In this document: piece by piece, positions 1-54,320 of the stretch | Numbering within the stretch: position 1 is the first letter of the stretch | How the letters are laid out: every line of letters begins with the position of its first letter | Virus genome (UHGV): UHGV-1522278 | Origin: a virus | Reading direction: 5' to 3' (one strand) | DNA length: 54,320 nt | Made by a program: the position numbers and the translations under genes | The notes under the pieces: model-generated | What the model was told of the DNA's origin: nothing | Databases searched by the model: none | Seen by the model: the letters and a program-made list of their open reading frames with translations, nothing else

Positions 1-116
1 CCGTTCTCTCTTAAGACAAACGTGGGTAAATCCCCGGACCTATCGGCAGACCAACAAGATACCACGCCAGCAACATCAGCAGCCATACCACCAAAAAGAT
101 AAGTAGGTAGCGCCAT
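1..116 (-). CDS. 5' end of a flanking (probably host) ORF, truncated by the window edge
   Basis: ATG at 116 on the minus strand opens a frame that runs off the left edge (MALPTYLFGGMAADVAGVV...); lies outside the candidate att repeat; no strong RBS. Confidence 0.2.
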   Translation of the reverse strand, partial: MALPTYLFGGMAADVAGVVSCWSADRSGDLPTFVLREN

Positions 117-130
117 TTCTATCATTTTAT

Positions 131-213
131 ATCGTGTCACATCGTCACCGTTTCGCGTTGATTTAAAAAGAAATATTTATTCTATCGTGTCATATCGTTC
201 CCCATCGTGTTAC
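131..213. repeat. direct repeats ATCGTGTCA(C/T)ATCGT x2 plus a partial third copy (ATCGTGTT)
   Basis: copies at 131-145, 184-198 and 204-211, read directly; possible arm-type Int sites or host operator repeats. Confidence 0.4.
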
Positions 214-230
214 TATCCATGCGTAAAATG

Positions 231-252
231 TGTGTACCAAATAGTGACCAAA
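231..252. repeat. candidate attL core (22-bp imperfect direct repeat, partner at 54122-54143)
   Basis: TGTGTACCAAATaGTGACCAAA here vs TGTGTACCAAATtGTGACCAAA at the right end; abuts the int start codon. Confidence 0.4.
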
Positions 253-256
253 AATC

Positions 257-1456
257 ATGCTTACAGATACCAAACTAAGAAACATCCACGGCAAGCCATA
301 CGACGGCCCGGAAGAAGTACCGGATGCGGGCGGATTGTCTGCCAGGATAAGCCCGCGCGGAGTTATATCTTTCCAGTATCGCTACCGATTCAACGGCAAG
401 CCTCGACGGATGAAGATCGGCACATACGGAGAAATAACACTTAAAGAAGCCCGCGCGGCGGTGGCTGAACATAAGGAAGTGTTAAACTCAGGACGAGATC
501 CATCAATCGTAAAAAGAATGCACTTTTCCCGCGTTACGACACGGGCAACGGTTGAGGATATTGTCAGGGAGTACATGGAATCACCGCAGGCAAGAAACAT
601 GGTTAACTATAAGCAGGTTGAAGCGATGTTGAATAAGCACGTCATCAGGCCATACGGTGTCTATATAGTCGATGATATGGACGCTATGATGTGGGAGGGT
701 GTTTTTAGAAAGGTGGCTAATGGTGGTGCACCAGTTCAGGCGGGCATAGTTCTCAACAGAATGAAAGCGGTAATAAAATACGCCATGCGTCGCCGCCGCG
801 TGGATCGTGACGACATATCGTTACTACGCGTGAAAGACGTTGGTAAAAACCCGGCGCAAGGGAAGCGGGTTTTATCAATACAGGAGATTCGCCATCTAAT
901 CAGCCTTATAGACAGTTCAAAAATGGCGCGTCTAAATCAGATATTGATGAAACTGATTATATTCACCGGATGCAGGACAAGCGAGCTAACAAACGCAAGG
1001 CGAGAACATTTCGATCTTGATAACTGCGTGTGGACTGTGCCTGGTGCATTGAGTAAGAACAGAAACGAGTTTAAACGCGGTTTATCCGACGTTAGCGTCG
1101 ATTTATTGCGTGAGGCTATGGATCTGCATAGCTTTGATTTTGTCTTCGTTCCCGTTCTTTCTGGAAGGGATGAGGCGGTGGACAGAAGCGTACCGAAAAC
1201 AGCGGCAAGGGATTTAATGATGAGGATGGGCGGCGAGCCGTGGTCGTGTCACGATCTACGCCGCACCGTGAGGACAAACCTTTCAGCGCTTGGCGTTGCG
1301 CCTCACGTCGCTGAAAAGGTTTTGGGGCATAAGCTGGCGGGGATGTTGGCTATATACGATCAGTATGACTATGTGAGGGAACAAATAGAGGCGATGAATA
1401 AGCTGGCTGATTATTACATGAAGCCCATTGATTTACAAAATGAAATAACATCCTGA
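257..1456 (+). CDS. int: tyrosine recombinase / phage integrase
   Basis: 399 aa; C-terminal catalytic region with HDLRRT and VLGH..Y motifs typical of the tyrosine integrase family; at the prophage end. Confidence 0.93.
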   Translation: MLTDTKLRNIHGKPYDGPEEVPDAGGLSARISPRGVISFQYRYRFNGKPRRMKIGTYGEITLKEARAAVAEHKEVLNSGRDPSIVKRMHFSRVTTRATVEDIVREYMESPQARNMVNYKQVEAMLNKHVIRPYGVYIVDDMDAMMWEGVFRKVANGGAPVQAGIVLNRMKAVIKYAMRRRRVDRDDISLLRVKDVGKNPAQGKRVLSIQEIRHLISLIDSSKMARLNQILMKLIIFTGCRTSELTNARREHFDLDNCVWTVPGALSKNRNEFKRGLSDVSVDLLREAMDLHSFDFVFVPVLSGRDEAVDRSVPKTAARDLMMRMGGEPWSCHDLRRTVRTNLSALGVAPHVAEKVLGHKLAGMLAIYDQYDYVREQIEAMNKLADYYMKPIDLQNEITS

Positions 1457-1632
1457 TAACGGTAAAGAGATCCGCCGCGCTTTAATGCTGGCATCCCCTT
1501 AACAGGTTCAGGGAAAGGAGTTCCCGCATCTTTCCATTTTTTAACGAGCTTAAAAAAGGCGGACTTACTAAGCCCGCCCAACATTTTTTGCACTTGCTCA
1601 CGATTAATAAGTATTGTCCCGATCTTATCCAT
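1414..1632 (-). CDS. AlpA-family excisionase / transcriptional regulator
   Basis: 72 aa, small HTH protein resembling AlpA-type phage regulators, directly next to int. Confidence 0.7.
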   Translation of the reverse strand: MDKIGTILINREQVQKMLGGLSKSAFFKLVKKWKDAGTPFPEPVKGMPALKRGGSLYRYQDVISFCKSMGFM

Positions 1633-2294
1633 TATCTTTTCCCCGTGAATTCAACATGTCCGATACATCCATCAATAATAGCTTGCGCCATATTGCGATA
1701 ATCGCACGAAAAATCGTTGTCGTGGTTAAAGTCAATCTCTTTTGCCGCGTCTTCACCCATGACATTGATAGCAAGTGCAAGCGCGATTTCAGATAGTGCC
1801 TTTTCTTTCGGGTCAATGTGAATGCGGTAAGAGTATTGTTTCCATGCGATTGCTGTTTCAATATCTGATACTAATTTACTGTGAGCGATAGCCCAATTAT
1901 CACCGAGATATAAAAACTTGACGACATCAAGAACCGTTCCGCTGGTTACACCCATACAATCAAGCCACACATTAACAGGAGGTTTATCACCTGCGGCCCA
2001 TTCCGTTTTTTCTGGTTGTTTTTCGCAGTCATGCCGCTCATCTTCGATTAATTCATCAATGATCTCACTTTCTTTATTCATGCCGTCATCATCCTTATTC
2101 GATAAATTAGCGTATTTATCAAATTTCCAGCTTGCAGCCATAACCGAATAAGTGCCGCCAGTGTCAGCGCGAACACCCAATAGATAGTATGATCCAAAAT
2201 TATATTCTGTGCGGCATGTTGTTACCTCAAACGATGGGTAACATTCAGGGTTAGTGCGATGGCTAATCACGCCAATTGCTTTAAGTTTATTCAT
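1632..2294 (-). CDS. hypothetical protein (att-proximal cargo)
   Basis: 220-aa ORF with an acidic central stretch; no motif recognised. Confidence 0.55.
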   Translation of the reverse strand: MNKLKAIGVISHRTNPECYPSFEVTTCRTEYNFGSYYLLGVRADTGGTYSVMAASWKFDKYANLSNKDDDGMNKESEIIDELIEDERHDCEKQPEKTEWAAGDKPPVNVWLDCMGVTSGTVLDVVKFLYLGDNWAIAHSKLVSDIETAIAWKQYSYRIHIDPKEKALSEIALALAINVMGEDAAKEIDFNHDNDFSCDYRNMAQAIIDGCIGHVEFTGKR

Positions 2295-2308
2295 TTGCTT
2301 ATCCTCAA

Positions 2309-2485
2309 TTACGCCACCGTTACATTGTCAACTTTGATAAAATATTCAGGATGGTTTTCTATTTCGTGCTTGAAGTGTGCGTGACACAATCGCCAATCAC
2401 GCGCCTGGTTGTGAAAGTAATAAACATATTCGCCATCAATCTTATACAAAATTCCAGTAGGTTTAGCCATATAATAACGAGCCAT
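2309..2485 (-). CDS. hypothetical protein
   Basis: start trimmed to the internal ATG at 2485 (GGGGG RBS; ATG overlaps the ninB stop by 1 nt); 58 aa. Confidence 0.45.
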   Translation of the reverse strand: MARYYMAKPTGILYKIDGEYVYYFHNQARDWRLCHAHFKHEIENHPEYFIKVDNVTVA

Positions 2486-2916
2486 TATTGCCCCCAGCGT
2501 TTTATAAATTCCTCGTTTAACTTCGTATCGCCAGACCACTGAACACCGTGTTCAGCGCCGAACGAGTAGATCAGTTCGATTAATTCGCTAAATTCTGATT
2601 TACTCATCCGGCTGGTTGATGTTCCCAGCACAACAAAACCTGATTTATCCAGGTTAGGGACAACGCCATATTTCTTAAGCCCGGCAGTGAATACCGCCTT
2701 CCAGTCTTCCGGCGACAGCTTTTTGCCGTACCAATTAACCTGATCGCTAACGTCTGTCAGCAGCGCCCAAAGTAACGCGTTTTGACTCAGCGAGCGGGTT
2801 TTCTCCTGGATGGTAATGACCAGCGGGCTTTTGCTATCAGGCAGGATTTCCTTTATCTGCCTGATAGCGTTTTCTTTTACGGCATCGTTGACTATTTCAA
2901 ATCTTATTTGCCTCAT
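2485..2916 (-). CDS. ninB: NinB-like recombination protein (Orf family)
   Basis: 143 aa with clear similarity to lambda NinB (IQE..RSL.QN..LWA.L.DVS.QV.W.G, VVPNL, GFVV.G.STSRM). Confidence 0.85.
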   Translation of the reverse strand: MRQIRFEIVNDAVKENAIRQIKEILPDSKSPLVITIQEKTRSLSQNALLWALLTDVSDQVNWYGKKLSPEDWKAVFTAGLKKYGVVPNLDKSGFVVLGTSTSRMSKSEFSELIELIYSFGAEHGVQWSGDTKLNEEFIKRWGQ

Positions 2917-3110
2917 GATACACCGTTACTATTTTTCCACTGTGCCCGCGCATACATGATCGCCCGCAAAGAAATTAGGCGCGAGCTTGTCATGAAAGCG
3001 CTTTTTAAGTACCTCATATCAACAACAACAGGCTTATCAGGATCGTCGCCGCGCATGTATTCCGCAATTGTGCTTAAGTCTTCCACGGTCAAATCTAATT
3101 CCCTATTCAT
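2913..3110 (-). CDS. hypothetical protein
   Basis: 65-aa ORF in the nin-like region, start coupled to upstream gene. Confidence 0.45.
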   Translation of the reverse strand: MNRELDLTVEDLSTIAEYMRGDDPDKPVVVDMRYLKSAFMTSSRLISLRAIMYARAQWKNSNGVS

Positions 3111-3119
3111 GGCCGCCCC

Positions 3120-3326
3120 TTACACAATCCGCATTGTGTTTCGTAACTCACCGCGCAGCGCCTGCAAAGCGTAACGAATAGGCACAAAAGCCCGGTTAAA
3201 TTTTACATGCTTATACTTGCGCATTAATGGAGGCGTATAAACCATCGTGCCGCAACGATCGCATGTGAATTTAAAGTGAGATTCGTCAATAAACGTTTCA
3301 ACTGAATAAAAAATTACCCGTCTCAT
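3120..3326 (-). CDS. hypothetical protein with a CxxC pair
   Basis: 68-aa ORF containing CDRCG. Confidence 0.45.
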   Translation of the reverse strand: MRRVIFYSVETFIDESHFKFTCDRCGTMVYTPPLMRKYKHVKFNRAFVPIRYALQALRGELRNTMRIV

Positions 3327-3880
3327 AATTCCAACCCCGTTTCTCCGTTAAGTTTTTCAATCTCAAATACTGGTTTATCAGGTAGCAGGTAGTTATTTTT
3401 CCGGTACTCGTTCAGGCGGCTGTCAAAGTCAAACGCCAAATCATTGGCGTGACCGAATCGCCCAGGTTTAAACAGTGAGTAAAAATTAACCCCATGCCTA
3501 TTTGGATCAACGCAAAGCGTTTCATCAATCACCATTAAACGCAGAGTACGAGAAAGATAATTCCACGGTATACCCGTTTCAGCGCTAATGTCGCGCATAC
3601 GCTTTTTAACGCTGTAGTCACCAAATAACGACGCGACACGCTCACGACGTTCAGCATATAACTGTTTAATACGATAACCCAGCAGGCGGCGGCGGCGTCC
3701 AAAGCATGTATACACGCGCTCGACGATGCCGTTTTTTATTAAGTGTTTAATTGTCTCAGGCATGATTCCATACTTATCATACCCAGCCAATAACCCTGTT
3801 TTCTGGCGTAACTGGTGCATTGTTGCGATGCCATCAAGTTCAAGGATATTGATAATTTTTGTTTCAATTTCAGCGCTCAT
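3323..3880 (-). CDS. hypothetical protein
   Basis: 185-aa ORF downstream of the helicase gene in the same operon. Confidence 0.55.
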   Translation of the reverse strand: MSAEIETKIINILELDGIATMHQLRQKTGLLAGYDKYGIMPETIKHLIKNGIVERVYTCFGRRRRLLGYRIKQLYAERRERVASLFGDYSVKKRMRDISAETGIPWNYLSRTLRLMVIDETLCVDPNRHGVNFYSLFKPGRFGHANDLAFDFDSRLNEYRKNNYLLPDKPVFEIEKLNGETGLEL

Positions 3881-3956
3881 TTTTAGCCTCGTTTAAAACG
3901 CGATAACAGCCACCAGAAAGCGGTAAACTTTCCGGTAAGCCGTTTGCTCAGATTAA

Positions 3957-5372
3957 TTAAAAAGATGTGTTATTCTGATTGTTTCGTTGGTTAAAACGGC
4001 TTGTGCGATGATTCATTGACTGAATACACGCGGCGGCGGCGCGAGCCTGGTCGCATGGCAAGATATTACCGTTGTCATCAAACCGCTGGTAAACAGTTCC
4101 AGACTTACCATGACGGTTTTTTGACACAATGATTTCCATATATTCGCGGGCAACAGACTGTTCATCGTAATATCCATCTCGGTAAACCATGATTATCCTG
4201 TCGGCATCTTGCTCAAGGTTGCCAGAATCACGAAGATCAGAATTGTTAGGGCGCTTGTTCGGTCGTTCCTCAACGCGGCGTGACAGTTGCGCCAGCGCCA
4301 ACACTGGTACACGCAATTCTTTCGCCATCATCTTCAACGACCACGACAATTGCCCTACAGCGAGATCGTGACGTTCGGCCTTAGCCAGCTTCATTAACCC
4401 GATGTAGTCAATCATTACCATGCCCAAATTTGGGTGATCCTGTTTCATGCGTTCCGTTGTTGCGCGTATTTCCTCAACCGTTAACTGCGACGCGTCAACG
4501 ATCCACACATCAAGGTTAGCAAGTGCGCTCATGCCCTGGCCGACATGCGCCCACCCCTCATCATCAAGTTTTACCGGATTGCGCAGGCAGTCGGTTGATA
4601 AATTACCAGCGCCAGCGATGGCGCGTTCAGTCATCTGATCGAGTGACATTTCAAGCGTGAAGAACAAAACGCCAACCCGCTGATCTTTACTGCCAGGGTA
4701 AGGGCGTTCAGCGGCAGCGCGGGCAATTGCAAGCGCCAACGCAGATTTACCAGACCCAGGACGTCCAGCTAAAAGCACCAAATCAGTAGCGTTAATGCCG
4801 CCCAACATCTCATCGAGTGGATCTATCCCTGTTTTGATGTTGTCAGAATTAACACCGCATTCCATGCGCTTGCTTAAAACGTCCGTATATTCCTGTACCG
4901 CATCACGCAACAGAACAGGAATGATCTTATCTTTCGTTACCTTTAATTTTGAATACCGGGAATCAAAATCTTTCATCGTCTCTTTGACGACCTCAAGCGT
5001 CCCCGTCTCCAGTTTGTAGCGCATATCGTCGATGAGTTCCAACATCTGCCGCCGCTGGTGCTCTTCACGTAGTAGCTGTGCGTATCCCTTAAGGTTGGCA
5101 GCAGAAGGGCACGAACGCGCCGTTTGCATTAGGGGCACGAAATTTTCATTGCCAATCTCATCGCCAACAAGCAATGCGTCTATCAGATTCCTGTTTCTGG
5201 CTTGCGCCCGGATAACTTCAAACGCACGTTTATAAAGCGGGATCGTGAACACTTCAGGATCAAGCGTGGCGAGAACATCTTGCGCGTTAGGAGTAAGGCC
5301 ACCCAACAACAGCCCGCCGATAACTGACGCCTCACGTTCCTGCCGTAGTGAGTTTATTTGCTCAGTTACCAT
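3957..5372 (-). CDS. replicative DNA helicase, DnaB family
   Basis: 471 aa; Walker A GRPGSGKS and DnaB-like N- and C-terminal regions. Confidence 0.9.
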   Translation of the reverse strand: MVTEQINSLRQEREASVIGGLLLGGLTPNAQDVLATLDPEVFTIPLYKRAFEVIRAQARNRNLIDALLVGDEIGNENFVPLMQTARSCPSAANLKGYAQLLREEHQRRQMLELIDDMRYKLETGTLEVVKETMKDFDSRYSKLKVTKDKIIPVLLRDAVQEYTDVLSKRMECGVNSDNIKTGIDPLDEMLGGINATDLVLLAGRPGSGKSALALAIARAAAERPYPGSKDQRVGVLFFTLEMSLDQMTERAIAGAGNLSTDCLRNPVKLDDEGWAHVGQGMSALANLDVWIVDASQLTVEEIRATTERMKQDHPNLGMVMIDYIGLMKLAKAERHDLAVGQLSWSLKMMAKELRVPVLALAQLSRRVEERPNKRPNNSDLRDSGNLEQDADRIIMVYRDGYYDEQSVAREYMEIIVSKNRHGKSGTVYQRFDDNGNILPCDQARAAAACIQSMNHRTSRFNQRNNQNNTSF

Positions 5373-5390
5373 TATGTTATTTCCTCCGGT

Positions 5391-6509
5391 TTACAAAATG
5401 GAAAATTCAGGGTAATAAACAAAGCGCCCGATCTCACCATGATCCGGGCTGTAGATGATAACCGCCGCCAGGCGACGCGACCGCCATCCGCCATTAGTCG
5501 AATAAGCATCCTTACCGGCTAACGTGCCGTGGTGCTCAACAATTCCGAGCGACGTTTCAACGACTGATTGATGGTGCAGATGTCCAGTGTGCGCGTAAAC
5601 AGCAACCGACTTCCCGAAATCCTCGCGCCAGTCAGAGACGCAAGCAGCCAATAAATTTTCAGGCTTTTTGATAGTGTGCCCGTGGTGGTAAGCGAGAAAT
5701 GTTTTACCGTACTGCGTGTGGTGAACGATAGCAGGTGACACATCAACCGTCACACGCGGTTCATCTTCGTAAAAAGCCGCCAGCGCCGCACGTAACCAGA
5801 TCATCCCTGACTGATCGTGATTGCCTGATAACACCTGGATTTCAATATCCTTATGATTTAACAACATCTTACCTACAGCACGCCGGACAGACCTGATCGC
5901 TACATAGACAAGTTTTGCATAACGACTATCTTGATCAAGAATGTGCCCGCTTGTTGGCGTAACCGGGACCATTCCATCAGAATGAAGCAGGTCGCCACCT
6001 AGAAGCAAAACGGCTTTTTCAGACATCGGCGCGGCGCCCACAGCGTAGTCAAAGAAGTCATTCAACACGCGCTCAGCGATCCCGGTGTCGTAGCTCTCGC
6101 CGCATTCTGCTTTGTGAGCAAGTGCGCCGATATGCAGATCAAATACCGGATAAAGGGCCAGGCTTTTTTGGAAATCAATTTCCGGCACTGGCACGGCCTC
6201 CGCGCGTGGTATTTCTTCCGTGAATGCGTCGCGGGCCGATTCCATTAGCTGTTCCATTTCATCGCGGTCACGGGCTGTTTTAATCCAGCGCATGATCACA
6301 TTGCCGTTCTTATCGACTAGCAACGACTCGCCATTGACGCCAAAACCAGGCGCGCGGCGTGTTGACAATAAACCGCGTTTCGCCAGTTTTGCCCCCAGGC
6401 GCTCTACGTTGCGTTTTGACATGCCGTACTTTTCAGCGATCTGCTTGTACGTTAAACCGTTGTTATATTCAGCGATCAATTGCTCATCGCTTATCTTTCT
6501 TTGTGACAT
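5391..6509 (-). CDS. HTH domain fused to a calcineurin-like metallophosphoesterase
   Basis: 372 aa; N-terminal HTH (LTYKQIAEKYGMSKRNVERL); phosphoesterase motifs DLH, GGDLLH, GNHD, HHGH, GHLHH. Confidence 0.8.
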   Translation of the reverse strand: MSQRKISDEQLIAEYNNGLTYKQIAEKYGMSKRNVERLGAKLAKRGLLSTRRAPGFGVNGESLLVDKNGNVIMRWIKTARDRDEMEQLMESARDAFTEEIPRAEAVPVPEIDFQKSLALYPVFDLHIGALAHKAECGESYDTGIAERVLNDFFDYAVGAAPMSEKAVLLLGGDLLHSDGMVPVTPTSGHILDQDSRYAKLVYVAIRSVRRAVGKMLLNHKDIEIQVLSGNHDQSGMIWLRAALAAFYEDEPRVTVDVSPAIVHHTQYGKTFLAYHHGHTIKKPENLLAACVSDWREDFGKSVAVYAHTGHLHHQSVVETSLGIVEHHGTLAGKDAYSTNGGWRSRRLAAVIIYSPDHGEIGRFVYYPEFSIL

Positions 6510-6543
6510 AGTGTCATTTCCTCACGAATAACAAATTGTATAC

Positions 6544-7284
6544 TTAGTTACAAGTTAAAAGCTCAGTGATCCATACTTGTCCTTTAGCAGTGAATACAGC
6601 CTGCTCATATCCATCGTGAGTTACCCTCATTTCACCGTAGCCCTCATCAATAAACCACTGACTGAATACACGGCGGCGACAGCGAAGATCGTAAACACCA
6701 ACCGCCGAAAGTTTTCTGTTTAATTTTACGGCTGACATTCCCAGCGGTTTAGCTACCTCTGAAGCCGTTCGGTGCATATCGTTTTTGACTATCGCGTCAC
6801 ATACAGCCGCTTTCGGAGCCAGCACCTTGTTTTCAAGCGTAAGCCGTTCATTTTCTTTCTTAACTAACAATTTTTGCTCAACCTCATCCGCCCATGCGCG
6901 GGCTGCCGCAACCGGATCAGTGAAATCCGGCAAAGCTAGTTTGTGTTGCGCCTCCTCCAACTCTTTAACGCGTTTAATTACCTTCATGCGTTGCTTAACG
7001 TCATAGCCAGTGATCAAGCACATTGTTAGCTCTTTATTTAGCAAAACCTCATCAATGACGTTGCGACCTTTGTACTGCTTGTACTTAAACAAAAACCCTA
7101 TAAATTCAAAATCCTGCATTTTTGCAGGATAAAAATCATGTTCAGTAAACCCTAAATCTAGCAGCATGTTTTTAATATCACGCACAACCACAGAAGAATG
7201 ATCCTTGTCTGTTGCTTCTGCTATTTCACGCGATGAAATCATTAATACTTCGCTATCGACATCAAAAACCATCAATTCAGACAT
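6544..7284 (-). CDS. antirepressor-like protein (Rha N-terminal + KilA-C/ANT C-terminal domains)
   Basis: start set at the ATG at 7284 with GGAGA RBS; Rha-like motif ISSREIAEATDKDHSSVVRDI. Confidence 0.75.
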   Translation of the reverse strand: MSELMVFDVDSEVLMISSREIAEATDKDHSSVVVRDIKNMLLDLGFTEHDFYPAKMQDFEFIGFLFKYKQYKGRNVIDEVLLNKELTMCLITGYDVKQRMKVIKRVKELEEAQHKLALPDFTDPVAAARAWADEVEQKLLVKKENERLTLENKVLAPKAAVCDAIVKNDMHRTASEVAKPLGMSAVKLNRKLSAVGVYDLRCRRRVFSQWFIDEGYGEMRVTHDGYEQAVFTAKGQVWITELLTCN

Positions 7285-7651
7285 TGTATTTTCTCCGTAA
7301 AACGCGCTACAACGCAAAAATCCCACCGCGTAACCCGTTTGCACAGGTTGCAGTGTCTTATTGCGTTATAGACGCTCTCAGGTGGCTAATTTTTGATTTA
7401 CAGGATGGTATGAAGGTTATAGATTGACCAGAAGGAACAAACCGCCGAACAAAGCGACGTTAACGGCGATTGCAGCAGCGATGGCAAAAGCCAGGGCAAA
7501 AACGTGTTTACCGTCCATTTTGAAATCCTCTCTAAAACGCTCTCTAACGAGATAAATAGCTAAAGGTATGCAAGTGTAGCACTCAATGCTTTTTAGCTCG
7601 CTGGTGAGCTTGTTTTGCGGGTAATTTTGTGTTTTTGCGTATCGTGTTTGG

Positions 7652-8704
7652 TCAAAGAGCGCCACATCGTGTATCACGTAGCGTTTTTGGTTTAAGCAGG
7701 AAATCAAGTGTCGCAGTGAAGCCATCGCCGAAGTAAAAATCTGAAGCATTGTTTTTGAACGTTTCAAAGTAGGCGACAAAGCCGTTAATGCTTTTGTCTT
7801 TCAGGTAGTCAGTGAACGCATAAATCTTGCGTTCAAGATCCCGATCCAGTTCGGCAGGTGGCAACATGCCATCAAACGTGCTGTTAAATGCCTCCACTAC
7901 GTCGGCAGCGTTTGCAGTGGCTGACAGTTTGCGCCATTTTTCAGCATCAGCCAGATACCCATCAAATTTAGTCACCCGGCAAATGTTTATAGGCTTAGGT
8001 GTTCCACCACGGCTACGCCATTGCGTTAAAGCCCACTCAATCACTAATGTGATCTCATCCTCCGTATACGCTTTACGTGTTTTTGTTTCTGTCAGTAGTT
8101 CTACGAATGGCTTAGCATCACGACACTTGCATCCTGCCTTGTCGTTGTAGAAGGCCAGACAACGCAACGCCGCTTCGTTTACGCCATCCTGACTGACCGT
8201 TTTTTGTTCATTTTCGACAATACACGAAGTGTATATATCTTTTTCTCTTTCTTCTTCTTCTTCTAATTCTAATTCATGACCCTTTCCTGACCCTGTCATG
8301 ACCCTATCATGACCTTTTTGTGTTTGATTGATTAGCTTTTCTAATTTTAATTGCTCCTTAGCTGTGTTTATTGCTGCCCTGTATGCGCTTTTAGAAGTCA
8401 TTGATTGGTCAAGCCTTTTCAATAACTTTAAACAAGTTATGTGGCCCTGAGAACATTCGAATAAACCAATTTCGATAAAGTATTTCATCATTTCTTCTAT
8501 GCGCTTTTCAGTAGATCCTACGTTTCGCGCAATGATTCTTGCATCGTGTCGAAGGTCAAAATTAAGGTTGTGCTGATCTACGTCGTAAGTTATCAGTTCG
8601 AGGCAATACCAATAAAGACCGTAACCTTCCAGGCCATAATCTAATAAAACGTTTTGAAGTTTTTCATCGCGGTTCGCATCGCTATCATGCTTAAACCACT
8701 TCAT
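7652..8704 (-). CDS. phage replisome organiser / replication initiation protein (DnaD-like N-terminal domain)
   Basis: N-terminus MKWFKHDSDANRDEKL...GYGLYWYCLELI resembles the Lin1244-type replisome organiser domain; start 8704 chosen for GGAGGA spacing and ATGA coupling. Confidence 0.75.
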   Translation of the reverse strand: MKWFKHDSDANRDEKLQNVLLDYGLEGYGLYWYCLELITYDVDQHNLNFDLRHDARIIARNVGSTEKRIEEMMKYFIEIGLFECSQGHITCLKLLKRLDQSMTSKSAYRAAINTAKEQLKLEKLINQTQKGHDRVMTGSGKGHELELEEEEEREKDIYTSCIVENEQKTVSQDGVNEAALRCLAFYNDKAGCKCRDAKPFVELLTETKTRKAYTEDEITLVIEWALTQWRSRGGTPKPINICRVTKFDGYLADAEKWRKLSATANAADVVEAFNSTFDGMLPPAELDRDLERKIYAFTDYLKDKSINGFVAYFETFKNNASDFYFGDGFTATLDFLLKPKTLRDTRCGAL

Positions 8705-8706
8705 AA

Positions 8707-8961
8707 TCATTCCTCCGGCAACATAACTACATAGACACCACTAAACGCATCAATACGGCAAACAAACCCTTTGCTAATTAATGCGGCGAAGGCATCATGT
8801 ACCGTATGAACAGGAAGTTCACACATTTTTGCTACTTCTTCGCGTGATACGCTTGTCCGCCCCTGGCTATCCGCCGTCTCAGCAAGGGCGATCAAAACTA
8901 GTTTTTGAATCGGGCTGTTAAGTTTTACGTTCCATGCTTTGCTAATTATGTTCATGCTCAT
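8707..8961 (-). CDS. HTH DNA-binding protein, first gene of the leftward early operon
   Basis: 84 aa from the ATG at 8961 with AGGAGA RBS; HTH-like segment SREEVAKMCELPVHTVHDAF. Confidence 0.6.
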   Translation of the reverse strand: MSMNIISKAWNVKLNSPIQKLVLIALAETADSQGRTSVSREEVAKMCELPVHTVHDAFAALISKGFVCRIDAFSGVYVVMLPEE

Positions 8962-9070
8962 CGTGTTTTCTCCTATGGTTAGAGTGAACGCGCTGGCGGG
9001 CATCCAATTAGCATTAGATAGCAGTGACTGACCGCTCAACAGATCCCGCCGTTGCGTGATATTTGTTTTT

Positions 9071-9102
9071 CGCTTCGCAGCGACACCGGATTTTTAAAGA
9101 GC
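9071..9102 (-). promoter_or_regulatory. nut-like site (boxA-like GCUCUUUAA plus hairpin) in the leftward early leader
   Basis: minus-strand reading AGCTCTTTAAAAA then 11 nt then CGCTGCGAAGCG (4-5 bp stem, GCGA loop). Confidence 0.35.
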
Positions 9103-9143
9103 TTTTAAGGTATGTTCCTTTTGTGCTTTCCATTATCTTTTTT

Positions 9144-9159
9144 CTTGCATCCTTGCAAG
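9144..9159. promoter_or_regulatory. operator-like palindrome CTTGCA-tcct-TGCAAG in the divergent immunity region
   Basis: perfect 6-bp inverted half-sites; further half-sites CTGCAAG at 9176-9182 and CTTGCA at 9232-9237. Confidence 0.45.
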
Positions 9160-9267
9160 TATGGACTTACCTTGTCTGCAAGTTTACAGAATGGCGTTAA
9201 CAGGTCAAGGATTGAAAAATACATTTTGTGACTTGCATCAAACTTTTTTAGCTTATAGGGTAGCGAC

Positions 9268-9915
9268 ATGAAAACAAAATGGTATGACTTGGCAAAACAA
9301 CTCATGCGGGCGCAGGGCATGAGTCAGGATTCACTGGCTGATCTCATGGGGATAACAAAAGGCGGCTTGTCGCACTGGCTGAACGGTCGCCGTGAGCCAA
9401 ATCTTGAAGATATTGCGCGGATCATGCGGGCGCTTGGGCGTCGGCAATTCACTGTCACACATGATGGGATGGTCATCGATGATTCTGTTTCTAACACGTT
9501 ACCGGGAGCGCCACCGCGTGATTTAGGCAGTTACCCGGTTGTTGACTGGAAGGACGCAGTAAACAATATGGAAGATGCAAGGCGATCAACATTACCACAC
9601 GTTACAACTAGCGTTATTTGTTCTGATGATAGTTATTGGCTGGTAGCTAAAGGCGAATCAATGAACGCTCCGCAAGGATTGAGTATACCAGCGGGGACGA
9701 TGATACTTGTCGATCCGCACGCGCCAGCTATTGACGGCAAACTAGTTATAGCCCAACTGGAGGAAGGGCAAACTCCTACGTTTAAACAGCTTGTTATTGA
9801 TGGAGGTCAAAGGCTTTTACGTTCACTCAATCCGCTGTATCCACCGATCCCTATGAATCCAGAATCTAAAATCATAGGTGTGGTAGTGGATGCGAAGATC
9901 GTAAACCTGCCATAA
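9268..9915 (+). CDS. cI-like repressor (HTH plus S24 LexA-type peptidase domain)
   Basis: 215 aa; N-terminal HTH (SQDSLADLMGITKGGLSHWLNG); C-terminal S24 motifs GESM and a downstream Lys. Confidence 0.88.
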   Translation: MKTKWYDLAKQLMRAQGMSQDSLADLMGITKGGLSHWLNGRREPNLEDIARIMRALGRRQFTVTHDGMVIDDSVSNTLPGAPPRDLGSYPVVDWKDAVNNMEDARRSTLPHVTTSVICSDDSYWLVAKGESMNAPQGLSIPAGTMILVDPHAPAIDGKLVIAQLEEGQTPTFKQLVIDGGQRLLRSLNPLYPPIPMNPESKIIGVVVDAKIVNLP

Positions 9916-9920
9916 ACACT

Positions 9921-9946
9921 AGCCGCCGAATGGCGGCTTTTCTTTG
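9921..9946 (+). terminator. rho-independent terminator after the repressor gene
   Basis: AGCCGCC-gaat-GGCGGCT followed by TTTTCTTT. Confidence 0.6.
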
Positions 9947-10037
9947 CTAAAAAACACCAAAACGTAAACAGAAAACCATGTTTATCATTTAAATATCAAG
10001 TGCTTATAAAATTTTATAAAAAAGTATACAAAATGTG

Positions 10038-10066
10038 TTGACTCGTGTTTTTACGGGGCGTATATT
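10038..10066 (+). promoter_or_regulatory. near-consensus sigma70 promoter (TTGACT - 17 nt - TATATT) flanked by an inverted repeat
   Basis: -35 at 10038-10043, -10 at 10061-10066; TTGACTCG (10038-10045) and CGAGTCAA (10069-10076) are exact reverse complements. Confidence 0.55.
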
Positions 10067-10108
10067 TCGAGTCAAAAGGAGGAAGCAAGGCAGGGAAAGA
10101 AGGTTACT

Positions 10109-10146
10109 TGCTCTTTAATAATCTGGTCAGCCGCTGGAAGTGCGGC
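10109..10146 (+). promoter_or_regulatory. nut-like site: rrn-type boxA (TGCTCTTTAATAA) plus boxB-like hairpin
   Basis: boxA-like 10109-10121; hairpin GCCGC-tggaagt-GCGGC at 10130-10146, in the leader of the rightward early transcript. Confidence 0.45.
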
Positions 10147-10202
10147 AATTAACGAAGATGATTTTTTATTAAGTATCATCAAGGATATAAGGAGATCAGA
10201 TC

Positions 10203-10493
10203 ATGACAGTTACAATCATGTATGGCAAATGTGACAGTAAACTGAATGCCAGGGAACGCAGAAGAATAAAAAGAGAAAACGAAAGAAAATCATCACCTGC
10301 AATTAATAAAACAGACAATGTGGATAAAGCTATTCGCTTTGCAAACGAGGAAAGATGCAAACCAAATAGCATTAAAGAACGTCGCAAAGGAGCAGTAAAA
10401 TGGTATACGGAAAATGAAAGCGGCAACTACTACCACGCAACGCAACCACGCCATTTAGGGGAAAAACCACTTGATAAAGTCCGTTACCATTAA
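10203..10493 (+). CDS. Arg-rich small protein, candidate N-like antiterminator
   Basis: 96 aa, strong RBS AGGAGA; N-terminal Arg-rich motif NARERRRIKRENERK; first gene after the boxA/boxB-like site. Confidence 0.5.
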   Translation: MTVTIMYGKCDSKLNARERRRIKRENERKSSPAINKTDNVDKAIRFANEERCKPNSIKERRKGAVKWYTENESGNYYHATQPRHLGEKPLDKVRYH

Positions 10494-10523
10494 TACAAAA
10501 TGTAAACAGCCGGAGGTGACGTT

Positions 10524-10646
10524 ATGGTTATTCAGGCGCTCCAATTCAAACTGGCGGTAGCGGAAATGCTTCATGATGCCGAAATGTGGAGCGCCGCGAA
10601 TAAAGCCTTATATATAGTGTTAACAGCGAAGGAGATTAAAGAGTGA
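10524..10646 (+). CDS. small ORF (40 aa)
   Basis: GGAGGTG RBS; stop overlaps the erf GTG start (GTGA). Confidence 0.35.
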   Translation: MVIQALQFKLAVAEMLHDAEMWSAANKALYIVLTAKEIKE

Positions 10647-11284
10647 AAACAGAGTTACACAAAAAACTGTGGACGATTCAGCAAACGCTGAACGCGCCGA
10701 AAAATCAGCGTAATAATTTCGGTGGATACAATTACAGGTCGGCGGAGGATATTTTAGAAGCGGTCAAACCACTGCTTCAAAGTATTACGCTGACTGTAAG
10801 CGATGAAATTGTCCTGATCGGCAATCGCTATTATGTGAAAGCCACTGCGACACTAAGCGACGGTGAGGATGAAATAGCGGTAACGGCTTACGCCAGGGAG
10901 GAAGAAAGCAAGAAGGGAATGGACGCAAGCCAGTTAACTGGCGCGACATCAAGTTACGCGCGTAAATACGCTTTGAACGGGTTGTTCTGCATTGATGACG
11001 CAAAAGATCCTGATACTGATGCTTACGCGAAACAGACAAATCAACAGCCACGCCAGCAGAAAAACCCACCAAAACAACAACCACAGCAGCAGAAAGCGCC
11101 TCCAAATCCTGATGAGGTGTTAGCGCGTTTCTGTGATGCGGCAGCGAAAGCGCAGGACGCTAACAAATTGCGCGAGATCTTCTGGAAGTGCTGGAAGCTA
11201 CTGCCTAAAGATTCAGAGCAGCAACAGAAAGCCAAAGACGTTTATGACATTAGATTAAAAGAGCTTAACGGGGAGATCAGTTAA
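10643..11284 (+). CDS. erf: Erf-family single-strand annealing protein
   Basis: 213 aa; strong similarity to P22 Erf N-terminal domain (LNAPKNQ..FG.Y.YRS.EDILE.VKPLL...DEIVLIG.RYYVKATAT). Confidence 0.88.
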   Translation: MKTELHKKLWTIQQTLNAPKNQRNNFGGYNYRSAEDILEAVKPLLQSITLTVSDEIVLIGNRYYVKATATLSDGEDEIAVTAYAREEESKKGMDASQLTGATSSYARKYALNGLFCIDDAKDPDTDAYAKQTNQQPRQQKNPPKQQPQQQKAPPNPDEVLARFCDAAAKAQDANKLREIFWKCWKLLPKDSEQQQKAKDVYDIRLKELNGEIS

Positions 11285-11700
11285 TGAGCTTAAATTTAAT
11301 CACACTTGGCGGTAATATCGGGAATGATATGGAAATTCATTACACGCAAAACGGAAAGGCGATTGGTAGTTTTCCGTTAGCTGTAACGAATGGCTACGGC
11401 GATAATAAGCGGACAATGTGGGTCACTTGCCTGGTATTTGGCGAGCGTGCGGAAAAATTAGCGCCACATATCCGCAAGGGTGGGAAAATAGTGGTAAGCG
11501 GTCGCCTGGATGTTCGGCAATATGACCGGAACGACGGCACGAAGGGGACGGCGGTAGAAGTGGCGGTTAACGAATTTGAATTCATGAACGTTAACCAACA
11601 AGGCCAGCAGCAAGGCCAGCAGCAGAAAGCGCCACCGCATCAAAATAATAACGTGAATAATCCTCCGCCGATGGACTTCGACGATGATATTCCGTTCTGA
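11284..11700 (+). CDS. ssb: single-stranded DNA-binding protein
   Basis: 138 aa; OB-fold-like N-terminus, Gln/Gly-rich linker, acidic C-terminal tail DFDDDIPF. Confidence 0.9.
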   Translation: MSLNLITLGGNIGNDMEIHYTQNGKAIGSFPLAVTNGYGDNKRTMWVTCLVFGERAEKLAPHIRKGGKIVVSGRLDVRQYDRNDGTKGTAVEVAVNEFEFMNVNQQGQQQGQQQKAPPHQNNNVNNPPPMDFDDDIPF

Positions 11701-11715
11701 TTCAATAGGTTAGCG

Positions 11716-11994
11716 ATGGGTGATTATTTAAAACCGCCACCGCCACCGCGAACAAAAGAGCAAGTTCTAAAAGAAGCCCGTGATCATATCGATCATGGGC
11801 TTTTTTTATGCGGAACGGCAGCGGAACGGATGGCAAAAAGATTTAGTGACCTGTACGCAAAACAAATATGGTTCGACAACTGGCAGGCAAGTTTTTACCC
11901 ACTGCAAAGAAAACCGGATATGCATTGGCCTGAATATGTCGATCCACGTATGCGCAAATATCGCGGGCGTATGGGTCAGGTTATTAACGATTAA
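11716..11994 (+). CDS. hypothetical protein
   Basis: 92-aa ORF with a polyproline stretch (PPPPP). Confidence 0.45.
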   Translation: MGDYLKPPPPPRTKEQVLKEARDHIDHGLFLCGTAAERMAKRFSDLYAKQIWFDNWQASFYPLQRKPDMHWPEYVDPRMRKYRGRMGQVIND

Positions 11995-12008
11995 TGAGGT
12001 ATTAAATC

Positions 12009-12233
12009 ATGATCGAAGGTAAAGAAGTTGATAGGGAAATGCCTGACACAGCAGATGACTACGTTACTTTTGATGGTGGCATGTATGAGTTCGATACGTC
12101 GGCTGGTTGGCATGATAAATGGCCTCTGCCTACTCGCAAGGAATTGAATGACCGTAAATCATTCGGCGAAGATGCCGAACGCCTGGCGAATAACAAATGG
12201 CTTGATAAATTCATTGCGGAGGGTGGCAAATGA
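12009..12233 (+). CDS. hypothetical protein
   Basis: 74-aa ORF with GAGGT-type RBS. Confidence 0.5.
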   Translation: MIEGKEVDREMPDTADDYVTFDGGMYEFDTSAGWHDKWPLPTRKELNDRKSFGEDAERLANNKWLDKFIAEGGK

Positions 12234-12337
12234 AAAAGATTGCAATGTTAGCCGCATTTGTTGCTGTGGCGGCTGTTTACCTTAGTGCGTCACTTTATAT
12301 CACTGTGGCGATTGTTAAGCTGATTACTGACATGTGA
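12230..12337 (+). CDS. small membrane peptide (35 aa)
   Basis: ATGA start/stop overlap; one hydrophobic segment (IAMLAAFVAVAAVYLSASLYITVAIV). Confidence 0.35.
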   Translation: MKKIAMLAAFVAVAAVYLSASLYITVAIVKLITDM

Positions 12338-12344
12338 GGCTTAT

Positions 12345-12461
12345 ATGCGAGTCGATAAAAATACTGTAAGGGCTGTTTTCTGCGTGGTCGCTTTCGTCTT
12401 CATGGTGGTAATAGCTGGCGCTACTGCGGCAATTATTAGCTATATCGGCGGGGTGATGTGA
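12345..12461 (+). CDS. small membrane peptide (38 aa)
   Basis: GAGG RBS; hydrophobic segment AVFCVVAFVFMVVIAGATAAIISYIGGV. Confidence 0.35.
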   Translation: MRVDKNTVRAVFCVVAFVFMVVIAGATAAIISYIGGVM

Positions 12462-12733
12462 TGATTACTTGGAATGCAAAAGATGGCGATCTTGTTGTTT
12501 TACCTGAGTATCGTAGTGACCCTGGCCTGGTCGTGCTGAATAAGACATTTAATGATCTTGAGCGCCCGATCCTGGTTAAATACCTGGACGGAACAATTAT
12601 AGAGCCGCGTTTCTTTGACAAGATTGAACTGAAGGCCCGAAATGTTCGCGTTAAGCCGTTCCGGGCTTATGCTGAAAACCACTGGCGGAAATTATTCGCC
12701 GGACTGAATGGGATGTACGGCGTATGGCTATAA
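12458..12733 (+). CDS. hypothetical protein
   Basis: 91-aa ORF, start overlaps upstream stop. Confidence 0.5.
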   Translation: MMITWNAKDGDLVVLPEYRSDPGLVVLNKTFNDLERPILVKYLDGTIIEPRFFDKIELKARNVRVKPFRAYAENHWRKLFAGLNGMYGVWL

Positions 12734-12915
12734 AATTAGTGAAAGTTAAAGATTTAAAAGGTGGTGAAAAGATCCGAACGTGGTATGGCTATAAATTTAT
12801 TATAGCTGCCTTTTCTTTTGGGCCAGGTGGTCAGGTAACATTATTTGATGAGGAAGATGACGAGGTTGGTAAATGGCATCTTGAGCAATACGTCGAGGTG
12901 TTAAATGAAAATTAA
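12724..12915 (+). CDS. hypothetical protein
   Basis: 63-aa ORF in the early accessory cluster. Confidence 0.45.
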   Translation: MAIKLVKVKDLKGGEKIRTWYGYKFIIAAFSFGPGGQVTLFDEEDDEVGKWHLEQYVEVLNEN

Positions 12916-13237
12916 ATTCCATAAAGGCTATGATTCAGCTACTAACAAGCTATCGCTATTTATTGAGTTCGAGCGCAGGATCGTGGTTGTTCCTTATTCT
13001 CGGCGCTTTAATGATGCGGCAGGGCGGAGACAGTTCGCGTTAGACATGTTGTTACGTGGTTGCGGCCTTATGCGCCCGCTATCTGATTTAAAACGGATAA
13101 TGCCTGGATCGTTCGGTCAGATTGATGAAATAGAAATAAGCCAGGAAGAGCTAAAACGGGAGCGTGATTTATTCCTTTCAAGTGAAGGAAACCCGTTCAA
13201 TCCAGAAACTGAAATGAAATGGCATCACCCACTATAA
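12905..13237 (+). CDS. hypothetical protein
   Basis: 110-aa ORF. Confidence 0.5.
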   Translation: MKIKFHKGYDSATNKLSLFIEFERRIVVVPYSRRFNDAAGRRQFALDMLLRGCGLMRPLSDLKRIMPGSFGQIDEIEISQEELKRERDLFLSSEGNPFNPETEMKWHHPL

Positions 13238-13249
13238 AGGATAAATATC

Positions 13250-13870
13250 ATGAACGACATCAAAACAGCTTATTCACTCGGCAGCGAAGGCATGTTAATC
13301 ACTCGCTACACTGAAGACGCAAGTTTTCATGAAGTTGAAATTAAAGATTATCACGAAGTATTGAAAGATATGGAAGCTGGCAAGTATGACGCTGATTTGA
13401 ATCTGGCGTTACAGATTGTTGATATTGTGATGGATGCGTCGATCCGCGATTATGTGTCTTTAAATGCTGAAGAAAAAACGGCCGTAGCTCGTTATGTCTT
13501 CTGCCTTACTTTCGTAAAACGAATGGAAGAAGAATTTGGACGAGTACCAGTGCCGGAAGAAATTGACCCGCTGGCGTTCGGAAGTGCTGTTATTTTCCCG
13601 TTAGATGAAAATCATATGGGTAGCGTTGCGCTGTATTCTATGCGCGGCGTAATGAAAGAAATATTCGAGGCTAAAGCGTTACAGAAGTGTATTGATGAAG
13701 GGCACAAAGAGGAAGACGTAAAGGCGATCATGCCATTGTTTTACGGCGAAATGGTTGGAAATAATATGCGTGCAAATGATTTAGGTGTACAGGCGGCTAT
13801 AGCTGTGCTTAATGATGTACGGAAAAACGTGCAGCCAATGCCTGAACCTGAAAAGCGCGTACTTCATTAA
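13250..13870 (+). CDS. hypothetical protein
   Basis: 206-aa ORF. Confidence 0.55.
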   Translation: MNDIKTAYSLGSEGMLITRYTEDASFHEVEIKDYHEVLKDMEAGKYDADLNLALQIVDIVMDASIRDYVSLNAEEKTAVARYVFCLTFVKRMEEEFGRVPVPEEIDPLAFGSAVIFPLDENHMGSVALYSMRGVMKEIFEAKALQKCIDEGHKEEDVKAIMPLFYGEMVGNNMRANDLGVQAAIAVLNDVRKNVQPMPEPEKRVLH

Positions 13871-13877
13871 CGTTGTG

Positions 13878-13917
13878 GTTGCGATCGCATAAATATACGT
13901 TTTGTGTTGCGATCGCA
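13878..13917. promoter_or_regulatory. two copies of the palindromic motif GTTGCGATCGCA
   Basis: copies at 13878-13889 and 13906-13917, each with a central GATC, in a 99-bp intergenic gap. Confidence 0.35.
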
Positions 13918-13969
13918 AATCCGTTTTGTGAACTGAAATCAAAAGGTTTACGGCGCGGAGGAAAACAAG

Positions 13970-14188
13970 ATGGCCCGCGAATTAATGCTTTATTGTGTTG
14001 AGGGTGGAGTAGGTCACGATGCCTACGTCGCCGGGAAAGGCTATCCAGCCGATGAAGTGCTTTCTAATATGCACTTCCGGGAAAATGAAAGCCGGGTGTC
14101 TGTGTGGAAACGGTGCATTGATGGTATTGAAGTTGTAAGTATCGAACGGTATTTAGGCACATTTGATTACGGTGTTATTGAGGCTTAA
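13970..14188 (+). CDS. hypothetical protein
   Basis: 72-aa ORF with GGAGG RBS. Confidence 0.5.
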   Translation: MARELMLYCVEGGVGHDAYVAGKGYPADEVLSNMHFRENESRVSVWKRCIDGIEVVSIERYLGTFDYGVIEA

Positions 14189-14286
14189 TTATGGACGACA
14201 CATTGTTTTATATGTGCTGTTGCTGGGGTTTTATTGCCTTATGCCTGTTTATCAGGTGGTTTATTGAATACCATATGAGGTGATTT

Positions 14287-14478
14287 ATGAAGTGCGTTGC
14301 ATACTATAGGCTACCTGATAACGCTAAATTAGCTGGGATCGGTTATGCTGGCTGTTATTACTATAACGCGGTCGGTGATATTTACAGAGTTAACATTATT
14401 GATGGTGTGCAGCATTTTCGCCTAATGACTTGCACATTAAAAGAGCTAAAACAGGCGGTAAATATGTATGAAGTTTAA
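14287..14478 (+). CDS. hypothetical protein
   Basis: 63-aa ORF with GAGGTG RBS. Confidence 0.45.
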   Translation: MKCVAYYRLPDNAKLAGIGYAGCYYYNAVGDIYRVNIIDGVQHFRLMTCTLKELKQAVNMYEV

Positions 14479-14671
14479 ACAGTATAAAGAATGGAAGATT
14501 CCAGAATCAGCAACAAAGGCAGCGCCCGGAAACTTTTCGGGCGTTTATTTTTATATGGAAGGGAAATGGTATTTCGGCAGCAGGCCGGATCACTATTATC
14601 AAGAAATATGCAAGCCTCATGTGTGGGATATTAAGGAACGCGTGCAAGGTGGTGTAATAGACGAGGTTTAA
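14468..14671 (+). CDS. hypothetical protein
   Basis: 67-aa ORF. Confidence 0.45.
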   Translation: MKFKQYKEWKIPESATKAAPGNFSGVYFYMEGKWYFGSRPDHYYQEICKPHVWDIKERVQGGVIDEV

Positions 14672-14672
14672 A

Positions 14673-14909
14673 ATGGTTAAGAGCTTTTTTAACTGGTTGG
14701 GGGCGTGGCTTTTGGCTACGCTTTTTGTTTTTTTGGTGTTCAGCGGCGGCATCGTCATATTTACGCTGGCTGTGATGTTTGTTACATGGTCAGTACCTGA
14801 GTTTAATGACTTGGGATCTATTCTTACCATAGCCCGCGCTTTATTGGCTGTTAGCTCATTTATTGGTTTTTGCTGGACTGTAGCGCCTGATTGGGGTGAT
14901 GAATGGTGA
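14673..14909 (+). CDS. small membrane protein
   Basis: 78 aa with two predicted TM segments. Confidence 0.5.
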   Translation: MVKSFFNWLGAWLLATLFVFLVFSGGIVIFTLAVMFVTWSVPEFNDLGSILTIARALLAVSSFIGFCWTVAPDWGDEW

Positions 14910-15147
14910 TCCTATGGCTTTGTTTAATATGTCAGAGCCGCAATTTAACGCCGTTAAAGCTGCCGCCCGCGCCGCGCTTTCTGCCTGCAAAGCGGAGGTA
15001 GAGAAAAACGGATACAGCGATAAAGCTACGCGGCTGATATTAGAAAAGCATTATCGCAAAGTCGCCCCGCTAATCAGCATCGAGCGTTTTGTCTGGCTGG
15101 TGGGGTATTTAAACAACAGATGGGGAACTGATCAGGATTATTTCTAA
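14896..15147 (+). CDS. hypothetical protein
   Basis: 83-aa ORF. Confidence 0.45.
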   Translation: MMNGDPMALFNMSEPQFNAVKAAARAALSACKAEVEKNGYSDKATRLILEKHYRKVAPLISIERFVWLVGYLNNRWGTDQDYF

Positions 15148-15156
15148 GGGGGCGTA

Positions 15157-15696
15157 ATGAAGAATGACTACGGCGGAAGCCATACGCCGAAGGAAATTAA
15201 AGACCTATGGCAGACGCCAAAACCAGTTTTTAGAGGAATGGATCGCGAGTTCGAATTTGTCGCAGATGTGGCGGCAAACAAGGCAAATGCGCTAGTTCCG
15301 CGATATATAACCGAAGAAATGGACACATTGCATTATCCGTGGGGAGCGGTGGCAATGCCTGGTGAGTATGTATGGCTTAATCCGCCATATTCTAATCCGG
15401 GGCCATTCGTTGATAAAGCTGCGCTTGAACACAGCAGAAACCATATCGGATGCGTAATGCTGTTGCCCGCTGATATTTCTGTTAACTGGTTTATGAACGG
15501 CGTGGGGACGGCAAACGAATGCAGATTAATCACGCGCGGGCGGCTGGCTTTTATAAATGCTGCGACTGGTAAGCCAGTGAGCGGAAACAATAAAGGCAGC
15601 TTGTTTTTGATCTGGCATCCACGGTGCAGACATGAATGTATTTTTACACACGTAACGCGCAAAGATCTATATGCAAGAGGTGCAGATAATGACTAG
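15157..15696 (+). CDS. phage-type DNA N6-adenine methyltransferase (Dam-like)
   Basis: 179 aa with the catalytic NPPY motif (VWLNPPYS). Confidence 0.85.
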   Translation: MKNDYGGSHTPKEIKDLWQTPKPVFRGMDREFEFVADVAANKANALVPRYITEEMDTLHYPWGAVAMPGEYVWLNPPYSNPGPFVDKAALEHSRNHIGCVMLLPADISVNWFMNGVGTANECRLITRGRLAFINAATGKPVSGNNKGSLFLIWHPRCRHECIFTHVTRKDLYARGADND

Positions 15697-16186
15697 TGCA
15701 GCAGATTTATTACGACTTGCAGCGGAAACAATTGAGCAAAGAGGGAAACAAAACGGATACGACAGAAAACAAGAAAAATCAGCGCCAAAAATAGCCACTA
15801 TATACAACGCTAAGAAGGGCGCAAATTTAACCCCACTTGATGTATGGGATCTGTTGATTTGTCTTAAGGAGGCGCGTTTAGAGGCAATTTTGGCTAATGG
15901 TTCTGACCCTACTGATACTTTGGTTGACTTAATCAGCTACAGCGCACTAAAAGCGGAGCAAATATTAAATGATCGGGAGAATGAGCAAAAGAAAAATCAG
16001 TTCACTGCCGCCAATATTAATGATGGAATAATAAATGACGCAGCAATAACAAGCTGTAAGGGGTTGCCACCTTCAATGCTTAATCCTCAATGTGGTTGTA
16101 TTTCAACTCGGCTTGATTTGAATTTCAAAAGATCTGAGGCTATTCGCGATAAGAGGTATGACCCAAATGAAAAAGGTGACAATTGA
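15689..16186 (+). CDS. hypothetical protein
   Basis: start taken at the ATG at 15689 (AGAGG RBS); helical N-terminus MTSAADLLRLAAETIEQRGKQNGYD. Confidence 0.5.
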   Translation: MTSAADLLRLAAETIEQRGKQNGYDRKQEKSAPKIATIYNAKKGANLTPLDVWDLLICLKEARLEAILANGSDPTDTLVDLISYSALKAEQILNDRENEQKKNQFTAANINDGIINDAAITSCKGLPPSMLNPQCGCISTRLDLNFKRSEAIRDKRYDPNEKGDN

Positions 16187-16670
16187 CAGGTTATTGGCCT
16201 GCGTTTACGTCGCCGTTTTCGTGATCATCAACCTTATTGTTAACCATTGCGGTCCGTGGGTAATTCCTATCACCACGGTAGCCGTAGTGTGTGTCAATAT
16301 GATGATCCGCGACTTTCTGTTATATGACGGCGGCCTGAAATGGTCGGCTACAACATGCGCCGCCGCTGGCGCAATCACGGTGCTGATAAATTATGACGCA
16401 GGGATGGTGGCAATCGCGTCATTCGTCGCGGTTGTTTCTGGTGCGCTTATATCTGGCGGCGTTTACCGGGTTTTACCTGGTGATTTCGATTCGAAACGCT
16501 GGCCTGCAAATATAGCGTCAGCCATTGGCGATGCGTTGATTTTCCCTACGTTATCGTTTATGGCATTCATGCCGGAAATATCAGCAATGCAATTCATCTC
16601 AAAAATGGCAGCGGTAACGGTGATCACTATCATCATGCGCCGCTATTTCACGTTTGAGGGCAAAAAATGA
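16158..16670 (+). CDS. integral membrane protein
   Basis: 170 aa with 4-5 predicted TM segments. Confidence 0.6.
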   Translation: MTQMKKVTIDRLLACVYVAVFVIINLIVNHCGPWVIPITTVAVVCVNMMIRDFLLYDGGLKWSATTCAAAGAITVLINYDAGMVAIASFVAVVSGALISGGVYRVLPGDFDSKRWPANIASAIGDALIFPTLSFMAFMPEISAMQFISKMAAVTVITIIMRRYFTFEGKK

Positions 16671-17449
16671 GCAAGGGTAAACACTGGTTAAATAATTGGC
16701 TTAGAAGTTGGGTTGTGTGGTCGCTGTACGACGGCAGCGGGTACGCCGTTAAAGATTGGGCGGAAGCAGGATATAAGTGCTATTGCTTCAACTATGACGG
16801 CGCAAATCACGGCGATTATGAAGGCGTTAAAATCATTCATCCGAATATTGAATACGTTAACGTGTGGATTGACAGCCATTTCCTGGTAATGTTCTCCCCT
16901 GAATTGTCTGTTTATCCAGAGCCTGACATTATCTTGGGTTTTCCTCCATGCGACGATCTCGCCGTGTCTGGCGCTCGCTGGTTCGCTGATAAACGGAAAA
17001 AAGATCCTGACTTCCAGGTGAAGGCGGCGAATAGCGCAAAACTGGTAGAAAAACTGGCGGATATGCACAACGTTCCGTGGATGGTGGAAAATCCGGTGGG
17101 AGCACTGTCAACGCTATGGCGCAAACCTGATTTTATCTTCAACCCGTGCGCTTACGGTGGCTACCTGCCTGAAGATGACAAACATCCTGCTTTCCCTGAT
17201 GTTTACCCGCCGCGAGACGCGTACACGAAGAAAACTTGTATTTGGTGCGGCAACGGATTTAAACAGCCGCTTTTTAGACCTGTAGATCTTAACTCTGGTG
17301 ATAACCCTGGGTGGGCGAAAACCGGAGGAAGGACGAAACGAACAAAGATGATCCGCTCACTAACGCCGCGTGGCTTTGCCCGTGCTGTATTCCTGGCTAA
17401 CGACCTGGCCATCAATCGTGCTACGCTCAACCGCGTTTTACCGGACTGA
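16667..17449 (+). CDS. C5-cytosine-methyltransferase-like protein (divergent, short)
   Basis: 260 aa; motif I-like LYDGSGY, PC motif GFPPCDDLAVSG (PCD rather than PCQ), ENV-like MVENPVG; no obvious target-recognition domain. Confidence 0.55.
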   Translation: MSKGKHWLNNWLRSWVVWSLYDGSGYAVKDWAEAGYKCYCFNYDGANHGDYEGVKIIHPNIEYVNVWIDSHFLVMFSPELSVYPEPDIILGFPPCDDLAVSGARWFADKRKKDPDFQVKAANSAKLVEKLADMHNVPWMVENPVGALSTLWRKPDFIFNPCAYGGYLPEDDKHPAFPDVYPPRDAYTKKTCIWCGNGFKQPLFRPVDLNSGDNPGWAKTGGRTKRTKMIRSLTPRGFARAVFLANDLAINRATLNRVLPD

Positions 17450-17608
17450 AATTTACAAAATGGCGTCATTGCGTGATGTGGATCACATAATGGCGCTTTT
17501 TACCTTGTTCTGACGTATCCATTTTGTATACTTCAAACAAGCAAAATGCTCTTTAAAAATCCGGCAGCGCTGAAATGCGTAGAAATCACCTGAAAAGGAG
17601 AGAGCATT

Positions 17609-17785
17609 ATGCCTTTTGATAATTACCAATGGCATGACGACTATGAACGAGAAAGCGTCATGCGTGCAATGTGCAATGTATGCAGCACGAAGAAAGGAGA
17701 CTGCAACGAGTGCAACGAATGTTTAGATCATTGGCTAAAGGCCGGACACGCCGAAAGGCTGAACGAAACAGAGAATCAAAAATAA
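17609..17785 (+). CDS. small Cys-rich protein (58 aa)
   Basis: AGGAGA RBS; Cys cluster CNVCSTKKGDCNECNEC. Confidence 0.4.
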   Translation: MPFDNYQWHDDYERESVMRAMCNVCSTKKGDCNECNECLDHWLKAGHAERLNETENQK

Positions 17786-17799
17786 TCGGGGTGGTTTTT

Positions 17800-18405
17800 A
17801 TGCAAAACCCTAAAAAACCCATAAGACGCCGTTGCAAATGCTGCGGCGTTTTTTTTGAGCCTAAATATCACAATCAAACATGGTGCAGCGATGAATGTCT
17901 GGAAGAACTGAAATTTGATCAGCTATGTCGCGATCGTGAGAAGGCTATGAAGGCTATGGAACGGAAGAAACGCCGTGATAGCCAGCGTGAGGAACGCAAC
18001 CGGAAGCGGAAGCAGTTAAATCCGCGCAGCTACTGGATTAAACAGGCGCAAAACGTTTTTAACGCTTATATACGCGAGCGTGACGCGCTATTGCCGTGCA
18101 TATCATGCGGGACTTACTACGGTGAGCAATGCGGGTGGGATGCAGGCCATTACAGGACGGTAGCCGCCGCCGGACACCTTCGCTTTAACGATGATAATTG
18201 TCACAAGCAATGCAGGCACTGCAACCAGACACTAGACGGCAACATCGGAGGGTATCGCCCTGCGCTGATTCGAAAAATTGGCCTCGCCAGGGTAGTAGCT
18301 CTGGAGAACAACAACGAAACTCACAAATGGACGATAGAAGAATGCAAGGAAATCATAAAAGTCTATCAGGCTAAATTAGACGCCTTAAGGAGAAAGGCAG
18401 CATGA
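17800..18405 (+). CDS. ninG: NinG/Rap-like recombination protein
   Basis: start at the ATG at 17800; Cys-rich NinG-like sequence (CKCCGVFFEP...WCSDEC, CISCG, CHKQCRHCN). Confidence 0.8.
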   Translation: MQNPKKPIRRRCKCCGVFFEPKYHNQTWCSDECLEELKFDQLCRDREKAMKAMERKKRRDSQREERNRKRKQLNPRSYWIKQAQNVFNAYIRERDALLPCISCGTYYGEQCGWDAGHYRTVAAAGHLRFNDDNCHKQCRHCNQTLDGNIGGYRPALIRKIGLARVVALENNNETHKWTIEECKEIIKVYQAKLDALRRKAA

Positions 18406-18815
18406 ACGAATATACATTTAGCCTACCTTACCCGCCATCGAATAACCGCTATTACCGACATTCGCGCGGTTTTCACTATATAAGCAAAGTTGGGAAGGAA
18501 TATCGGGAACAAGTAAGAGACATCATCGAGCTATTAAATTTAAACATTAACCTACCTTGCCGACTGGCAATCGCCATCTATGCCGCGCCGCCGGATAACC
18601 GGATCAGAGATCTGGATAATATCCCTAAATGCCTTTTTGATAGCCTTACCTATGCCGGATTTTGGAAGGATGACGGGCAAATTGACTCAATAAAAATTGT
18701 CCGCTGCCGGAAGGTAAAAGGCGGACGCTTGTTTATTAAGATCCGCGAACGCGGCGACCTGCTACCGGATATTGACGAATACGCGACGAATACGTGGGGG
18801 TTACAATGGAGCTAA
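18402..18815 (+). CDS. rusA: RusA-type Holliday junction resolvase
   Basis: 137 aa; RusA-like N-terminus LPYPPSNNRYYRHSRG and DLDNIPK acidic motif. Confidence 0.85.
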   Translation: MNEYTFSLPYPPSNNRYYRHSRGFHYISKVGKEYREQVRDIIELLNLNINLPCRLAIAIYAAPPDNRIRDLDNIPKCLFDSLTYAGFWKDDGQIDSIKIVRCRKVKGGRLFIKIRERGDLLPDIDEYATNTWGLQWS

Positions 18816-19042
18816 TAAACATTGTTGTTAAATGTACTCAATCAAGCGTCGATTTTTTCACTGAAGGTAAAAAATATTCAGGTTTTATAAAGCATGGGTG
18901 CTTTGCTTTCATTCTACAAGACGATCTTGTATCTGATTTCGACGACGCCGACGCATGGCGATTAGTCCAGTATTTCCCGTCAAAAAATGAGTATTTTTTG
19001 CAGGGTCATTTTAAAACTAGGTTTAAGGTGGTAGAGAAATGA
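18806..19042 (+). CDS. hypothetical protein
   Basis: start at the ATG at 18806 with GGGGG RBS. Confidence 0.45.
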   Translation: MELINIVVKCTQSSVDFFTEGKKYSGFIKHGCFAFILQDDLVSDFDDADAWRLVQYFPSKNEYFLQGHFKTRFKVVEK

Positions 19043-19221
19043 AAAACGAAATTAAAGATCTGCAAATAGATATTCAGCGCGATGAGCATGATTTAGAAAC
19101 GGTCCGACAAATCCAGGCTTTTCATATGCGCGAATTGCTTGCATTGAAAGAGCTTGAGAGAAAGTTAGTTCAGTCTATTTCTGATCGTAAACACCTTATT
19201 GCTCGTTACGGGGGCAAGTAA
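19039..19221 (+). CDS. hypothetical protein (predicted coiled coil)
   Basis: 60-aa ORF. Confidence 0.45.
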   Translation: MKNEIKDLQIDIQRDEHDLETVRQIQAFHMRELLALKELERKLVQSISDRKHLIARYGGK

Positions 19222-19943
19222 TGAATCTGGAATCTATTCTCAAATTCCACTTCCCAAAATCACCGCGTTTATCAGATGAAAGCCGGGGCACGTCCCCGGA
19301 TGCACTTAATACTACGGATGCACTAACAGCAGCAGGCATGGCGCAATCGCGCGTAGAGCTTGGTTATAGCGCTTTTTTAGGGAAGATGGAACTATCACAA
19401 GCCGAAAAACATAAGGCCGTAGTTTTGCTTACAGAGCGTTTAAGGACTATGGCAAAAGATTATGAATACGTTATGGAACTGGACGAGGCCAAACGCAATG
19501 ATCTTATTATTCTTGTTGCCGTTTTCGCGTTTCGGGATTATTGCCAAAGCGCCGCGACGGAAAAAACTTGCCCGGAGTGCGGCGGATATAAATTTACGTT
19601 TGACGACTACGGAGAAAAACACCTTTGCAAAAAATGCAAGGGGCATGGGACAGTTCGCAATCATTGTAAACAATGCAAGGGCCGTGGCGAAGTACCGGAT
19701 AAAGCAGCCAGTGAAGCGGCGGAAATGCCAGTGTTCAAAACGTGCCAGCATTGCGGCGGGCGCGGGTACTCGCGTTTCCCTGTAGATCTTGTACGGCAGG
19801 CGGTTAATCAGCTTGTTTTTCCGGTAAGCCGATCAACATGGTGGAAAAAGTACCGGGCTTTCTATGAAGACGCCATTGCTGAATTGTTCAAAGAAGAGGC
19901 GCTGGCAGATAACGAAATTAAAAGAGTGACGCGGGGTGAATGA
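19221..19943 (+). CDS. DnaJ-type zinc-finger protein (4 x CxxCxGxG); possible Q-like late regulator
   Basis: 240 aa; CPECGGYK, CKKCKGHG, CKQCKGRG, CQHCGGRG repeats; sits where Q would be after ninG/rusA. Confidence 0.55.
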   Translation: MNLESILKFHFPKSPRLSDESRGTSPDALNTTDALTAAGMAQSRVELGYSAFLGKMELSQAEKHKAVVLLTERLRTMAKDYEYVMELDEAKRNDLIILVAVFAFRDYCQSAATEKTCPECGGYKFTFDDYGEKHLCKKCKGHGTVRNHCKQCKGRGEVPDKAASEAAEMPVFKTCQHCGGRGYSRFPVDLVRQAVNQLVFPVSRSTWWKKYRAFYEDAIAELFKEEALADNEIKRVTRGE

Positions 19944-20146
19944 TGGATAAGCTGGAAATAAACGATCAGTTTGCTGTTATCTTGTTCGAAGATAAAACGG
20001 GCGGTGCATGGTGTAAGAAAGTCACTGGTGCGGAAGCACGATTAATATTGGGTATGGCAAGCGCGTTAAATGATGGTGAATTGCCAGCCGTACCAGTTGA
20101 GCCAGTACATATTTACGGACGGAATAAAGATAATGAAAATAATTAA
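19940..20146 (+). CDS. hypothetical protein
   Basis: 68-aa ORF. Confidence 0.4.
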   Translation: MMDKLEINDQFAVILFEDKTGGAWCKKVTGAEARLILGMASALNDGELPAVPVEPVHIYGRNKDNENN

Positions 20147-20480
20147 TATTGGGTGGCTGTATTGCGAAAACTGCGACGACGATGGTATGGTCGTAAAAAC
20201 TGAAAAAGGTTGCGGCTTCATGCTGTATCAAGGTGATAAATTCGTTTGTCCTCGCTGCGGCGGCGGTGGTGAGATAGAAATCGTTAATGATATTGCTACA
20301 GCACATAAGCCATCTCGCATTGTCCTTGATGAAAAAATAAAAATTCATCCTGATTTATTACAGCAAATTATCGATCACGTATCGGCAGCCGCAATCTATA
20401 GCGATAACAATTATCAGCGTGAAATGAACGTCAAACGTGCTATTAAGCAGTATTTCGAGGTTGACGACAATGAAGCCTAA
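20133..20480 (+). CDS. zinc-ribbon protein
   Basis: start at the ATG at 20133; CENC...CPRCGGGG. Confidence 0.5.
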   Translation: MKIINIGWLYCENCDDDGMVVKTEKGCGFMLYQGDKFVCPRCGGGGEIEIVNDIATAHKPSRIVLDEKIKIHPDLLQQIIDHVSAAAIYSDNNYQREMNVKRAIKQYFEVDDNEA

Positions 20481-20742
20481 ATTAAAGGAACATCTATTTG
20501 CAAAACTGGTTAACGAATTAACGGAAACGGCACACCATTACGCTGGAACACAACAGCTACGCGGACGGTTGTCTTCAGTTGTCAACCGTTACATTGATGC
20601 AGGATGTCACCGCAAAGGTGAAATGACTATGGACAAGGCCATCAAGCGCCGTTCGGCTGAATGGTCAGTGAGTAACACCGGATTAACCGGATACATTGAA
20701 GGCTATAACGACTGTTTACAGGATCATAGCAATGAAAAGTAA
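20470..20742 (+). CDS. hypothetical protein
   Basis: start at the ATG at 20470 (GAGGT RBS). Confidence 0.45.
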   Translation: MKPKLKEHLFAKLVNELTETAHHYAGTQQLRGRLSSVVNRYIDAGCHRKGEMTMDKAIKRRSAEWSVSNTGLTGYIEGYNDCLQDHSNEK

Positions 20743-20950
20743 CCGCAAGCGCCTTGTAAGGGCATATGACAAAGCATTAAAGGCTTTTGATGATCTGCGA
20801 AGCAATAAGCGCCAGCGCCGCAAATGGGCGCGCATGCTTGTTCATGAATGGCATTATCCTGATGCTGCCTTGATAGAAGGTGCACCGCCATTTACACAGG
20901 AACAAGCCGACGAAGTAGCTAACGATAACGTTTATTATATGATGTGGTGA
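20732..20950 (+). CDS. hypothetical protein
   Basis: start at the ATG at 20732; basic N-terminus. Confidence 0.45.
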   Translation: MKSNRKRLVRAYDKALKAFDDLRSNKRQRRKWARMLVHEWHYPDAALIEGAPPFTQEQADEVANDNVYYMMW

Positions 20951-20954
20951 TAAT

Positions 20955-21320
20955 ATGCAAATAATCATTGATTATCTTTGTCATGCTGCAAATACGCTTT
21001 TTGGTTTTTATCAACAACCATTCCTCAAAGAATGGGACGAAATGCTGAATGACATCATTGATAAAGGGTTAATAATGGAGGTTGACGATCTCACAATCAA
21101 ATTTAATTACGATGGTAAAGAATATCTAATTTGGGTTGGTAATAGATGGTATTCATACGGTCATATTTATTCAATTGGTGGTAAGTTCATTAAAAGAAAC
21201 CAGGAATTTAGGCCACGCTTCCGCACAATGCGCCGCCTGCATGACCTGCATATGAAGATATTTGAAGATCAGGAAGAGCGCGAACTATTCAAGATCTACG
21301 GGGATAAATCATGGAATTAA
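20955..21320 (+). CDS. hypothetical protein
   Basis: 121-aa ORF. Confidence 0.5.
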   Translation: MQIIIDYLCHAANTLFGFYQQPFLKEWDEMLNDIIDKGLIMEVDDLTIKFNYDGKEYLIWVGNRWYSYGHIYSIGGKFIKRNQEFRPRFRTMRRLHDLHMKIFEDQEERELFKIYGDKSWN

Positions 21321-21541
21321 AAATCTGGCAGGCTATCGACGTAGTTGATAATGCGTTATCTATGTTCGCCACCGATGGGAAACGCGTAGCAATCACTACA
21401 TGGACGCGCAACTATGATGATATTTCTTTTCGTCGCAGAACGGCGGAGTGGTTTTTCTCTGAAGGCGGCTACACGATGAACATCGCACAGCTTGCCAGAA
21501 TGAAAGATGAAAAGCTGGTGGACAGCTACACAACTGCGTAA
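21311..21541 (+). CDS. hypothetical protein
   Basis: 76-aa ORF. Confidence 0.45.
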   Translation: MELKIWQAIDVVDNALSMFATDGKRVAITTWTRNYDDISFRRRTAEWFFSEGGYTMNIAQLARMKDEKLVDSYTTA

Positions 21542-21551
21542 CGGGGTAAAT

Positions 21552-21785
21552 ATGCGTATCTATGAACACAAGCGGGATAAAACCCGCTTTTTTGTTCGTG
21601 CTGGCGTGGCGTACCAGTATCACGAATGCGGTTACATTGAGGCGCTTGCTTACGATCTGGACTTCGAGCAAGAAAAGGAATGGTTCGATTTTAAAATTTA
21701 CCGTAAGCGCAAACCAACTCGCGACGAGCGCCACGCTATCCGTGAATTTTTAATCAGCATTGAACGTTGGGAGACAGAAGAGTGA
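21552..21785 (+). CDS. hypothetical protein
   Basis: start at the ATG at 21552. Confidence 0.45.
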   Translation: MRIYEHKRDKTRFFVRAGVAYQYHECGYIEALAYDLDFEQEKEWFDFKIYRKRKPTRDERHAIREFLISIERWETEE

Positions 21786-22009
21786 AAGTTAAATTCTTGC
21801 ACGATCACGGTTATCCGTCACTGAAACAGGTTGTTGGTAAGGTTGTTAACGTCGTCCATAGCGATGATGTCACTTGCATGATTAACGGTGCTGATTTAAT
21901 CGCCGCTGGCGCTGATGATCATTACATCAATCCTGCCTGGTCGTATACGTTCAGCCTGGGTGACTTCGTTGGCGACAAGGGGCGCGGGCTGGAAGTAGTC
22001 GAGGGTTAA
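21782..22009 (+). CDS. hypothetical protein
   Basis: GTG start at 21782 overlapping the upstream stop. Confidence 0.4.
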   Translation: MKVKFLHDHGYPSLKQVVGKVVNVVHSDDVTCMINGADLIAAGADDHYINPAWSYTFSLGDFVGDKGRGLEVVEG

Positions 22010-22013
22010 CATC

Positions 22014-22262
22014 ATGGACGTTTACGAAGATCTATACCTCCAGACAAACACCCGCACTTTTTATTTTCTGAAAAACGGCGTCGTATATCGCAGCGACGAC
22101 GGGGTAATAATGAAGGAGTGGTTATTTAAGCGTAAAGACCTACTCGACGATCTGGTTTTTGCCGGGATATTTCGTAAACGTCCGGCTAACCTGGAAGAAG
22201 AAATGTTGATTGAGGTATATCAAAATGAAAATCAGGGTAAGTTATTTCCGGGCGAAAGATAA
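22014..22262 (+). CDS. hypothetical protein
   Basis: 82-aa ORF. Confidence 0.45.
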   Translation: MDVYEDLYLQTNTRTFYFLKNGVVYRSDDGVIMKEWLFKRKDLLDDLVFAGIFRKRPANLEEEMLIEVYQNENQGKLFPGER

Positions 22263-22476
22263 GGCAACAGGAAAGCAGATGGCGATCCTGGTAAACGAGG
22301 CCAATTACATGTTTGTGCTTCAACCGTGGTGTATAGCTGACTATAACGATAATTATCGCCGCCACAGCGCGCGTGGTGCTGTAGGGATGAAAGGCTGGCA
22401 GCCGCGCGACATGGAAAGCTATTGTGAATGGAAGCTGATAGCAAAATACACGGTCGATTATAAAGGTGTGTTCTGA
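22225..22476 (+). CDS. hypothetical protein
   Basis: start at the ATG at 22225 (GAGGT RBS). Confidence 0.45.
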   Translation: MKIRVSYFRAKDKATGKQMAILVNEANYMFVLQPWCIADYNDNYRRHSARGAVGMKGWQPRDMESYCEWKLIAKYTVDYKGVF

Positions 22477-22531
22477 TGGTATTGCTTTCACGCAATAAAT
22501 ATAAAACGTGATCTACCTCGCAAAATATACG

Positions 22532-22563
22532 AAATGGCATTGTTTCGGCAGTGCCATTTTGTT
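22532..22563 (+). terminator. candidate rho-independent terminator
   Basis: AAATGGCA...TGCCATTT stem with a long loop, followed by TTTTGTT. Confidence 0.35.
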
Positions 22564-22586
22564 ATATATAAGCCACCGAAAGACGG

Positions 22587-22898
22587 ATGGGCAAAATCAT
22601 GAAAAGCAATAAATTCATAGCGTGCTGTTTTGTTGAAGTACCTGAAGGTGATGTCTTCTGCAATTACGAATTTAAAGACAGTTGGGGAAAATCTCATGTT
22701 GTAGTTGGCAAGCGCGGGGACTGGTTATACATAACAGACGATGACATGATTTTTACTGTAAGCCAGTTATTCAAAATTAAGTCAGAAAATAGTGAAGCAC
22801 CACTTTGCAGAATGTTTAACATGCATTATCACTCACTATTATTGTTAAAACAAGATGTTGTAAACAAAGCGCGTAGCTTACCTGGTGCCGAATTTTAA
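22587..22898 (+). CDS. hypothetical protein (AT-rich insert)
   Basis: 103-aa ORF in a visibly AT-richer stretch after a terminator-like hairpin. Confidence 0.5.
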   Translation: MGKIMKSNKFIACCFVEVPEGDVFCNYEFKDSWGKSHVVVGKRGDWLYITDDDMIFTVSQLFKIKSENSEAPLCRMFNMHYHSLLLLKQDVVNKARSLPGAEF

Positions 22899-22921
22899 TT
22901 TCTTACGAAGGAGAATGACAA

Positions 22922-23122
22922 ATGTCTAAATTTATCAGCGTTAAAGTTTTTCGTGGCACTTTTCCAGAAGATGAAAAAAATGGACAATTCGCCGGACAAC
23001 CTGGCGCATGTTTCCGTGTAGCAACTGACAACGAAGATTGCGTAAAATGCTACCACGTATCTGAACCTCCTTTTGACGTGAAATATCTTGATAATGCAGA
23101 TCACGTTAAATTTTTATCTTAG
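22922..23122 (+). CDS. hypothetical protein (AT-rich insert)
   Basis: 66-aa ORF with AAGGAG RBS. Confidence 0.5.
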   Translation: MSKFISVKVFRGTFPEDEKNGQFAGQPGACFRVATDNEDCVKCYHVSEPPFDVKYLDNADHVKFLS

Positions 23123-23221
23123 TATCATTGGAACTTAATCCATTCCCTGGTGATGAAGTGGAATTGATTGGCGCTGAACTGGTCGCTGAATACAAAATGA
23201 CTGAAGGTGTAACAGGGGGAA

Positions 23222-23476
23222 TTGACATTGAGCGCATCAAGTAAGCTATACAAGATCAGGTGTAAAGGCGAATATCCTGGCTTTACGACTGGTTGCGAAT
23301 ACCTGGGCCATATTGGGTACGGCCCTTTCGGCGAATTAGGGATGAATACGCTGGACGACGATGGCGACAACAGGACGCTTGATCTTGATTCTGATGATTT
23401 CGAATACATCCCGCCAGTAACTTACCGCGTGGTTGATGAGTTCCTGGCTGAACATGAAGACGATGAGGATGATTAA
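23222..23476 (+). CDS. small highly acidic protein
   Basis: 84 aa, non-ATG start inferred; Asp/Glu-rich C-terminal half ending EDDEDD. Confidence 0.4.
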   Translation: MTLSASSKLYKIRCKGEYPGFTTGCEYLGHIGYGPFGELGMNTLDDDGDNRTLDLDSDDFEYIPPVTYRVVDEFLAEHEDDEDD

Positions 23477-23608
23477 ATGGAAGATTGGTATAAAAATTTG
23501 CTAATTATGTTTCTTTCTGAAAATTGGGCGCTATTTGAGCGTTTTTGCGAGGAACATGGAGAAGACCCTAACGATATTTATCACGATCTTGGGGGTGAAG
23601 ATGATTGA
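23477..23608 (+). CDS. small ORF (43 aa)
   Basis: ATG directly after the upstream stop. Confidence 0.3.
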   Translation: MEDWYKNLLIMFLSENWALFERFCEEHGEDPNDIYHDLGGEDD

Positions 23609-23801
23609 ATGCCTTATTATTGCGGTTATTATCATTTACCTGGCTGGCGTCATTTTAATGGGCGCTTTTCAGAAAGCTGTTGATAGTGACGGCATTATTT
23701 GGTTCGAGCTAGTCTTCTGGCCTTTCATTACGATATACGCATTCAGTGACGCTATGCGTATTAACATCATGCGAGCCATTAAGGAGCGCAAAAATGATTG
23801 A
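23601..23801 (+). CDS. small membrane protein
   Basis: start at the ATG at 23601 (GGGGGTGAAG RBS); two hydrophobic segments. Confidence 0.5.
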   Translation: MIECLIIAVIIIYLAGVILMGAFQKAVDSDGIIWFELVFWPFITIYAFSDAMRINIMRAIKERKND

Positions 23802-23976
23802 AGATGGCGTGTACGCGGCAACAGTAGTTGAAAGGCTGTTTTACCGCGTAGAAGGCGATGATATTCGTATCCGCGTTGGCGGTGGCGAGTGGGTAGCGCC
23901 AATCATTAAGACGACGCGAGAAACAATTAAAATATTTCTTGATGCTGGCGAACTGGTGAAGGTTGGCGACCTATGA
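23794..23976 (+). CDS. hypothetical protein
   Basis: start at the ATG at 23794 (AGGAG RBS). Confidence 0.45.
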   Translation: MIEDGVYAATVVERLFYRVEGDDIRIRVGGGEWVAPIIKTTRETIKIFLDAGELVKVGDL

Positions 23977-24149
23977 ATGAGATCGAAGATGGCATCTATT
24001 TGCATAAGGTATTCAACATCGCTTATTTGGTTAGAGGTGAAGCGGTGATGATAAGACCTGATGACGTTCCGTATTGGGAATTAAGCGACATGGATCGGTG
24101 GCACATGCAAATGCTACTTGATAATGGACTGATATACAGAAAGCGGTAA
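23973..24149 (+). CDS. small ORF (58 aa)
   Basis: ATGA overlap with the upstream gene. Confidence 0.35.
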   Translation: MNEIEDGIYLHKVFNIAYLVRGEAVMIRPDDVPYWELSDMDRWHMQMLLDNGLIYRKR

Positions 24150-24157
24150 AGCCGTAT

Positions 24158-24186
24158 TTGTGGGTCGAAAACAAACAGATTAAAAT
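24158..24186 (+). promoter_or_regulatory. candidate late promoter (TTGTGG - 17 nt - TAAAAT) upstream of the lysis cassette
   Basis: -35-like at 24158-24163, -10-like at 24181-24186; followed within about 30 nt by a strong terminator hairpin. Confidence 0.35.
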
Positions 24187-24213
24187 ATTACCTAACAATG
24201 CGAAAGTGTAACT

Positions 24214-24240
24214 ACCCGGCCCCGTGCCGGGTTTTTGCTT
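24214..24240 (+). terminator. rho-independent terminator just upstream of the holin gene (tR'-like)
   Basis: ACCCGGC-cccgt-GCCGGGT followed by TTTTTGCTTT. Confidence 0.55.
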
Positions 24241-24256
24241 TGTTGGAGGTAAATCT

Positions 24257-24457
24257 ATGTTCGACAGAATACGGGAGGCGTGTGCGTATGTGACCGGGGC
24301 CGTAACTGCTTTTTTCGGCGCGATAACCATCAATGACATTGCCGTCTTTGTGGGTATCTTATCAACCATTGGCACATTTGCCGTTAATTATTACTTCAAA
24401 TCACAGGAGAACAAGCGAGCGCAAGAGGAACACGACGCGCGAATGGGGAATAAGTAA
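24257..24457 (+). CDS. holin (class II / pinholin-like)
   Basis: 66 aa from the ATG at 24257 (GGAGG RBS); two TM segments and a charged C-terminus; precedes a SAR endolysin. Confidence 0.75.
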
Positions 24458-24458
24458 C

Positions 24459-24950
24459 ATGATTAGCCAATCGCTGAAAAACAAGATTGTTGCGGCGGCG
24501 GCTGGTGGGGCGATCGCTATTGCGGCGGTGATGATTAAGCCATTAGAGGGAGTTGATTACAATCCTTATCGTGATGTTGTTGGTGTATGGACTGTTTGCC
24601 ACGGTCATACGGGAAAAGACATCATGCTTGGCAAGACTTACACGCAATCAGAATGCGATGCTTTGTTAAATAAAGATCTACACAAGACCGCAAAAGCGAT
24701 CGATCCATATATTAAAGTCGAAATATCAGATTTTACCCGCGCAGCACTTTATTCATTCGCCTATAACGTAGGCGCTACCAATTTCAAAACATCAACCTTA
24801 TTGAAGCTACTCAATGACGGCAAGAAATCAGAAGCGTGCGCACAGCTTAAACGCTGGGTATACGCTGGCGGTAAGAAGTGGCAAGGCCTGGTTAACCGCC
24901 GCGAGGTTGAATATGCCGTTTGCGAATGGGGTGAAACATGGACAAGGTGA
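24459..24950 (+). CDS. SAR endolysin (T4-type lysozyme fold, phage 21 R-like)
   Basis: 163 aa; N-terminal signal-anchor-release segment [17 protein letters not shown]; catalytic E-x8-D-x5-T. Confidence 0.9.
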
Positions 24951-25408
24951 AGACGTTAATCATCGCCGTTGTTGTTTGTATTGTTGTTGGCCTTGTTGCC
25001 GCGCTCAGTCATTGCCAGTCAGTGATAAACACAATGCAAAGCGAGCTAACTACTACGCAGGGCGCACTAAAAACAGCAAGTAACACTATTCAGCAGATGA
25101 AGGAGCGAAACGCCGAACTGTCAAAACTTGATAAGAGGTATCACGATGAGATTAAAGCTATCAGATCTGACATTGCCGATCTGCGCACTGGCATTGATAA
25201 CGGTACTATCCGGTTGCGCGTCAACGCAATACCCGTGCGAGTGTCCGACTCCACCGGAACCGCCAGCCGCATTGATGGAGCCACCTGTAGACTCACTCCC
25301 GACGCTGAATCAGCTTATCTATCCCTCAGAGAACAACTAAAAACGAAAGACGCTCAGATCACTGGGTTACAGGACTACATCAAAACGCAGTGCTTACGCA
25401 AAGAATAA
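24938..25408 (+). CDS. Rz-like i-spanin
   Basis: 156 aa; N-terminal TM segment then coiled-coil periplasmic region; overlaps endolysin end. Confidence 0.8.
25146..25340 (+). CDS. Rz1-like o-spanin lipoprotein (embedded in the +1 frame of Rz)
   Basis: start at the ATG at 25146 (AAGAGG RBS); lipobox LSGC; Pro-rich mature part. Confidence 0.7.
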   Translation: MRLKLSDLTLPICALALITVLSGCASTQYPCECPTPPEPPAALMEPPVDSLPTLNQLIYPSENN

Positions 25409-25687
25409 CAGCGCGTGGACGTGTCGCCGTTTCCGCCAGCCAGCCATAACCGGGCCAATCCTTCCCGCGAGCGACGGCGGAAAAGTCAAAAACACGTAAT
25501 ACCTGGTCAACAGCCTCATTAACAGGTCCGGCGCTACCTGGGTAGAAGAAAGCGCCATTCTCCAGTTTTATAAAATTCTGAAAACGGTACTCATGCAGCG
25601 CCGTTTTTAGTGTTTTATAGCTGTTTTCACTCCCTGCGGTGTCCGGTTTTGCGGGGGTTATATTTTTCAGGATAGAGGAATATTCTG

Positions 25688-26272
25688 ATGGCTAAGGCTA
25701 AAGGCATCAAGTTGCCTCAATTCAAAGTTCCGCTCTTTGAGCATACAACTGTTTTCTTCTGCCCGACCCGCGAGATGTTCTATGAGTTTTGCGAAAAGGC
25801 AGGGATCCCAATCGAACCTGATTTCGAACTGGCAGGGGGATTAACACTTACTTGCACTGGAGAGAAAGGCGGTAACTTCTACGTGATCGCAGTATTCGAC
25901 AATGAGTTAGGAACGCTGGTACACGAATGCGCCCACACCACATTTCACGTATTAAGTGATGTAGGTGTCGTGGCGACAACTGATCCAACTCATCCGGCAA
26001 ACGAGACTTACGCTTACATGGTAGGCCGCATCTTTGATGCATTCTTCCCGATCCTGGCTGAATCAAACGAAGCACAGGTGGCAGCTATGCAGGCCGCTGA
26101 AGTCGTAGAGAAGGCATTAGACCAGGCAGAAAAGGCGACTGATGCAGCAGAACAGGCAGTTGAACAGGCAGAGGAGCCGAAAGAAGAGAAAAAACCAGCG
26201 AAGAAAGGCAAACGTAAGCCTAAAGCAAAAGAAGCGCTTGTACCGCGTGTAATGAGCTTTAAACGGGGGTGA
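25688..26272 (+). CDS. hypothetical protein with HExxH motif and Lys-rich C-terminal tail
   Basis: 194 aa; VHECAHTTFH; C-terminus KEEKKPAKKGKRKPKAKE. Confidence 0.6.
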   Translation: MAKAKGIKLPQFKVPLFEHTTVFFCPTREMFYEFCEKAGIPIEPDFELAGGLTLTCTGEKGGNFYVIAVFDNELGTLVHECAHTTFHVLSDVGVVATTDPTHPANETYAYMVGRIFDAFFPILAESNEAQVAAMQAAEVVEKALDQAEKATDAAEQAVEQAEEPKEEKKPAKKGKRKPKAKEALVPRVMSFKRG

Positions 26273-26347
26273 TTATGGTTACTTTTCTGTTGGGTTTATT
26301 TATCGGAATGGCTGCCGCTGTAATATTACTGGTTGGTGAATAATGTT

Positions 26348-36613: not shown

Positions 36614-37294
36614 ATGATTCATGTTCGAACAGGACAATTTGCGGCTGTGGTCGATGGCAGGCGGTATGTGTTTAATCCCTGCTTTGCTGCAATGGCTAAG
36701 ATCGGCAGTGACAGGGAATTGGTCGAATACTTCGCAACTGTGCACGGTGGTAAATATCCACAGCGTTTGCCAACGGATCCAGACCTCCGCAATCGCATTA
36801 TGGCGCGTTGTTATGGTGAGTTAGTGCAAACGTCCATCCACGTCCTGAAATGTTGCTCAGAATGCGAAATAGGCCAGTTATTGGGCGAATGCAGCTTTAC
36901 TCCTTCGGGTAAGTTGAGACTGAAACCTGGGTTGATGCCCACCAGCGACGTTATCACGCTGGCGCAACACTGCATGTTCCACGGTTTAATTGGTGACGGT
37001 CCAGAGGAAGACACGGGCGAAAACCATGATGGCGAGTACAAGCCCACATTCGACATCCTCGAATATGTTTACTCCGCCGTTGCTCACCTGGGATTGTCTG
37101 AATCTGAAGCATGGGGCATGACAATGACCGGATATAGGGCCGCTGTACGAGCTAAAACGCCACCAGACGAAAGAAACGAGAAAGGTAAACCAAACGTTCA
37201 TATAAATAAACGTGATTATGATGAGCAAATGGAGGCCGCTAAAAGGGTGCTGGAATTGATGAAAAAACGCGAGCAAGAAAAAGCCCGGGGTTAG
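36614..37294 (+). CDS. tail assembly chaperone (putative)
   Basis: start at the ATG at 36614; between major tail and tape measure genes; no G/GT frameshift identified. Confidence 0.5.
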   Translation: MIHVRTGQFAAVVDGRRYVFNPCFAAMAKIGSDRELVEYFATVHGGKYPQRLPTDPDLRNRIMARCYGELVQTSIHVLKCCSECEIGQLLGECSFTPSGKLRLKPGLMPTSDVITLAQHCMFHGLIGDGPEEDTGENHDGEYKPTFDILEYVYSAVAHLGLSESEAWGMTMTGYRAAVRAKTPPDERNEKGKPNVHINKRDYDEQMEAAKRVLELMKKREQEKARG

Positions 37295-37300
37295 CCGGGC
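37261..37300 (-). terminator. terminator hairpin for the minus-strand cassette (overlaps the chaperone stop)
   Basis: GCCCGG-ggttag-CCGGGC; on the minus strand it is followed by a T-rich tract. Confidence 0.5.
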
Positions 37301-37334
37301 GTTATATGTCGATGATGCTTTTTGATAGTGCCCA

Positions 37335-37751
37335 TTATCTGAACCTTACTATTTCAATTCTGCCGTTGCCCAAGTCAATGATGGCATGATTTTTTATACC
37401 CGCGCCGCCTTCGTTAAATATTCTTTCAGCAAATGCGGCTTTATCAGCGTTACACTCATTGGCTATTCTGTTTCTTATTTCATCGTTGCCTTCGAATACG
37501 ACGCCTACAGCAGCCTCCTTCACAAGCCCCCAGTTAAACCATCTTGCGTAAACTGGTTTACCTTCGAAATGCTTATCAATTGCTTCATAAAAAACCTTAA
37601 TGGCGGCCGGTTCCTTCTTGAAAATTTTATGGTATTCGGCAACGTTGTTTGCTACTTCATTGCAGTTTATGTTTATTGCTTCGTTTGCATTGGCGTTGAA
37701 TGCCATACCAACCATTACCGCCATCACCGCCGCTTTGATTAACCGTTTCAT
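37335..37751 (-). CDS. secreted protein of unknown function (minus-strand insert in the tail module)
   Basis: 138 aa; signal peptide MKRLIKAAVMAVMVGMAFNANA; two Cys; opposite strand to all flanking tail genes. Confidence 0.65.
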   Translation of the reverse strand: MKRLIKAAVMAVMVGMAFNANANEAININCNEVANNVAEYHKIFKKEPAAIKVFYEAIDKHFEGKPVYARWFNWGLVKEAAVGVVFEGNDEIRNRIANECNADKAAFAERIFNEGGAGIKNHAIIDLGNGRIEIVRFR

Positions 37752-37763
37752 AACCCACCCCGC

Positions 37764-37850
37764 TTAGTTTTTATTTTTAAGTGCTTTCAGCATTTCTTCT
37801 ATAAAGTCGGCATAGTGCTCATGCTCGTTGGGTCGGTAGTAGTTTTTCAT
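37764..37850 (-). CDS. small ORF (28 aa) upstream of the secreted-protein gene
   Basis: GAGGA RBS; 12-nt gap to the next gene. Confidence 0.35.
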   Translation of the reverse strand: MKNYYRPNEHEHYADFIEEMLKALKNKN

Positions 37851-38007
37851 TTTCTTATCCTCTTTTGCTTCCTCCGGTTAATCCGGCCTTTTAAGTCCCT
37901 TCGCTCTATCCCTTTTCTTTATCTTCTTTATACAAAATGTACTCGTTGAAGTGAAGCCATTTTGTATAAAATAGAGACGTGGATCACATTTCGTATGAGG
38001 TTAAATC

Positions 38008-40347
38008 ATGGCTACCAGTTTAGGTACAATTTATTACGAAGTCGATGCAAAAACTGGTCAGCTTCTTGTCGCTCAACGACAGGCAGACCAGGCTTTTGAC
38101 AGTATAGAACGCGGCGCAAAACGTGCTGACCGCCAGGTAAACACACTGAAGACATCAATCAAAGCACTGTCCAGGGTTATACATCTGCTACTTGCCGCAG
38201 AGGCTGTACGCCAGTTTATTGACATGGCGGAGCAAGCAAAAATGCTTCGCGTAAAAATCAAAATGCTTACTGGTGATGCAGAGGTCGCAGGACGTGTTTT
38301 CGATGGCCTGAAAGAAATATCAAAAGAAACCGGGCAAAGCCTGAAGGATACTGGCGAACTATGGCAAGGCCTGGCTATCTCACTGAAGAACACGTCAGCT
38401 ACGGATGGTCAATTGCTTAACCTGGTTGGCACGATTCAAAAGATGGGGGCGTTAGGCGGCGCGTCAGCGGAACAGATGTCTAATTCTATGCGCCAGTTCC
38501 GCCAGTCTATAGACGGTGGCGTTCTTCGTGCCGAAGAGTTTAACAGTCTGCTTGAAAACACGCCGACCATCGTACAGACAATGGCCCGCCATATGGGGTT
38601 GTCAATGGGTCAGTTCCGCGCCGAAATGCTGGACGGCAAGATCACGGCTGAAAGGATGGTTAACGCGATCCAGGCAGCTACACAGGAAACAAACGAGAAG
38701 TTTGCACAGTTGCCTCGCACATCCGGCAAGGCTATCAATGAGCTTAAAGTAGAGGTGATGGGGCTTGTTGAGCAACTGGATGATCTTTTCGGTGTATCAG
38801 ATGGCGTTGTGTCAGCTATCGACCTAATAACTGGCGGCGTTGAGGGATTAGGTAAAGGTGCAAAATTCGCCGCAACCTGTTTCAATACACTCAAAACCGC
38901 TGGCAGCGAGTTTATAGACATGTTTGACGACGTTGCTGTTAAAGCTGGTGAGGTGGCGGAAGAGATTATCAGGATGGTAACGCCAATAAAAGCGCTAATG
39001 GATGGCTACAAATGGATGAAGGAGATCATTGATAAACGCAAGGAAGAGCTAAACAGCAATAACGAGAAGAAATTCGGCCCCACCATTGGCAAATTCATGA
39101 CGTTTAAGAATGACATCGAAAAAGCAACTGCCGCTTATGATGAGTTCATGCAGAAACAGGGTGAGGCTAACGATGGCAAGATCACCGGATTCGATCAGCC
39201 AGTTGGTAAGCCGAAAAAACCGAAAAAACAAAAGAAATCTGAAGCTGATCGGCTTGGTGATGAAGGTATAAAAGTGTCCGACCAGTACAACAAGGACGCC
39301 GCCGCTATGCGTAAAGCACTGGAGAACGGCAAGGCCATTGATGCTGCATTCGCCCAGGGAAAAATAACCCTCCTTGAGTACAAGGCCGCGCAGAAAGGGA
39401 TAGGTAAGGAACTGAAGGACGAATTGGCCCAAATCCCGGTGGAAGAATTGCAAGACAAATGGGCGCACATAGTAAGCCCAATGGATCAACTTAAGGGCGA
39501 AATTGACCCCATCAAACAGGTGCAGAATGAGTGGGCCGTCAAAAAACAAATGCTGATAGACCTGGGCGCTACAGAAGCGCAACAGAAACAGGCGCTTTTG
39601 GAATATGAGCAACAGATACGAGATCTGAAGTGGGAACAATGGCAGGCGCAAAGCGACACGAATAGCCTAATCGGTGCTTGTGTTAGTGGCCTAAAAGGTG
39701 GCATGGGTAATGCGCTCACCGGCCTGTTAAACGGTACTCAATCATTAAGCGAGGTTTTCGCCAACCTGGGAAGCAGTATCCTCAATACCGTTGGCAACAA
39801 ACTATCAGAGATTGCCGCTAACTGGATAGCAGATCAATTGATGATGGAAACGCAAAGCAAGGCTACCCAGGCAAGTACAACTGCTGGCGCTGTGGCGGCG
39901 CAAGGTCAGATTGCTGCGGCGGCGGCCCCGGCTGCGGCTGCAACGGCTGCGTCAACTGGTGGTAGCTGGGCTGCGGCTGGTGCTGCGGCACTTTCTGCGA
40001 TCATGTCGCTGGCAACATCAATTTTTGGCGGCGGGCGTTATAATGGTGGTTCTGTAAATGGTGGCAGCCTGTATCGCGTAGGGGAACACGGGATTCCTGA
40101 GTTATTCCAGACGAGCAACGGGCGTCAGTATATGATTCCTGGGGAAAATGGCAGGGTTATTCCTGGCCGCGATCTCTTCAATGGTGGCGGCATCAATATG
40201 CCTGTTAACATCACAGTACAGACCACAAACGGATTTAGCGACGAAGACGGTCGCAGACTTGAACAGACGATGGAACGCGTAGCAATGAAAATGATGGCAA
40301 GGGAATCGCAACGACCGGGAGGAATGTTGCAACCGCGCCGCAAATAA
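38008..40347 (+). CDS. tail tape measure protein
   Basis: 779 aa; long helical protein with Ala/Gly-rich segment; position before the M/L/K/I/J-like genes. Confidence 0.85.
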   Translation: MATSLGTIYYEVDAKTGQLLVAQRQADQAFDSIERGAKRADRQVNTLKTSIKALSRVIHLLLAAEAVRQFIDMAEQAKMLRVKIKMLTGDAEVAGRVFDGLKEISKETGQSLKDTGELWQGLAISLKNTSATDGQLLNLVGTIQKMGALGGASAEQMSNSMRQFRQSIDGGVLRAEEFNSLLENTPTIVQTMARHMGLSMGQFRAEMLDGKITAERMVNAIQAATQETNEKFAQLPRTSGKAINELKVEVMGLVEQLDDLFGVSDGVVSAIDLITGGVEGLGKGAKFAATCFNTLKTAGSEFIDMFDDVAVKAGEVAEEIIRMVTPIKALMDGYKWMKEIIDKRKEELNSNNEKKFGPTIGKFMTFKNDIEKATAAYDEFMQKQGEANDGKITGFDQPVGKPKKPKKQKKSEADRLGDEGIKVSDQYNKDAAAMRKALENGKAIDAAFAQGKITLLEYKAAQKGIGKELKDELAQIPVEELQDKWAHIVSPMDQLKGEIDPIKQVQNEWAVKKQMLIDLGATEAQQKQALLEYEQQIRDLKWEQWQAQSDTNSLIGACVSGLKGGMGNALTGLLNGTQSLSEVFANLGSSILNTVGNKLSEIAANWIADQLMMETQSKATQASTTAGAVAAQGQIAAAAAPAAAATAASTGGSWAAAGAAALSAIMSLATSIFGGGRYNGGSVNGGSLYRVGEHGIPELFQTSNGRQYMIPGENGRVIPGRDLFNGGGINMPVNITVQTTNGFSDEDGRRLEQTMERVAMKMMARESQRPGGMLQPRRK

Positions 40348-40351
40348 ACAA

Positions 40352-40381
40352 AACCCCGGTACAATGCCGGGGTTATCTTTT
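40352..40381. terminator. bidirectional rho-independent terminator
   Basis: AACCCCGG-tacaatg-CCGGGGTT with T/A-rich flanks on both strands. Confidence 0.55.
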
Positions 40382-40556
40382 AGTTATTCTCAAAACTTGT
40401 ATATCCTCTTTCAATTTTCCCTCCGTGTACACTTCTGGCAAATACCGCGTCAGTATACCTGAAAAATGGGCATGTATATGTATCCCCTTTACTATCCATA
40501 TATTTTAGCACCCACGCCATACGTTTTACGTTGCTTTTATTTGCCGGGTTTTTCAT
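40380..40556 (-). CDS. small protein (58 aa), last gene of minus-strand cassette B
   Basis: GGAGG RBS; MKNPANKSNVKRMAWVLKYMDSKGDTYTCPFFRY... Confidence 0.4.
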   Translation of the reverse strand: MKNPANKSNVKRMAWVLKYMDSKGDTYTCPFFRYTDAVFARSVHGGKIERGYTSFENN

Positions 40557-40574
40557 TTTATTTTCCTCCGCAAA

Positions 40575-40667
40575 TCACAATCTTCCGTTTCTTGCTACAT
40601 AGCTGCGAGCAAACATCACCTGCCAGATGTTCCAGATCTCCCTCCAGGTGAATTTATCGTCATCCAT
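40575..40667 (-). CDS. micro-ORF (30 aa) in cassette B
   Basis: GAGGTGA RBS overlapping the upstream stop; Trp-rich MDDDKFTWREIWNIWQVMF... Confidence 0.25.
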   Translation of the reverse strand: MDDDKFTWREIWNIWQVMFARSYVARNGRL

Positions 40668-40675
40668 ATTTCACC

Positions 40676-40930
40676 TCATTTATGTGCCCCTTTTACGCCA
40701 CAGTGGCGGTTGTATTCCAGATGGTCAATAATTAACCACATCTTTAGATCTTCGCTGAATAACCGCCAATCGGGGTTGATGTCAAATTTATAACCGTAGC
40801 CATCGCGTAATTTTTTGGGGTTGGCCTCTTTTTTCAGGAAAGCATTTAATAAAGCCTTGCCTTTTTTGATGATCCGTTCCTGGGCGTTTTTCTGTGCTTT
40901 CAGGTTTTTGCCAATCATTACCAATTTCAT
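40676..40930 (-). CDS. hypothetical protein (84 aa, Lys-rich N-terminus) in cassette B
   Basis: GGGGTGAG RBS; no motif recognised. Confidence 0.55.
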   Translation of the reverse strand: MKLVMIGKNLKAQKNAQERIIKKGKALLNAFLKKEANPKKLRDGYGYKFDINPDWRLFSEDLKMWLIIDHLEYNRHCGVKGAHK

Positions 40931-40950
40931 AACTCACCCCACGCAATCAA

Positions 40951-41106
40951 TCAGTTGACCACTTTCAGGAAGAAATCACGGTATTCATCTTCTTTTGCAT
41001 TCATCATAAATTGACCGTATTTGAATGCATCATCAAAACCCTTCACAATCGCAACTTCCACCTGTTCGAATGCTTTGTTTAGCATTACCACTACATAGCG
41101 TTCCAT
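40951..41106 (-). CDS. small protein (51 aa), first gene of cassette B
   Basis: AAGGAGG RBS; MERYVVVMLNKAFEQVEVAIVKGFDDAFKYGQFMMNAKEDEYRDFFLKVVN. Confidence 0.4.
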   Translation of the reverse strand: MERYVVVMLNKAFEQVEVAIVKGFDDAFKYGQFMMNAKEDEYRDFFLKVVN

Positions 41107-41275
41107 ATTGGCCTCCTTTGTTGGTGCTGCTTTCTCTTCTTGATTTCTATATACATCTTGTCACGTCATGTGTGAAGCCGTTTTGTAAACTGGGTATAAT
41201 TCTTGTGACAAAGTTCTCATTTTTCGCGTAGAAGCGCGTAAAGATGTATGCAATATGTAACTTATAGGGGGAATC

Positions 41276-41629
41276 ATGCCGGAAGTTTTCAGATGGACGC
41301 CGCAAAGAAGCTACAGCGTGACCAGGGAACCAAATGTGTCAGTCGTTAAACTTGGTGATGGTTATGAGCAAAGGCAGGCAAAAGGTATCAACACATTACT
41401 TGATAGCTACACCCTGGTTTTTAAAGGCAGTAGCGCAGGATGCGGTGATAGCGGGAACGTAGCGATCCAGGCGGAAGCATTCTTGAGGGCGCGCGGCGCT
41501 GTCGAGGCTTTCTACTGGACGCCGTCGATGGATAGGGTGCAAAGGCTTTTCGTTTGCCGTAGCTGGAGTATGACTAAGGACGGACCTGTGTACACGCTAA
41601 ACGCAACGTTTGAACAAGTTGTTGGCTAA
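41276..41629 (+). CDS. M: minor tail protein M (lambda gpM-like)
   Basis: 117 aa; alignable to lambda M (FRW...GDGY.QR......FEQVV). Confidence 0.85.
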   Translation: MPEVFRWTPQRSYSVTREPNVSVVKLGDGYEQRQAKGINTLLDSYTLVFKGSSAGCGDSGNVAIQAEAFLRARGAVEAFYWTPSMDRVQRLFVCRSWSMTKDGPVYTLNATFEQVVG

Positions 41630-41826
41630 TGGAGGTTGTTATGTACGGGACTTGTGTAGTTGACAAAACTGACGCTTTTACATTGTTTGACGACTATGAG
41701 ATCAACGACCTTACTGTAAAGGCTGACAATGGCGATACCTGGTATCTTCATGATGTTGGTGACGGGTATGTGGGATGCAGATCCAGGGAAGGCAAGGAGG
41801 TTTTATTTTTGGTTGATGGCGTGTAA
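41629..41826 (+). CDS. hypothetical protein
   Basis: 65-aa ORF coupled to the M gene stop, followed by a terminator. Confidence 0.45.
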   Translation: MEVVMYGTCVVDKTDAFTLFDDYEINDLTVKADNGDTWYLHDVGDGYVGCRSREGKEVLFLVDGV

Positions 41827-41830
41827 TAAC

Positions 41831-41856
41831 AACCCCGCTTCTCGCGGGGTTTTCTT
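41831..41856. terminator. bidirectional rho-independent terminator (near-identical copy at 50286-50313)
   Basis: AACCCCGC-ttctc-GCGGGGTT followed by TTTCTT. Confidence 0.6.
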
Positions 41857-41857
41857 G

Positions 41858-41995
41858 TCAGTAGTTAATGTAAATCAAACTCATTGGGTGAGCGTGCGCC
41901 ATATTATTGGCTATCGCCGCCCAATCCCAATCAGCAGCGTGAACGCCAAATACTATAAGTCCCATTATTATTAGCGCCAAAACTTCTATTTTCAT
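41858..41995 (-). CDS. small secreted/membrane peptide (45 aa), last gene of cassette C
   Basis: AGGTGA RBS; signal-peptide-like MKIEVLALIIMGLIVFGVHA then a Trp/His-rich tail. Confidence 0.35.
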   Translation of the reverse strand: MKIEVLALIIMGLIVFGVHAADWDWAAIANNMAHAHPMSLIYINY

Positions 41996-42005
41996 AATCT
42001 GTCAC

Positions 42006-42254
42006 CTATAAGTTATCACGCAGATAATTAACGCCCTTATCAGTGACGAATGAATGGTTAACCTGGTTTTCATCCGTCATGATGATGAATAACTTTTCCT
42101 GTAGGTATTTCGCTTTTGGGTACAGTGTTAAACAGACTTGATACAGTATCCCGCGCTCAATCAGCAAATCAATAAATTCGTGTTCATGATAACCGATGAG
42201 GCGGGCGGCCTGTTTCAACGTGTACACATAATCGCCGTGATTGCGCCGCCCCAT
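42006..42254 (-). CDS. hypothetical protein with HTH-like segment (82 aa) in cassette C
   Basis: YTLKQAARLIGYHEHEFIDLLIERGIL resembles an HTH. Confidence 0.55.
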   Translation of the reverse strand: MGRRNHGDYVYTLKQAARLIGYHEHEFIDLLIERGILYQVCLTLYPKAKYLQEKLFIIMTDENQVNHSFVTDKGVNYLRDNL

Positions 42255-42263
42255 GTTGCCGCC

Positions 42264-42614
42264 TTATTTATCGAATGCGCCCAGGTTATCTATGCAGAAA
42301 TCTTTTGCCGCTTTTTCGTATTCGCGTTTTGCTTGCGGATCGTCTGCCGGGAAACCTTTTGCGTGTATTTCACCAGGGCAAGACTGATCCATAGAGTCAG
42401 CAAGGTTAACATTGACATTGAAATTGACATCTTTCGGGTTCATCTCTTCCACCTTATCCGGTACTTGTACTGGAACAACATAATAATAACGAGCATTAGA
42501 CCAACAGCGCAGTAATTCACGACCTTCATCACACGCTGATTCATATGTATCAAATAGCCCCATGCGTTCCCATTCGTATTTATCAGTCCACACGTCTAAT
42601 CTGTATTTTTCCAT
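42264..42614 (-). CDS. hypothetical protein (116 aa) in cassette C
   Basis: no motif recognised; tightly packed with neighbours (9- and 15-nt gaps). Confidence 0.55.
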   Translation of the reverse strand: MEKYRLDVWTDKYEWERMGLFDTYESACDEGRELLRCWSNARYYYVVPVQVPDKVEEMNPKDVNFNVNVNLADSMDQSCPGEIHAKGFPADDPQAKREYEKAAKDFCIDNLGAFDK

Positions 42615-42629
42615 TTTTTGTTATAACCC

Positions 42630-42785
42630 TCATTTGACAGGTTCGATCCTGTACCCCAAAACGCGTTCGTCTTCAGCGAGTAAGAGCGCGTCGGTAAGTG
42701 CCTCGCCTTCATCTTTATACAGGGCCACAGTCATTTTCCTGCCATCCGCAAGGAACACCGTCAACCTCCACACCTTGTCATCCAT
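42630..42785 (-). CDS. small protein (51 aa), first gene of cassette C
   Basis: start at the ATG at 42785 with GGAGGTG RBS; MDDKVWRLTVFLADGRKMTVALYKDEGEALTDALLLAEDERVLGYRIEPVK. Confidence 0.45.
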   Translation of the reverse strand: MDDKVWRLTVFLADGRKMTVALYKDEGEALTDALLLAEDERVLGYRIEPVK

Positions 42786-42913
42786 TTCACACCTCCGCGC
42801 CATTTTGTTAACCATGCTTCCTTTTGAGTACAATATACATATTGTAAAAAACGCGATCAACCGTTTTGGCATGATTTAGCGTGATTTAGATCACAAAATG
42901 ACAAGGTGATAAA

Positions 42914-43618
42914 ATGCGCAGCATACCTACAGAAATGATTATTGATTCCGTGGATGCCGGAGTCGGCGCGGTCATTGACTTATTTGAACTGGACCTCACG
43001 CCCCTGGGTGGCGAGGTTATCCGCTTCCATTCCGGCGCGAATGGTTATTACGGCCCTGTTATCTGGAAGGGATTGGCTTACAACAGCTACCCAATCGAGG
43101 CTACCGGCTTCGAAATGAAAAACGAAGGCGTTTACTCACGCCCCCAAATGGTCGTAGCCAACATTGGCGGCCTAATCACTGGGATGAATAACGATTTTAA
43201 CGACCTGCGAGGAATGAAGGTTACGCGCCGCCAGGTGGAAGTAAAATACCTGGATGCTGTTAACTTCCCCAATGGCAACCCGGATGCAGATCCGTCTATC
43301 GAGGCGGTATCTTTTTACGTCGTTGAGGCGATGAGCGAAGAAACAGCCGACCAGGTGCAATATGAACTGTCAACGCCAATTGATGCTGACAAGGCTGTTA
43401 TCCCTGGGCGCACAATCCTCGCTGACGTTTGCCAGTGGCAATATCGCGGCGACGGTTGCAGATACAGTGGCGGCCCTGTAGCCACTGACAAAGACGAGCC
43501 AACCAGTGATCCGAAGCTGGATAAATGCAGCCACCGCCTGAGCGGTTGCCGTTTGCGATTCCCGCGCCCGAATCCGTTACCGATTTCATGTTTCCCCGGA
43601 TCAAGTAAGGTCGGTTGA
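42914..43618 (+). CDS. L: minor tail protein L (lambda gpL-like)
   Basis: 234 aa; gpL-like sequence with C-terminal Cys cluster (CQWQYRGDGC...CSHRLSGC). Confidence 0.85.
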   Translation: MRSIPTEMIIDSVDAGVGAVIDLFELDLTPLGGEVIRFHSGANGYYGPVIWKGLAYNSYPIEATGFEMKNEGVYSRPQMVVANIGGLITGMNNDFNDLRGMKVTRRQVEVKYLDAVNFPNGNPDADPSIEAVSFYVVEAMSEETADQVQYELSTPIDADKAVIPGRTILADVCQWQYRGDGCRYSGGPVATDKDEPTSDPKLDKCSHRLSGCRLRFPRPNPLPISCFPGSSKVG

Positions 43619-43620
43619 TT

Positions 43621-44352
43621 ATGGCACTTGAAGATAAAATGATTCGCTATGCAGCGGCCCACCCTGACGAGGAAGTATGCGGGCTGGTGATAGATAATGA
43701 TTATTTTTACCCGTGCTTAAACGTGTCTGAAACGCCTCACAACAGCTTTAAAATCTCGCCTGACGATTATATCAAAGCTGACGAATTAGGCGTTATAACA
43801 GCCGTTTTTCACTCCCATACTGACGATTCGTTGGTATTGTCAGCACTGGATCGGCAGCAACAGGTTATTTCCGGCCTGCCGTGGTATTTGTGTTCCGGTG
43901 GCAGGGTAAGAAAATTCCGCCCGGTTGCGCACCTGTTGGGCCGTAAATTTGAGCACGGGAAAACGGATTGTTACTCGCTTTTTCGTGACGCCTATCACCT
44001 TTGCGGCGTGGATCTACCGGACTTTGAGCGCCACGATGGGTGGTGGCTGCGTGGGGAAAACCTGTACATAAAAAACCTGCCATTGAACGGGTTTTTCATG
44101 GTTGACGCGCAAAGTATTCAGCCTGGTGATGTGATTATTCGCCAGCCGTTTAAGGGTGCAGATCCATGCCACGCGATGATTTACCTGGGTGACAACACTG
44201 TTTTGCATCATGACAATGCCGGACTGTTAAGCCGCCGCGAGCAAATGCGGCCCGCGTATGTTCGACAGACTAATTCAATATGGAGATCTGACAAATGCTC
44301 AAATTTAGATTTACGGGCAATCTTCGAAGATATTACGGCAAGGTGTGTTTAA
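43621..44352 (+). CDS. K: tail assembly protein K (lambda gpK-like; JAMM/MPN plus NlpC/P60-like)
   Basis: start at the ATG at 43621; JAMM motif FHSHTDDS; Cys/His peptidase-like C-terminal region. Confidence 0.85.
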   Translation: MALEDKMIRYAAAHPDEEVCGLVIDNDYFYPCLNVSETPHNSFKISPDDYIKADELGVITAVFHSHTDDSLVLSALDRQQQVISGLPWYLCSGGRVRKFRPVAHLLGRKFEHGKTDCYSLFRDAYHLCGVDLPDFERHDGWWLRGENLYIKNLPLNGFFMVDAQSIQPGDVIIRQPFKGADPCHAMIYLGDNTVLHHDNAGLLSRREQMRPAYVRQTNSIWRSDKCSNLDLRAIFEDITARCV

Positions 44353-44825
44353 ACGTTGATACGCCAGCGCAAGGACTTAGCATATTGACCGCGCAGGATC
44401 AGGAGTTCAAGAAGGCTTTTTTAAATACACCTTTGCGCTTACGAATTGCCGGAAAAGATTATGACGAAAAGACGGCCCCGGCAGCGGTTAATAGTAAATA
44501 CCCTGACGGAACTACAGTGATTGTTGCGCCAGTGGTGGAAGGTGGTATTGCTGGGATTGGCGTTGTAGGCTGGATTTTAATCGGTGTTTCTGTTGTTAGC
44601 GTTGCTTTCTCGATCTTTATGTCACGCAACATGAAGATAAAAACATCAGCAGAAAGCGCACAAGATAACACCATATCTAACAACACATACACCAGCATTG
44701 AGAACAAAGTAGGACAGGGTAGACCAGTGCCAATCCTGTTGGGTGAAATGAAAATAGGTTCAAATGTCGGGTCGTTAGGCATAGACACAAGCAACAACAG
44801 AGACGCCCTTGACGTTGTAAGTTAA
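44295..44825 (+). CDS. I: tail assembly protein I (lambda gpI-like)
   Basis: 176 aa; overlaps the K gene 3' end as in lambda; internal hydrophobic segment. Confidence 0.75.
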   Translation: MLKFRFTGNLRRYYGKVCLNVDTPAQGLSILTAQDQEFKKAFLNTPLRLRIAGKDYDEKTAPAAVNSKYPDGTTVIVAPVVEGGIAGIGVVGWILIGVSVVSVAFSIFMSRNMKIKTSAESAQDNTISNNTYTSIENKVGQGRPVPILLGEMKIGSNVGSLGIDTSNNRDALDVVS

Positions 44826-44838
44826 CAGGAGAAAAACC

Positions 44839-47800
44839 ATGAGTAGCGGCGGCGGCAAAGCCAAAACACCAACATTATTAAACGATAACCTGTTTCATAA
44901 ACAGTTTTATCGTGTTTTGGACATTCTCAGCGAAGGCCCAATCTACGGCCCTGTAAACCAGAAAGCGCCATTAAACAGCGTAATGCTTAATGACAGCCCA
45001 ATCACTGACGCCAACGGCGGCACATCGGTCCCTGGCGTTAGCGTGGCGTGGCGTAATGGTACGGCTGACCAGTCACCAATCAACGGCTTCAACGCCATTG
45101 AATCAACCGTTATTGTTAACGCAAAAGTGACTCACGATACGCCAATAATCAGGACTGTTTCAGATCCAAACGTTAACCGCGTAAGGCTGAATCTTGGCGT
45201 TGATTCTCTGGTTCAGTCAGATGATAAGGGCAATCAATACAATACATCTGTTGTGTTGATGGTTGATGTTAAGCCATCATCGTCAACAACGTGGTCACTG
45301 GTCAAAGATATTACCATTGGCCCTGGTAAACAAAGCGGCGAGTATATGGAAGCGCACATCATCCAAGCGCCGGATGAAAAACCGTTTGATATTCGCGTTC
45401 GTCGCGTAACGCCAGACAGTAAAAGCGATCTACTTCGCAATGACACCAGGTGGAGCAGTTACAGCGAGATAATAGACGATAACTTGTCTTATCCCCATAC
45501 CGCTGTAGCAGGCGCGGTAATTGACCACGATCAGTATACCGACACGCCGACACGCACCTATCACATGCGCGGCCTGATTGTTGACGTGCCTGATAACTAC
45601 GACCCGGAAACACGCACATACTCAGGTTTATGGCTTGGTGGCTTCAAAAAGGCATACACCAACAACCCTGCATGGCTTTTCCGGTATCTGGTGAAAAATG
45701 AACGCTTCGGGCTTACCCGCCACGCCGGTTACATTGACGTTGATGATGGCGCATTATATGTGCTTTCTCAATACTGCGACCAGTTGGTAAACGACGGTTA
45801 CGGCGGCCTTGAACCACGCATGACGCTTAACGCTTACATCACTGAGCAAATTAGCGCCCGCGACTTGCTGGACAACATTGCAGGCATGTTCCGTGGTATC
45901 GCGTTATGGGACGGGCAGCGCCTTACGGTGATGATTGATGCACCGCAAGATCCAATTGCCACCATCACGAATGCAAACGTCGTTGATGGCGCATTTACTC
46001 GTTCAAGTATCGCCCGCGCGGAATCTTACAACGCTGTGATTGTGTCATGGACTGACCCGGAAAACGGTTGGGAACAATCAAAAGAATACGTAGCAGATGA
46101 TGAACTGATCGCCCGCGATGGTTACAACGAAACCACTTTGGAGGCTTTTGGTTGCACGTCACGCGGGCAGGCGTACCGCGCTGGCAAATGGCTGATAGAA
46201 ACAGCAAAACGCGAACCCTCAAAATTCACGTTTAAAATGGCCCGTGACGCGATTCACTTCACCCCAGGGGATATTATCGAGATACTCGACAATAACCGCG
46301 CTGGCGCTCGTTTAGGTGGTCGCATCGTGGCGAATAACGGGAAAGTGATAACCGTAGACAAGGTTGATTCTGACCTGGTGGCGGCTGGTGACACTATCAG
46401 CTTACTGGACAGCGACGGTAAGTTTAAAAAACATCAGATCACTGGGGTTAACGGAAACAATATTACCCTTGCGGCAGCGCCCGCATGGATTCGTAACGGA
46501 ACCGTATTTGCCGTTTCAACTGAATCCGCAAAACCTGTTCTGTGCCGAATTACCAGCGTAGCGGAAACCGAAAATAACAGCGTGTACACCATTGAGGCTG
46601 CACAGCACGATCCTCACAAACAGGCTGTAGTTGATGAAGGCGCAATCTTCGAGGTAAACAACGACACGCTTAATCACTTCCGCGTGCCGAACATTGAAAA
46701 TCTGAAGGTGTTAAATGTTGGTTCTGAAACTGTTCAATGTCGCGCAACATGGGAAACACAGACGACAACGCATCGCCTGACCTTTGAAATCCGCGTATAT
46801 AACACCGAAGGCCGCATTGTGGCAACTTATGAAACCACGAATTACCGCTATGATTTTTATGGCCTCGACGCTGGCAGCTACACGCTTGGTATTCGCGGGC
46901 GTAATGACACTGGCATGAAGGGTGCGGAAAGTATTGTAGACCTGGTTATTGGTGCGCCAGCGGCCCCGATTGGAGTCAATTGGGTTCCAGGTGTCTTCCA
47001 GGCAACGGTATATCCGATCAGCAAAACAACCCTTACCACTGATACGGCATATGATTTCTACTACTCAGGTGAAAATCAGATCACAGATCCATCAAAAGTA
47101 ACCACGCTGGCGCAATTCACCGGGCGCGGCTACCAATGGACTTTTGGCGGTATGAATACGGGACACACTTATTACGTCTATGTGCGCACGCGTAATGCCT
47201 TTGGTGTGTCAGACTTCGTTGAGGCATCAGGTAAACCGACTGAAAACTTCGACGAAATCAGCGACTACGTGATGAAGGATGTCATGGAGTCAGAACAATT
47301 CAAGGACATGATTGGCGACATTAAAGATCTTGGCGACCGTGCCGACCTTATCGAAAGCGCTACAAATGACCTTAAAAACGCTACTGACAACCTCAAAACT
47401 GCAACTGACACCCTGACAAACGTCACTGACGAATTGAGGACTGATACTGACAACCTGACAAACATCACTGAGGATTTAAGGACTGACACTGACAGCTTAA
47501 TCACAGAAACAGGAGTCATAAAAGCTGACACGGACACACTGAAAAAAGAAACGGAAGATCTCTACAAAAAAGTTAAAGAGAACGCCGATGATATTGGTCA
47601 GCATGAGTCCAGAATCGACTTATTAGAAGTGTCAAGCGAAAAAGTTGACAGCGAACTGGCGCAGGCAAAAGCAAGCCTGCAAAACGCTTCATTGGCGCTT
47701 ATCAACAACTCGCTTGCACAGACAAACACGCGCGTAACCCTTACCGCCCAGTATAAGAAAGGCATGACGGAAACGAAAGCGGAAATTGACCGTATTGACA

Positions 47801-50280
47801 ACGTTATCGCTGAAGAGAAAAAAGCGACAGCGGAATCACTGGAAACCATCACGGCAGAAATGAACACGATGGATTCCAACCTTAAAGGTCAGATTTCCAG
47901 CGTGGAACGTGCAGTGGCTGACGAGGCCAGCGCACGCGCCGAAGCTATTAACGGTGTGAACGCCTCAATAGACAATCTCGACAAGAAAACTGACGCCAGC
48001 GTTAAACGTCTGGACCAGGCAATCGCCGATGAATCGAGCGCGCGCACCCAGGCTGTCAGCGACGTTAACGCAAGCATTTCAGCACTTGACAAGAAAACTG
48101 ACGCCAGCGTTAAACGCCTTGATCAAGCTATTGCAGACGAAACAAGCGCACGCGCCGAAGCTATCAATGGGGTAAATGCCTCAGTATCAGCACTTGATAA
48201 GAAAACCGATTCAAGCATAAGCCGCCTTGATAAAGCTATTGCCGACGAAACGAGCGCGAGAACCGAAGCCATCAATGGTGTGAAGGCATCAATCTCCACA
48301 CTTGACGGCAAGGTAACAAGTAACGTTAATCGCCTTGATAAAGCTATTACAGACGAAACTAAGGCACGCACTGACGCTATCAGCAGCGTTAATGCAAGCA
48401 TCAGCACGCTTGAAAGCAACACTGAATCAGAGGTGAACAGACTCGACCAGGCCATCGCTGACGAGGCCAGCGCACGCGCACAGGCCATCAGTGGCGTGAA
48501 GGCATCGATAGACACCCTTGATAAGAAAACAGACGCCAGCGTTTCCCGTCTTGATAAAGCGATAGCAGACGAAACTCAGGCAAGAAGCGCCGCAATAACA
48601 GATGTTAAGGCTGATTTGACAACGCTCGAAAACAGCACAAACGCCAGCGTCAAACGCCTTGACCAGGCGATTGCTGACGAATCAAGTGCCCGCGCTGAAG
48701 CAATATCAGGCATTAACGCAGAGATCGGCAGCATCGAAAACAACGTTGACAAAAACAGCGATGATATAAATCAGACCAAAGCAAGCCTGCAAAACGCTTC
48801 ATTGGCGCTTATCAACAACTCGCTTGCACAGACAAACACGCGCGTAACCCTTACCGCCCAGTATAAGAAAGGTCGCAAGGAAACAAACGCGCAGATTGAT
48901 CGTATTGACAGTGTTATCGCTGAAGAGAAAAAGGCTACAGCCGAAGCAATTGGCGTGGTAAAAGCATCGATCACCGATCTTGACAAGAAAACAGACGCCA
49001 GCGTTTCCCGCCTTGACAGAGCGATTGCAGACGAAACAAGCGCACGCAGCGAGGCTATCAGCGGCGTGAACGCATCAATTTCCACCATTGATAGTAATGT
49101 GAAAAGCAATATTACCAGGATGGATAAGGCTATCGCCGACGAAACAAAAGCACGCGCAGACGCAATAAGCGGCCTTAATGCATCGCTTACCAGTACGATC
49201 ACCTCGAAAGTATCTGAGGTATCAACGGCACTGGCTACGCATGAGGAATCAAGCGCTGAAAAATTCAGCCAGATCTCAGCGTCATTCGAACTAGTAGACG
49301 CAAGTATCACTGAATGGTCGCAGGCGATGGCTACGGCTGACGAGGCGTTATCAACGAAAATCGATCAGCTAACAGTGACCGTTAACGGGAATAAGACGGC
49401 AATAGAAACGACATCTAAAGCATTGACCGACTTCAAGGGCAATGTTGATGCGTCGTACTCTATCAAGCTGGCGACCGACAACAACGGAATGAAATACGCA
49501 ACAGGTATGTCGCTTGGCCTCACTGGTGACGGCACTAACTTTCAGTCGCAGTGTATTTTCCTTGTTGACCGTTTCGTGTTAATGACCGCAGCAAACGGCA
49601 CATATACAACGCCTTTCTATGTCACCAATGGCGCAATGTATGTAAGAGAAGCGTTTATTAAGGACGGAACTATCAACTCCGCCAAAATAGCTGATCGAAT
49701 ACAGTCAGTTAATTACAGCTGGGAAAACGGTACAGGATGGGCGATAGATAAAGCCGGTGACGCAGTATTTAACCAGGTAACCGTAAGGGGTACGGTATAC
49801 GCTTATGCTGGTGTGTTTAACGGTACTGTTTACGCAACTGGCGGTAAATTTACTGGAGCAGTTGAAGCTACAAGTTTTGTTGGTGACGTGGCAAGTATGT
49901 CAGTGATAAACGAGGATGTATTTCCGTCAATGAGGGGAAATGGCAGCAGGCGCGTTTCGAAAACTTATCTTGATTCAAGTTCATCAAGTTTATCAAAAAC
50001 AGTTTACGTTATGATTCCGTATGATTTGTCATACCATACATATAGTGAATCTTCTCGCATCAATGTAACTATAAATATAAGCGGACACACAAAAACAATT
50101 AATATAGAAAGGCCAGCATCAGGCCAAGCAATGTCATCTGTCGCGGTGCACTGTGTATCTGGCCTCACATACCCAACAATTACAGTCGAGGTGACGGAAA
50201 ACTTTACCAATACATCTAATGCAGCAATAAGAAAACCAGGTTTAATACTTATAACAAGAAGTTCAGGAACATGGATATAA
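44839..50280 (+). CDS. J: host-specificity / central tail fibre protein J-like, extended by a long coiled-coil repeat domain
   Basis: 1813 aa; N-terminal two-thirds J-like; aa about 1020-1450 are about 11 tandem 37-aa repeats (LDKKTDASVKRLDQAIADE.SAR.EAI.GVNASI); distinct C-terminal domain. Confidence 0.85.
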   Translation: MSSGGGKAKTPTLLNDNLFHKQFYRVLDILSEGPIYGPVNQKAPLNSVMLNDSPITDANGGTSVPGVSVAWRNGTADQSPINGFNAIESTVIVNAKVTHDTPIIRTVSDPNVNRVRLNLGVDSLVQSDDKGNQYNTSVVLMVDVKPSSSTTWSLVKDITIGPGKQSGEYMEAHIIQAPDEKPFDIRVRRVTPDSKSDLLRNDTRWSSYSEIIDDNLSYPHTAVAGAVIDHDQYTDTPTRTYHMRGLIVDVPDNYDPETRTYSGLWLGGFKKAYTNNPAWLFRYLVKNERFGLTRHAGYIDVDDGALYVLSQYCDQLVNDGYGGLEPRMTLNAYITEQISARDLLDNIAGMFRGIALWDGQRLTVMIDAPQDPIATITNANVVDGAFTRSSIARAESYNAVIVSWTDPENGWEQSKEYVADDELIARDGYNETTLEAFGCTSRGQAYRAGKWLIETAKREPSKFTFKMARDAIHFTPGDIIEILDNNRAGARLGGRIVANNGKVITVDKVDSDLVAAGDTISLLDSDGKFKKHQITGVNGNNITLAAAPAWIRNGTVFAVSTESAKPVLCRITSVAETENNSVYTIEAAQHDPHKQAVVDEGAIFEVNNDTLNHFRVPNIENLKVLNVGSETVQCRATWETQTTTHRLTFEIRVYNTEGRIVATYETTNYRYDFYGLDAGSYTLGIRGRNDTGMKGAESIVDLVIGAPAAPIGVNWVPGVFQATVYPISKTTLTTDTAYDFYYSGENQITDPSKVTTLAQFTGRGYQWTFGGMNTGHTYYVYVRTRNAFGVSDFVEASGKPTENFDEISDYVMKDVMESEQFKDMIGDIKDLGDRADLIESATNDLKNATDNLKTATDTLTNVTDELRTDTDNLTNITEDLRTDTDSLITETGVIKADTDTLKKETEDLYKKVKENADDIGQHESRIDLLEVSSEKVDSELAQAKASLQNASLALINNSLAQTNTRVTLTAQYKKGMTETKAEIDRIDNVIAEEKKATAESLETITAEMNTMDSNLKGQISSVERAVADEASARAEAINGVNASIDNLDKKTDASVKRLDQAIADESSARTQAVSDVNASISALDKKTDASVKRLDQAIADETSARAEAINGVNASVSALDKKTDSSISRLDKAIADETSARTEAINGVKASISTLDGKVTSNVNRLDKAITDETKARTDAISSVNASISTLESNTESEVNRLDQAIADEASARAQAISGVKASIDTLDKKTDASVSRLDKAIADETQARSAAITDVKADLTTLENSTNASVKRLDQAIADESSARAEAISGINAEIGSIENNVDKNSDDINQTKASLQNASLALINNSLAQTNTRVTLTAQYKKGRKETNAQIDRIDSVIAEEKKATAEAIGVVKASITDLDKKTDASVSRLDRAIADETSARSEAISGVNASISTIDSNVKSNITRMDKAIADETKARADAISGLNASLTSTITSKVSEVSTALATHEESSAEKFSQISASFELVDASITEWSQAMATADEALSTKIDQLTVTVNGNKTAIETTSKALTDFKGNVDASYSIKLATDNNGMKYATGMSLGLTGDGTNFQSQCIFLVDRFVLMTAANGTYTTPFYVTNGAMYVREAFIKDGTINSAKIADRIQSVNYSWENGTGWAIDKAGDAVFNQVTVRGTVYAYAGVFNGTVYATGGKFTGAVEATSFVGDVASMSVINEDVFPSMRGNGSRRVSKTYLDSSSSSLSKTVYVMIPYDLSYHTYSESSRINVTINISGHTKTINIERPASGQAMSSVAVHCVSGLTYPTITVEVTENFTNTSNAAIRKPGLILITRSSGTWI
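47668..47762 (+). repeat. exact 95-bp direct repeat, copy 1 (inside J)
   Basis: identical to 48778-48872; similarity continues with mismatches for about 100 bp more. Confidence 0.8.
47896..49200 (+). repeat. degenerate tandem coding repeats (about 111-bp unit, about 11 copies) inside J
   Basis: periodic repetition of GACAAGAAAACTGACGCCAGCGTTAAACG...ATTGC(A/C)GACGAA-type units; in-frame coding, not CRISPR. Confidence 0.6.
48778..48872 (+). repeat. exact 95-bp direct repeat, copy 2 (inside J)
   Basis: identical to 47668-47762. Confidence 0.8.
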
Positions 50281-50285
50281 AAAAC

Positions 50286-50313
50286 AACCCCGCTTCGCGC
50301 GGGGTTTTCTTTT
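50286..50313. terminator. bidirectional rho-independent terminator between J and the lipoprotein gene
   Basis: AACCCCGC-ttcgc-GCGGGGTT followed by TTTCTTTT. Confidence 0.6.
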
Positions 50314-50560
50314 AGTAGTTAGCTACACAGTTAGAAGGGCTACCGATGCGGCGCATGTTGTGATCGAGTTCGTGACACCATTGACCAGTATATGGCAGTT
50401 TTTCAGTGTCATAGACTAGATGCCCGCCACCATCATAAACAACATCTTGCGGAATTACTCCACTATTCGGCAGGTTATGCAATGCAGCCTCTTTGTCAAC
50501 AGAGCAACCAGTAAGAGCAACAGCCGCAGCGAACAAAACCACTTTGAACACGTTTTTCAT
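50312..50560 (-). CDS. lipoprotein, candidate Cor-like superinfection-exclusion protein
   Basis: 82 aa; signal peptide plus lipobox (MKNVFKVVLFAAAVALTGC); convergent with and immediately downstream of J. Confidence 0.7.
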   Translation of the reverse strand: MKNVFKVVLFAAAVALTGCSVDKEAALHNLPNSGVIPQDVVYDGGGHLVYDTEKLPYTGQWCHELDHNMRRIGSPSNCVANY

Positions 50561-50737
50561 TTTTGAACCCTCATTCTTGTTTGTTAATCCGGTTCACCCG
50601 GTGACTTAAATATCCGGCAAAACCACATTTCGTATATTGACACAGATCAACAAATACATTTTGTGTAAGCAGAAAATGCAACACAGATCACAAAATGGTA
50701 GAATTATTCCGTTAATTAACAAAATGGAGTCATCGAG

Positions 50738-53700
50738 ATGATTTACACAACTGGAACAATTGCCATCAGCGGCAATACTGTTACAGGCACGGGCACAAAC
50801 TTTTCCGCGCCGCTTTCTCTTATTCGTGTAGGTTGCACGCTCATTGCTGTTGGCAACCCTGTACAGATCTTTACCATCACGGAAATCAAAAGTGGTACTG
50901 AACTGTCAGTGACGCCAGCGGCTAACCCCGCCATCCCTGCCGGGACAAAATTTAGCATCCTGCTATCTGACTCGATCTCAGTTGATGGGCTTGCTCAGGA
51001 CGTGGCTGAAACCCTGCGTTACTACCAGAGCAAAGAAACAGAAATCGCCTCCGCTGTAGAGTGGTGGGAAGATTTCGGCGGCGAAGGTCAGTTGGATCAG
51101 CTTCTTACCAACATTCGCGCAGAAACAGCACAATCAACCGCCAACGCTCAAAAAACAGAAACTGACAAAAACGCAGCAGAAGCGTCAAAAACAGCGGCTG
51201 CAAAATCTGCCACAGCAGCGAAAACATCAGAAACTAACGCTAAGGCAAGCGAGACGGCAGCGAAAACAAGCGAAACCAACGCCAAAACATCAGAGAACAG
51301 GGCGCAAGAATATCTGAATCAGATAATAAGGTCTAACAACGCATTGGTACAATGCAATTGGCCTGTTACAACTGAAGCCTTTGCCCGTTATGTGAAGATC
51401 GCTAAACTAACCGATCCGGGTGCAGTAAGCTGCCATTTAACACTAATGATCGCCAATGGCGGTAACTACGGTACAAGTTACGGGAATATTGACTTTGTAG
51501 AGATCTCCGCTCGCGGTCTTAGCGATGTGGAAAGCATAACCAGTGAAAATATAACTAAATTTTTAAGTGTTCGCCGCCTCGGATCGCCTAACCTTGCTAA
51601 TGACAACCAAATGCGTTACGGCCTGGTTAAAGGTGACGGCTATATCGAGGTCTGGTGCTACCAGCGAGCTTTTATTAAAGAAACAAAGGTTGCGATACTG
51701 GCACAGACTGGCAGAACTGAATTATACATTCCTGAAGGGTATGTCGTTCAGGAAGCCGAACCCGCTGGATATGTTGAAAGCCCAGCAGCAAGGATTTACG
51801 ATCAGGTAAACAAACCAAGCAAGGCAGACTTAGGCCTTTCTAATGCTATGCTTATAGGCGCTTTTGGTCTTGGCGGCAGCGGTCCGTCATCAAACGGCAT
51901 GATGAGCAATACAGAGCTATTAAAAGCACTGCGTGCAAAAGGTAGTCATTTCTGGCGTGCTGATAAGCCTGACGGAAGCACAGCGACACATTACGCCCAC
52001 GGTTCTGGTATATTCTCTCGGTGCGGTGATACATGGTCGGCGATCAACATAGAATACGAAAATGCCAGAGTTAAGATTTTCGCTGGCAATGATAACAAAC
52101 TTGAAACTGCAACTTATGCCGTAAATGAGCTATACGGAACCAAAAATAAGCCGTCGAAATCTGACGTTGGACTTGGCAACGTAACTAATGATGCGCAGGT
52201 GAAAAAATCCGGCGATATTATGTCTGGCGACCTGGCGGTCTATAAAGATACTCCGTCACTATTCCTTAGGGCAAAAGATGGAGCAGGTGCTGCCGCTGTG
52301 CGGTTTTTCACTGATCAAAACCTGGAGCGCGGCATAATCTATGCTATTCAAAACACTGATACGCTTGGAGAAGTTCGCATTAGGGCTAAAAACGCAAAAG
52401 GTGAAACAAACGGTGATCTTGTTGTTCGCCACAACGGGGTGGTTGAGGTTCAGAATCTCACAGCGGCTAAAAAAGTAAAAAGCGTAAACGCAGAGCTTGC
52501 AAACACATCAACTAACACGCTTGAGAACACGTTAAAAATCAGCGGTCAACAGCATACTCCATTACTTTTAACGCGTACCGGTTATACTGAAAACCTATCC
52601 ATTGGCTTTAAGGTTGACAACCTTGATCAAAAATATCTCGGAATCAATGGCAGTGGAGATCTAGCTTTTGGTAAAAATGCTGATCATAAACAAAACAGCA
52701 GAGTGATTACGCAAGCAATACTGGATAGCGGGGTGACGGTAGGCGGCAAAACAACATTTTCTGACCTTGCCACATTTAACGCAGGTATGGCTGGAGCAAT
52801 TGAGCCTGAAAGCATTTCTGAAGTGGCTGTTGATCTTAATAATCTGACCATAAAAGGCACAGATAAAGGTTCAGTTAAATACTATCACTGCAGAACTGCC
52901 GGAGGCGGTGCAAATATTACCAATAAGCCTGCTGGCATAGGTGGTAACTTTTTGCTTCGTGTAGAGTCAATTCGTAAGATCACGGATTCAGATTATACAA
53001 ACTTGCAAACCCTTGTTGGCACAGACACAAAACAAATATACGTTCGCTATTGTGAAAATGGCAATTGGTCTGCATGGAGTCAGATTGTTGTTTCAGGAAG
53101 AAATCAGGATGTAACCGTCAGGTCGTTAACCTCGACGACTCCATCAAAATTAGGTGGCGGGCGTATTGATGTGCTTGGGAGTACGTCAGATTATAACAGC
53201 ATGAATTGTACCGTGCGCGGTGTTGATAGCAGCGGAACTAATTCTGCGTGGTCAGTAGGCACATCAGTAGACACTGGCAAAATGTTGTTCCTGAAAAACC
53301 ACAGAAGCAGCGCTCAAGTGCTGTTAAATGGCGATGACGGCGCGGTTCAACTACTAAGCGGTACTGTCAACGGTGCTACAGCACAGGCGCTAACCATCAA
53401 CAAAGATGAGGTTAACTCAACTGCTGATTTAGTAATTAGAAAACAAACAGGGACTGGCAATCGTTTTGTTTTACAGAACGCAGGTAATGCAGAACTACCG
53501 TTTTCTGTCAGTGTGTGGGGTTCCAGTACTCGACAAAACGTTTTTGAGGTTGCCACGTCTGCTGCGTATCTGTTTTATGCGCAAAAAACGTCAGCAGGCC
53601 AGTTGTTTGATGTAAATGGCGCTATTAATTGCACAACGCTGAATCAGTCATCAGACCGCGACCTTAAAGACGATATTCTCGTTATCAGCGACGCGACGAA

Positions 53701-54064
53701 AGCAATCCGTAAAATGAACGGATACACCTACACGCTCAGGGAAAACGGGATGCCTTATGCTGGCGTTATTGCACAGGAAGTAATGGAGGCGCTACCGGAA
53801 GCCGTAGGATCGTTTACTCGTTACGGTGAAGAATTGCAGGGTCCGACCATTGATGGCAACGAGCTACGCGAAGAAACGCGTTACCTCAATGTTGATTATG
53901 CGGCGGTGACTGGTTTACTTGTCCAGGTGGCACGCGAAACGGATAACCGCGTCACCAAACTGGAAGAGGAAAACGCCAGCCTGAAAGCTAACATTGCCGC
54001 AATGGATGAGCGTATCGCAAAACTTGAAGCGCTTGTCAGTCAGTTGACCGGAAGCGAAGAATAA
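50738..54064 (+). CDS. side tail fibre protein with C-terminal intramolecular chaperone (S74-type) domain
   Basis: 1108 aa; Thr/Ala-rich SETNAK-type repeats near the N-terminus; C-terminal about 120 aa resemble the self-cleaving chaperone domain and end in a coiled coil. Confidence 0.85.
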   Translation: MIYTTGTIAISGNTVTGTGTNFSAPLSLIRVGCTLIAVGNPVQIFTITEIKSGTELSVTPAANPAIPAGTKFSILLSDSISVDGLAQDVAETLRYYQSKETEIASAVEWWEDFGGEGQLDQLLTNIRAETAQSTANAQKTETDKNAAEASKTAAAKSATAAKTSETNAKASETAAKTSETNAKTSENRAQEYLNQIIRSNNALVQCNWPVTTEAFARYVKIAKLTDPGAVSCHLTLMIANGGNYGTSYGNIDFVEISARGLSDVESITSENITKFLSVRRLGSPNLANDNQMRYGLVKGDGYIEVWCYQRAFIKETKVAILAQTGRTELYIPEGYVVQEAEPAGYVESPAARIYDQVNKPSKADLGLSNAMLIGAFGLGGSGPSSNGMMSNTELLKALRAKGSHFWRADKPDGSTATHYAHGSGIFSRCGDTWSAINIEYENARVKIFAGNDNKLETATYAVNELYGTKNKPSKSDVGLGNVTNDAQVKKSGDIMSGDLAVYKDTPSLFLRAKDGAGAAAVRFFTDQNLERGIIYAIQNTDTLGEVRIRAKNAKGETNGDLVVRHNGVVEVQNLTAAKKVKSVNAELANTSTNTLENTLKISGQQHTPLLLTRTGYTENLSIGFKVDNLDQKYLGINGSGDLAFGKNADHKQNSRVITQAILDSGVTVGGKTTFSDLATFNAGMAGAIEPESISEVAVDLNNLTIKGTDKGSVKYYHCRTAGGGANITNKPAGIGGNFLLRVESIRKITDSDYTNLQTLVGTDTKQIYVRYCENGNWSAWSQIVVSGRNQDVTVRSLTSTTPSKLGGGRIDVLGSTSDYNSMNCTVRGVDSSGTNSAWSVGTSVDTGKMLFLKNHRSSAQVLLNGDDGAVQLLSGTVNGATAQALTINKDEVNSTADLVIRKQTGTGNRFVLQNAGNAELPFSVSVWGSSTRQNVFEVATSAAYLFYAQKTSAGQLFDVNGAINCTTLNQSSDRDLKDDILVISDATKAIRKMNGYTYTLRENGMPYAGVIAQEVMEALPEAVGSFTRYGEELQGPTIDGNELREETRYLNVDYAAVTGLLVQVARETDNRVTKLEEENASLKANIAAMDERIAKLEALVSQLTGSEE

Positions 54065-54094
54065 TAGGTGATGTGCGAAGAACATCGCCGCGCG

Positions 54095-54121
54095 AAACGA
54101 GGCTTACGCCTCGTTTCTTTT
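54095..54121 (+). terminator. rho-independent terminator after the tail fibre gene
   Basis: AAACGAGGC-tta-CGCCTCGTTT followed by CTTTTT. Confidence 0.6.
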
Positions 54122-54143
54122 TGTGTACCAAATTGTGACCAAA
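54122..54143. repeat. candidate attR core (partner of 231-252)
   Basis: TGTGTACCAAATtGTGACCAAA, 21/22 identical to the left-end copy. Confidence 0.4.

Positions 54144-54320: not shown

Follow-up and report, generated by a model that had tools for sequence, protein, structure and literature searches.

The window, that is the whole 54,320-nucleotide stretch of DNA analysed here, holds a complete prophage unit of 54,122 bp (94-54215) lying between two parts of the host gene abgT. The features on which the analysis draws are, in window coordinates:

11-103, minus strand: detached 3' end of host abgT (stop codon 11-13; last 27 codons 14-94; then the LIF codons inside the core)
94-103, plus strand: attL core AAAAGATAAG, the sole sequence common to attL, attB and attR; crossover most likely in GATAAG (98-103)
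104-123, plus strand: candidate right core-type (C') integrase site TAGGTAGCGCC..., so assigned from its resemblance to attB CGGATAGGGC
104-54215, no strand: prophage body, with PHROG and Pfam matches to replication, cI-like repressor, Erf, lysis, terminase, portal, capsid, tape measure, J protein and tail fibre
131-212, plus strand: P' arm spacer with 10-bp-phased ATCGT(GTCA) repeats at 131-139, 141-145, 184-192, 194-198 and 204-212
231-252, plus strand: putative P' arm-type site pair (TGTGTACCAAAT + AGTGACCAAA), 4 nt 5' of the int ATG and just 3' of a TAAAAT hexamer (224-229)
257-1456, plus strand: tyrosine integrase of 399 aa with Arm-DNA-bind_3, Phage_int_M and Phage_integrase domains, 96% identical to mEp010 Int
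1414-1632, minus strand: small DNA-binding protein of 72 aa, candidate recombination directionality factor (RDF; excisionase), convergent with int
54094-54121, plus strand: intrinsic terminator 3' of the tail-fibre gene; its counterpart in mEp010 is annotated as T19
54122-54143, plus strand: putative P arm-type site pair (TGTGTACCAAAT + TGTGACCAAA), assigned by repeat comparison across phages
54172-54184, minus strand: weak IHF-like match (12/13 to WATCAANNNNTTR) between the P arm site and the core, not compelling
54210-54215, plus strand: candidate left core-type (C) site CCATTC, invariant in type II phages and found in the type I attP too
54214-54320, minus strand: truncated host abgT, continuing past the window edge, with the new end ...PYPLIF and stop
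54216-54225, plus strand: attR core AAAAGATAAG, from alignment to the empty site

The integrase (Int) has the catalytic R...HxxR...H...Y set (R240, H332, R335, H358, Y367), invariant in an alignment of four lineages, together with a PF00589 match. Its N-terminus matches the PF13356 Arm-DNA-bind_3 family (E = 2e-19; 69.9 bits against a cutoff of 27), and residues 2-89 match the N-domains of the CP4-like integrase structures PDB 3ju0, 3jtz and 3rmp. The 72-aa protein has a weak match to a PHROG “DNA binding protein” (E = 4e-4) and is 45% identical to an HTH protein of phage mEp021 that bears an HTH_23 domain; a Pfam search of the 72-aa ORF returned no family. The cI-like repressor is encoded by an ORF at 9268-9915.

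The prophage belongs to the mEpimmI group, in which four integrase/att types occur in a similar backbone; phages of type II (mEp010, mEp013, mEp044, along with prophages in UMNK88, RM9245 and others) are reported to insert at the 3' end of abgT, and type III is reported to target mppA (Front Microbiol 2025, PMC11893012). An immunity group I repressor and N-like, Nus-dependent antitermination with three nut sites are further marks of the group. The window Int clusters with those of mEp010, mEp013 and mEp044, at 95.5–96.0% identity over 399 aa as against 51% for the type I integrase of mEp021, and is 94–96% identical to the type II integrases taken more widely (these three phages and the prophages of UMNK88, RM9245, 09-00049 and others). 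The type II phages share with the window the same insertion site in the 3' end of abgT and the same attP.

The host boundaries can be read from bacterial genomes. The left flank is matched in 5,401 of 5,426 complete E. coli genomes and the right flank in 4,914 of them; among the matches listed, those to the left flank end at window position 113 except in 13 prophage carriers, and those to the right flank begin at 54216 except in 12 carriers. Strains described in PMC11893012 recur among these genomes. Empty-site genomes match the window at 1-103 and 54216-54320 only, and in them position 103 is joined straight to 54226 via a single AAAAGATAAG, which is the sole segment common to attL, attB and attR in a three-way alignment and is found in attP as well. 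Host similarity stops at 103-113 and restarts at 54216, and phage similarity spans 94 to 54225; the alignment to mEp010 begins exactly at 94. The same core junction is found in N1286 and at many IMG/VR prophage ends. The first-pass annotation had listed the AAAAGATAAG repeat as a second, weaker alternative for the attachment site, and the empty-site alignment makes it the true core. It occurs in the window only at 94-103 and 54216-54225. A 10-mer repeat of this kind is not significant by itself, the two 3-kb ends having four 10-mers in common.

Strand exchange took place within this 10-bp identity, most probably in GATAAG, to which it is narrowed by a secondary-site lysogen that has these six bases alone in common with the core; AAAAGAT, our first guess for the overlap, was replaced on the strength of the same junctions. 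Beyond the core, 6 of 10 bases are identical to attB, and type II attP sequences carry the variants TAGGTA and CGGATA at the candidate C' site. Compensatory inverted repeats around the core (CTACC..GGTAG versus TTATCC..GGATAA) were considered as evidence for the dyad centre and set aside, as three stretches (L030, L036 and L028) are hybrids and the covariation is not strict.

Both flanks being abgT coding sequence, the insertion is not intergenic, as had been proposed, and lies inside the gene 27 codons ahead of its stop. The frame-1 translation of the detached end reads ...LLIFLVVWLLMLLAWYLVGLPIGPGIYPRLS followed by the stop, identical to the AbgT C-terminus of an empty-site strain, and the truncated gene now terminates at a TGA (54214-54216) that straddles the host/phage junction. 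The leftward ORF start at 116 that had been taken to border the insertion does exist as a minus-strand ATG (114-116), and so does the terminal AAAAGGAGATA of the right flank, but these are within or adjacent to the coding sequence of abgT, the one not a gene start and the other not a ribosome-binding site. No tRNA or tmRNA gene was found within the window, the target being the abgT coding sequence.

A second and longer direct repeat lies near the same ends. The 22-mers TGTGTACCAAATAGTGACCAAA (231-252) and TGTGTACCAAATTGTGACCAAA (54122-54143) differ at one position; with up to 3 mismatches allowed, the window has no other match, and 100 dinucleotide shuffles give an expectation of 0.00, so the repeat reported in the first-pass annotation is real and non-random. 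Its described setting also holds: 4 nt separate the left copy from the integrase ATG (257), and the right copy begins where the T-run of the terminator hairpin (54094-54117) stops, 3' of the tail-fibre ORF (50738-54064). Identity is confined to the 22 bp and extends no further.

A significant, near-perfect direct repeat close to both ends of the phage genes, abutting int on one side and following the last terminator on the other, invites the reading that the 22-mers are the attL and attR core duplications of a prophage lying between them in an intergenic region. We regard this as practically negligible. No 22-mer is present in the 3.1-kb empty locus, where the best match has 8 mismatches in 22 positions and the flanks meet via the single AAAAGATAAG; the annotation had itself proposed aligning both flanks to an unoccupied locus, and the junctions so obtained differ from the 22-mers. 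Phage DNA runs on past both copies, for ~127 bp beyond the left and ~72 bp beyond the right, and free-phage genomes contain both 22-mers 231 bp apart with the core in between. That the whole prophage is inside the window was correct; its size is not the ~53.9 kb enclosed by the 22-mers but that of the unit running from core to core.

Both 22-mers are thus of phage origin, and their arrangement is that of a single attP. When the window ends are joined across the core (54065-54225 + 104-260), the reconstructed attP is colinear with the uninterrupted tail-fibre-to-int region of the free phage MagusPhagus and of circularised mEp010. The P copy starts 94 bp ahead of the core and the P' copy 137 bp past the core start; at the left end of the prophage the order is core, 127 bp, 22-mer, 4 nt and int ATG. 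Each 22-mer consists of two TGTGTACC-type half-sites of ~11 bp in tandem (TGTGTACCAAA / GTG-ACCAAA), and none of these half-sites is found elsewhere in the 54 kb, the immunity region included.

The same motif occurs in 35 IMG/VR stretches, in three arrangements: as pairs 231 or 241 bp apart, always with one terminator-side and one int-side copy; as single copies on prophage-contig stretches that hold just one arm; and, in contigs L024 and L035, as a lone copy that joins the terminator to int, with the core segment missing. In mEp021, whose attB is in ydaM and whose DNA between the motifs is unrelated, both 22-mers are kept at 21/22 bases. More distantly, tandem TGTGTAC half-site pairs lie 230–233 bp apart in Salmonella phage Oslo (Int 46% identical), L210/L217 (45%) and Proteus phage Pm34 (42%), in each case with the proximal pair just 5' of int. 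In L188 (Int 49%) similar half-sites are 232 bp apart, their 15/20 match being no more than the shuffled maximum. Alignments show TGTGTAC as an invariant island amid diverged DNA in both arms, which indicates selection on the motif itself. The P copy sits at the edge of the conserved tail-fibre terminator block, and part of its conservation within mEpimmI could be hitch-hiking; this caveat does not apply to the P' copy, nor to Oslo and Pm34.

Taken together, we put at roughly 0.8 the probability that the window holds in full a temperate phage of 54.1 kb that belongs to the mEpimmI group, has a type II integrase and was inserted in the 3' end of abgT through site-specific recombination by a tyrosine recombinase, and that its 22-mers are arm-type integrase sites. 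The 22-mers are best read as P and P' arm-type sites because the pair is kept across phages (mEp021, Oslo and Pm34) whose cores differ but whose N-terminal Arm-DNA-binding domain is related. The first 90 residues of Int are more conserved than the rest (63% versus 48% identity for mEp021, 58% versus 43% for Oslo and 53% versus 39% for Pm34), an excess that is only moderate.

From sequence, integrase would be expected to bind the 22-mers. Its N-terminal domain would hold the arm-type sites while the core-binding and catalytic domains work on the core, bridging arms to core in an intasome in which the four half-sites could correspond to the four protomers of the integrase tetramer. Integration leaves one pair near attL and the other near attR, so that the 22-mers come to resemble terminal repeats. 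The int-proximal pair probably also autoregulates int, by analogy with KplE1 IntS and P4 Int, for which such repression has been shown: Int bound there, between the TAAAAT hexamer and the int ATG, would probably repress its own gene. The promoter in this proposal is the hexamer at 224-229, noticed by eye, since a sigma-70 consensus scan of positions 1-400, upstream of int, found none.

The position of the int-proximal copy is equally where an operator of the int promoter would sit, and the 22-mers might instead bind another factor, such as the small HTH excision factor, a nucleoid protein of the host or a regulator of int (a CII-like activator, or a repressor), with the true arm sites elsewhere. 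The ATCGT repeats are one candidate for the latter, being 10-bp phased like many arm or Xis sites, and the small HTH protein, too, is conserved from type I to type II phages (45% identity). We consider this explanation unlikely. The 22-mer motif lies on both sides of the core, as is typical of arm-type sites, whereas the ATCGT repeats are one-sided and, though kept in type II phages, are swapped for unrelated repeats in mEp021, Oslo and Pm34, where TGTGTAC stays. The motif is missing from the immunity region and the remaining genome, its four half-sites fit an integrase tetramer, and it tracks this integrase subfamily into the unrelated backbones of Oslo and Pm34. The ATCGT repeats are themselves candidate sites for the excision factor or for a regulator of the int promoter.

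Less probable still is that the 22-mers are non-functional relics or linkers at mosaic-module boundaries, kept through swaps of attP-int cassettes between phages. The four integrase/att types in an otherwise similar mEpimmI backbone (PMC11893012) would fit such swapping, similarity to mEp021 in the tail-fibre module stops exactly at the P copy, and the two metagenomic contigs without DNA between the copies look as if the copies had recombined. The P' copy, however, is inside the swapped cassette (core to int) and not at its edge; the same paired architecture, with 230–241 bp spacing, is present in Salmonella and Proteus phages with other neighbouring genes; and the invariant TGTGTAC island in diverged flanks points to selection on the motif.

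Read as arm-type sites, the 22-mers give the attP a familiar plan. The heterobivalent integrase of lambda (arm sites P1, P2 and P'1-P'3) is likewise a tyrosine recombinase whose N-terminus forms a separate arm-binding domain, and its repeated non-core motifs flank a short core in an attP of ~250 bp and are split between attL and attR on integration. In contrast to lambda, the N-domain of the window Int belongs to PF13356, a P4/CP4-like family; each arm has two adjacent putative half-sites rather than 2 + 3 sites; int faces away from the core with its start beside the P' arm; and there is no convincing IHF site, the weak 12/13 match being the only IHF-like sequence in a 357-bp reconstructed attP (54065-54225 + 104-299).

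A parallel for the int-proximal pair is found in the KplE1 (CPS-53) IntS/TorI, HK620, Sf6 and P4 modules, where the int promoter is overlapped by attL and int represses itself; in KplE1 this autorepression is mediated by P' arm sites for IntS that overlap the promoter of intS inside attL (PLoS Genet 2010, PMC2951348). The window int is also transcribed away from attL with a putative arm-type pair directly 5' of its start, the TAAAAT hexamer is similar to the KplE1 -10 (TAaAAa), and a separate small DNA-binding gene is not co-transcribed with int. Unlike KplE1, the target is the protein-coding gene abgT and not a tRNA gene, and the candidate RDF is convergent with int.

The 22-mer pair is an ordinary feature of an already described phage group, and current understanding of site-specific recombination is unchanged by it. 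For annotation, it illustrates that a prophage's att site is not necessarily its longest terminal direct repeat: with the 22-mers taken as ends, each boundary would be off by ~100 bp and the truncation of abgT would go unseen. In the main text of PMC11893012 a term search turned up neither “attP” nor, in its recombination sense, “arm”, and the present analysis supplies an attP map (core, candidate core-type sites, putative arm-type pairs and candidate RDF) not found in that text. A full-text literature search for GTGTACCAAA returned unrelated primer sequences only.

More speculatively, and at slightly less than even odds, the tandem TGTGTAC pairs may form an arm cassette of fixed geometry common to integrases of at least three crossover sequences, with natural re-targeting through the core-binding/catalytic part and the core DNA alone and the intasome scaffold kept. 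The P pair lies ~88 bp from the conserved CCATTC core half-site and the pairs are 230–241 bp apart; the crossover sequences found with this arrangement are those of abgT, ydaM and the shared Oslo/Pm34 core; and with the cassette an integrase can also use a secondary site at which just 6 bp are identical. An arm cassette common to integrase types with different targets is a testable prediction and, if true, this case of re-targeting might serve as a template for engineering integrase specificity.

Two broader scans were set aside. The half-site pair pattern TGTGTACCA N215-240 TGTGTACCA retrieved at least 120 IMG/VR stretches, mostly unrelated environmental contigs, and is too unspecific; a 22-mer scan of 185,579 species-representative genomes gave 4 matches (Actinomycetes, Olivibacter and marine MAGs), which we judged to be chance, with ~1 match expected for 20 specified bases in 596 Gb. 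Among the type II phages, mEp010 is colinear with the window from 94 to 54190 (blastn; 49,061 of 54,320 bases aligned at ~90% identity) and has both 22-mers, as does the shared type II attP; the window prophage is a distinct isolate, without the mEp010 homing-endonuclease gene and with replaced segments at 6550-7290, at 8174-8966 and in the middle of the tail fibre (51044-53605).

The 22-bp direct repeat that the first-pass annotation proposed as the attL and attR cores of the prophage is genuine: allowing up to three mismatches, it has two matches in the window, with zero expected from 100 shuffles, and identity stops at 22 bp in both copies. Its described surroundings also stand, with the ATG of the 399-aa ORF (257–1456), the integrase gene int, lying 4 nt past the end of the left copy and the right copy starting where the T-run of the tail-fibre terminator hairpin ends. 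Each copy consists of two tandem half-sites, TGTGTACCAAA-t and (a/t)GTG-ACCAAA, neither of which recurs elsewhere in the 54 kb. A weaker alternative, the 10-bp AAAAGATAAG, is found at 94–103 and 54216–54225 and at no other place in the window, and is not significant alone because the two terminal 3-kb segments have four 10-mers in common. The window holds no tRNA or tmRNA gene.

Features of the prophage ends and their surroundings
11–103, minus strand: detached 3′ end of abgT
131–212: ATCGT(GTCA) repeats, 10-bp phased, between the core and the int-side (P′) half-site pair
231–252: left copy of the 22-mer, TGTGTACCAAATAGTGACCAAA
1414–1632, minus strand: 72-aa ORF convergent with int, with a weak PHROG DNA-binding match
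50738–54064: tail-fibre ORF, 1108 aa
54094–54117: terminator hairpin downstream of the tail-fibre ORF
54122–54143: right copy of the 22-mer, TGTGTACCAAATTGTGACCAAA
54214–54320, minus strand: truncated abgT ending ...PYPLIF*, its TGA stop (54214–54216) formed across the junction

We located the ends by megablast of the left and right 256 bp of the window against 5,426 complete E. coli genomes. The left flank matches 5,401 of these, only 13 past position ~113, and the right flank 4,914, only 12 over its full length; among the matches listed, non-carriers cover window 1–113 on the left and begin at 54216 on the right, annotated as abgT on both sides. The empty-site strain 503025 has the gene order fnr-ogt-abgT-abgB, with abgT on the window’s minus strand. 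In a three-way alignment, attL equals attB through window 103 and attR equals attB from 54216 on, leaving AAAAGATAAG as the sole segment common to all three; the 10 bases after it are 6/10 identical to attB (TAGGTAGCGC vs CGGATAGGGC), and the closest match to the 22-mer in the empty 3.1-kb locus still has 8 mismatches. The empty site thus shows other junctions than the 22-mers, which by the first-pass annotation’s own criterion refutes them as att cores; the att core is instead the 10-bp repeat. Since both flanks are abgT and the alignment sets the junctions there, the insertion lies inside this gene and not in an intergenic region, as had been suggested. Two flanking features dissolve with that suggestion: the leftward ORF from 116 is an out-of-frame artefact over the detached abgT fragment, and the “RBS-like” AAAAGGAGATA belongs to the coding part of abgT. 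The insertion cuts 27 residues, a hydrophobic segment, from the C-terminus of AbgT (508 aa), and the prophage brings no replacement 3′ end. RefSeq keeps the name abgT for such truncated genes in lysogens.

The element is a new isolate of the mEpimmI phages, a group already described (PMC11893012; Front Microbiol 2025), and it sits at the target reported there for phages with type II integrases, the 3′-terminal region of abgT; those with types Ia/Ib use ydaM and those with type III use mppA (PMC11893012). The published type II prophage hosts (UMNK88, RM9245, 09-00049, GN05505, GN04592, E21845, 190, 127 and MLI107; PMC11893012) coincide with the occupied-site E. coli matches found here, and the prophage sequences in that paper’s supplement terminate ...CCATTCAAAAGATAAGCGGATAGGGC, in agreement with our junction. 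Int has Arm-DNA-bind_3 (PF13356, E = 2e-19), Phage_int_M and Phage_integrase domains and the catalytic residues R240, H332, R335, H358 and Y367, and is 95.5–96% identical to its counterparts in mEp010, mEp013 and mEp044, 94% to that of MagusPhagus and 51% to that of mEp021. The prophage unit, 94–54215, measures 54,122 bp vs 53,791 bp in mEp010, with which it is colinear by blastn (window 94 to 54190 = mEp010 25 to 53790; 49,061 bases aligned, ~90% identity); position 25 of mEp010 is the first core base, window 94, and its positions 1–34 carry on as window 54192–54225. PHROG and Pfam matches give a complete module set (DnaB-like helicase, replication initiator, cI-like repressor, Erf, spanin, large terminase, portal, capsid, tape measure, J protein and tail fibre). 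The window lacks the homing-endonuclease gene mEp010_11 and differs from mEp010 at 5400–5406, 6550–7290, 8174–8966, 49901–50276 and 51044–53605; for four segments of the window mEp010 offers no match, and one of them, ~2.6 kb from the central part of the tail-fibre gene, suggests a host-range module swap.

Whereas the abgT site confines strand exchange to AAAAGATAAG, a second insertion narrows it. In IMGVR_UViG_3300045988_111075, a type II mEpimmI prophage, the same phage ends are joined to non-abgT DNA, with attL reading ...GGCTTAACC-GATAAG-CGGATAACGCC... and attR ...CCATTCAAAA-GATAAG-TGGTTTTAC.... Rejoining these flanks restores an intact 68-codon AlpA-like HTH gene of an E. coli island, and the rejoined 241-nt sequence is found uninterrupted at 100% identity in many E. 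coli genomes (≥80% cover in 3,483). This is therefore a secondary attB with only GATAAG in common with attP, which places strand exchange within GATAAG ± one base (window 98–103 / 54220–54225). Immediately left of the core, CCATTC (54210–54215) is invariant in type II attP (CCATTC-AAAAGATAAG) and is present in type I as CCATTC-CAGACAGG (type Ia attP and attL), in both types ~88 bp past the start of the terminator-side (P) pair; type I attP is ~10 bp longer, and the excess is on the P′ side. Compensatory inverted repeats did not hold strictly as definers of the dyad and were dropped.

What, then, are the 22-mers? We reconstructed attP by joining window 54065–54225, through the core, to 104–260. 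Base for base, the product runs colinear with circularised mEp010 and with the free phage MagusPhagus, in which the stretch from tail-fibre terminator to int is uninterrupted, so both 22-mers belong to the phage. The start-to-start distance of these direct repeats in attP is 231 bp, the core beginning 94 bp past the first base of the P copy and 137 bp ahead of the first base of the P′ copy. The simplest reading, in which binding is inferred from sequence, is that they would be the P and P′ arm-type sites of a heterobivalent integrase, with four half-sites for a tetramer. Such an assignment is routine, yet as far as we found it is not stated for the mEpimmI group in the literature searched.

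Comparative tests support a specific, integrase-linked function for the 22-mers. An exact-pattern scan of IMG/VR returned 35 stretches. Where the motif is paired, one copy is on the terminator side and the other on the int side in every case, at a spacing of 231 or 241 bp; elsewhere it is single, on prophage-contig stretches carrying just one arm. The exceptions are IMGVR_UViG_3300045988_076816 (L024/L176) and IMGVR_UViG_3300045988_064823 (L035/L177), in which one 22-mer bridges the terminator and the int ATG and the core-bearing 209 bp are gone, a loss to be expected if the 22-bp direct repeats recombined or the assembly collapsed there; phages with this loss would be without attP. mEp021 (type I integrase), with its attB in ydaM verified by PCR (PMC11893012), keeps both 22-mers at 21/22 bases around 219 bp unrelated to those of the window. 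In Salmonella phage Oslo (Int 46% identical), where attP follows umuC rather than a tail fibre, the distance from TGTGTACCAGATTGTGTACCAA to TGTGTACCAAATTGCGTACCAA is exactly 231 bp, and in Proteus phage Pm34 (42%) that from TGTGTACACAATGGTGTACATAA to TGTGTACATACCTGTGTACACAG is ~233 bp. We also looked for arm pairs, scored against shuffled sequences, at 34 further integrase loci that had sufficient DNA upstream. Contiguous attP have pairs at 230–241 bp, those of type I (241 bp) and of loci L210/L217 (230 bp) each scoring above the shuffled maximum and that of L188 (232 bp; 15/20) equalling it; integrated ends have the proximal pair only. GTAC-centred tandem repeats still precede int where integrases are 34–38% identical, and TGTGTAC is an invariant island amid diverged DNA in alignments of six lineages on the P′ side and four on the P side. 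Within Int, conservation is higher over the N-terminal 90 residues than over the rest (63% vs 48% in mEp021, 58% vs 43% in Oslo, 53% vs 39% in Pm34), in agreement with the reported conservation of the N-terminal DNA-binding region of these integrases (PMC11893012). Midway between their arm pairs, Oslo (~1299–1317 of L008, its stretch) and Pm34 (~1314–1332 of L009) have a common block, ATGTGATCTTGCGTATAAG, probably a core that serves both at a third target site.

Because transcription of int leads away from attL, only the 153 bp from core to ATG can contain its promoter; a consensus scan of this upstream region found none, and a TAAAAT hexamer (224–229) lies directly 5′ of the P′ pair. In KplE1 the P′1 arm site overlaps the intS -10 (TAaAAa), and intS is repressed by IntS and by the RDF TorI; P4 acts similarly (PMC2951348). 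Given this precedent and the position of TAAAAT, int is likely to be autorepressed through the 231–252 pair. IHF-like sites amount to one weak match (54172–54184). The ATCGT(GTCA) repeats are type II-specific, their position being taken by unrelated repeats elsewhere (ATCCGTTC in mEp021, TGTTTCA in Oslo and Pm34), and are candidate sites for the excision factor (RDF) or for an int-promoter regulator such as a CII-like activator. The 72-aa ORF is 45% identical to an HTH_23 protein of mEp021 and is a candidate RDF.

Follow-up and report, generated by a model that had tools for sequence, protein, structure and literature searches.

Early antitermination in coliphage mEp021 has been attributed to Gp17, an N-lambda-like protein (PMC11893012, citing Valencia-Toxqui et al. 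2023, Arch Virol 168:92), for which three targets are described: nutR1 ahead of gp17, nutL ahead of the repressor gene, and nutR2, which follows a cytosine methyltransferase gene (PMC11893012). Phages of the mEpimmI group are Nus-dependent (Negrete-Mendez et al. 2025, PMC11893012). Residues R17, R19, R20 and R24 of the arginine-rich motif of Gp17 are conserved, and among the three published sites the closest resemblance is between nutL and nutR2, nutR1 varying most (PMC11893012). An N-type antitermination system of this kind is therefore already known, that of mEp021 having been published in 2023 and that of the mEpimmI group in 2025. In another paper citing Gp17, the protein served only as a His-tag control.

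The locus described here lies in a 54,320-nt stretch of viral DNA (UHGV virus genome UHGV-1522278), the whole of which is referred to as the window. Positions 8900-10700 share 92-94% DNA identity with the six sequenced phages mEp515, mEp013, mEp044, mEp554, mEp021 and mEp010, and up to 97% with E. coli prophages. The annotated features of the mEp021 and mEp013 records agree with the window, with the same repressor, promoter and gene order. A Rep021-type repressor and the early-region layout of the mEpimmI group are present, the 92-94% identity extending across repressor, leaders and gp17. By sequence the window falls in the mEpimmI (mEp021-like) group of coliphages, and the region very probably serves immunity and early control in an mEp021-like temperate coliphage with a lambda/P22-style N antitermination system. 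An earlier note, made from the letters of the DNA, had proposed N/Nus-type antitermination in both early operons; group membership, the 97.9% identity to Gp17 and the literature (PMC11893012) support that proposal. The system is real but already known: experiments on a 98%-identical relative demonstrated it in 2023. Antitermination, three functional nut sites and Nus dependence, as reported for the mEp021 protein, would extend to the window by likeness. An N/nut module in a non-lambdoid phage background was thus correctly recognisable from sequence alone. The control elements and genes that frame the locus are as follows.

9181..9208, minus strand: candidate early leftward promoter, TTGACC, 16-nt spacer, TAAACT (consensus scan, 9/12 positions).
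9268..9915, plus strand: CI-type repressor (HTH_3 and Peptidase_S24 profile matches), between the two early promoters.
9921-9938: the repressor gene's own terminator (terminator scan, fold).
10038..10066, plus strand: putative early rightward promoter, TTGACT-17-TATATT (consensus scan, 10/12 positions; predicted start near 10073).
10203..10493, plus strand: gp17-like gene, predicted 96-aa N-like antiterminator (97.9% to mEp021 Gp17; phrog_271).
19221..19943, plus strand: Q-type late antiterminator gene (Pfam Antiterm PF03589, E = 4.5e-30).

The near-consensus rightward promoter reported by the earlier note was recovered and is kept in the alignment with mEp021 and mEp013, consistent with a promoter function at 10038..10066. 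The -10 element of the leftward candidate is conserved in the intergenic alignment and points to a possible promoter at 9181..9208. The 96-aa ORF comes first after the rightward promoter and kil-like, erf and ssb genes come next, an order also seen in the PL operons of lambda and P22; in its genes, the operon called rightward in the earlier note corresponds to the PL operon of lambda. The Q gene has a counterpart in the mEp021 record ('putative late gene regulator Q') and is the likely downstream beneficiary of early read-through. Lambda follows the same logic of boxA, spacer and boxB, with an arginine-rich protein encoded first in an early operon adjoining a CI-type repressor, kil-like and recombination genes following N and a Q gene downstream. 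In lambda nutR follows cro; in the window the nut site of each leader lies ahead of the first gene, and no gene resembling cro was seen. A 39-aa ORF (9014-9133, minus strand) that overlaps nutL was considered as Cro and set aside because it lacks family support and has the nut site within it.

The earlier note had likened an arginine-rich motif in the 96-aa ORF to that of N proteins, and the analysis of the protein is in agreement. The motif, NARERRRIKRENERK, spans residues 15-29 and contains R17, R19, R20, R21 and R24, which include all the conserved arginines named for Gp17 (PMC11893012). The helical register A-x-x-R-R-x-x-(R/K)-R is found as A16..R19 R20..K23 R24, which aligns with A15..R18 R19..R22 R23 of P22 and, by eye, with A3..R6 R7..R10 R11 of lambda; N15, A16, R17, R20 and R24 are invariant across the protein family. 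Seven mEp-group phages have Gp17 proteins 95-98% identical to the 96-aa protein. The family phrog_271, 'anti-termination protein N-like', matches residues 2-95 (E = 8.8e-12) and takes in lambda N (4e-23) and P22 gp24 (7e-40), each of the three over its full length. The Pfam model PF25694 N_peptide scored 17.0 bits, below its 27.9-bit gathering cut-off, and 16 of 18 family members gave sub-threshold matches only.

The N-terminus is shared with P22 gp24, 11 of 20 residues being identical in the pattern MTV(T)I(M)YGK...NA(R/K).RR, and D.V.KAI..A forms a second block common to the two proteins, while their C-terminal halves are unrelated in sequence. Within the family the C-terminal block KWY.ENESGNY.HATQPR.LGE.PLDKVRYH is highly conserved. 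BLASTP of the ORF against lambda N revealed no similarity, and the pairwise likeness is confined to RRKGAVKWYTE here against ERKNQRTWYSK in lambda; in hhalign the alignment is limited to this short WY(S/T) block and residues 75-85 of lambda N (E = 0.024, probability 2%). Against the single sequences, hhalign gave low probabilities, 2% for lambda N and 9% for P22 gp24. No N-related match was obtained in a PDB sequence search with the protein alone or with the family profile, and NCBIfam returned nothing relevant to the protein. A tblastn search of 50,697 phage records with the ORF found nothing beyond the seven mEp-group phages, and a search of 5.8 billion proteins returned only 49 close clusters, the named ones all from E. 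coli, with no bridge to P22 or lambda N. A genome-contig scan with the protein gave no confirmed locus, the pattern method having probably missed the E. coli prophages found by the DNA search.

Three nut sites were found in the window.

9103-9070, minus strand: nutL (boxA, spacer and boxB).
9091..9103, minus strand: nutL boxA AGCTCTTTAAAAA, core invariant in 43 relatives.
9070..9083, minus strand: nutL boxB hairpin UCGC-UGCGAA-GCGA (or UCGCU-GCGA-AGCGA), -6.5 kcal/mol.
10109-10146, plus strand: nutR1 (boxA, spacer and boxB).
10109..10121, plus strand: nutR1 boxA TGCTCTTTAATAA, rrn type with CUUUA.
10122..10129, plus strand: nutR1 spacer TCTGGTCA, its TCYGG part common to all three sites.
10130..10146, plus strand: nutR1 boxB hairpin GCCGC-UGGAAGU-GCGGC, -10.1 kcal/mol.
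17547..17580, plus strand: nutR2, with boxA TGCTCTTTAAAAA, spacer TCCGGCA and boxB GCGC-UGAAAU-GCGU, upstream of ninG/rusA/Q.

Two of these sites had been proposed in the earlier note, and both proved to be at the nutR1 and nutL positions; the third, nutR2, lies outside the coordinates which that note covered and was missed. As claimed, the boxA at 10109-10121 has a single difference from UGCUCUUUAACAA, with which the rrn boxA plus spacer begins (PMC2724277), and the boxA-like word and hairpin assigned to the minus strand at 9071-9102 were located as the 9-mer GCTCTTTAA at 9102-9094 and the hairpin at 9083-9070. The sites have the published relative positions (upstream of gp17, leftward before the repressor, and after the methyltransferase gene) and are syntenic with the mEp021 annotation; nutR2 lies between the methyltransferase homologue and ninF/ninG and fits the published description. 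They are probably the published nutR1, nutL and nutR2, matched by position and description rather than by the published sequences. A 13-mer with up to two mismatches occurred five times against 3.7 expected, which on its own is not unusual. The exact 9-mer GCTCTTTAA occurred three times against 0.47 expected, only at these sites in the window, and the 17-nt boxA-plus-spacer motif GCTCTTTAAHAATCYGG gave three matches against 0.00 expected by chance. All three copies of the motif are on the transcribed strand of early leaders, each with a small hairpin 7-8 nt further on. Rfam families at gathering thresholds were absent over the whole window.

The comparison with nutL and nutR of lambdoid phages suggested by the earlier note showed the order boxA to boxB to be shared with lambda and P22, the boxB stem-loop following boxA by 7-9 nt in the RNA and an early promoter preceding both. 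Phage P22 has two nut sites, and the window system has three against two in P22 and lambda. In P22 nutL, boxA CGCTCTTTAAC is followed after 9 nt by GCGCUGACAAAGCGC, a striking likeness to nutR2 of the window, GCTCTTTAA..GCGCUGAAAUGCGU, and the P22 boxB stem GCGCU/AGCGC closely resembles those of nutR2 and nutL. The loop of P22 is a 5-nt GACAA closed by U-A and that of lambda a GAAAA/GAAGA pentaloop, whereas here a 4-nt GNRA lies between U and U/A, with GGAAG in nutR1. The spacer starts AAAAU, like that of lambda nutL. The lambda boxA CGCUCUUA lacks the extra U (PMC2724277). The E. coli rrn boxA is nearly identical, UGCUCUUUAACAA in rrn against UGCUCUUUAAUAA here; the rrn hairpin lies upstream of boxA and no phage protein is needed (PMC2724277), whereas here the hairpin follows boxA and comes together with an N-family protein.

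The hairpin at 10130-10146 described in the earlier note is present, and in the RNA fold check that it suggested both leader hairpins folded, at -10.1 (z = -2.4 for a 25-nt piece) and -6.5 kcal/mol. Within 50 nt of context the hairpins do not exceed shuffles in stability (z -0.0 to -0.4); with folding energy in context unremarkable, their reality rests on comparative evidence. Nut sequences of relatives were gathered by blastn-short. The hairpins are kept across about 50 relatives, that of nutR1 in 44 of 44 close relatives, and divergent relatives have in its place fully compensated stems that carry a UGAAAU/UGAAAA loop. Compensated stems include GCCGC/GCGGC, GCUAC/GUAGC and UGCAC/GUGCA, among others, and the outer pair of the nutR2 stem is G-U, A-U or C-G. 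Among 18-26 distinct nut sequences, 96-98% of cells in the boxB stems are paired and two to three of the five stem pairs show both-sided changes, a covariation reached by none of 500 shuffles; sliding the pairing partner drops pairing to 17-63%. In the loop, U, G and A never vary, and the loops GCGA, GUGA, GCAA, GAAA and GGAA all fit the sequence pattern GNRA, which is also kept by the nutL variants GUGA (L006) and UGCAAU (L038). The nutR1 loop of the window, UGGAAGU, is 7 nt long, and those of nutL and nutR2 are 6 nt long. The two loops seen by the earlier note look different, yet one rule, U-GNRA-U/A, covers all three boxB loops, on stems of 4-5 bp. The invariant loop and covarying stems indicate that the boxB hairpin is under selection.

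Terminator-like hairpins were found along the rightward transcript.

14521..14555, plus strand: terminator-like hairpin and T-run inside the rightward early operon; predicted T6 in mEp013.
14699-14735, plus strand: second terminator-like hairpin of the rightward early operon (fold).
17462..17502, plus strand: terminator-like hairpin and U5, 45 nt upstream of nutR2; -20.9 kcal/mol, z = -3.95.
17823..17856, plus strand: terminator-like hairpin and U8, ~245 nt downstream of nutR2, within the 5' end of ninG; -17.2 kcal/mol, z = -3.7.

The hairpins at 14521 and 14699 fold at -16.3 and -14.3 kcal/mol, and the first of these may be read through by the action of Gp17. The hairpin at 17462..17502 corresponds to TERM_4 annotated in mEp021 and shows one compensatory C-G to A-U change in a relative (L024); that at 17823..17856 is the predicted T8 of the mEp013 record. 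Leftward terminators were weakly predicted and lie within ORFs. A separate promoter before nutR2 (TTGTTC, 16-nt spacer, TATACT, 17505-17532) was considered and set aside, its -35-like part being variable among relatives and unflagged by the scan.

The short palindromes might instead be DNA-level operators, or chance inverted repeats beside a chance boxA-like word. Stems of only 4-5 bp, folding energies in context no better than shuffles and the chance-level frequency of the loose 13-mer speak in favour of this. The 17-nt motif, three against none expected and always on the transcribed strand, argues against chance, and stems that vary freely in sequence while pairing and an asymmetric loop are kept are the signature of an RNA hairpin, unlike a DNA operator; this explanation is highly improbable. 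Equally improbable is an exclusion factor acting as Nun does. Nun of HK022 arrests or terminates transcription at lambda nut sites, and an arginine-rich protein that bound boxB RNAs of its own phage or of rival phages could do likewise. An N-family arginine-rich protein in the N position would suit that role, as would a conserved C-terminal block unlike the C-terminus of lambda N save for the WY(S/T) motif. Against it, the early operons of the phage itself carry three cognate nut sites ahead of its terminators and of Q, which would be self-defeating for a terminator protein, and the gene lies behind a repressed early promoter and a terminator rather than in a prophage-expressed unit; antitermination is, moreover, what is reported for Gp17 (PMC11893012).

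Slightly more credible, and still very unlikely, is antitermination of the rrn style, in which boxA alone recruits NusB/NusE/NusA/NusG (and SuhB) and the hairpins and the 96-aa protein are dispensable or otherwise used. Against it, complexes of the rrn type mainly suppress Rho-dependent termination, whereas the operon contains hairpins resembling intrinsic terminators. The boxA sequences give it some footing: all three are of the rrn type with the extra U (CUUUA), and nutR1 boxA, which in relatives is TGCTCTTTAACAA, CGCTCTTTAACAA or CGCTCATTAACAA, is exactly TGCTCTTTAACAA in several. An rrn-type boxA binds Nus factors better, and a consensus boxA in lambda enhances N activity (PMC2724277). The order of the elements is nonetheless that of a lambda nut, boxA before the hairpin, rrn having boxB before boxA (PMC2724277). 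The selection on the hairpin, the N-family protein with its conserved arginine-rich motif encoded next to nutR1 and the credit given to Gp17 in the literature (PMC11893012) likewise stand against boxA acting alone, and N-type antitermination is the preferred reading.

Under N-type antitermination, RNA polymerase would initiate at the two divergent early promoters around the CI-type repressor gene and transcribe each leader through a nut site, nutR1 (10109-10146) or nutL (9103-9070). We infer that the rrn-type boxA GCUCUUUAA would bind NusB/NusE(S10) and the short spacer (AAUCYGG...) NusA, while the U-GNRA-U/A loop of boxB would be the target of the arginine-rich helix (residues about 15-29) at the N-terminus of the Gp17-like protein. 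Contacts with NusA and RNA polymerase would fall to the remainder of the protein and make elongation resistant to terminators. Rightward transcription would in this way continue past the hairpins resembling intrinsic terminators at about 14.5, 14.7 and 17.46 kb. At nutR2 the complex could be loaded anew, shortly ahead of the 17.83-kb hairpin and of ninG, rusA and the Q gene, and on the leftward side polymerase modified in the same manner would run through the replication genes. A more specific version is offered tentatively and, with its three parts taken jointly, is rather doubtful: that one arginine-rich helix reads both the true GNRA tetraloops closed by U-A or U-U in nutL and nutR2 and the 7-nt UGGAAGU loop of nutR1, in contrast to the pentaloop of lambda and P22; that nutR2 is a dedicated reloading site between two intrinsic terminators, ~7.4 kb into the operon, needed to reach Q; and that the rrn-consensus boxA gives part of the read-through independently of Gp17. 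Parts of this version may already be covered by the 2023 paper.

Compared with mEp021, the window has the same three nut sites in the same relative positions together with the same repressor, promoter and gene order, and, as published, nutR1 varies most and the closest pair is nutL and nutR2. The window, mEp013, mEp044 and mEp554 have a short rightward leader that lacks the 215-nt insertion (containing the small gp16 ORF) found in mEp021 between promoter and nutR1; Rfam searched at a permissive threshold with this insertion gave chance-level sRNA matches only. The nutR1 boxA is TGCTCTTTAATAA in the window against CGCTCATTAACAA in mEp021. Public records label the 96-aa protein 'hypothetical protein' in nearly all genomes and leave the nut sites unmarked, and for this reason the coordinates, the U-GNRA-U/A loop rule and the covariation table could serve in annotating mEpimmI phages.

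The early-control region consists of two leaders separated by a CI-type repressor gene. The earlier note had described a near-consensus promoter, a boxA with a hairpin and a 96-aa ORF with an Arg-rich motif in the rightward direction, and a boxA-like sequence with a hairpin on the minus strand of the leftward leader; each was recovered, and a further unit was located beyond the range of that note.

Features of the early-control region and the third nut site
8707-8964, minus: first leftward gene, encoding an 85-aa winged helix, downstream of nutL; a replication protein gene is next
9083-9070, minus: nutL hairpin UCGC-UGCGAA-GCGA, 7 bases past boxA, fold -6.5 kcal/mol
9103-9091, minus: nutL boxA AGCTCTTTAAAAA, by sequence reading
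9208-9181, minus: leftward promoter-like site TTGACC-16-TAAACT, by consensus scan, upstream of the nutL pair
9268-9915: CI-type repressor gene (HTH_3 and Peptidase_S24) with its own terminator
10038-10066, plus: rightward early promoter-like site TTGACT-17-TATATT, 10/12 consensus positions
10109-10121, plus: nutR1 boxA TGCTCTTTAATAA, by sequence reading, downstream of the promoter-like site
10130-10146, plus: nutR1 hairpin GCCGC-UGGAAGU-GCGGC, 8 bases past boxA, fold -10.1 kcal/mol
10203-10493, plus: 96-aa N-like ORF; its ribosome-binding site is good and residues 15-29 read NARERRRIKRENERK
17547-17563, plus: nutR2 copy of GCTCTTTAAHAATCYGG, the same 17-nt boxA-plus-spacer motif as in nutL
17567-17580, plus: nutR2 hairpin GCGC-UGAAAU-GCGU, following the 17-nt motif

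The 85-aa product matches phage replication initiators over their N-terminal part (phrog_4617, E = 1.7e-21) rather than Cro, and no cro-like gene was seen in either early leader (8707-9267 examined). A 39-aa ORF (9014-9133, minus) overlaps nutL and resembles an ORF that the mEp013 record lists as a CDS; because it has no family support and contains conserved nut RNA, it is unlikely to be a gene. Both divergent early promoters have the 12-nt sequence ACAAAATGT(A/G)TT immediately before the -35 hexamer (9218-9229, minus; 10028-10039, plus); the two copies form an inverted pair, 92% complementary, and may serve as an operator half-site or UP-like element.

Matches to the 13-mer boxA with at most two mismatches were not unusual in the window (5 versus 3.7 expected), whereas the exact core GCTCTTTAA occurs in three copies versus 0.47 expected and the extended motif GCTCTTTAAHAATCYGG in three versus 0.00. 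The third copy, with its hairpin, occupies 17547-17580 (plus) between a methyltransferase homologue and ninF/ninG; the boxA-spacer-hairpin units are therefore three paralogues, all on the transcribed strand.

Relatives were collected by scanning viral contigs with the 96-aa protein, yielding 42 loci of 72-100% protein identity, and from divergent family members, yielding 4 further loci of 69-73% identity. All three sites are kept in every locus of both sets, and no relative compared has leaders without the hairpins; loss of the hairpins in close relatives was what the earlier note had named as refuting its reading. Stem sequences vary while pairing is kept. The nutR1 stem is GCCGC/GCGGC in the window and mEp021, UGCAC/GUGCA in relative locus L043, GCUAC/GUAGC in L050 and L051, GCAC/GUGC in L048 and UCGC/GCGA in L049. 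In nutR2 the outermost pair varies between G-U, A-U and C-G. Most sites have the loop U-GAAA-U or U-GAAA-A; nutL has U-GCGA-A (with variants GUGA and GCAA), and the common form of nutR1 has U-GGAAG-U. A single rule covers these loops: the closing C-G pair never changes and is followed by U, a GNRA-type tetranucleotide and finally U or A. When pairs were counted on aligned distinct nut sequences, 96-98% of boxB cells were paired and 2-3 of 5 stem pairs had changed on both sides; none of 500 shuffles matched the observed covariation, and sliding the 3' partner lowered paired cells to 17-63%. Such a pattern marks an RNA hairpin maintained by selection.

The 96-aa ORF is 97.9% identical to Gp17, the product of mEp021_17. 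Residues 2-95 match phrog_271, 'anti-termination protein N-like' (E = 8.8e-12), which also matches lambda N (4e-23) and P22 gp24 (7e-40). The Pfam N_peptide score was 17 bits, below the threshold of 27.9, as for 16 of 18 relatives. No pairwise similarity of the ORF to lambda N was found, the exception in profile comparison being RRKGAVKWYTE versus ERKNQRTWYSK. The family is narrow: clustering at 90% identity leaves 49 clusters, none less than 63% identical to the query. Those with a named source are from E. coli, and every one is called 'hypothetical protein'. Conservation peaks in the arginine-rich motif, where N15, A16, R17, R20 and R24 never vary, and in two further blocks, D.V.KAIRFAN in the centre and KWY.ENESGNY.HATQPR.LGE.PLDKVRYH towards the C-terminus.

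According to PMC11893012, Gp17 was shown experimentally by Valencia-Toxqui et al. 2023 (Arch Virol 168:92) to be the N-lambda-like early antiterminator of mEp021. Two of its three target sites lie upstream of a gene, nutR1 of gp17 and nutL of the repressor gene; the third, nutR2, is downstream of a cytosine methyltransferase gene. The same source reports a conserved A-rich boxB loop, full conservation of Gp17 R17, R19, R20 and R24, dependence of mEpimmI phages on host Nus factors, and greatest likeness between nutL and nutR2 with nutR1 most variable. The window's units occupy exactly these relative positions and show the same similarity pattern, and we infer that they are the nut sequences printed in the 2023 study. 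DNA identity of the region is 92-94% to mEp515, mEp013, mEp044, mEp554, mEp021 and mEp010. Prophages in 35 complete E. coli genomes match it at up to 97%. The order cytosine methyltransferase, terminator, NinF, NinG, RusA, Q of mEp021 is that of window 16667-19943. The ORF at 16667-17449 (plus), placed where mEp021 has a 'putative DNA cytosine methyltransferase', had no Pfam or NCBIfam match at E <= 0.01-0.1, leaving that annotation unsupported by profile searches. N/Nus-type antitermination in both early operons, as the earlier note proposed, is supported by the 97.9% identity to Gp17 and the activity reported for Gp17. The system is already known, having been published for mEp021 and the 48-genome mEpimmI group; relative to the earlier note, what is added is nutR2, a single rule for the loops, covariation as evidence for the hairpins, the P22 resemblance of protein and RNA, and the observation that public annotations still label the protein hypothetical.

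That the units are DNA operators or chance palindromes is excluded by covariation and strand consistency. Antitermination by boxA alone, in the style of rrn operons, is unlikely since the hairpin is under selection and comes after boxA, not before it, and an N-family gene adjoins the site. It is likewise unlikely that the N-like protein acts as a Nun-like terminator, since the phage carries the cognate sites in its early operons, upstream of essential genes of its own.

For N-type antitermination, analogy with lambda and P22 (general background and PMC2724277) suggests that boxA would bind NusB/NusE and the spacer NusA, that the arginine-rich helix would bind the boxB loop and the remainder of the protein would hold NusA and RNA polymerase. 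The rightward transcript would have four candidate terminators to override (14521, 14699, 17462 and 17823).

Terminator-like hairpins and late control gene
14521-14545, plus: terminator-like hairpin, -16.3 kcal/mol
14699-14725, plus: terminator-like hairpin, -14.3 kcal/mol
17462-17497 (to 17502), plus: strong terminator-like hairpin with U5, -20.9 kcal/mol, z = -3.95; corresponds to TERM_4 annotated in mEp021
17823-17852 (to 17856), plus: strong terminator-like hairpin with U8, -17.2 kcal/mol, inside the ninG 5' end
19221-19943, plus: Q-type late antiterminator gene (Pfam Antiterm, E = 4.5e-30) with a zinc-ribbon/DnaJ-CXXCXGXG-like segment

The 17462 hairpin has one compensatory change, C-G to A-U, in relative locus L024. 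Hairpins 17462-17502 and 17823-17856 bracket nutR2, with ninG, rusA and the Q-type gene downstream; a reloading role for nutR2 would fit its position between the last two hairpins. Given the Q-type gene, the phage has both N-type and Q-type antitermination.

Both protein and RNA sites resemble those of P22 in sequence. The N-terminus MTVTIMYGK..NARERR compares with MTVITYGK..NAKTRR of P22 gp24 (11/20 identical), and DNVDKAIRFAN with DRVTKAISLAG. P22 nutL reads CGCTCTTTAAC, 9 nt, GCGCUGACAAAGCGC; its boxB stem is close to the window's, whose loop is one base shorter. The window's sites share with rrn and P22 the boxA type with an extra U (PMC2724277). The lambda nutL and nutR sites consist of CGCTCTTA, a spacer, then GCCCUGAAGAAGGGC or GCCCUGAAAAAGGGC, and the AAAAU that starts the lambda nutL spacer is the same in the window's sites. 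The lambda/P22 PL gene order N, kil-like, erf, ssb is also mirrored. Directly after the N-like gene, a 40-aa ORF (10524-10646, plus) has a sub-threshold Pfam Lambda_Kil match (E = 2e-4) and a strong match to an unnamed PHROG.

In mEp021 and most relatives a 215-nt insertion with a small gp16 ORF (2633-2847 of L001, the mEp021 locus) separates the conserved promoter from nutR1. The window has no such insertion (its place would be between about 10095 and 10096), nor has mEp013; this short-leader variant is already among published mEp genomes. The end of the insertion coincides with the 5' edge of the nutR1 boxA, which therefore reads TGCTCTTTAATAA in the window and CGCTCATTAACAA in mEp021. Within the insertion are GC-rich hairpins and a degenerate boxA-like word, GCACTTTAAAAAATCAGG in mEp021 and GCACTTTAAAAATCAGG in L050 and L051; Rfam gave no match to the insertion. 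Relative locus L002 has a Gp17 100% identical to the window's and an identical nutL region, yet a nutR1 of the long-leader type (boxA CATTCTTTAACAA), a combination that points to recombination (mosaicism) inside the immunity region.

Follow-up and report, generated by a model that had tools for sequence, protein, structure and literature searches.

The window analyzed here, a single stretch of 54,320 nucleotides, is a coliphage of the published mEpimmI group, with relatives mEp021 and mEp515. Across positions 8700-9920 its DNA is 88-94% identical to that of six Mexican E. coli phages that include these two, and its repressor, Rep, is 93-100% identical to the mEpimmI repressors (43 IMG/VR loci); the mEp phages have a repressor gene annotated at the matching place, and 35 complete E. 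coli genomes, out of 5,426, carry the same control region as prophage. The group comprises temperate, Nus-dependent, non-lambdoid phages (Negrete-Mendez et al. 2025, PMC11893012). In that study, plasmid-expressed mEp021 repressor blocked all six phages, i.e. immunity was established by experiment; three nut sites were described for the mEp021 group, of which nutL lies upstream of the repressor gene; and the Rep fold was modelled, the operators and promoters being left undefined and the absence of cro unremarked (PMC11893012). By that paper's account, N-type antitermination via nut sites was shown to function for mEp021 in work that it cites (PMC11893012).

Features of the locus are collected in Table 1. 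The rep gene faces away from a leftward operon in which an 84-aa gene is followed by the replication protein and then by a Rha/ANT protein, and the gap between the divergent start codons (leftward ATG at 8959-8961, rep ATG at 9268) measures 306 bp, as an earlier note on this DNA had it. The Rha-plus-ANT (KilAC) protein of this early operon (6547-7287, minus strand) is of antirepressor type. On the other side, the terminator scan gave the site directly after rep and otherwise a terminator-like match at 10042-10057; downstream of PR, whose predicted start is near 10073, come nutR1 and an arginine-rich N-like gene, gp17. After gp17 there is a 40-aa ORF (10524-10646, plus strand) with a weak Lambda_Kil match below the Pfam cutoff, and a repressor-type dyad lies at the gp17 stop codon, just upstream of this ORF. 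The mEp021 record begins rep, at its position 11218, with internal Met18; we place the start at 9268 of the window. The upstream ATG yields the N-terminus MKTKWYDLAK, and since a homologue of 36% identity has the identical N-terminus, the longer form is likely correct. About three quarters of the relatives carry a GC-rich insertion of ~212 bp between PR and nutR1 (4090-4300 in L001, which is mEp021), near which a 37-aa gp16 is annotated in mEp021; it is missing from the window, where it would fall between ~10094 and 10095. Rfam gave no family for the insertion of the relatives, only a sub-threshold P14 match, and found nothing in 8700-10300 or in the whole window.

Table 1. Genes, signals and candidate regulatory sites of the window; matrix ranks are among ~54,300 scored positions.
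Feature	Position	Strand	Sequence or composition	Basis or score	Remark
First gene of leftward operon, gp14-like	8707-8961	-	84 aa	HTH_36 / winged-helix	
nutL	9070-9102	-	boxA GCTCTTTAAAAAT 9102-9090; boxB hairpin 9084-9070	read; boxB by fold prediction	
Predicted PL	9181-9208	-	-35 TTGACC 9208-9203, 16-bp spacer, -10 TAAACT 9186-9181	promoter scan	
O_L1 candidate	9184-9196		TTACAGAATGGCG	5.2 bits, rank 54	overlaps PL -10 and spacer
O_L2 candidate	9219-9231		ATACATTTTGTGA	15.4 bits, rank 3	
CRP-like palindrome	9227-9242		TGTGA-CTTGCA-TCAAA		centre 9234.5, about -61 from predicted PL start
Predicted rep promoter	9233-9261	+	TTGCAT 9233-9238, 17-bp spacer, TAGGGT 9256-9261	read from sequence	
rep, CI-like repressor	9268-9915	+		Pfam: HTH_3 3.3e-13, Peptidase_S24 2.7e-19	
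Intrinsic terminator after rep	9921-9938	+		terminator scan	t1 in mEp021
O_R2 candidate	10026-10038		ATACAAAATGTGT	15.3 bits, rank 4	abuts PR -35
Predicted PR	10038-10066	+	TTGACT, 17-bp spacer, TATATT	promoter scan, 10/12 matches	
O_R1 candidate	10051-10063		TTACGGGGCGTAT	7.2 bits, rank 30	overlaps PR -10
nutR1	10110-10146	+	boxA/boxB	read	
gp17, N-like	10203-10493				
nutR2	from 17548	+	boxA/boxB	read	
Dispersed repressor-type dyads	5391-5403, 6529-6541, 10493-10505, 13895-13907, 17517-17529, 37930-37942, 37955-37967, 41248-41260, 42835-42847, 50623-50635, 50654-50666				
Further CRP-like palindromes	17472-17487, 41204-41219, 42776-42791, 42880-42895				

The earlier note had singled out, as the likely repressor operator array of this gap, the palindrome CTTGCA-tcct-TGCAAG at 9144-9159 together with the half-sites CTGCAAG (9176-9182) and CTTGCA (9232-9237). 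All of these elements are exactly where it put them, and the palindrome is the sole zero-mismatch match in our dyad search. The pattern itself does not exceed chance: the window has 34 copies of CTTGCA (39 expected) and 150 perfect 6+6 palindromes with spacers of 0-8 bp, and among dinucleotide shuffles of the 306-bp gap 39% hold a palindrome of this kind, with a hexamer count of five or more in 16%. Conservation was followed in 44 homoimmune relatives (repressors 93-100% identical), where the palindrome arms are perfect in 11, match at five of six positions in 31 and at four of six in two. The half-site CTGCAAG becomes CAGCAAG in eight of the 44 and CTGAAAG in one, with TGCAAGTTTAC common to the window and the sister clade (L095) at this place. 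By position it would be the flank of the PL start, covering the predicted start and the outer flank of O_L1; its AAG plus the T at 9183 (AAGT) fits a weakly preferred outer flank of the operator dyad described below. Equivalents of the other half-site read TCGCAA or TCGCGC in the relatives and it is therefore not an operator half-site; the CTTGCA at 9232-9237 appears to be essentially the -35 (TTGCAT) of the candidate rep promoter. The longer word TGCAAGT is present three times in the gap (9154, 9177 and, inverted, 9231), two of the copies being 23 bp apart, and these repeats could be contacts outside a 13-bp core.

PL is the sole leftward promoter that the scan called in the gap, with a predicted start near 9174. 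Its -10 is invariant in 27 distinct relatives, and the promoter aligns with two others, namely the lytic PL promoter in L095 and a paralogue located upstream of nutR2. The palindrome at 9144-9159 would thus lie at about +15 to +31 of the PL transcript, upstream of nutL, in a leader that varies more than any other part of the gap and has indels among the relatives. Between the nutL boxB and the gp14 ribosome-binding site, an element of ~95 nt (8966-9066, minus strand) is conserved above neighbouring coding DNA; its fold is a long stem, 8988-9000 paired with 9045-9057, that closes over hairpins. Across 12 sequences a compensatory change, G-C to U-A, is seen once, as is a change of G-U to G-C, and Rfam gave no match to the element. 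A 39-aa ORF on the minus strand (9014-9133) was rejected, as most relatives have a 2-bp deletion inside it.

The candidate rep promoter was below threshold and was not called by the scan, which likewise overlooks the lytic promoters read by eye in L095 and L104 (8 of 12 bases, under threshold). Its predicted start would be the A of the rep ATG, giving a leaderless mRNA. A -10-like hexamer, 6 nt and then the ATG is a geometry common to the window, L095, L046, L103 and L104, and it suggests that the rep mRNA is leaderless and that its promoter resembles PRM, O_L2 being at about -43; the ATAGG of the -10 region is invariant among the relatives. TAGGGT could instead be a ribosome-binding site. Another plus-strand candidate from the scan, TTAACA-17-TACATT, was rejected as rep promoter, its -10 reading CACGTT in most relatives.

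Operators of homologous repressors provided the comparison from which candidate Rep sites could be named. A scan with the Rep alignment over one genome per species found no relatives, and a protein search with the 70-residue N-terminal domain alone returned near-identical fragments only. The relatives used are a sister clade (L095-L100), with the same gene order, a repressor of 56% identity and an identical recognition helix (ITKGGLSHWLNGRREP), and four more distant loci (L046, L101, L103 and L104), with repressors of 36-52% identity and a divergent cro in each. In the sister clade, cro encodes a 75-aa HTH_3 protein, lies 124 bp from rep and has nutL downstream of it. In each of the four distant loci, three ATAC-N5-GTAT dyads with 0-2 mismatches per site are found in the ~100-bp gap between cro and rep (in L103, ATACGTTTCGTAT, ATACATTTTGTGT and ATACAGTTCGTAT): the first covers the lytic -10, the second is centred ~42 bp before the rep ATG, and the third covers the rep -10, the -10-like hexamer ending 6 nt ahead of the ATG. 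The L103 lytic promoter, as called by the scan, is TTGCCA-17-TATACT, with its -10 over O1, and the rightward promoter of L101 has a dyad pair 25 bp apart flanking the -35. Each residue of the window recognition helix, TKGGLSHW, is found in one or other of the four distant repressors.

A symmetrised matrix was built solely from 14 sites of these four relatives, and the whole window was scored with it. The sites at 9219-9231 and 10026-10038 rank third and fourth, and they match the family dyad in position also, the former corresponding to O2 of L103 and L104 and the latter to the PR site of L101. O_L2 shares 12 of 13 bases with the middle operator of L103; its centre, 9225, is 43 bp upstream of the rep ATG, 1 bp separates the site from the rep -35, and its variants among the relatives remain inside the family pattern. 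At O_R2, GTATACAAAATG is invariant in 33 distinct relatives. O_R1, with one mismatch to ATAC-N5-GTAT, is 25 bp from O_R2, a pair that mirrors the one at L101 PR. O_L1 has the register of L103 O1. Most mEpimmI relatives have TTACAAAATGGAA at this position, scoring 13.3 bits, and mEp021 has a site of 9.5 bits; the weak site of the window leaves PL repression poorly explained here. Apart from O_L2 and this weak O_L1, the matrix gave no site in the gap, and none over the rep -10. The window, L024 and L001 represent the three main variants, and each of them keeps ATAC-type sites at the four positions. The core of PR is bracketed by an 8-bp inverted repeat (TTGACTCG / CGAGTCAA, 10038-10045 and 10068-10075), the right arm of which varies in relatives.

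The window has nine sites of at least 12 bits, versus 1.4 +/- 1.2 in shuffles (maximum 5). The enrichment appears only with the matrix, which carries flank and spacer preferences; the strict pattern ATAC-N5-GTAT with at most one mismatch is not enriched genome-wide (18 versus 25 expected). A repeated box, AAGTWTACARAATGK, had been considered as an asymmetric operator or as a -10-plus-spacer promoter motif, and this was dropped once L101, L103 and L104 showed symmetric sites; by comparison with those it would comprise the strong half of the family dyad and its spacer. The syntenic sites of L095 reach only 3-9 bits and resemble dyads with a 6-bp rather than a 5-bp spacer (for example GTTTAC-GAATTG-GTAAAC). 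As the recognition helix of L095 is identical, specificity may not follow from the helix alone. A near-perfect 18-bp palindrome, GTTTACGAATTGGTAAAC, lies over the PL -10 and spacer of L095 (2915-2932), its TAC/GTA half-sites likewise 6 bp apart and not 5.

We judge, with moderate confidence, that the gap is the PL/rep-promoter control region of an mEpimmI phage, in which Rep would most likely bind ATAC-N5-GT(A/G)(T/A) and not CTTGCA; Rep binding, like the promoter positions and the leaderless start, is proposed from sequence comparison. The earlier note was right that a control region separates the repressor gene from the leftward early operon, and the span it flagged contains or adjoins the best operator candidates. 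Its identification of the CTTGCA elements as the repressor operator array does not hold up: they are at chance level, partly conserved, absent from PR and unlike the operators of the relatives. The palindrome is thus probably not a repressor binding site, better-supported candidates of other sequence adjoining it.

Some points would favor CTTGCA-N4-TGCAAG and the two half-sites as the Rep operators, with a roadblock to PL downstream of its start and control of the repressor's own promoter via the element at 9232. The perfect dyad is in the right intergenic region, TGCAAGT recurs with the spacing given above, and the TGCAAG beside the PL -10 is kept in the sister clade. We nevertheless regard this arrangement as very improbable. 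The pattern does not go beyond chance; 33 of the 44 homoimmune relatives have broken arms; PR, which also needs repression, has no copy; and in the sister clade, whose recognition helix is identical, the palindrome has no counterpart. With the relatives' operator matrix no positive score in 9100-9290 overlaps 9144-9159, the third best hit being one of 1.84 bits at 9128-9140, and a position of +15 to +31 is atypical for CI-type operators.

The palindrome might act in RNA instead: close to the 5' end of the PL transcript it would form a hairpin of 6 bp, which could stabilise the message or set the distance between the start and nutL. It is within the predicted transcribed leader, and the hairpin is present in both the minimum-free-energy and the centroid folds, nested in a stem of 9107-9115 with 9165-9173. 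An intrinsic terminator it is not, as an A run follows on the transcribed strand. Such an RNA role seems quite unlikely: compensatory changes are lacking, the most frequent variant, A to G at 9149, would give the leftward RNA a C-A mismatch, the z-score of the leader fold is only -1.9, and no other part of the gap varies as much as this leader, with its indels. A lack of any function, the palindrome being a dyad of chance origin within a rapidly evolving leader that arose with the replacement of cro, strikes us as less improbable, though still unlikely. The shuffle statistics, the imperfect conservation and the variability of the leader are all in keeping with it, and the relatives, which carry cro at that position, have no such sequence; against it, the core CTTGC and TTGCAA are invariant in 27 distinct relatives, and some constraint is possible.

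Returning to Rep bound at ATAC-N5-GT(A/G)(T/A), O_L2 would be the strong site on this side, one base from the rep -35. Rep bound there could stimulate rep transcription and could help to load a second dimer on the weaker O_L1, which would cover the -10 and spacer of PL. Beyond rep, the second pair would work at the opposite promoter, with O_R2 and O_R1 bracketing the PR -35 and covering the PR -10. The elements of the earlier note would then be by-products, i.e. the rep -35, the flank of the PL start and a poorly constrained piece of leader, and the palindrome at 9144-9159, within the PL leader, would at most give a small hairpin near the 5' end of the RNA.

The earlier note also remarked that no separate cro-like gene is evident, and here Pfam, tblastn and RefSeq agree with it, none giving one between the two genes. 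Queried with the Cro proteins of four relatives, tblastn found in the window only the HTH domain of Rep; the other 15 window proteins, 10 early ORFs included, have no HTH_3 match in Pfam; and the RefSeq annotation of the 35 E. coli prophages has nothing between the leftward gene and rep. Every relative examined has a cro (72-75 aa, HTH_3), and the mEpimmI group is alone among its relatives in being without one. The place of cro is taken in the window by the leader, nutL and the conserved ~95-nt element. The absence of a third dyad over the rep -10 fits a loss of Cro-type function; its weight as evidence is slight, given that the sister clade combines a cro with only a poor site there.

The first leftward gene, which stands at the place of cro in the relatives, looks like one for a replication-module protein. 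Its alleles are only 36% identical between homoimmune phages, and the divergence runs on into the N-terminal part of the replication protein, whose C-terminal 190 residues are 85% identical; for these reasons we assign the gene to a replication-specificity rather than an immunity module. Its homologues match HTH_36. This match and the 36% identity among homoimmune phages led us to reject gp14 as a Cro analogue.

Repressor-type dyads are not confined to the control region: 10 of the best 15 are within the 9.7% of the window that lies outside long ORFs. Several are in divergent gaps beside leftward accessory islands, as seen when coordinates were compared with the mEp021 annotation; these islands are (i) gp63, (ii) gp65-68, (iii) gp71-74, with an 'antirepressor', and (iv) gp80-81, with a lipoprotein. 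Matches to the box pattern are syntenic in mEp021. A PL-like promoter, ccTTGTTC-16-TATACT, is found in 17503-17560, 9-15 nt upstream of the nutR2 boxA (17548-17560), with a predicted start near 17539; a repressor-type dyad covers its -10 and is nearly invariant in 25 distinct relatives, in which the flanks vary. This suggests a third repressor-controlled early promoter, which would make one per nut site.

A second kind of palindrome, resembling the CRP site TGTGA-N6-TCACA, occurs eight times in the window (1.6 expected), mostly in the same regulatory gaps. The copy at 9227-9242 matches 9 of 10 bases, has CTTGCA as its 6-bp spacer, keeps its arms invariant in the relatives and has a syntenic copy in mEp021; a class I CRP site, for comparison, is centred near -61.5. 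The site at 17472 also has invariant arms among the relatives, with a free spacer, and syntenic copies in mEp021. At both PL and the nutR2 promoter the CRP-like centre is 47-49 bp upstream of the -10. These palindromes could bind host CRP or a phage regulator.

One could tentatively go further and picture the mEpimmI control region as a CI-type switch that has lost cro and the operator at the rep promoter. Rep may, on this still doubtful extension, control a dispersed set of at least nine dyads rather than PL and PR alone, including those at the third early promoter upstream of nutR2 and in the divergent regions of four leftward accessory islands among the tail genes; several of these regions would have a CRP-like palindrome, one of which overlaps O_L2 at the class I position of PL.

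In phage lambda, CI bound at OR2, at about -42 or -43 and adjoining the PRM -35, activates PRM. The window resembles lambda in its CI-like repressor (HTH plus S24), encoded between two lytic promoters, in a strong site that adjoins the -35 of the maintenance promoter as OR2 does at PRM, in a repressor mRNA that is probably leaderless, and in N-like antitermination, its boxA/boxB nut sites lying downstream of the early promoters. It differs in having no cro as first gene of the divergent lytic operon, two operator-like sites per side rather than three, with none over the rep -10, a maintenance promoter paired with the replication operon instead of the cro operon, and an operator sequence unrelated to that of lambda; lysogens of the mEpimmI group, moreover, are not UV-induced (PMC11893012). 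With mEp021 and the mEpimmI group it shares the same rep, nutL upstream of rep, the N-like protein gp17 and three nut sites. L095, L046, L101, L103 and L104 are like the window in having a homologous repressor that begins MKTKWYDLAK, with ATAC-N5-GTAT ~42 bp before the rep ATG and over the lytic -10; unlike it, they have an HTH_3 cro of 72-75 aa and, over the rep -10, a third site. Dispersed repressor sites are known from mycobacteriophage L5 ('stoperators') and from the C1 operators of phage P1. The window is like these in having repressor-type sites scattered through the genome, mostly between genes, and differs in that its sites are candidate dyads for a CI-type dimer.

In human gut samples, mEpimmI phages reportedly equal lambdoid phages in frequency. 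For a repressor whose immunity has been demonstrated, concrete candidate operators and promoters can now be named, and the eye-catching palindrome of the gap is probably a distraction. The layout prompts one to ask what commits a CI-type, N-dependent phage to lytic growth when it has no second repressor of the Cro kind.

Follow-up and report, generated by a model that had tools for sequence, protein, structure and literature searches.

A conserved seven-base box in fixed register with promoter-like hexamers, mostly beside CRP-like sites, in an mEpimmI prophage of Escherichia coli

Among temperate phages, short dispersed control sites are described as the C1 operators of P1 and the stoperators of mycobacteriophage L5, which are asymmetric, repressor-bound sequences of 13-17 bp, the stoperators being oriented with transcription. 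Lambdoid moron cassettes reportedly consist of a gene with its own promoter and terminator, inserted between late genes. The consensus site for CRP, the sugar-sensing regulator of the host, is AAATGTGATCTAGATCACATTT, whose flank reads TCACATTT and not TCACAAAA. In natural CRP-dependent promoters the CRP site is often followed directly downstream by UP-like sequence (Zhou et al. 2014, PMC4132738), and UP and extended -10 elements, with the consensus AAAAAARNR for the UP proximal subsite and -17 TRTGn -13 for the extended -10, relax the spacing of class I promoters (PMC4132738). In the temperate phage T1, control of the lysis-lysogeny switch by CRP via Pir was shown experimentally (Laganenka et al. 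2019, PMC6737242). The mEpimmI family constitutes one immunity group, and its members are reported to occur as frequently as lambdoid phages in the temperate coliphage population of human gut samples (PMC11893012); that paper and the deposited records inspected annotate nut sites, ribosome-binding sites and terminators only, leaving promoters and operators unannotated.

The stretch analysed here (the window; all 54,320 nucleotides of UHGV-1522278) is an E. coli prophage of the mEpimmI (mEp021) group, and its control regions share a 7-bp box, CAAAATG or CATTTTG, which is quasi-palindromic, with the outer CA and TG common to both orientations. The window holds 18 exact copies of ACAAAATG or CATTTTGT, against 4.65 expected from dinucleotide shuffles and 3.2-4.5 from Markov models of orders 1-5; CATTTTGTA is its most over-represented 9-mer, and TACAAAATG occurs nine times for 1.04 expected, or 0.70 under a fourth-order Markov model, by which it is the top 9-mer of the window. 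Fourteen of the 18 copies lie mostly outside called genes, in DNA that makes up 6.7% of the sequence (binomial P = 8e-14 with the gene map of this report), and 13 are wholly non-coding, where a first-order Markov model of the AT-rich non-coding segments expects 0.34 (maximum three in 500 simulations).

These counts (18 copies against about 4.5 window-wide) bear out an earlier note on this DNA, which had judged the motif far more frequent than chance, and the enrichment persists against local AT content because the 13 non-coding copies stand against 0.34 under the local-composition model. The sites that the note had listed are exact copies or complements of ACAAAATG (9222, 10028, 17455/17520, 37932/37958, 42801/42893 and 50657/50690), and eight more had escaped it (1435, 5393, 9274, 10495, 22555, 23192, 34269 and 50719). 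About five of these added copies, at 1435, 5393, 9274, 23192 and 34269, are coding or part of a start codon and probably incidental. What it had described as a perfect 11-bp inverted repeat before the tape-measure gene extends to 13 bp, with TTTATACAAAATG at 37927-37939, CATTTTGTATAAA at 37958-37970 and a spacer of 18 bp. Furthermore, GATCACAAAATG is present twice, at 42889 and 50686.

The motif stands as a real, conserved element of the intergenic control regions. The comparison set comprised about 45 related IMG/VR contigs together with seven isolated phages; in it the non-coding copies are syntenically kept, and the aligned sequences are conserved in blocks that match the positions of boxes, hexamers and CRP arms. 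Within the box, the T and G adjoining the -10 are the least variable positions, and the middle varies (CGTTTTG, CATTATG, CATATTG). The AAAAAAGTATACAAAATG immediately before TTGACT at PR is invariant in 43 of 43 relatives, as is the right arm of the tape-measure unit in 44 of 44 loci; the box CATTCTG of PL reads CATTTTG in about half of the relatives, and the CGTTTTG of the gpM unit (41179-41185) is CATTTTG in 60 related loci. Motif copies are absent from every other phage group searched: BLAST of two control regions returned no phages beyond the seven related ones, screening of representative genomes with the major tail protein gave no further spread, and the exact tape-measure palindrome occurred in IMG/VR in mEpimmI contigs only. 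Copies inside the variant cassettes of relatives look coding and follow no pattern.

The box keeps a fixed register in eight promoter-like units (Table 1), where it adjoins a hexamer starting with TA, or lies 2-3 bp upstream of a TTNNNN -35-like hexamer found 16-17 bp before that -10, or does both. The copy directly upstream of the -10 (box 2) occupies about -19 to -13; the copy upstream of the -35 (box 1) occupies about -44 to -38 and always reads CAAAATG(G). In four units a distance of 17-18 bp separates the two boxes, in keeping with ordinary sigma-70 geometry, and an inter-box gap of 18 bp is the sum of 2, 6 and 10, thus matching the requirement for a 17-bp spacer. The pattern CAWWWTG followed by TAWWNW was observed 12 times for 1.16 expected, and the composite C[AG]AAA[CT]G-N17/18-CA[AT]N[AT]TG-T, a pattern written after seeing the data, five times for 0.04 expected. 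PL and PR were recovered independently by a promoter scan, in which PR scored 10/12, and nut sites lie downstream of both (cf. PMC11893012).

Table 1. Promoter-like units and elements carrying the box, with the CRP-like sites assigned to them (centre, approximate position relative to the start)
Feature	Position	Strand	Box, hexamers and other elements	CRP-like site
PR	10029..10066	+	box CAAAATG 10029-10035 (~-44 to -38); -35 TTGACT 10038-10043; -10 TATATT 10061-10066	
PL	9181..9245	-	-35 TTGACC 9208-9203; 16-bp spacer ending in box CATTCTG 9193-9187; -10 TAAACT 9186-9181; nutL boxA downstream, 9086-9102 (cf. PMC11893012)	9224-9245 (9234.5; ~-60.5), containing upstream copy ACAAAATG 9229-9222
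Copy between N-like gene and next gene	10471..10502	+	TTGATA-N17-TACAAA; TACAAAATG 10494-10502	
nutR2 promoter unit	17455..17532	+	copy 17455-17462; terminator t4 17458-17501; -35 TTGTTC 17505-17510; box CATTTTG 17520-17526; -10 TATACT 17527-17532; nutR2 boxA after the unit, 17548-17556	17469-17490 (17479.5; ~-59.5), the top of t4
Optional module	22504..22568	+	box CGAAATG 22530-22536; -35 TTGTTT 22540-22545; box CATTTTG 22555-22561; -10 TATATA 22563-22568	22504-22525
Tape-measure unit, whole span with leftward elements	37927..37991	both directions	-10 TATAAA 37932-37927; box CAAAATG 37933-37939; N18 containing leftward -35 TTCACT	37970-37991, half-good (37980.5; ~-60.5 for leftward promoter)
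Tape-measure unit, rightward part	37958..37970	+	box CATTTTG 37958-37964; -10-like TATAAA 37965-37970	
gpM unit, whole span with leftward elements	41148..41222	both directions	-10 TATATA 41153-41148; box CATCTTG 41154-41160; N18 containing leftward -35 TTCACA	41201-41222 (41211.5; ~-70.5 for leftward promoter)
gpM unit, rightward part	41179..41200	+	box CGTTTTG 41179-41185; TAAACT 41186-41191; TATAAT 41195-41200	
gpL unit, whole span with leftward elements	42801..42900	both directions	copy 42801-42808; -10 TATATT 42837-42832; box CATATTG 42838-42844; -35 TTGATC 42860-42855	42877-42898; right flank = copy 42893-42900
gpL unit, rightward part	42862..42875	+	box CGTTTTG 42862-42868 (CATTTTG in relatives); G; CATGAT 42870-42875 (TATGAT in relatives)	
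lpp/fibre unit, whole span with leftward elements	50637..50726	both directions	FNR-like TTGACACAGATCAA 50637-50650; -10 TATTTG 50656-50651; box CATTTTG 50657-50663; third copy 50719-50726, adjoining the ribosome-binding site	50674-50695 (50684.5; ~-40.5 for lpp)
lpp/fibre unit, rightward part	50691..50704	+	box CAAAATG 50691-50697; G; TAGAAT 50699-50704 (canonical TGn extended -10)	

Of the -10 hexamers, TAAACT, TATACT, TATATT, TAGAAT and TATGAT have A at position 2 and T at position 6; the final T is missing from TATAAA, TATATA and TATTTG. In three units only, 22555-22568, 42862-42875 (in relatives) and 50691-50704, does the TG stand in the canonical extended -10 register (TG at -15/-14); in the others the G of the box directly abuts the -10 hexamer, at -13, and is not one base away from it. 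A sequence-level comparison of TACAAAATG with the UP proximal consensus AAAAAARNR gave agreement at seven of nine positions (consensus from PMC4132738), and this UP-like sequence lies at -46 to -38 (+/-1) at PR, the tape-measure, toxin-antitoxin and antirepressor cassettes and the promoter-like sequence at 22563. No -35 can be recognised in the rightward units before the tape-measure and gpL genes, some copies (10035 leftward, 17462 leftward and 6532) would direct promoters antisense into genes, and the invariant C of the box is unaccounted for by UP-element or TG rules. The element at 10471..10502, kept in 41 relatives, may be a further promoter, as judged from its hexamers.

Besides the boxes, seven of the eight units have a strong CRP-type site, PR alone being without one. 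With a matrix built from 17 classical CRP sites (training sites scoring 4.4-17.0), the six best matches of the whole window, at 15.0-17.5 bits, all fall in box-bearing control regions, and the seventh site counted, 41201-41222, scores 12.2 bits here with a median of 15.4 in relatives. Positions of at least 13.6 bits number seven, against 0.47 in shuffles, and one of them (1584-1605) is outside the control regions. The signal is visible only by matrix score together with location: GATCACA alone is not enriched in the window (11 observed, 6.8 expected), and neither is TGTGA-N6-TCACA with at most two mismatches over the whole genome (25 against 23.5). The CRP-like sites are kept family-wide, with invariant arms and variable spacers. 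The CRP centre lies 47.5-50.5 bp from the -10 in five units, and at 58.5 and 28.5 bp in one unit each, distances that are constant in relatives (identical in 36 of 37 at the nutR2 unit). With the hexamer taken as -12 to -7 and the CRP-hexamer pairings chosen by the analyst, the predicted positions of the centres are -59.5, -60.5 (three units), -62.5, -70.5 and -40.5, for comparison with the -41.5, -61.5 and -71.5 of class I and class II promoters; two centres at about -59.5 are 2 bp off the classical -61.5. The optional module carries its own CRP-like site and boxes; it is present in only four of 32 relatives, which have a perfect TGTGA-N6-TCACA core and, in one case, an exact ACAAAATG.

The reading that we favour, to which we would give about an even chance, is that the box is part of a family-specific sigma-70 promoter module, mostly paired with CRP sites. 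Box 2 would put a T/A tract and a TG immediately beside the -10, and box 1 would fall where the alpha subunit, through its C-terminal domain, contacts the proximal UP subsite. Carriers of one or both boxes would be PR, PL, the promoter just before nutR2, the optional promoter at 22563 and four leftward-cassette promoters. From enrichment, conservation, register and CRP-like sites we infer that the units are working promoters whose boxes are read by RNA polymerase and not by another protein. The fixed register to the -10 and -35 hexamers fits promoter-core elements, while the symmetric CA...TG core could equally suit a dimeric protein.

The gene setting is also in line with the promoter module. 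Among the tail genes lie four leftward cassettes, encoding a 138-aa protein, a ParE-type toxin-antitoxin pair, an antirepressor cassette and the Lpp exclusion lipoprotein; such leftward cassettes need their own promoters, which supports the boxes as promoter parts, and boxes are found 20-85 nt upstream of each first start codon. A more distant Enterobacter relative is without reverse cassettes and without the motif. Where a leftward cassette meets a rightward tail gene, a leftward promoter and a rightward, -35-poor promoter-like sequence would stand back to back (a 44-bp arrangement before the tape-measure gene), so that one box could be -10-adjacent for one direction and -35-adjacent for the other, and such back-to-back units would account for the inverted motif pairs. 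Since a strong CRP-type site accompanies seven of the eight units, activation of these seven by cAMP-CRP is predicted.

The nearest described counterparts are the class I and class II CRP-dependent sigma-70 promoters of E. coli (PMC4132738). With the pairings chosen above, the phage units appear to share with them a 22-bp TGTGA-N6-TCACA site centred at about -40, -60 or -70, a weak -35 hexamer with A-rich sequence lying between it and the CRP site, and a TG-containing stretch just upstream of the -10. In the phage, however, a single 7-bp box, found in either orientation and recurring across the genome, makes up both the A-rich and the TG stretch; the TG in most cases touches the -10, units are joined back to back within 44-45 bp, and CRP dependence is predicted. 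As in lambdoid morons, accessory genes predicted to be independently transcribed (toxin-antitoxin, exclusion lipoprotein, antirepressor) lie among the tail genes, each cassette bounded by a terminator and a promoter region; unlike morons, the cassettes here are reversed, share the box architecture and CRP-type sites, and have outward promoter-like sequence toward the downstream tail gene.

The alternative proposed by the earlier note, that the motif is a shared regulator binding site, holds as far as a real, conserved control-region element goes, but a single shared regulator site is unsupported, because pair spacings differ and copies vary. The box would then be the operator or half-operator of a dedicated DNA-binding protein switching many promoters together, which we regard as rather unlikely. 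Candidates would be the cI-like repressor, the 110-aa HTH protein whose gene opens the PL operon (8707-9039, a Cro-like position), a small cassette protein or a host factor; the nearest solved relative of the repressor is lambda CI, which is uninformative about the operator, and searches with the first PL-operon protein gave no informative match. The CA-N3-TG core is two-fold symmetric and several copies extend to TACAAAATGTA. One and the same 16-nt string, TCCATTTTGTATACTT, stands upstream of PR (in most relatives) and at the nutR2 promoter, some relatives have TCCATTTTGTAAACTT at PL, and no variation is seen in the copies that precede PR and the tape-measure gene. Its overlap with the -10-proximal spacer puts the box where repressors usually sit, the variation of 0-1 bp in its distance from the -10 is less critical for an operator than for a polymerase contact, and the element is confined to the mEpimmI family. 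Against these points, there are neither dyad partners at operator spacing nor clusters of adjacent sites, the within-pair spacings of 26, 33, 65 and 92 bp show that the pairs are not a common bipartite site, and the 25 bp between box centres make about 2.4 helical turns, a distance ill suited to cooperative binding along one side of the helix. Furthermore, copies vary within one immunity group, the promoter classes are mixed (early promoters against exclusion and toxin-antitoxin cassettes expected to be on in a lysogen), the Q-dependent late promoter lacks the box, and the box positions match known polymerase contact points.

In the form of OL/OR-type operators bracketing the repressor gene, the proposal is not supported. 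Copies flank the cI-like gene near PL and PR as lambda operators do, but 17-bp pseudo-palindromes, dyad partners and adjacent triplets are lacking at PL and PR, each of which has a single copy, and the PR copy is upstream of the -35, at -44 to -38 and off the core promoter. About half of the relatives in this single immunity group, whose repressors are 93-100% identical, have CGTTTTGT in place of copy 9222, which lies left of the repressor gene, in departure from the conservation of lambda-type operators within an immunity group; the constant feature at this copy is TGTGA-N6-TCAAA, a CRP-type site. A palindrome and shared 15-mer search of PL and PR for common repressor operators gave only CTTGCA-N4-TGCAAG repeats at PL and the motif segment. 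The dedicated-protein reading would rather resemble the dispersed C1 operators of P1 or the L5 stoperators, with which the motif shares its more than ten intergenic occurrences in a temperate phage genome; it differs from them in its core of 7-9 bp, its mixed orientation, its register tied to the -10 and -35, and in being known from sequence alone.

It is improbable that the copies are common-descent remnants of paralogous modules, spread by duplication or cassette exchange, or homology linkers, with no sequence-specific function. Shared segments do link control regions, namely GTGAAGCC(A/G)TTTTGTA the tape-measure and gpM regions, AAATACATTTTGTG positions 9218 and 50652, CAGATCACAAAATG the gpL and fibre regions and CACATTTCGTAT positions 37987 and 50625, and different cassettes occur to the left of the same conserved control block. 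Nevertheless, the copies are kept in about 45 genomes while the flanking intergenic DNA diverges, which argues for selection on the sequence itself, a fixed hexamer register is unexpected of passive remnants, and 8-16 bp is too short for efficient homologous exchange.

Quite improbable, too, is the motif as a mere by-product of CRP sites, in which case it would do nothing by itself and be either their A/T-rich flank (TCACAAAATG or CATTTTGTGA) or an additional, degenerate half-site. The exact copies at 9222, 42893 and 50690, three in all, are indeed the A/T flank of a CRP-type site and overlap the cores of top-scoring ones, a copy lies within about 50 bp of every CRP-like site, and relatives differ freely in the AAAATG part of copy 42893 (AGAATG, AAATC, AAATT, ATTTT) beside an invariant GATCACA. 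The other ten non-coding copies, however, overlap no TGTGA or TCACA arm and stand in fixed register beside a -10 or -35, the PR copy is invariant at a promoter-like unit that has no CRP-like site, and the consensus flank TCACATTT differs from TCACAAAA.

It is hardly credible that the inverted pairs work at the RNA level, as hairpins of read-through transcripts that would signal processing or stability or terminate weakly. The tape-measure pair can form an AU-rich stem of 13 bp (-14.7 kcal/mol on one strand and -17.2 on the other, z about -4) and copy 17455 is at the foot of terminator t4, but that stem is a trivial consequence of the inverted repeat, the remaining pairs, separated by 33-92 nt, give no stable fold (z -1.3 and -0.65), orientation and spacing vary, Rfam gave no match, and single copies are conserved at PR and 10495. 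A Q-binding or late-promoter element was rejected, the PR'-like promoter and terminator before the lysis genes (24159-24236) having no copy, as were start codons of small ORFs or leaderless starts, whose reading frames are unconserved among relatives. By eye, neither the consensuses of IHF, Fis, Lrp, ArcA, CpxR, PhoP, TyrR, MlrA and LexA nor those of sigma-32, sigma-E and sigma-S promoters fit across the copies, and an FNR-like site occurs in the lpp/fibre unit only.

Our results raise the tentative and rather doubtful prospect of a whole temperate-phage family wired to host carbon status through about seven CRP sites and a compact 44-bp bidirectional unit with a dual-use 7-bp box or, in a stronger variant, of a box that is the operator of an unrecognised phage regulator co-ordinating more than ten promoters. 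The wiring would run through CRP sites at PL, at the nutR2 promoter leading to Q, and at the antirepressor, exclusion and toxin-antitoxin cassettes. T1 with Pir offers a similar input of host cAMP-CRP into the control of a temperate coliphage, but there a single regulator gene is CRP-controlled, whereas the present phage has seven predicted CRP sites, distributed among early promoters and accessory cassettes. If the promoter module is true, it would provide the first promoter map for the mEpimmI group, explain how backward cassettes among the tail genes can be expressed without silencing the downstream genes, and predict that early transcription, expression of the antirepressor and superinfection exclusion are tied to host nutrition by cAMP-CRP. 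If the box binds a phage protein instead, it would reveal a new genome-wide regulon in a temperate coliphage.

Eighteen exact copies of the 8-mer ACAAAATG or its complement could be found in the window, one of them at every site listed in the earlier note, against 4.65 expected from dinucleotide shuffles and 3.2–4.5 from Markov models of orders 1–5. Likewise, TACAAAATG occurred nine times (1.04 expected from dinucleotide shuffles of the window), and CATTTTGTA, the top 9-mer of the window, nine times (0.70 expected at Markov order 4). On our own gene map, DNA outside genes makes up 6.7% of the sequence and contains all or most of the length of 14 of the 18 copies (P = 8e-14); 13 are wholly non-coding, against 0.34 expected and a maximum of 3 in 500 simulations under a model of the non-coding segments themselves. 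Local AT-richness therefore does not account for the enrichment. About five copies, coding or in start-codon context, are probably incidental.

Identity of 88–91% over long stretches to Escherichia phages mEp010, mEp554, mEp021, mEp044, mEp013, mEp515, and MagusPhagus indicates that the window is a prophage of the mEpimmI (mEp021) group of Nus-dependent, non-lambdoid temperate coliphages (PMC11893012), and the flanking 22-bp repeats are probably its attL and attR cores. The mEp021 gene order is kept (integrase, leftward early operon, repressor, N-like, Q-type, then lysis, head, and tail genes), nutL, nutR1, and nutR2 are placed as described for the group, and the rightward tail genes are interrupted by four leftward cassettes. 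In the toxin (TA) cassette, the small ORF probably encodes the antitoxin of the ParE-like toxin, and a listed + strand ORF over it (41025-41231) is probably spurious. Several imperfect direct repeats in the J-like tail tip gene (47668-49060, up to 164 bp at 91% identity) agree with the repeat region described for the J-like protein of this group. No ribosome-binding site is obvious at the repressor start (9254-9270), which follows a TATAGG hexamer at a distance of about 9 nt, so that the repressor mRNA may, by analogy with lambda cI from PRM, be leaderless or nearly so.

Features of the window. Promoter-like units are detailed as box 1; -35; spacer; box 2; -10; distance from CRP centre to the first base of the box-adjoining -10 (hexamer/CRP pairings were chosen by us)
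Feature	Position	Details
Direct repeat flanking the element	231-252 and 54122-54143	22 bp, one mismatch
nutL	near 9086-9102	boxA sequence
cI-like repressor gene	9268-9915	rightward, between PL and PR
nutR1	near 10108	boxA sequence
N-like gene	10203-10493	
nutR2	17548-17556	boxA sequence
Q-type antiterminator	19221-19943	PF03589
Tape-measure cassette	37335-37850	leftward; unknown 138-aa protein, 28-aa ORF
TA cassette	40676-41105 (-)	between tape-measure and gpM genes; ParE-like toxin (PF24732), small upstream ORF 40951-41105
Antirepressor cassette	42006-42785	leftward; ANT-domain antirepressor, two small proteins
lpp cassette	50312-50560	leftward; lipoprotein
CRP-type site	9224-9245	17.1 bits
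CRP-type site	17469-17490	17.4 bits
CRP-type site	22504-22525	16.4 bits
CRP-type site	37970-37991	15.0 bits
CRP-type site	41201-41222	12.2 bits; median 15.4 in relatives
CRP-type site	42877-42898	17.5 bits
CRP-type site	50674-50695	15.2 bits
One-base-variant copies	9186, 13898, 17541, 41178, 41250	9186 in PL -10 region; 41178 and 41250 ahead of gpM
PL unit (leftward)		none; TTGACC; 16 bp; CATTCTG (CATTTTG in half of relatives); TAAACT; 48.5 bp
nutR2 promoter unit		none; TTGTTC; 16 bp; CATTTTG; TATACT; 47.5 bp
22563 promoter unit		CGAAATG; TTGTTT; 17 bp; CATTTTG, then T; TATATA; 48.5 bp
Tape-measure cassette unit (leftward)		CAAAATG; TTCACT; 17 bp; CATTTTG; TATAAA; 48.5 bp
TA cassette unit (leftward)		CAAAACG; TTCACA; 17 bp; CAAGATG; TATATA; 58.5 bp
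Antirepressor cassette unit (leftward)		CAAAACG; TTGATC; 17 bp; CAATATG; TATATT; 50.5 bp (51.5 in most relatives)
lpp unit (leftward)		none; no clear -35; CAAAATG; TATTTG; 28.5 bp
PR unit		CAAAATG; TTGACT; 17 bp; none; TATATT

The outer bases C, A ... T, G are common to both orientations, giving a 7-bp core, the box, that reads CAAAATG or CATTTTG. Alignment of the promoter-like units on their -10 hexamers gave two fixed positions for the box: box 2 directly adjoins the -10 hexamer, and box 1, which always reads CAAAATG(G) with the variants tabulated, ends 2–3 bp upstream of the -35 hexamer. The box-to-box gap of 18 bp (2 + 6 + 10) matches the 17-bp spacer requirement. The composite box 1-N17/18-box 2-T, a pattern devised after viewing the data, occurred five times against 0.04 expected, and a box followed by a TA-rich hexamer 12 times against 1.16, while a consensus promoter scan independently found PL, PR, and the antirepressor promoter. 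At box 1, between -46 and -38, seven of the nine positions of TACAAAATG agree with the proximal UP consensus AAAAAARNR. In the strong T5 promoter PN25, which reads TTTTTCTGTATAATAGA, TG directly adjoins the hexamer; that sequence is close to CATTTTGTATAAAATAGA of the window units.

Since GATCACA adjoins some motif copies, CRP sites were sought with a symmetric matrix of 17 classical E. coli sites. The six best hits of the window all lay within motif-bearing control regions, and seven positions reached at least 13.6 bits against 0.47 in shuffles, one of them (1584-1605) outside control regions. Seven CRP-type sites (TGTGA-N6-TCACA) are kept family-wide, with invariant arms and variable spacers. 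The tabulated distances place their centres near -60, -70, and -40, as for class I and class II sites, and are constant in relatives; according to published work, CRP-dependent promoters commonly have UP-like and extended -10 elements, which loosen the spacing rule for class I (PMC4132738). The site at 17469-17490 doubles as the top of terminator t4, leaving two possible causes for its conservation. A further CRP-type palindrome at 13874-13889, between two early genes and followed by a motif copy, is degenerate in the window (TGTGGTTGCGATCGCA); many relatives carry a perfect core TGTGATTGCGATCACA, then ATACATTTTGT.

The surroundings of the tape-measure, repressor, and gpL genes were compared in about 45 related IMG/VR contigs. 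At PR, AAAAAAGTATACAAAATG immediately before the -35 TTGACT was unchanged in 43/43 relatives; ahead of the tape-measure gene, CCATTTTGTATAAAATAGA was unchanged in 44/44 loci and the left arm was retained in 39, despite at least four different cassettes on the left side. Copies upstream of gpL, the fibre gene, and nutR2 were likewise conserved, and the boxes lie within conserved blocks adjoining other conserved blocks. Synteny mapping added positions with an exact copy in relatives and a one-base variant in the window, including two ahead of gpM (60 related loci each), so that all four cassette junctions carry a pair. The architecture was retained in two more divergent relatives, with some copies degenerate, and an Enterobacter relative without reverse cassettes had zero copies. 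Among 2.9 million IMG/VR contigs, the exact tape-measure palindrome was confined to members of this family, and two control regions matched solely the seven related phages in a phage collection.

On the + strand, the tape-measure junction reads TTTATA-CAAAATG-N18-CATTTTG-TATAAA, which is two outward-facing -10 hexamers, each adjoined by a box, within 44 bp. The same plan recurs ahead of gpM (TATATA-CATCTTG-N18-CGTTTTG-TAAACT) and gpL (AATATA-CATATTG-N17-18-C(A/G)TTTTG-G-(T/C)ATGAT), and at the fibre junction a CRP-type site lies between boxes 27 bp apart. The gene layout demands a leftward promoter at each cassette, and the leftward unit has the better -35 at each junction; rightward units depend on the -10 region alone, with a canonical TGn extended -10 at gpL and the fibre gene.

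Ahead of the antirepressor cassette, a near-invariant 18-bp palindrome, TACAATATACATATTGTA (42829-42846), overlaps the two facing -10 regions and resembles an operator at which a regulator encoded in the cassette might act, by analogy with a P22 immI-type region. Two GC-rich 29-bp hairpins, 96.6% identical (41828-41856 and 50283-50311; AACCCCGC...GCGGGGTT), resemble a bidirectional terminator that has been used twice, at the borders of two cassettes. The gpM leader holds a strongly conserved small hairpin, CGCGTAGAAGCGCG (41224-41240). Between the lipoprotein and fibre genes lies an FNR-like site, TTGACACAGATCAA (50637-50650), a perfect TTGAT-N4-ATCAA in most relatives, and just 5' of the fibre gene's ribosome-binding site a perfect palindrome, GTTAATTAAC (50711-50720), is unchanged in all relatives, even those without the lipoprotein cassette.

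Judging from sequence, we give about an even chance that RNA polymerase itself recognises the box, as part of a promoter module specific to this phage family. Adjoining the -10, it would supply a T/A tract and TG; adjoining the -35, it would resemble a proximal UP subsite; and upstream-bound CRP would bring in the alpha C-terminal domain. Against this, most units have TG out of its canonical register, several hexamers do not end in T, a -35 is missing from some rightward units, a few copies would direct antisense transcription, and the invariant C of the box is not accounted for. The earlier note had proposed a shared regulator site, with one pair of copies bracketing the repressor gene in the manner of OL/OR-type operators. 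Its observation of the dispersed motif was confirmed, and its interpretation is supported in part. The symmetric core, a stretch of 16 nt (TCCATTTTGTATACTT) shared by the nutR2 region and the DNA upstream of PR, and restriction to one phage family could fit a dedicated DNA-binding protein; that reading is nevertheless rather unlikely, as operator-like dyads or clusters were sought and not found, copies vary inside one immunity group, the box-bearing promoters are of mixed classes, and the 25-bp box spacing is awkward. Three exact copies (9222, 42893, 50690) are a mere flank of a CRP core, and at 42893 the AAAATG portion varies in relatives while GATCACA is constant, but an origin purely as CRP flank accounts for these three only. 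Passive paralogy explains neither conservation nor register, and RNA hairpins fail to generalise across the inverted pairs.

At 17458-17556, terminator t4 (-20.9 kcal/mol, then TTTTT) is directly followed by the promoter-like TTGTTC-16-TATACT and then nutR2 boxA, an order by which nutR2 may belong to a transcription unit of its own instead of acting on read-through from PR. Just ahead of the lysis genes (24159-24236), a PR'-like late promoter, TTGTGG-17-TAAAAT, precedes a GC-rich terminator in a layout similar to lambda PR'-tR'; it carries no motif, and a Q-related role of the motif is excluded.

The paper examined on the mEpimmI group covers nut sites, repressor, attachment sites, and exclusion proteins, and describes neither promoters nor operators nor this motif (PMC11893012); ribosome-binding sites and terminators are the only signals annotated in the GenBank records examined. 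As ingredients, sigma-70 elements, CRP sites, and moron cassettes are all known already. The repeated box with its dual use, the back-to-back unit of 44 bp, and the number of CRP-type sites packed into a single prophage appear to be new. Phage T1 offers a precedent for CRP input to a coliphage switch (PMC6737242), and the predicted sites suggest that cAMP-CRP could control the early promoters and accessory cassettes of this prophage, the antirepressor cassette included.

Follow-up and report, generated by a model that had tools for sequence, protein, structure and literature searches.

Results

Gene order and identity of the locus

The window, by which we mean the whole stretch of viral DNA analyzed in this study (54,320 nucleotides), is, judging from its sequence, a temperate coliphage of the mEp021 family (mEpimmI). 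The region 8900-10700 is 92-97% identical to that of mEp021, mEp010, mEp013, mEp044, mEp515, and mEp554 as well as of about 35 E. coli prophages. In this region, the cI-like rep gene is followed by an intrinsic terminator, a promoter, a leader with the nutR1 site, gp17, a kil-like ORF, erf (ERF), and ssb (SSB) (Table 1), and on the other side of rep, the minus strand carries the genes for a replication protein and an 84-aa winged-helix protein and then a control region of 300 bp. The rep terminator is annotated likewise in mEp021, mEp013, and other relatives. Just after this terminator, furthermore, we noticed a block (ACACCAAAACGTAAACAGAAAAC, 9953-9976) that is nearly invariant in 14 relatives, one or two loci differing by one to three bases; it resembles an operator half (CGTA) and is nearly repeated at 10496-10509. 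The segment after the block is variable, yet short inverted repeats are kept there in many relatives.

For comparison, 13 annotated loci and 42 loci from IMG/VR were used. The promoter was contained in 54 loci, which represent 22 distinct promoter-region variants (23 when the flanks are also counted). All of the 42 IMG/VR loci have one common immunity region, and no heteroimmune relative was found when GTDB genomes were searched via gp17. It has been described that Rep021 supplied from a plasmid blocks all six mEp phages, that the mEp phage as a whole is non-lambdoid with three nut sites, and that gp17 is an N-like antiterminator acting at nutL, nutR1, and nutR2 (PMC11893012). The same paper names no promoters or operators for the mEp phages (PMC11893012), and a genomic paper published in 2025 considers that Rep may recognize operators unlike those of lambda. 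Also in the rest of the accessible literature, we found no names for promoters or operators of mEpimmI.

The gp17 protein in the window is 92-100% identical to gp17 of mEp021 and its relatives, has an arginine-rich N-terminus, contains the sequence RERRRIKRENERK, and gives a weak match to N_peptide in Pfam. Upstream of gp17, the nutR1 site, which was described at this place in mEp021 (PMC11893012, citing Valencia-Toxqui 2023), has a boxA (TGCTCTTTAATAA at 10109-10121) near the rrn/lambda consensus, and a twin boxA is found on the minus strand at 9102-9085. The locus is thus equipped with boxA, a boxB hairpin, and a small arginine-rich protein encoded downstream, namely the parts of an N-type antitermination unit. 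When the region 8900-10700 was searched against Rfam with a permissive E-value threshold, no family was hit.

As for the leader itself, the hairpin near its 5' end forms at one and the same place in both leader types with different sequences (AGCAAG/CUUGCU in the short and GGAAG/CUUCC in the long form), and in the short form, the beginning of boxA takes part in the pairing. An insertion of 215 bp, which encodes the 37-aa gp16, is present in about half of the relatives (loci L001, L002, and L006-L011) between a first boxA-like sequence (GCACTTTAAAAATCAGG) and the nutR1 boxA; the short leader of the window (10100-10125) has the appearance of a deletion from one boxA copy to the other that left a hybrid boxA. 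In the nutR2 region (17440-17570), a long hairpin terminator (GGCGTCATTGCGTGATGTGGATCACATAATGGCGC and a T run) lies between two inverted box copies and is followed by a boxA (GCTCTTTAAAAATCCGG).

Table 1. Positions of the features at the gp17 promoter and around rep in the window
Feature	Position	Strand	Description
Rep-type site	9182-9198	.	Core TACAGAATGGC at 9185-9195; overlaps the leftward -10 TAAACT (9186-9181)
Rep-type site	9217-9233	.	Core TACATTTTGTG at 9220-9230; leftward -35 on one side, candidate maintenance promoter on the other
rep (cI-like)	9268-9915		HTH_3 and Peptidase_S24 domains
rep intrinsic terminator	9921-9938	+	7-bp stem with 6 G-C pairs, T run; delimits the promoter region on its upstream side
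Proposed Rep operator O1, GTATACAAAATGTGTTG	10024-10040	.	Core TACAAAATGTG at 10027-10037; adjoins the -35 and overlaps its first 3 nt (TTG)
-35 hexamer TTGACT	10038-10043	+	Invariant in 54 relatives
Left arm of the inverted repeat, TTGACTCG	10038-10045	.	-35 hexamer and 2 spacer bases
Proposed Rep operator O2, TTTTACGGGGCGTATAT	10049-10065	.	Core TACGGGGCGTA at 10052-10062; final TA forms the first 2 nt of the -10
-10 hexamer TATATT	10061-10066	+	Invariant in 54 relatives
Right arm of the inverted repeat, CGAGTCAA	10068-10075	.	Reverse complement of TTGACTCG; discriminator and predicted start-site region
Leader 5'-proximal hairpin (GGAGGAAGCAAGG...CUUGCUCUU)	10079-10116	+	
nutR1	10109-10146	+	boxA TGCTCTTTAATAATC at 10109-10123; boxB GCCGC-TGGAAGT-GCGGC at 10130-10146
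gp17	10203-10493	+	N-like antiterminator, first gene of the operon
Perfect TACAAAATGTA site	10491-10507	.	Immediately past the stop codon of gp17 and 467 bp downstream of O1; same place in mEp021

Conserved elements of the gp17 promoter

A near-consensus promoter was reported here in a first-pass annotation of this DNA, and our analysis bears this out: TTGACT-17-TATATT matches the sigma-70 consensus at 10 of 12 positions, the best match within 8600-10800. The sequence from 10024 to 10079 reads GTATACAAAATGTG-TTGACT-CGTGTTTTTACGGGGCG-TATATT-TCGAGTCAAAAGG, and across the 54 loci there is no variation in the hexamers or in their 17-bp spacing. This promoter (10038-10066) is the rightward early promoter and the functional counterpart of lambda PL/PR; from the position of its -10 hexamer, the gp17 transcript is predicted to start near 10073-10074.

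Conservation is not confined to the hexamers. The block directly upstream of the -35 (AAAAAAGTATACAAAATG) is invariant among the variants, and the 3' half of the spacer (ACGGGGCG) is conserved as well, whereas its 5' half varies freely in the 22 variants. Each of the two conserved stretches belongs to a 17-bp pseudo-palindrome that we propose as an operator for Rep, namely O1 and O2 (Table 1). When the number of variants differing was averaged over the columns of each element, it was 0 of 22 for both the -35 and the -10, 0.5 for O1, and 1.3 for O2, while the free part of the spacer gave 5.3.

O1 matches the TACA-N3-TGTR site type of homologous repressors, and its core is invariant in the 22 variants but for the last 2 nt. 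In most relatives, the core is TACAAAATGGA with the right half TGGA instead of TGTR, and O1 is hence a weak dyad. The O2 core TACGGGGCGTA, on the other hand, is a perfect TACG/CGTA dyad; in relatives, it is altered nearly exclusively where the site type is degenerate, at Y, R, and N (TACG, CACG, CACA, and the central triplet, with one C-to-A change), and the counts by column in the 22 variants show the same. Conservation of the G+C-rich half of the spacer is therefore explained by the site type of O2. The centers of O1 (10032) and O2 (10057) are 25 bp apart, and as far as can be read from the aligned sequences, both sites are conserved in all 54 relatives.

The motif was recognized through a genome-wide excess of ACAAAAYGK and through the homologous phages described below. 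Indeed, ACAAAAYGK occurs 20 times in the window (3.8 +/- 2.0 expected), a five-fold excess that none of 100 shuffles reached, and its copies are at orthologous places in mEp021. Likewise, TACAWWWTGKR gives 11 matches against 1.26 expected, again with 0/100 shuffles reaching 11. When a one-mismatch variant was added (ACARAAYGK), 12 of the 21 matches fell in the intergenic 9.8% of the window, which is what remains after a crude gene call (P ~1e-7). Scoring the core only discriminated weakly over the genome (37 matches vs 25 expected); the A/T-rich center and the flanks matter. An unbiased search for 14-20-mers common to both control regions found nothing above shuffles, and a full-text literature search for the site sequence returned unrelated papers only. 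Fits of the conserved box to the Fis and IHF consensus were also tried and dropped as unsupported pattern matches.

Rep and its homologs in other phages

Both domains of Rep can be aligned with those of lambda cI (3bdn, E = 2.7e-19). When residues 1-71 of Rep were used as a tblastn query, homologs of the DNA-binding domain were revealed: over these 71 residues, the identity is 58% in ENT1 (Enterobacter), 55% in Klebsiella phage ST340-VIM1phi10.1 (hereafter Kp phi10.1), 53-54% in C2 of phage L, 46% in Salmonella phage SPN9CC, and 43-45% in cI of Stx2 II, VT2-Sakai, and related Stx phages. In the alignment, the recognition helix T-[KQ]-G-x-x-x-H-W-L is invariant, with T30, G32, H36, W37, and L38 fixed.

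The operators of these homologous phages are taken here from database annotations ("putative") or pattern matches. The record of Stx2 II annotates three putative 17-bp operators, AAATACAATATGTACTT, AAATACACATTGTGCAT, and CAGTACAGAGCGTAATA, and six operators of 17 bp each are ascribed to VT2-Sakai and to Stx2 I (PMC10742460). By scanning with TAC(A/G)-N3-(T/C)GT(A/G), we found exactly three sites in the cI-cro gap of each of five phages; in Stx2 II, ENT1, Kp phi10.1, and SPN9CC, these are placed at -80, -47, and -21 nt relative to the start codon of cI, and in phage L, the three pattern-matched sites are in the c2-cro gap. The leftward control region of phage L, furthermore, has two sites of this type including AATACAAAATGTACTTA, and TACAAAATGTA is also present there. 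Two more sites 25 bp apart were found downstream of the repressor gene in Kp phi10.1.

The arrangement at the gp17 promoter is shared with some of these phages. The common module consists of an 11-bp core, a -35 of TTGAYY, 8-9 nt, and another 11-bp core whose final TA starts the -10, and it is found in the window, mEp021 PR, phage L PR, and the promoter that follows cI in Kp phi10.1. The position of O1 is that of the operator beside TTGACT in phage L PR, and the O1 core of most relatives is identical to the second operator of Kp phi10.1.

The box beside the -35 (TATACAAAATG) could alternatively be a proximal UP-element subsite, or a site for a host factor or another phage regulator, with Rep binding elsewhere. 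The 9-mer ACAAAATGG at -46 to -38 is indeed where a proximal UP subsite would lie, and six or seven of its nine positions fit the consensus of this subsite, which is reportedly AAAAAARNR; also, further copies of the box precede several weak -35 hexamers, again 22 nt away from a (C/T)GTATAWW -10 region. Nonetheless, TACAAAATGGA is the 11-mer at the second operator of the Klebsiella phage and TACAAAATGTA is in the leftward control region of phage L, and unlike UP elements, the motif is present three times per control region at fixed offsets in the homologous phages. Conservation extends also to O2 (TACGGGGCGTA), which is G+C-rich and within the spacer and cannot function as a UP element. We thus consider this explanation unlikely, while a part of the O1 conservation could come from contacts of the RNA polymerase alpha subunit (as in a UP element) and not from Rep.

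Sites of the same type in other regions of the window

Upstream of rep, the sites at 9182-9198 and 9217-9233 (Table 1) belong to the same type as O1 and O2, and the four cores in the window can be written together as TAC(A/G)-N3-(T/C)G(T/G)N. The first of these two cores is 82 nt from the rep start, as compared with 80 nt for the first operator in Stx2 II, ENT1, Kp phi10.1, and SPN9CC, and the site at 9217-9233 is about 43-48 nt upstream of the start, as compared with 47 nt for the second operator in the four phages; in relatives, the latter site changes at Y and R positions only. The third operator position (about -21) is degenerate in the window. The leftward promoter in this control region is TTGACC-16-TAAACT on the minus strand.

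Two different operator specificities in one immunity region had been suggested in the first-pass annotation from the difference between the inverted repeat at the gp17 promoter and a CTTGCA/TGCAAG palindrome at 9144-9159. This palindrome is real (CTTGCA-TCCT-TGCAAG) and is located between PL and nutL, within the leftward leader, with arms that drift without compensation. Two specificities are, however, not needed, given that one site type is found at both control regions. We also noticed that the part of 9144-9159 invariant in relatives is not the palindrome but a direct repeat, TTGC-N4-TTGC. A lambda-CII-like reading of this direct repeat was dropped as an unsupported pattern match, as was a CRP-like site at 9226-9241.

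As for the promoter from which rep would be transcribed in a lysogen, the candidate maintenance promoter picked by our scan (TTAACA-17-TACATT, 9197-9225) is probably not the real one. By analogy to the annotation of Stx2 II, TTGCAT-17-TAGGGT (9233-9261) would be the maintenance promoter and would produce a leaderless rep mRNA from 9268; the cI mRNA of lambda from PRM is leaderless. TTGCAT-17-TAGGGT ends 6 nt before the rep ATG, and in relatives, TAGGGT and the bases that follow vary only at a single position (C/T) immediately preceding the ATG.

We saw no cro-like gene in the stretch from the leftward promoter to the replication genes (8707-9267) or beside rep. The first leftward gene, which encodes the 84-aa winged-helix protein, is represented by three or more unrelated alleles in phages that have one and the same Rep, and this protein is therefore unlikely to be the counterpart of Cro.

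Outside the immunity region, TACAAAATGTA and its close variants were noticed in intergenic gaps at 13896-13930, 17455-17528, 22554-22562, 37931-37966, 41152-41186, 42836-42846, and 50624-50727 and also at 5392-5402. Several of these distant sites are paired 24-25 bp apart with the second one fused to a (C/T)GTATAWW -10 region, which is the module of the gp17 promoter, and several of the gaps separate minus-strand "moron" cassettes from tail genes. From the sequences of these sites, Rep may control many promoters across the prophage. The perfect site directly after gp17 (10491-10507), judged in the same way, might serve Rep as an auxiliary site, either to form a loop or to block transcription.

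The 8-bp inverted repeat around the promoter

In the first-pass annotation, the promoter was described as bracketed by a perfect 8-bp inverted repeat, at which a dimeric protein would occlude the promoter. The exact repeat is present, while its gap is 22 bp and not 23 bp and its end is at 10075 and not 10076. Its occurrence is close to the chance level in the window and looks coincidental: exact inverted pairs of 8 bp number 60 in the window at gaps of 0-40 bp, as compared with 43 +/- 8 in Markov shuffles, and 29 at gaps of 15-30 bp, as compared with 16.5 +/- 4.9. Outside the two arms, TTGACTCG does not occur in the 54-kb window (2 matches vs 1.5 expected), and the half-site is missing from the other Rep-controlled region.

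Among the 22 variants, all eight pairs are kept in ten, seven in seven, six in four, and five in one, and the 8/8 repeat is present in 36 of the 54 loci. Position 7 of the left arm shows all of C, A, T, and G, and position 8 is G, T, or A. Position 4 of the right arm is G/A polymorphic in at least 9 of the 22 variants, the most variable position downstream of the -10; its partner is the invariant C of TTGAC, and the G/A change breaks this one pair in about half of the variants. No compensatory change in the arms was found across the 22 variants. The right arm lies within a conserved block, GCGA(G/A)TCAAAGGA. Since the arms degrade without compensation among phages that share the repressor, the repeat is most likely not the operator of the common repressor.

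The repeat would be a genuine operator if dimeric or tetrameric Rep, the 84-aa winged-helix protein, or a Cro-like protein clamped the -35 and the start site together. Its exactness in the window, 8/8 pairing in 10/22 variants and 36/54 loci, and the placement of the arms where a bound protein would block RNA polymerase are consistent with this idea, and with no obvious cro beside rep, a missing regulator is conceivable. The arms are, however, 30 bp apart from center to center, only about one third of which is spanned by an HTH dimer of the lambda cI type; operators of lambda cI are 17 bp. The lack of compensation, the four bases at arm position 7, the unpairing G/A change, the near-chance count, and a half-site found nowhere else in 54 kb are also against an operator, and no such repeat is seen in the homologous modules of phage L and Kp phi10.1. 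Furthermore, the 84-aa gene is mosaic within one immunity group and hence does not co-vary with the site. mEp021, mEp044, and mEp010 keep only 6/8 pairs and mEp515 keeps 7/8, but all four are sensitive to Rep021 (PMC11893012). Taken together, an operator function of the repeat is very unlikely. It is likewise very unlikely that the repeat serves a regulator distinct from Rep (for example, a Cro-like protein) as a second operator, which would make it a second, independent layer of control with the 6/8 and 7/8 variants as weaker alleles. Weak selection for the repeat, given 8/8 pairing in 36/54 loci, is a weak possibility.

We find least plausible of all that the repeat acts as an RNA hairpin in read-through from rep or as a DNA cruciform, for instance to provide additional termination or attenuation before nutR1: RNA of 10030-10085 does fold into the 8-bp stem (-12.6 kcal/mol, z = -2.2), but a transcript from the gp17 promoter would not include the left arm, the loop is 22 nt with no U run after the stem, 6 of 200 shuffles fold equally well, the stem decays in relatives without compensation, and no match to Rfam was obtained.

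The repeat would instead be a by-product, with the -35 and two unconstrained spacer bases between O1 and O2 happening to complement the discriminator and start region. The complementarity of the arms would then be a coincidence, partly eroded in the family and present in the window and in about half of the relatives. As for the proposed occlusion, this strong early promoter in the immunity region is almost certainly shut off by an occluding DNA-binding repressor, but an action via the 8-bp arms is not supported, given that they are not conserved, their half-site is not recurrent, and their spacing is 30 bp.

Discussion

Comparison with known systems

The gp17 promoter resembles PR/OR and PL/OL of lambda in that a strong sigma-70 early promoter is overlapped by adjacent 17-bp pseudo-palindromes about 24-25 bp apart; also, Rep is a true homolog of cI with HTH_3 and Peptidase_S24, and transcription first passes through a nut site with boxA and boxB and then the gene for an arginine-rich protein similar to N (PMC11893012). 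In contrast to lambda, nonetheless, the operator sequence of the window is unrelated to TATCACCGCCAGTGGTA of lambda, only two sites are evident per promoter, no cro is visible between the leftward promoter and nutL, and the genome is non-lambdoid.

More similar in the site itself are the c2-cro region of phage L (X94331) and Stx2 II/VT2-Sakai, which share with the window the signature of the recognition helix and the TACR-N3-YGTR site type; phage L PR, furthermore, has the same interleaving of operator, -35, operator, and -10. Phage L and Stx2 II have three sites between cI and cro together with a cro gene, however, whereas two clear sites are found upstream of rep in the window. In Kp phi10.1, the promoter downstream of the LexA-family repressor gene has its -35 (TTGATC) flanked by two sites 25 bp apart, TCCATTTTGTA and TACGTTATGTA, and recombination genes follow on the same strand as in the window. 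Unlike in the window, no nut/N module is present in the stretch examined, and there is no inverted repeat around the promoter.

A model of how the repeat could have worked as an operator is offered by the P2-type C repressor: two 8-bp direct repeats about 22 bp apart flank the -10 of Pe and are bound by one oligomer, with the short repeats on either side of core promoter elements. The repeats of P2 are direct, however, and its repressor is small and lacks S24, whereas the repeat in the window is inverted with its centers 30 bp apart, is not conserved, and is accompanied by a repressor of the lambda cI type.

Proposed control of the gp17 promoter

At the gp17 promoter, a repressor homologous to cI, 17-bp pseudo-palindromes with a spacing of 25 bp, their overlap with the -35 and the -10, and the same site type upstream of rep are thus found together. 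We consider, with a probability of roughly 80%, that this is an early promoter controlled by Rep through the 17-bp operators O1 and O2 and that the inverted repeat is a by-product. Most likely, the promoter is silenced in the lysogen by the lambda-cI-like Rep. Two Rep dimers would then be bound on O1 and O2, both of the type TAC(A/G)-N3-(T/C)GT(A/G), probably in a cooperative manner through their C-terminal domains as in lambda cI, of which pairwise cooperative binding takes place at sites 24-25 bp apart. Bound Rep would block recognition of the -35 and the -10, so that nutR1, gp17, and the recombination genes would be kept silent. Once repression is lifted, the transcript would comprise the leader with its 5' hairpin and nutR1, gp17, the kil-like gene, erf, and ssb.

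On the other side of rep, the repressor on 9182-9198 would overlap the -10 of the leftward promoter. If TTGCAT-17-TAGGGT is the maintenance promoter, furthermore, the site at 9217-9233 would be, in terms of the layout, at the position from which lambda cI activates PRM.

In conclusion, the phages of mEpimmI, a common group of human-gut coliphages, are now provided with a concrete and testable set of Rep operators, TAC(A/G)-N3-(T/C)GT(A/G), with two sites per early promoter. A misleading lead, namely the inverted repeat and the two specificities read from it, is removed, which is useful for annotation and for experiments on immunity. While not conceptually new, the analysis assigns the gp17 promoter to a module that phage L and a Klebsiella phage also have.

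Follow-up and report, generated by a model that had tools for sequence, protein, structure and literature searches.

Four overlapping genes in the early region

The window, that is, the whole 54,320-nt stretch of DNA analysed (UHGV virus genome UHGV-1522278), is a relative of the mEp021/mEpimmI coliphages, with about 93% DNA identity. Between positions 15157 and 17449, four overlapping open reading frames (ORFs) on the + strand encode, in order, a phage Dam-type adenine methyltransferase, a DUF6378 protein, a multi-pass membrane protein, and a predicted cytosine methylase of 260 aa (Table 1). This bears out the original prediction of a DNA-modification cluster here, the first gene of which specifies a phage Dam with an NPPY motif. 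Consecutive ORFs overlap by 26, 29, and 4 nt; the first overlap is 8 nt if the DUF6378 gene begins at its later ATG. This start (15689 rather than 15671) is probably the correct one, as all homologues of the DUF6378 protein are no longer than 165 aa and begin with MTSAAD. Among mEp-like relatives, the median dN/dS of all four genes lies between 0.05 and 0.20, which indicates purifying selection; therefore, these are real genes.

The Dam ORF matches PF05869 (174.2 bits versus a cut-off of 28.1, E 2.4e-51), TIGR01712 (136.5 bits versus a cut-off of 97.05), and phrog_111. Its dN/dS is 0.053, and its counterpart is gp30 of mEp021. The DUF6378 protein, the counterpart of gp31, matches PF19905 with 32.7 bits. 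Its low-confidence AF2 model (pLDDT 56) finds only generic helical-bundle matches (E > 1, none significant), and the PHROG label "phosphofructokinase" given to this protein is not credible.

The four genes are probably co-transcribed, as suggested by the gene overlaps, by a terminator-like hairpin and U-run after the last stop codon, and by the annotation of mEp021, in which the t3 and t4 terminators and nutR2 surround the equivalent block. The hairpin folds as RNA with -24.3 kcal/mol (z -3.5; none of 200 shuffled sequences was equally stable), and TERM_4 of mEp021 is found at the equivalent place.

Table 1. Features of the four-gene block and its downstream flank, in window coordinates
Feature	Position	Strand	Remarks
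Phage Dam-type N6-adenine DNA methyltransferase, 179 aa	15157..15696	+	NPPY at residues 75-78 (15379-15390)
DUF6378 protein	15689..16186	+	165 aa from ATG 15689; ORF list starts at 15671 (171 aa)
Multi-pass membrane protein, 170 aa	16158..16670	+	Divergent short VUT/YhhQ (PF02592) transporter family member, by sequence
Compact DNA cytosine-5 methyltransferase (predicted), phage "Dcm-like" family, 260 aa	16667..17449	+	Homology, motifs, fold
Motif I-like SAM loop Y21-D-G-S-G25	16727..16741	+	G23, S24, G25 invariant in 28 family members
Motif IV F92-P-P-C95-D-D97, catalytic cysteine	16940..16957	+	P93, P94, C95 invariant in 28 members
Motif VI E141-N-P-V144 (ENV-like)	17087..17098	+	E141, N142, P143 invariant; E141 = K42 E128
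K188-K189, in place of motif VIII arginines	17228..17233	+	K188 invariant; = K42 Dcm K175/K176
Invariant C-terminal block T226-KMIRSLTPRGFARAVFLA-N245	17342..17401	+	Just before and inside C-terminal helix
Terminator-like hairpin and U-run	17463-17501	+	14 nt past stop codon; position of mEp021 t4

The 260-aa protein and its family

The product of the last gene belongs to a large family: phrog_757 matches residues 5-253 with an E of 7.5e-87, and the protein has more than 7,700 homologues, from 1,517 phage records. One homologue, Bas06_0055 of KarlJaspers, is 62% identical over 232 aa, and the alignment has no large gaps. Bas06_0055 has C82, E128, K175, and K176 exactly as in the Dcm of phage K42, where these are the activity residues; they correspond to C95, E141, K188, and K189 of the window protein, at a constant offset of 13. 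K42 Dcm raises the level of 5mC on msDNA, as seen by LC-MS, in a manner that depends on its catalytic residues, and it triggers the retron Ec86; the quadruple mutant is inactive (bioRxiv 10.1101/2023.08.16.553469). The LC-MS assay targeted 5mC alone and so leaves room for other products, and the CCWGG site quoted for the K42 enzyme is an assumption by analogy with host Dcm. For the compact phage Dcm-like family, no mapped recognition sequence or cofactor range was found in the literature.

The C5-methyltransferase motif I, PC, and ENV-like motifs of the original prediction are all present, as YDGSG (residues 21-25), FPPC (92-95), and ENPV (141-144). The YDGSG loop aligns with FAGGGG of CmoX and FAGIGG of Dcm, and C95 matches C82 of the K42/Bas06 Dcm. 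Motif VIII RxR is replaced by KK, and canonical motifs VIII, IX, and X, together with the target-recognition domain (TRD), are absent or unrecognizable. In the AF2 model, only about 25 residues separate strand 190-195, the equivalent of motif VIII, from the C-terminal block, and the C-terminal helix spans residues 235-257; "no recognizable TRD" is thus a fair description.

The unusual PCD in place of PCQ holds for this protein, which does have FPPCDD, but it is not a trait of the family. The family consensus is PPCTD, found in 102 of 120 relatives. Among the mEp-clade copies that keep motif IV, all 37 have FPPC and all 37 have D96, where the wider family has T; on these alignments, PCD is an mEp-clade substitution rather than a family hallmark. 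DNMT3 enzymes likewise do without PCQ and have PCN.

The AF2 model is confident and has the fold of a class I Rossmann methyltransferase, nearest to known C5-methyltransferases; its best structural matches are DNA C5-methyltransferases. It is extremely unlikely that the protein methylates RNA instead of DNA, for example tRNA as Dnmt2 does. At the sequence level, the protein has no Pfam, NCBIfam, or PDB match. PF00145 stays below its gathering threshold, with nothing even at E 0.1; 14 of 28 relatives match it weakly (E ≤ 1, best 1.3e-6). Against the PDB, the family profile gives marginal matches to DNMT3B and HaeIII over motifs I-IV (E about 0.2), and a forced global hhalign returns a meaningless alignment. 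With E. coli Dcm, hhalign aligns 25 columns around motif IV only, with a probability of 1.3%. On this ground, orthology with host Dcm is rejected, and "Dcm-like" is a label of convenience. The idea of a non-canonical enzyme has in its favor the missing Pfam match and the 1.3% hhalign with Dcm; against it, the protein aligns end to end, at 62% identity, with the characterized m5C methyltransferase of KarlJaspers/K42.

A CmoX-like carboxymethyltransferase, or an enzyme with two cofactors, would use the carboxy-SAM of the host CmoA to make 5-carboxymethylcytosine. A candidate for the residue involved is R230, an invariant residue 5 positions ahead of the C-terminal helix; the M.HhaI Asn304 position is that of CmoX R350. 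However, hhalign, in a low-confidence alignment, pairs S231 rather than R230 with CmoX R350; in the comparison with SpCmoX, only motifs I-IV are aligned, with a probability of 24%. In low-MAC local hhalign, the C-terminal block falls on motif IX when compared with Dcm but on motif X when compared with CmoX, a contradictory result of low confidence, and a PDB search with a profile of the last 65 residues turns up no C5-methyltransferase. In addition, the motif is FPPC and not SPPC (PPC is common to both), the window ORFs scanned include no CmoA or CmoY-like ligase, and the product of the K42 homologue is 5mC. DNMT3A and DNMT3B have GRS at motif X, yet they are SAM methylases. A CmoX-like activity is thus unlikely. 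There is the same slight chance that the whole compact PPC-type family could accept carboxy-SAM from host CmoA, writing 5-carboxymethylcytosine alone or mixed with 5mC. If true, a second natural cytosine modification would be present in about 3% of sequenced phages, T1-like, rV5-like, and Klebsiella phages among them, and the Asp that follows the catalytic Cys of mEp-clade enzymes might tune the choice of cofactor or target.

The protein might instead be a DNA-binding relic with weak or no catalytic activity, acting as a regulator or decoy rather than a writer of methylation, given that it has lost the TRD and recognizable motifs VIII-X, shares with its clade an unusual Asp beside the catalytic Cys, and is dispensable in relatives. 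Such a loss of function is quite unlikely, since more than 100 relatives all retain the Cys, Glu, Lys-Lys, and SAM loop unchanged and the gene is under strong purifying selection (dN/dS 0.054 among mEp-like relatives). Furthermore, catalysis by the T-type homologue takes place in vivo and is needed for its phenotype.

The membrane protein and the makeup of the block

The membrane protein has no Pfam match of its own, and a word-indexed search returns close relatives only. It matches phrog_4899 (E 2.3e-46), has a dN/dS of 0.066 and hydrophobic segments along its whole length, and corresponds to mEp021 gp32, which is annotated as a membrane protein. In an exhaustive search, 33 of its 36 relatives match Vut_1 (best 1.3e-13), and the family profile aligns with E. 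coli YhhQ over 141 columns in hhalign (90.5% probability, E 1.3e-6). By these sequence relationships, it is a divergent transporter of the YhhQ/VUT family.

The YhhQ family comprises preQ0 transporters. The four genes could form a single DNA-modification pathway, in which the transporter imports a precursor, such as a 7-deazaguanine base, that the methylase-like proteins then help to install on the DNA. The family membership, the overlapping genes, and the retention of the block in about 45 mEp-like loci and 35 E. coli prophages, would fit such a pathway, as would the YhhQ homologues encoded by some 7-deazaguanine-modifying phages (PMC6884629). However, Hutinet et al. saw no correlation of phage YhhQ with any modification group (PMC6884629), and the ORFs scanned here (left arm and early region) include neither a DpdA/TGT partner nor a preQ0 synthesis gene, which speaks against a 7-deazaguanine pathway. 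In other phages, the methylase and the transporter each occur without the other: the distant relatives of the membrane protein do not adjoin the methylase, and the genes beside the methylase are different in Jersey-like, T1-like, and KarlJaspers genomes.

The same picture is given by gene loss. Of 43 informative mEp-like loci, 7 have lost the C5 gene or carry a disrupted copy. A related-loci search with a narrow alignment returned mostly mEp-like phages. The losses comprise deletion, replacement by an HNH gene, truncation, and internal deletion across the catalytic core, and the relatives concerned keep Dam and the transporter. The C5 gene is thus accessory and dispensable in relatives. Together, separate occurrence and gene loss speak against a conserved methylase-transporter module, so that the idea of a module in the original prediction is not supported, and a single pathway is very unlikely. 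Rather than a new modification system, the cluster represents an ordinary accessory block for methylation in a known group of gut coliphages.

Predicted function and relation to known systems

The reading we favor, with a probability of roughly 75%, is that the 260-aa protein is an orphan DNA cytosine-5 methyltransferase of a compact phage family, active and dependent on SAM. An mEpimmI-type temperate coliphage would express it, along with the Dam-type adenine methylase, from its N-antiterminated delayed-early operon. By homology, Cys95 would attack C6 of cytosine, Glu141 of ENP would engage N3/N4, and the methyl group of SAM, held by the YDGSG loop, would pass to C5; Lys188 and Lys189 would stand in for the arginines of motif VIII. 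Since there is almost no TRD, the choice of target must, speculatively, come from elsewhere in the enzyme: the catalytic loop, a conserved family-specific loop (residues 160-190), and/or oligomerization as in DNMT3. By analogy with the 62%-identical homologue, the product would be 5mC and the enzyme may trigger the retron.

The analysis itself establishes fold, motifs, homology, selection, and gene loss; for this copy, we infer activity, sequence specificity, and a plausible anti-restriction role. Marked with 5mC and with the m6A made by Dam, the phage DNA would be hidden from methylation-sensitive restriction. In the BASEL study, methylase genes of this kind showed no simple link with resistance to restriction. 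Methylation would carry a cost as well, since it would leave the phage open to methyl-dependent nucleases and to retron Eco1 (Ec86), a sensor of this enzyme family, and this cost could explain the frequent loss of the gene in relatives. That one phage group has lost the gene repeatedly fits with escape from restriction being traded off against sensing by host defenses.

The finding matters little as it stands: the published mEp021 genome already lists the gene as that of a putative cytosine methyltransferase, and the family has a characterized member. More generally, Pfam and NCBIfam miss a very common minimal C5-methyltransferase, which is therefore often left "hypothetical", and this family is a trigger of retron Eco1 that is present in therapy phages.

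Among the closest known systems are those of mEp021 (gp30-gp33, MH706966), mEp010, mEp554, and other mEpimmI phages, whose four genes match those of the window in kind and order, with a DNA identity of 87-94%. In mEp021, gp30 is annotated as Dam and gp33 as the putative DNA cytosine methyltransferase; the window methylase gene departs from mEp021 in its last 48 nt, which encode the C-terminus.

E. coli Dcm (CCWGG, PF00145) shares the logic of motifs I, IV, and VI, and the same chemistry is expected, but Dcm has 472 aa and a full TRD. There is no Vsr partner gene among the annotated ORFs of the window. SpCmoX of Synechococcus phage S-B43 (PDB 8yf3), a DNA cytosine C5-carboxymethyltransferase of 372 aa, has a full TRD and motifs VIII-X, which are not recognizable in the window protein, and its SPPC-bearing gene is flanked in S-B43 by genes for CmoA and an amide ligase, neither of which is among the window ORFs scanned. 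The catalytic domains of DNMT3A and DNMT3B are 12-19% identical to the window protein and keep recognizable motifs VIII-X and a TRD loop; neither the regulatory domains of DNMT3 nor a DNMT3L-like partner is known for the compact phage enzyme.

The K42/KarlJaspers enzyme (Bas06_0055), the trigger of retron Ec86/Eco1, has the same compact architecture, the same PHROG family, and the Cys, Glu, and Lys-Lys in register. The window protein differs from Bas06_0055 in having PCD instead of PCT, 13 extra N-terminal residues, and about 15 extra C-terminal residues. The setting differs as well: the window methylase lies beside Dam in a temperate mEpimmI phage, whereas the Bas06 enzyme lies apart from Dam in a virulent T1-like genome.

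Layout and transcription of the block

The four-gene stretch 15157-17449 is 87-94% identical to members of the mEp021/mEpimmI group of Nus-dependent temperate coliphages (top match mEp010, 93.6%), and prophages with this block occur in 35 of 5,426 complete E. coli genomes. Successive ORFs of the block overlap by 26, 29 and 4 nt, and a stable hairpin followed by a U-run lies downstream of the last one. In mEp021, the counterparts of these genes, gp30-gp33, lie between the predicted terminators t3 and t4, and nutR2 follows closely after them. Given the overlaps, the hairpin and this context, it is reasonable to infer that the four genes are co-transcribed from an N-antiterminated early operon. 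The nutR2 of this phage group is predicted to lie just past the hairpin.

Features of the window and of related loci
Feature	Sequence	Position	Strand	Size	Remarks
NinB	window	2485-2916	-		opposite arm
phrog_303 ORF	window	14896-15147	+	83 aa	function label unknown; ends 10 nt 5' of Dam
Dam	window	15157-15696	+	179 aa	
DUF6378 protein	window	15671-16186 as listed	+	171 aa as listed	start probably 15689 (homologue starts)
Membrane protein, VUT/YhhQ family	window	16158-16670	+	170 aa	
C5 methylase	window	16667-17449	+	260 aa	
Hairpin, then U-run	window	17463-17501	+		-24.3 kcal/mol, z -3.5; 14 nt 3' of methylase stop; position of predicted mEp021 t4
nin-like set	window	17609-18815	+		NinF-like 58-aa ORF, NinG (PF05766), RusA resolvase
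HNH endonuclease-like ORF in place of C5 gene	L013, L015	4510-5037		175 aa	
C5 gene cleanly deleted	L041	about 4510-4590			
In-frame deletion in C5 gene	L043, L045, L049	4510-5085			residues ~52 to 165 of the catalytic core removed (PC and ENV gone)
C5 gene truncated	L047	4498-4854			
Distant short-VUT homologues	L054	3965-6225			DNA-metabolism neighbourhood
Distant short-VUT homologues	L056	2677-5189			DNA-metabolism neighbourhood

The first gene, originally described as an NPPY adenine methyltransferase, encodes a textbook phage Dam, which matches PF05869 (174 bits) and TIGR01712 (136.5 bits) and has NPPY at residues 75-78. The second product was assigned to DUF6378 by a Pfam search; its AF2 model is poor (pLDDT 56), and Foldseek gave no significant match for it. 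Since all of its homologues (each at most 165 aa), as well as mEp021 gp31, begin six codons after the listed ATG (MTSAAD...), the later ATG is probably the true start, which would leave 8 nt of overlap with Dam instead of 26. The small ORF upstream of Dam sits where mEp021 has gp29 ("ipe", for inducer of pleiotropic effects) and is, by its position, a candidate equivalent. Downstream, the GTG listed as the NinG start (17671) is probably too far upstream, because mEp021 NinG has 201 aa.

The multi-pass membrane protein has no Pfam match of its own. An exhaustive representative search found 153 relatives; 33 of the 36 that were aligned match PF02592 (Vut_1), and a profile of the family can be aligned to E. 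coli YhhQ, a preQ0/preQ1 transporter (90.5% probability, E 1.3e-6, 141 columns). Thus, the protein belongs, as a short and divergent member, to the VUT/YhhQ family of queuosine-precursor transporters. Some phages encode YhhQ homologues, whose occurrence does not correlate with any of the 7-deazaguanine modification groups (PMC6884629). A scan of left-arm and early ORFs of the window turned up neither DpdA/TGT nor a gene for preQ0 synthesis; despite this, conservation of the VUT gene extends to all 45 mEp-like loci (relatives of mEp021/mEpimmI), where it is placed between two DNA methylases.

Family, motifs and fold of the C5 methylase

As originally described, the 260-aa protein carries YDGSG (residues 21-25), FPPCDD (92-97) and ENPV (141-144), and it has no match of its own in Pfam, NCBIfam or PDB sequence searches. 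It is a member of a known family, PHROG 757 "DNA methyltransferase" (E 7.5e-87), with more than 7,700 significant proteins among 8,000 candidates examined. By tblastn the family is present in 1,517 of 50,697 phage records, including T1-like Drexlerviridae, Jersey-like and Dhillonvirus siphoviruses, rV5-like myoviruses, and many Klebsiella, Salmonella and Vibrio phages. Members mostly have 227-240 aa, the mEp clade being longer by about 13 N-terminal and 15 C-terminal residues. Motif IV is PPCTD in 102 of 120 relatives and PPCD in only 6, and D follows the Cys in every motif-IV-retaining copy (37/37) among IMG/VR relatives of the window phage. Judged from these alignments, PCD, originally noted as standing in place of the usual PCQ, is a conserved clade-specific substitution, and the family as a whole already departs from PCQ.

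PF00145 is weakly matched by 14 of 28 relatives, and the family profile gives a marginal match to motifs I-IV of DNMT3B, where the latter reads PCNDLS. When the AF2 model was compared with known structures, DNMT3B scored 13.8, SpCmoX (8yf3) 12.7, the prophage methyltransferase 3g7u 12.3, M.HaeIII 11.3 and M.HhaI 11.2, with generic Rossmann enzymes ranking below the C5 methyltransferases. In the model and the alignment only about 25 residues separate strand 190-195 from an invariant C-terminal block (226-245), leaving the modelled protein, as originally noted, with no canonical target-recognition domain (TRD). A well-predicted, highly conserved loop (160-190) inserted in the motif VIII region might, speculatively, serve as a DNA-recognition element.

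Neighbours, loss and selection

The block is conserved among 45 mEp-like loci. Elsewhere, the methylase sits between small ORFs and an SNF2 helicase (a Jersey-like contig), among small early genes (a T1-like contig), or 7 kb away from Dam (KarlJaspers, also called Bas06), and in none of these three does a VUT or DUF6378 gene adjoin it. In phages of 120-140 kb, the genes for distant relatives of the membrane protein (34-47% identity) lack a Dam, DUF6378 or compact methylase neighbour within 4 kb. One lies two genes upstream of an N6_N4 DNA methylase and another between an ATP-dependent DNA ligase and a MazG-like pyrophosphohydrolase. Since the methylase and the transporter are thus found apart, the block is not a conserved module of the kind considered originally, and the 260-aa enzyme is not part of one.

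Within the 45 loci, the C5 gene is intact in 36, cut by a contig end in 2, and lost or disrupted in 7, all of which retain intact Dam, DUF6378 and transporter genes. Intact genes are under purifying selection (median dN/dS: Dam 0.053, DUF6378 0.20, VUT 0.066, C5 0.054). Consequently, the C5 methylase is a functional but dispensable accessory gene.

Likely product and comparison with characterised enzymes

E. coli's own CmoA produces carboxy-SAM, and in one unlikely reading the compact family would act as a carboxymethyltransferase. SpCmoX, a natural phage C5-carboxymethyltransferase whose gene adjoins CmoA and an amide ligase, is defined by its SPPC motif and by Arg350, which stands where M.HhaI has Asn304 (PMC12783734); Lys at the equivalent position makes M.MpeI and M.MedI carboxymethylases (PMC12015181). 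In the compact family PPC is likewise invariant, as is R230, which shortly precedes the C-terminal helix. However, the motif in the 260-aa protein is FPPC rather than SPPC, a low-confidence hhalign alignment pairs R350 of CmoX with S231 rather than R230, and the same C-terminal block is identical to Dcm motif IX at 7 of 12 positions, while its profile finds no C5-methyltransferase in the PDB. In addition, DNMT3 enzymes use SAM although their motif X carries an Arg. Carboxymethylation is therefore unlikely, the more so given the product of a homologue.

This homologue comes from phage K42, which shares 95.4% genome identity with KarlJaspers: all escape mutants isolated against retron Ec86 hit a 711-bp "Dcm" gene, the expression of which was toxic only when the retron was present (10.1101/2023.08.16.553469). 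By LC-MS, 5mC in msDNA was raised by wild-type K42 Dcm, which the authors modelled on DNMT3A, and not by a C82A/E128A/K175A/K176A mutant; the host used was dcm+ MG1655, whose own Dcm leaves the retron untriggered (10.1101/2023.08.16.553469). The CCWGG specificity of K42 Dcm was assumed from host Dcm, with support only from msDNA mutants (10.1101/2023.08.16.553469), and literature searches found no measured recognition sequence for the compact family. Activation of retron Eco1 by a phage cytosine methyltransferase is repeated in later papers.

In the KarlJaspers genome, the 711-bp gene (Bas06_0055) encodes a 236-aa protein bearing C82, E128, K175 and K176, which correspond, at a constant offset of 13, to C95, E141, K188 and K189 of the 260-aa protein. 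The original prediction had named, as evidence against its proposal of a non-canonical enzyme, an alignment running end to end along a characterised m5C methyltransferase, and essentially this was found: the two proteins share 62% identity across 232 residues, interrupted by two short gaps. Plain 5mC is thus the most likely product to judge by homology, so that the enzyme is non-canonical in architecture and probably ordinary in chemistry. The pattern of presence and loss of the gene would fit an anti-restriction benefit set against costs such as retron Eco1 and methyl-dependent nucleases.
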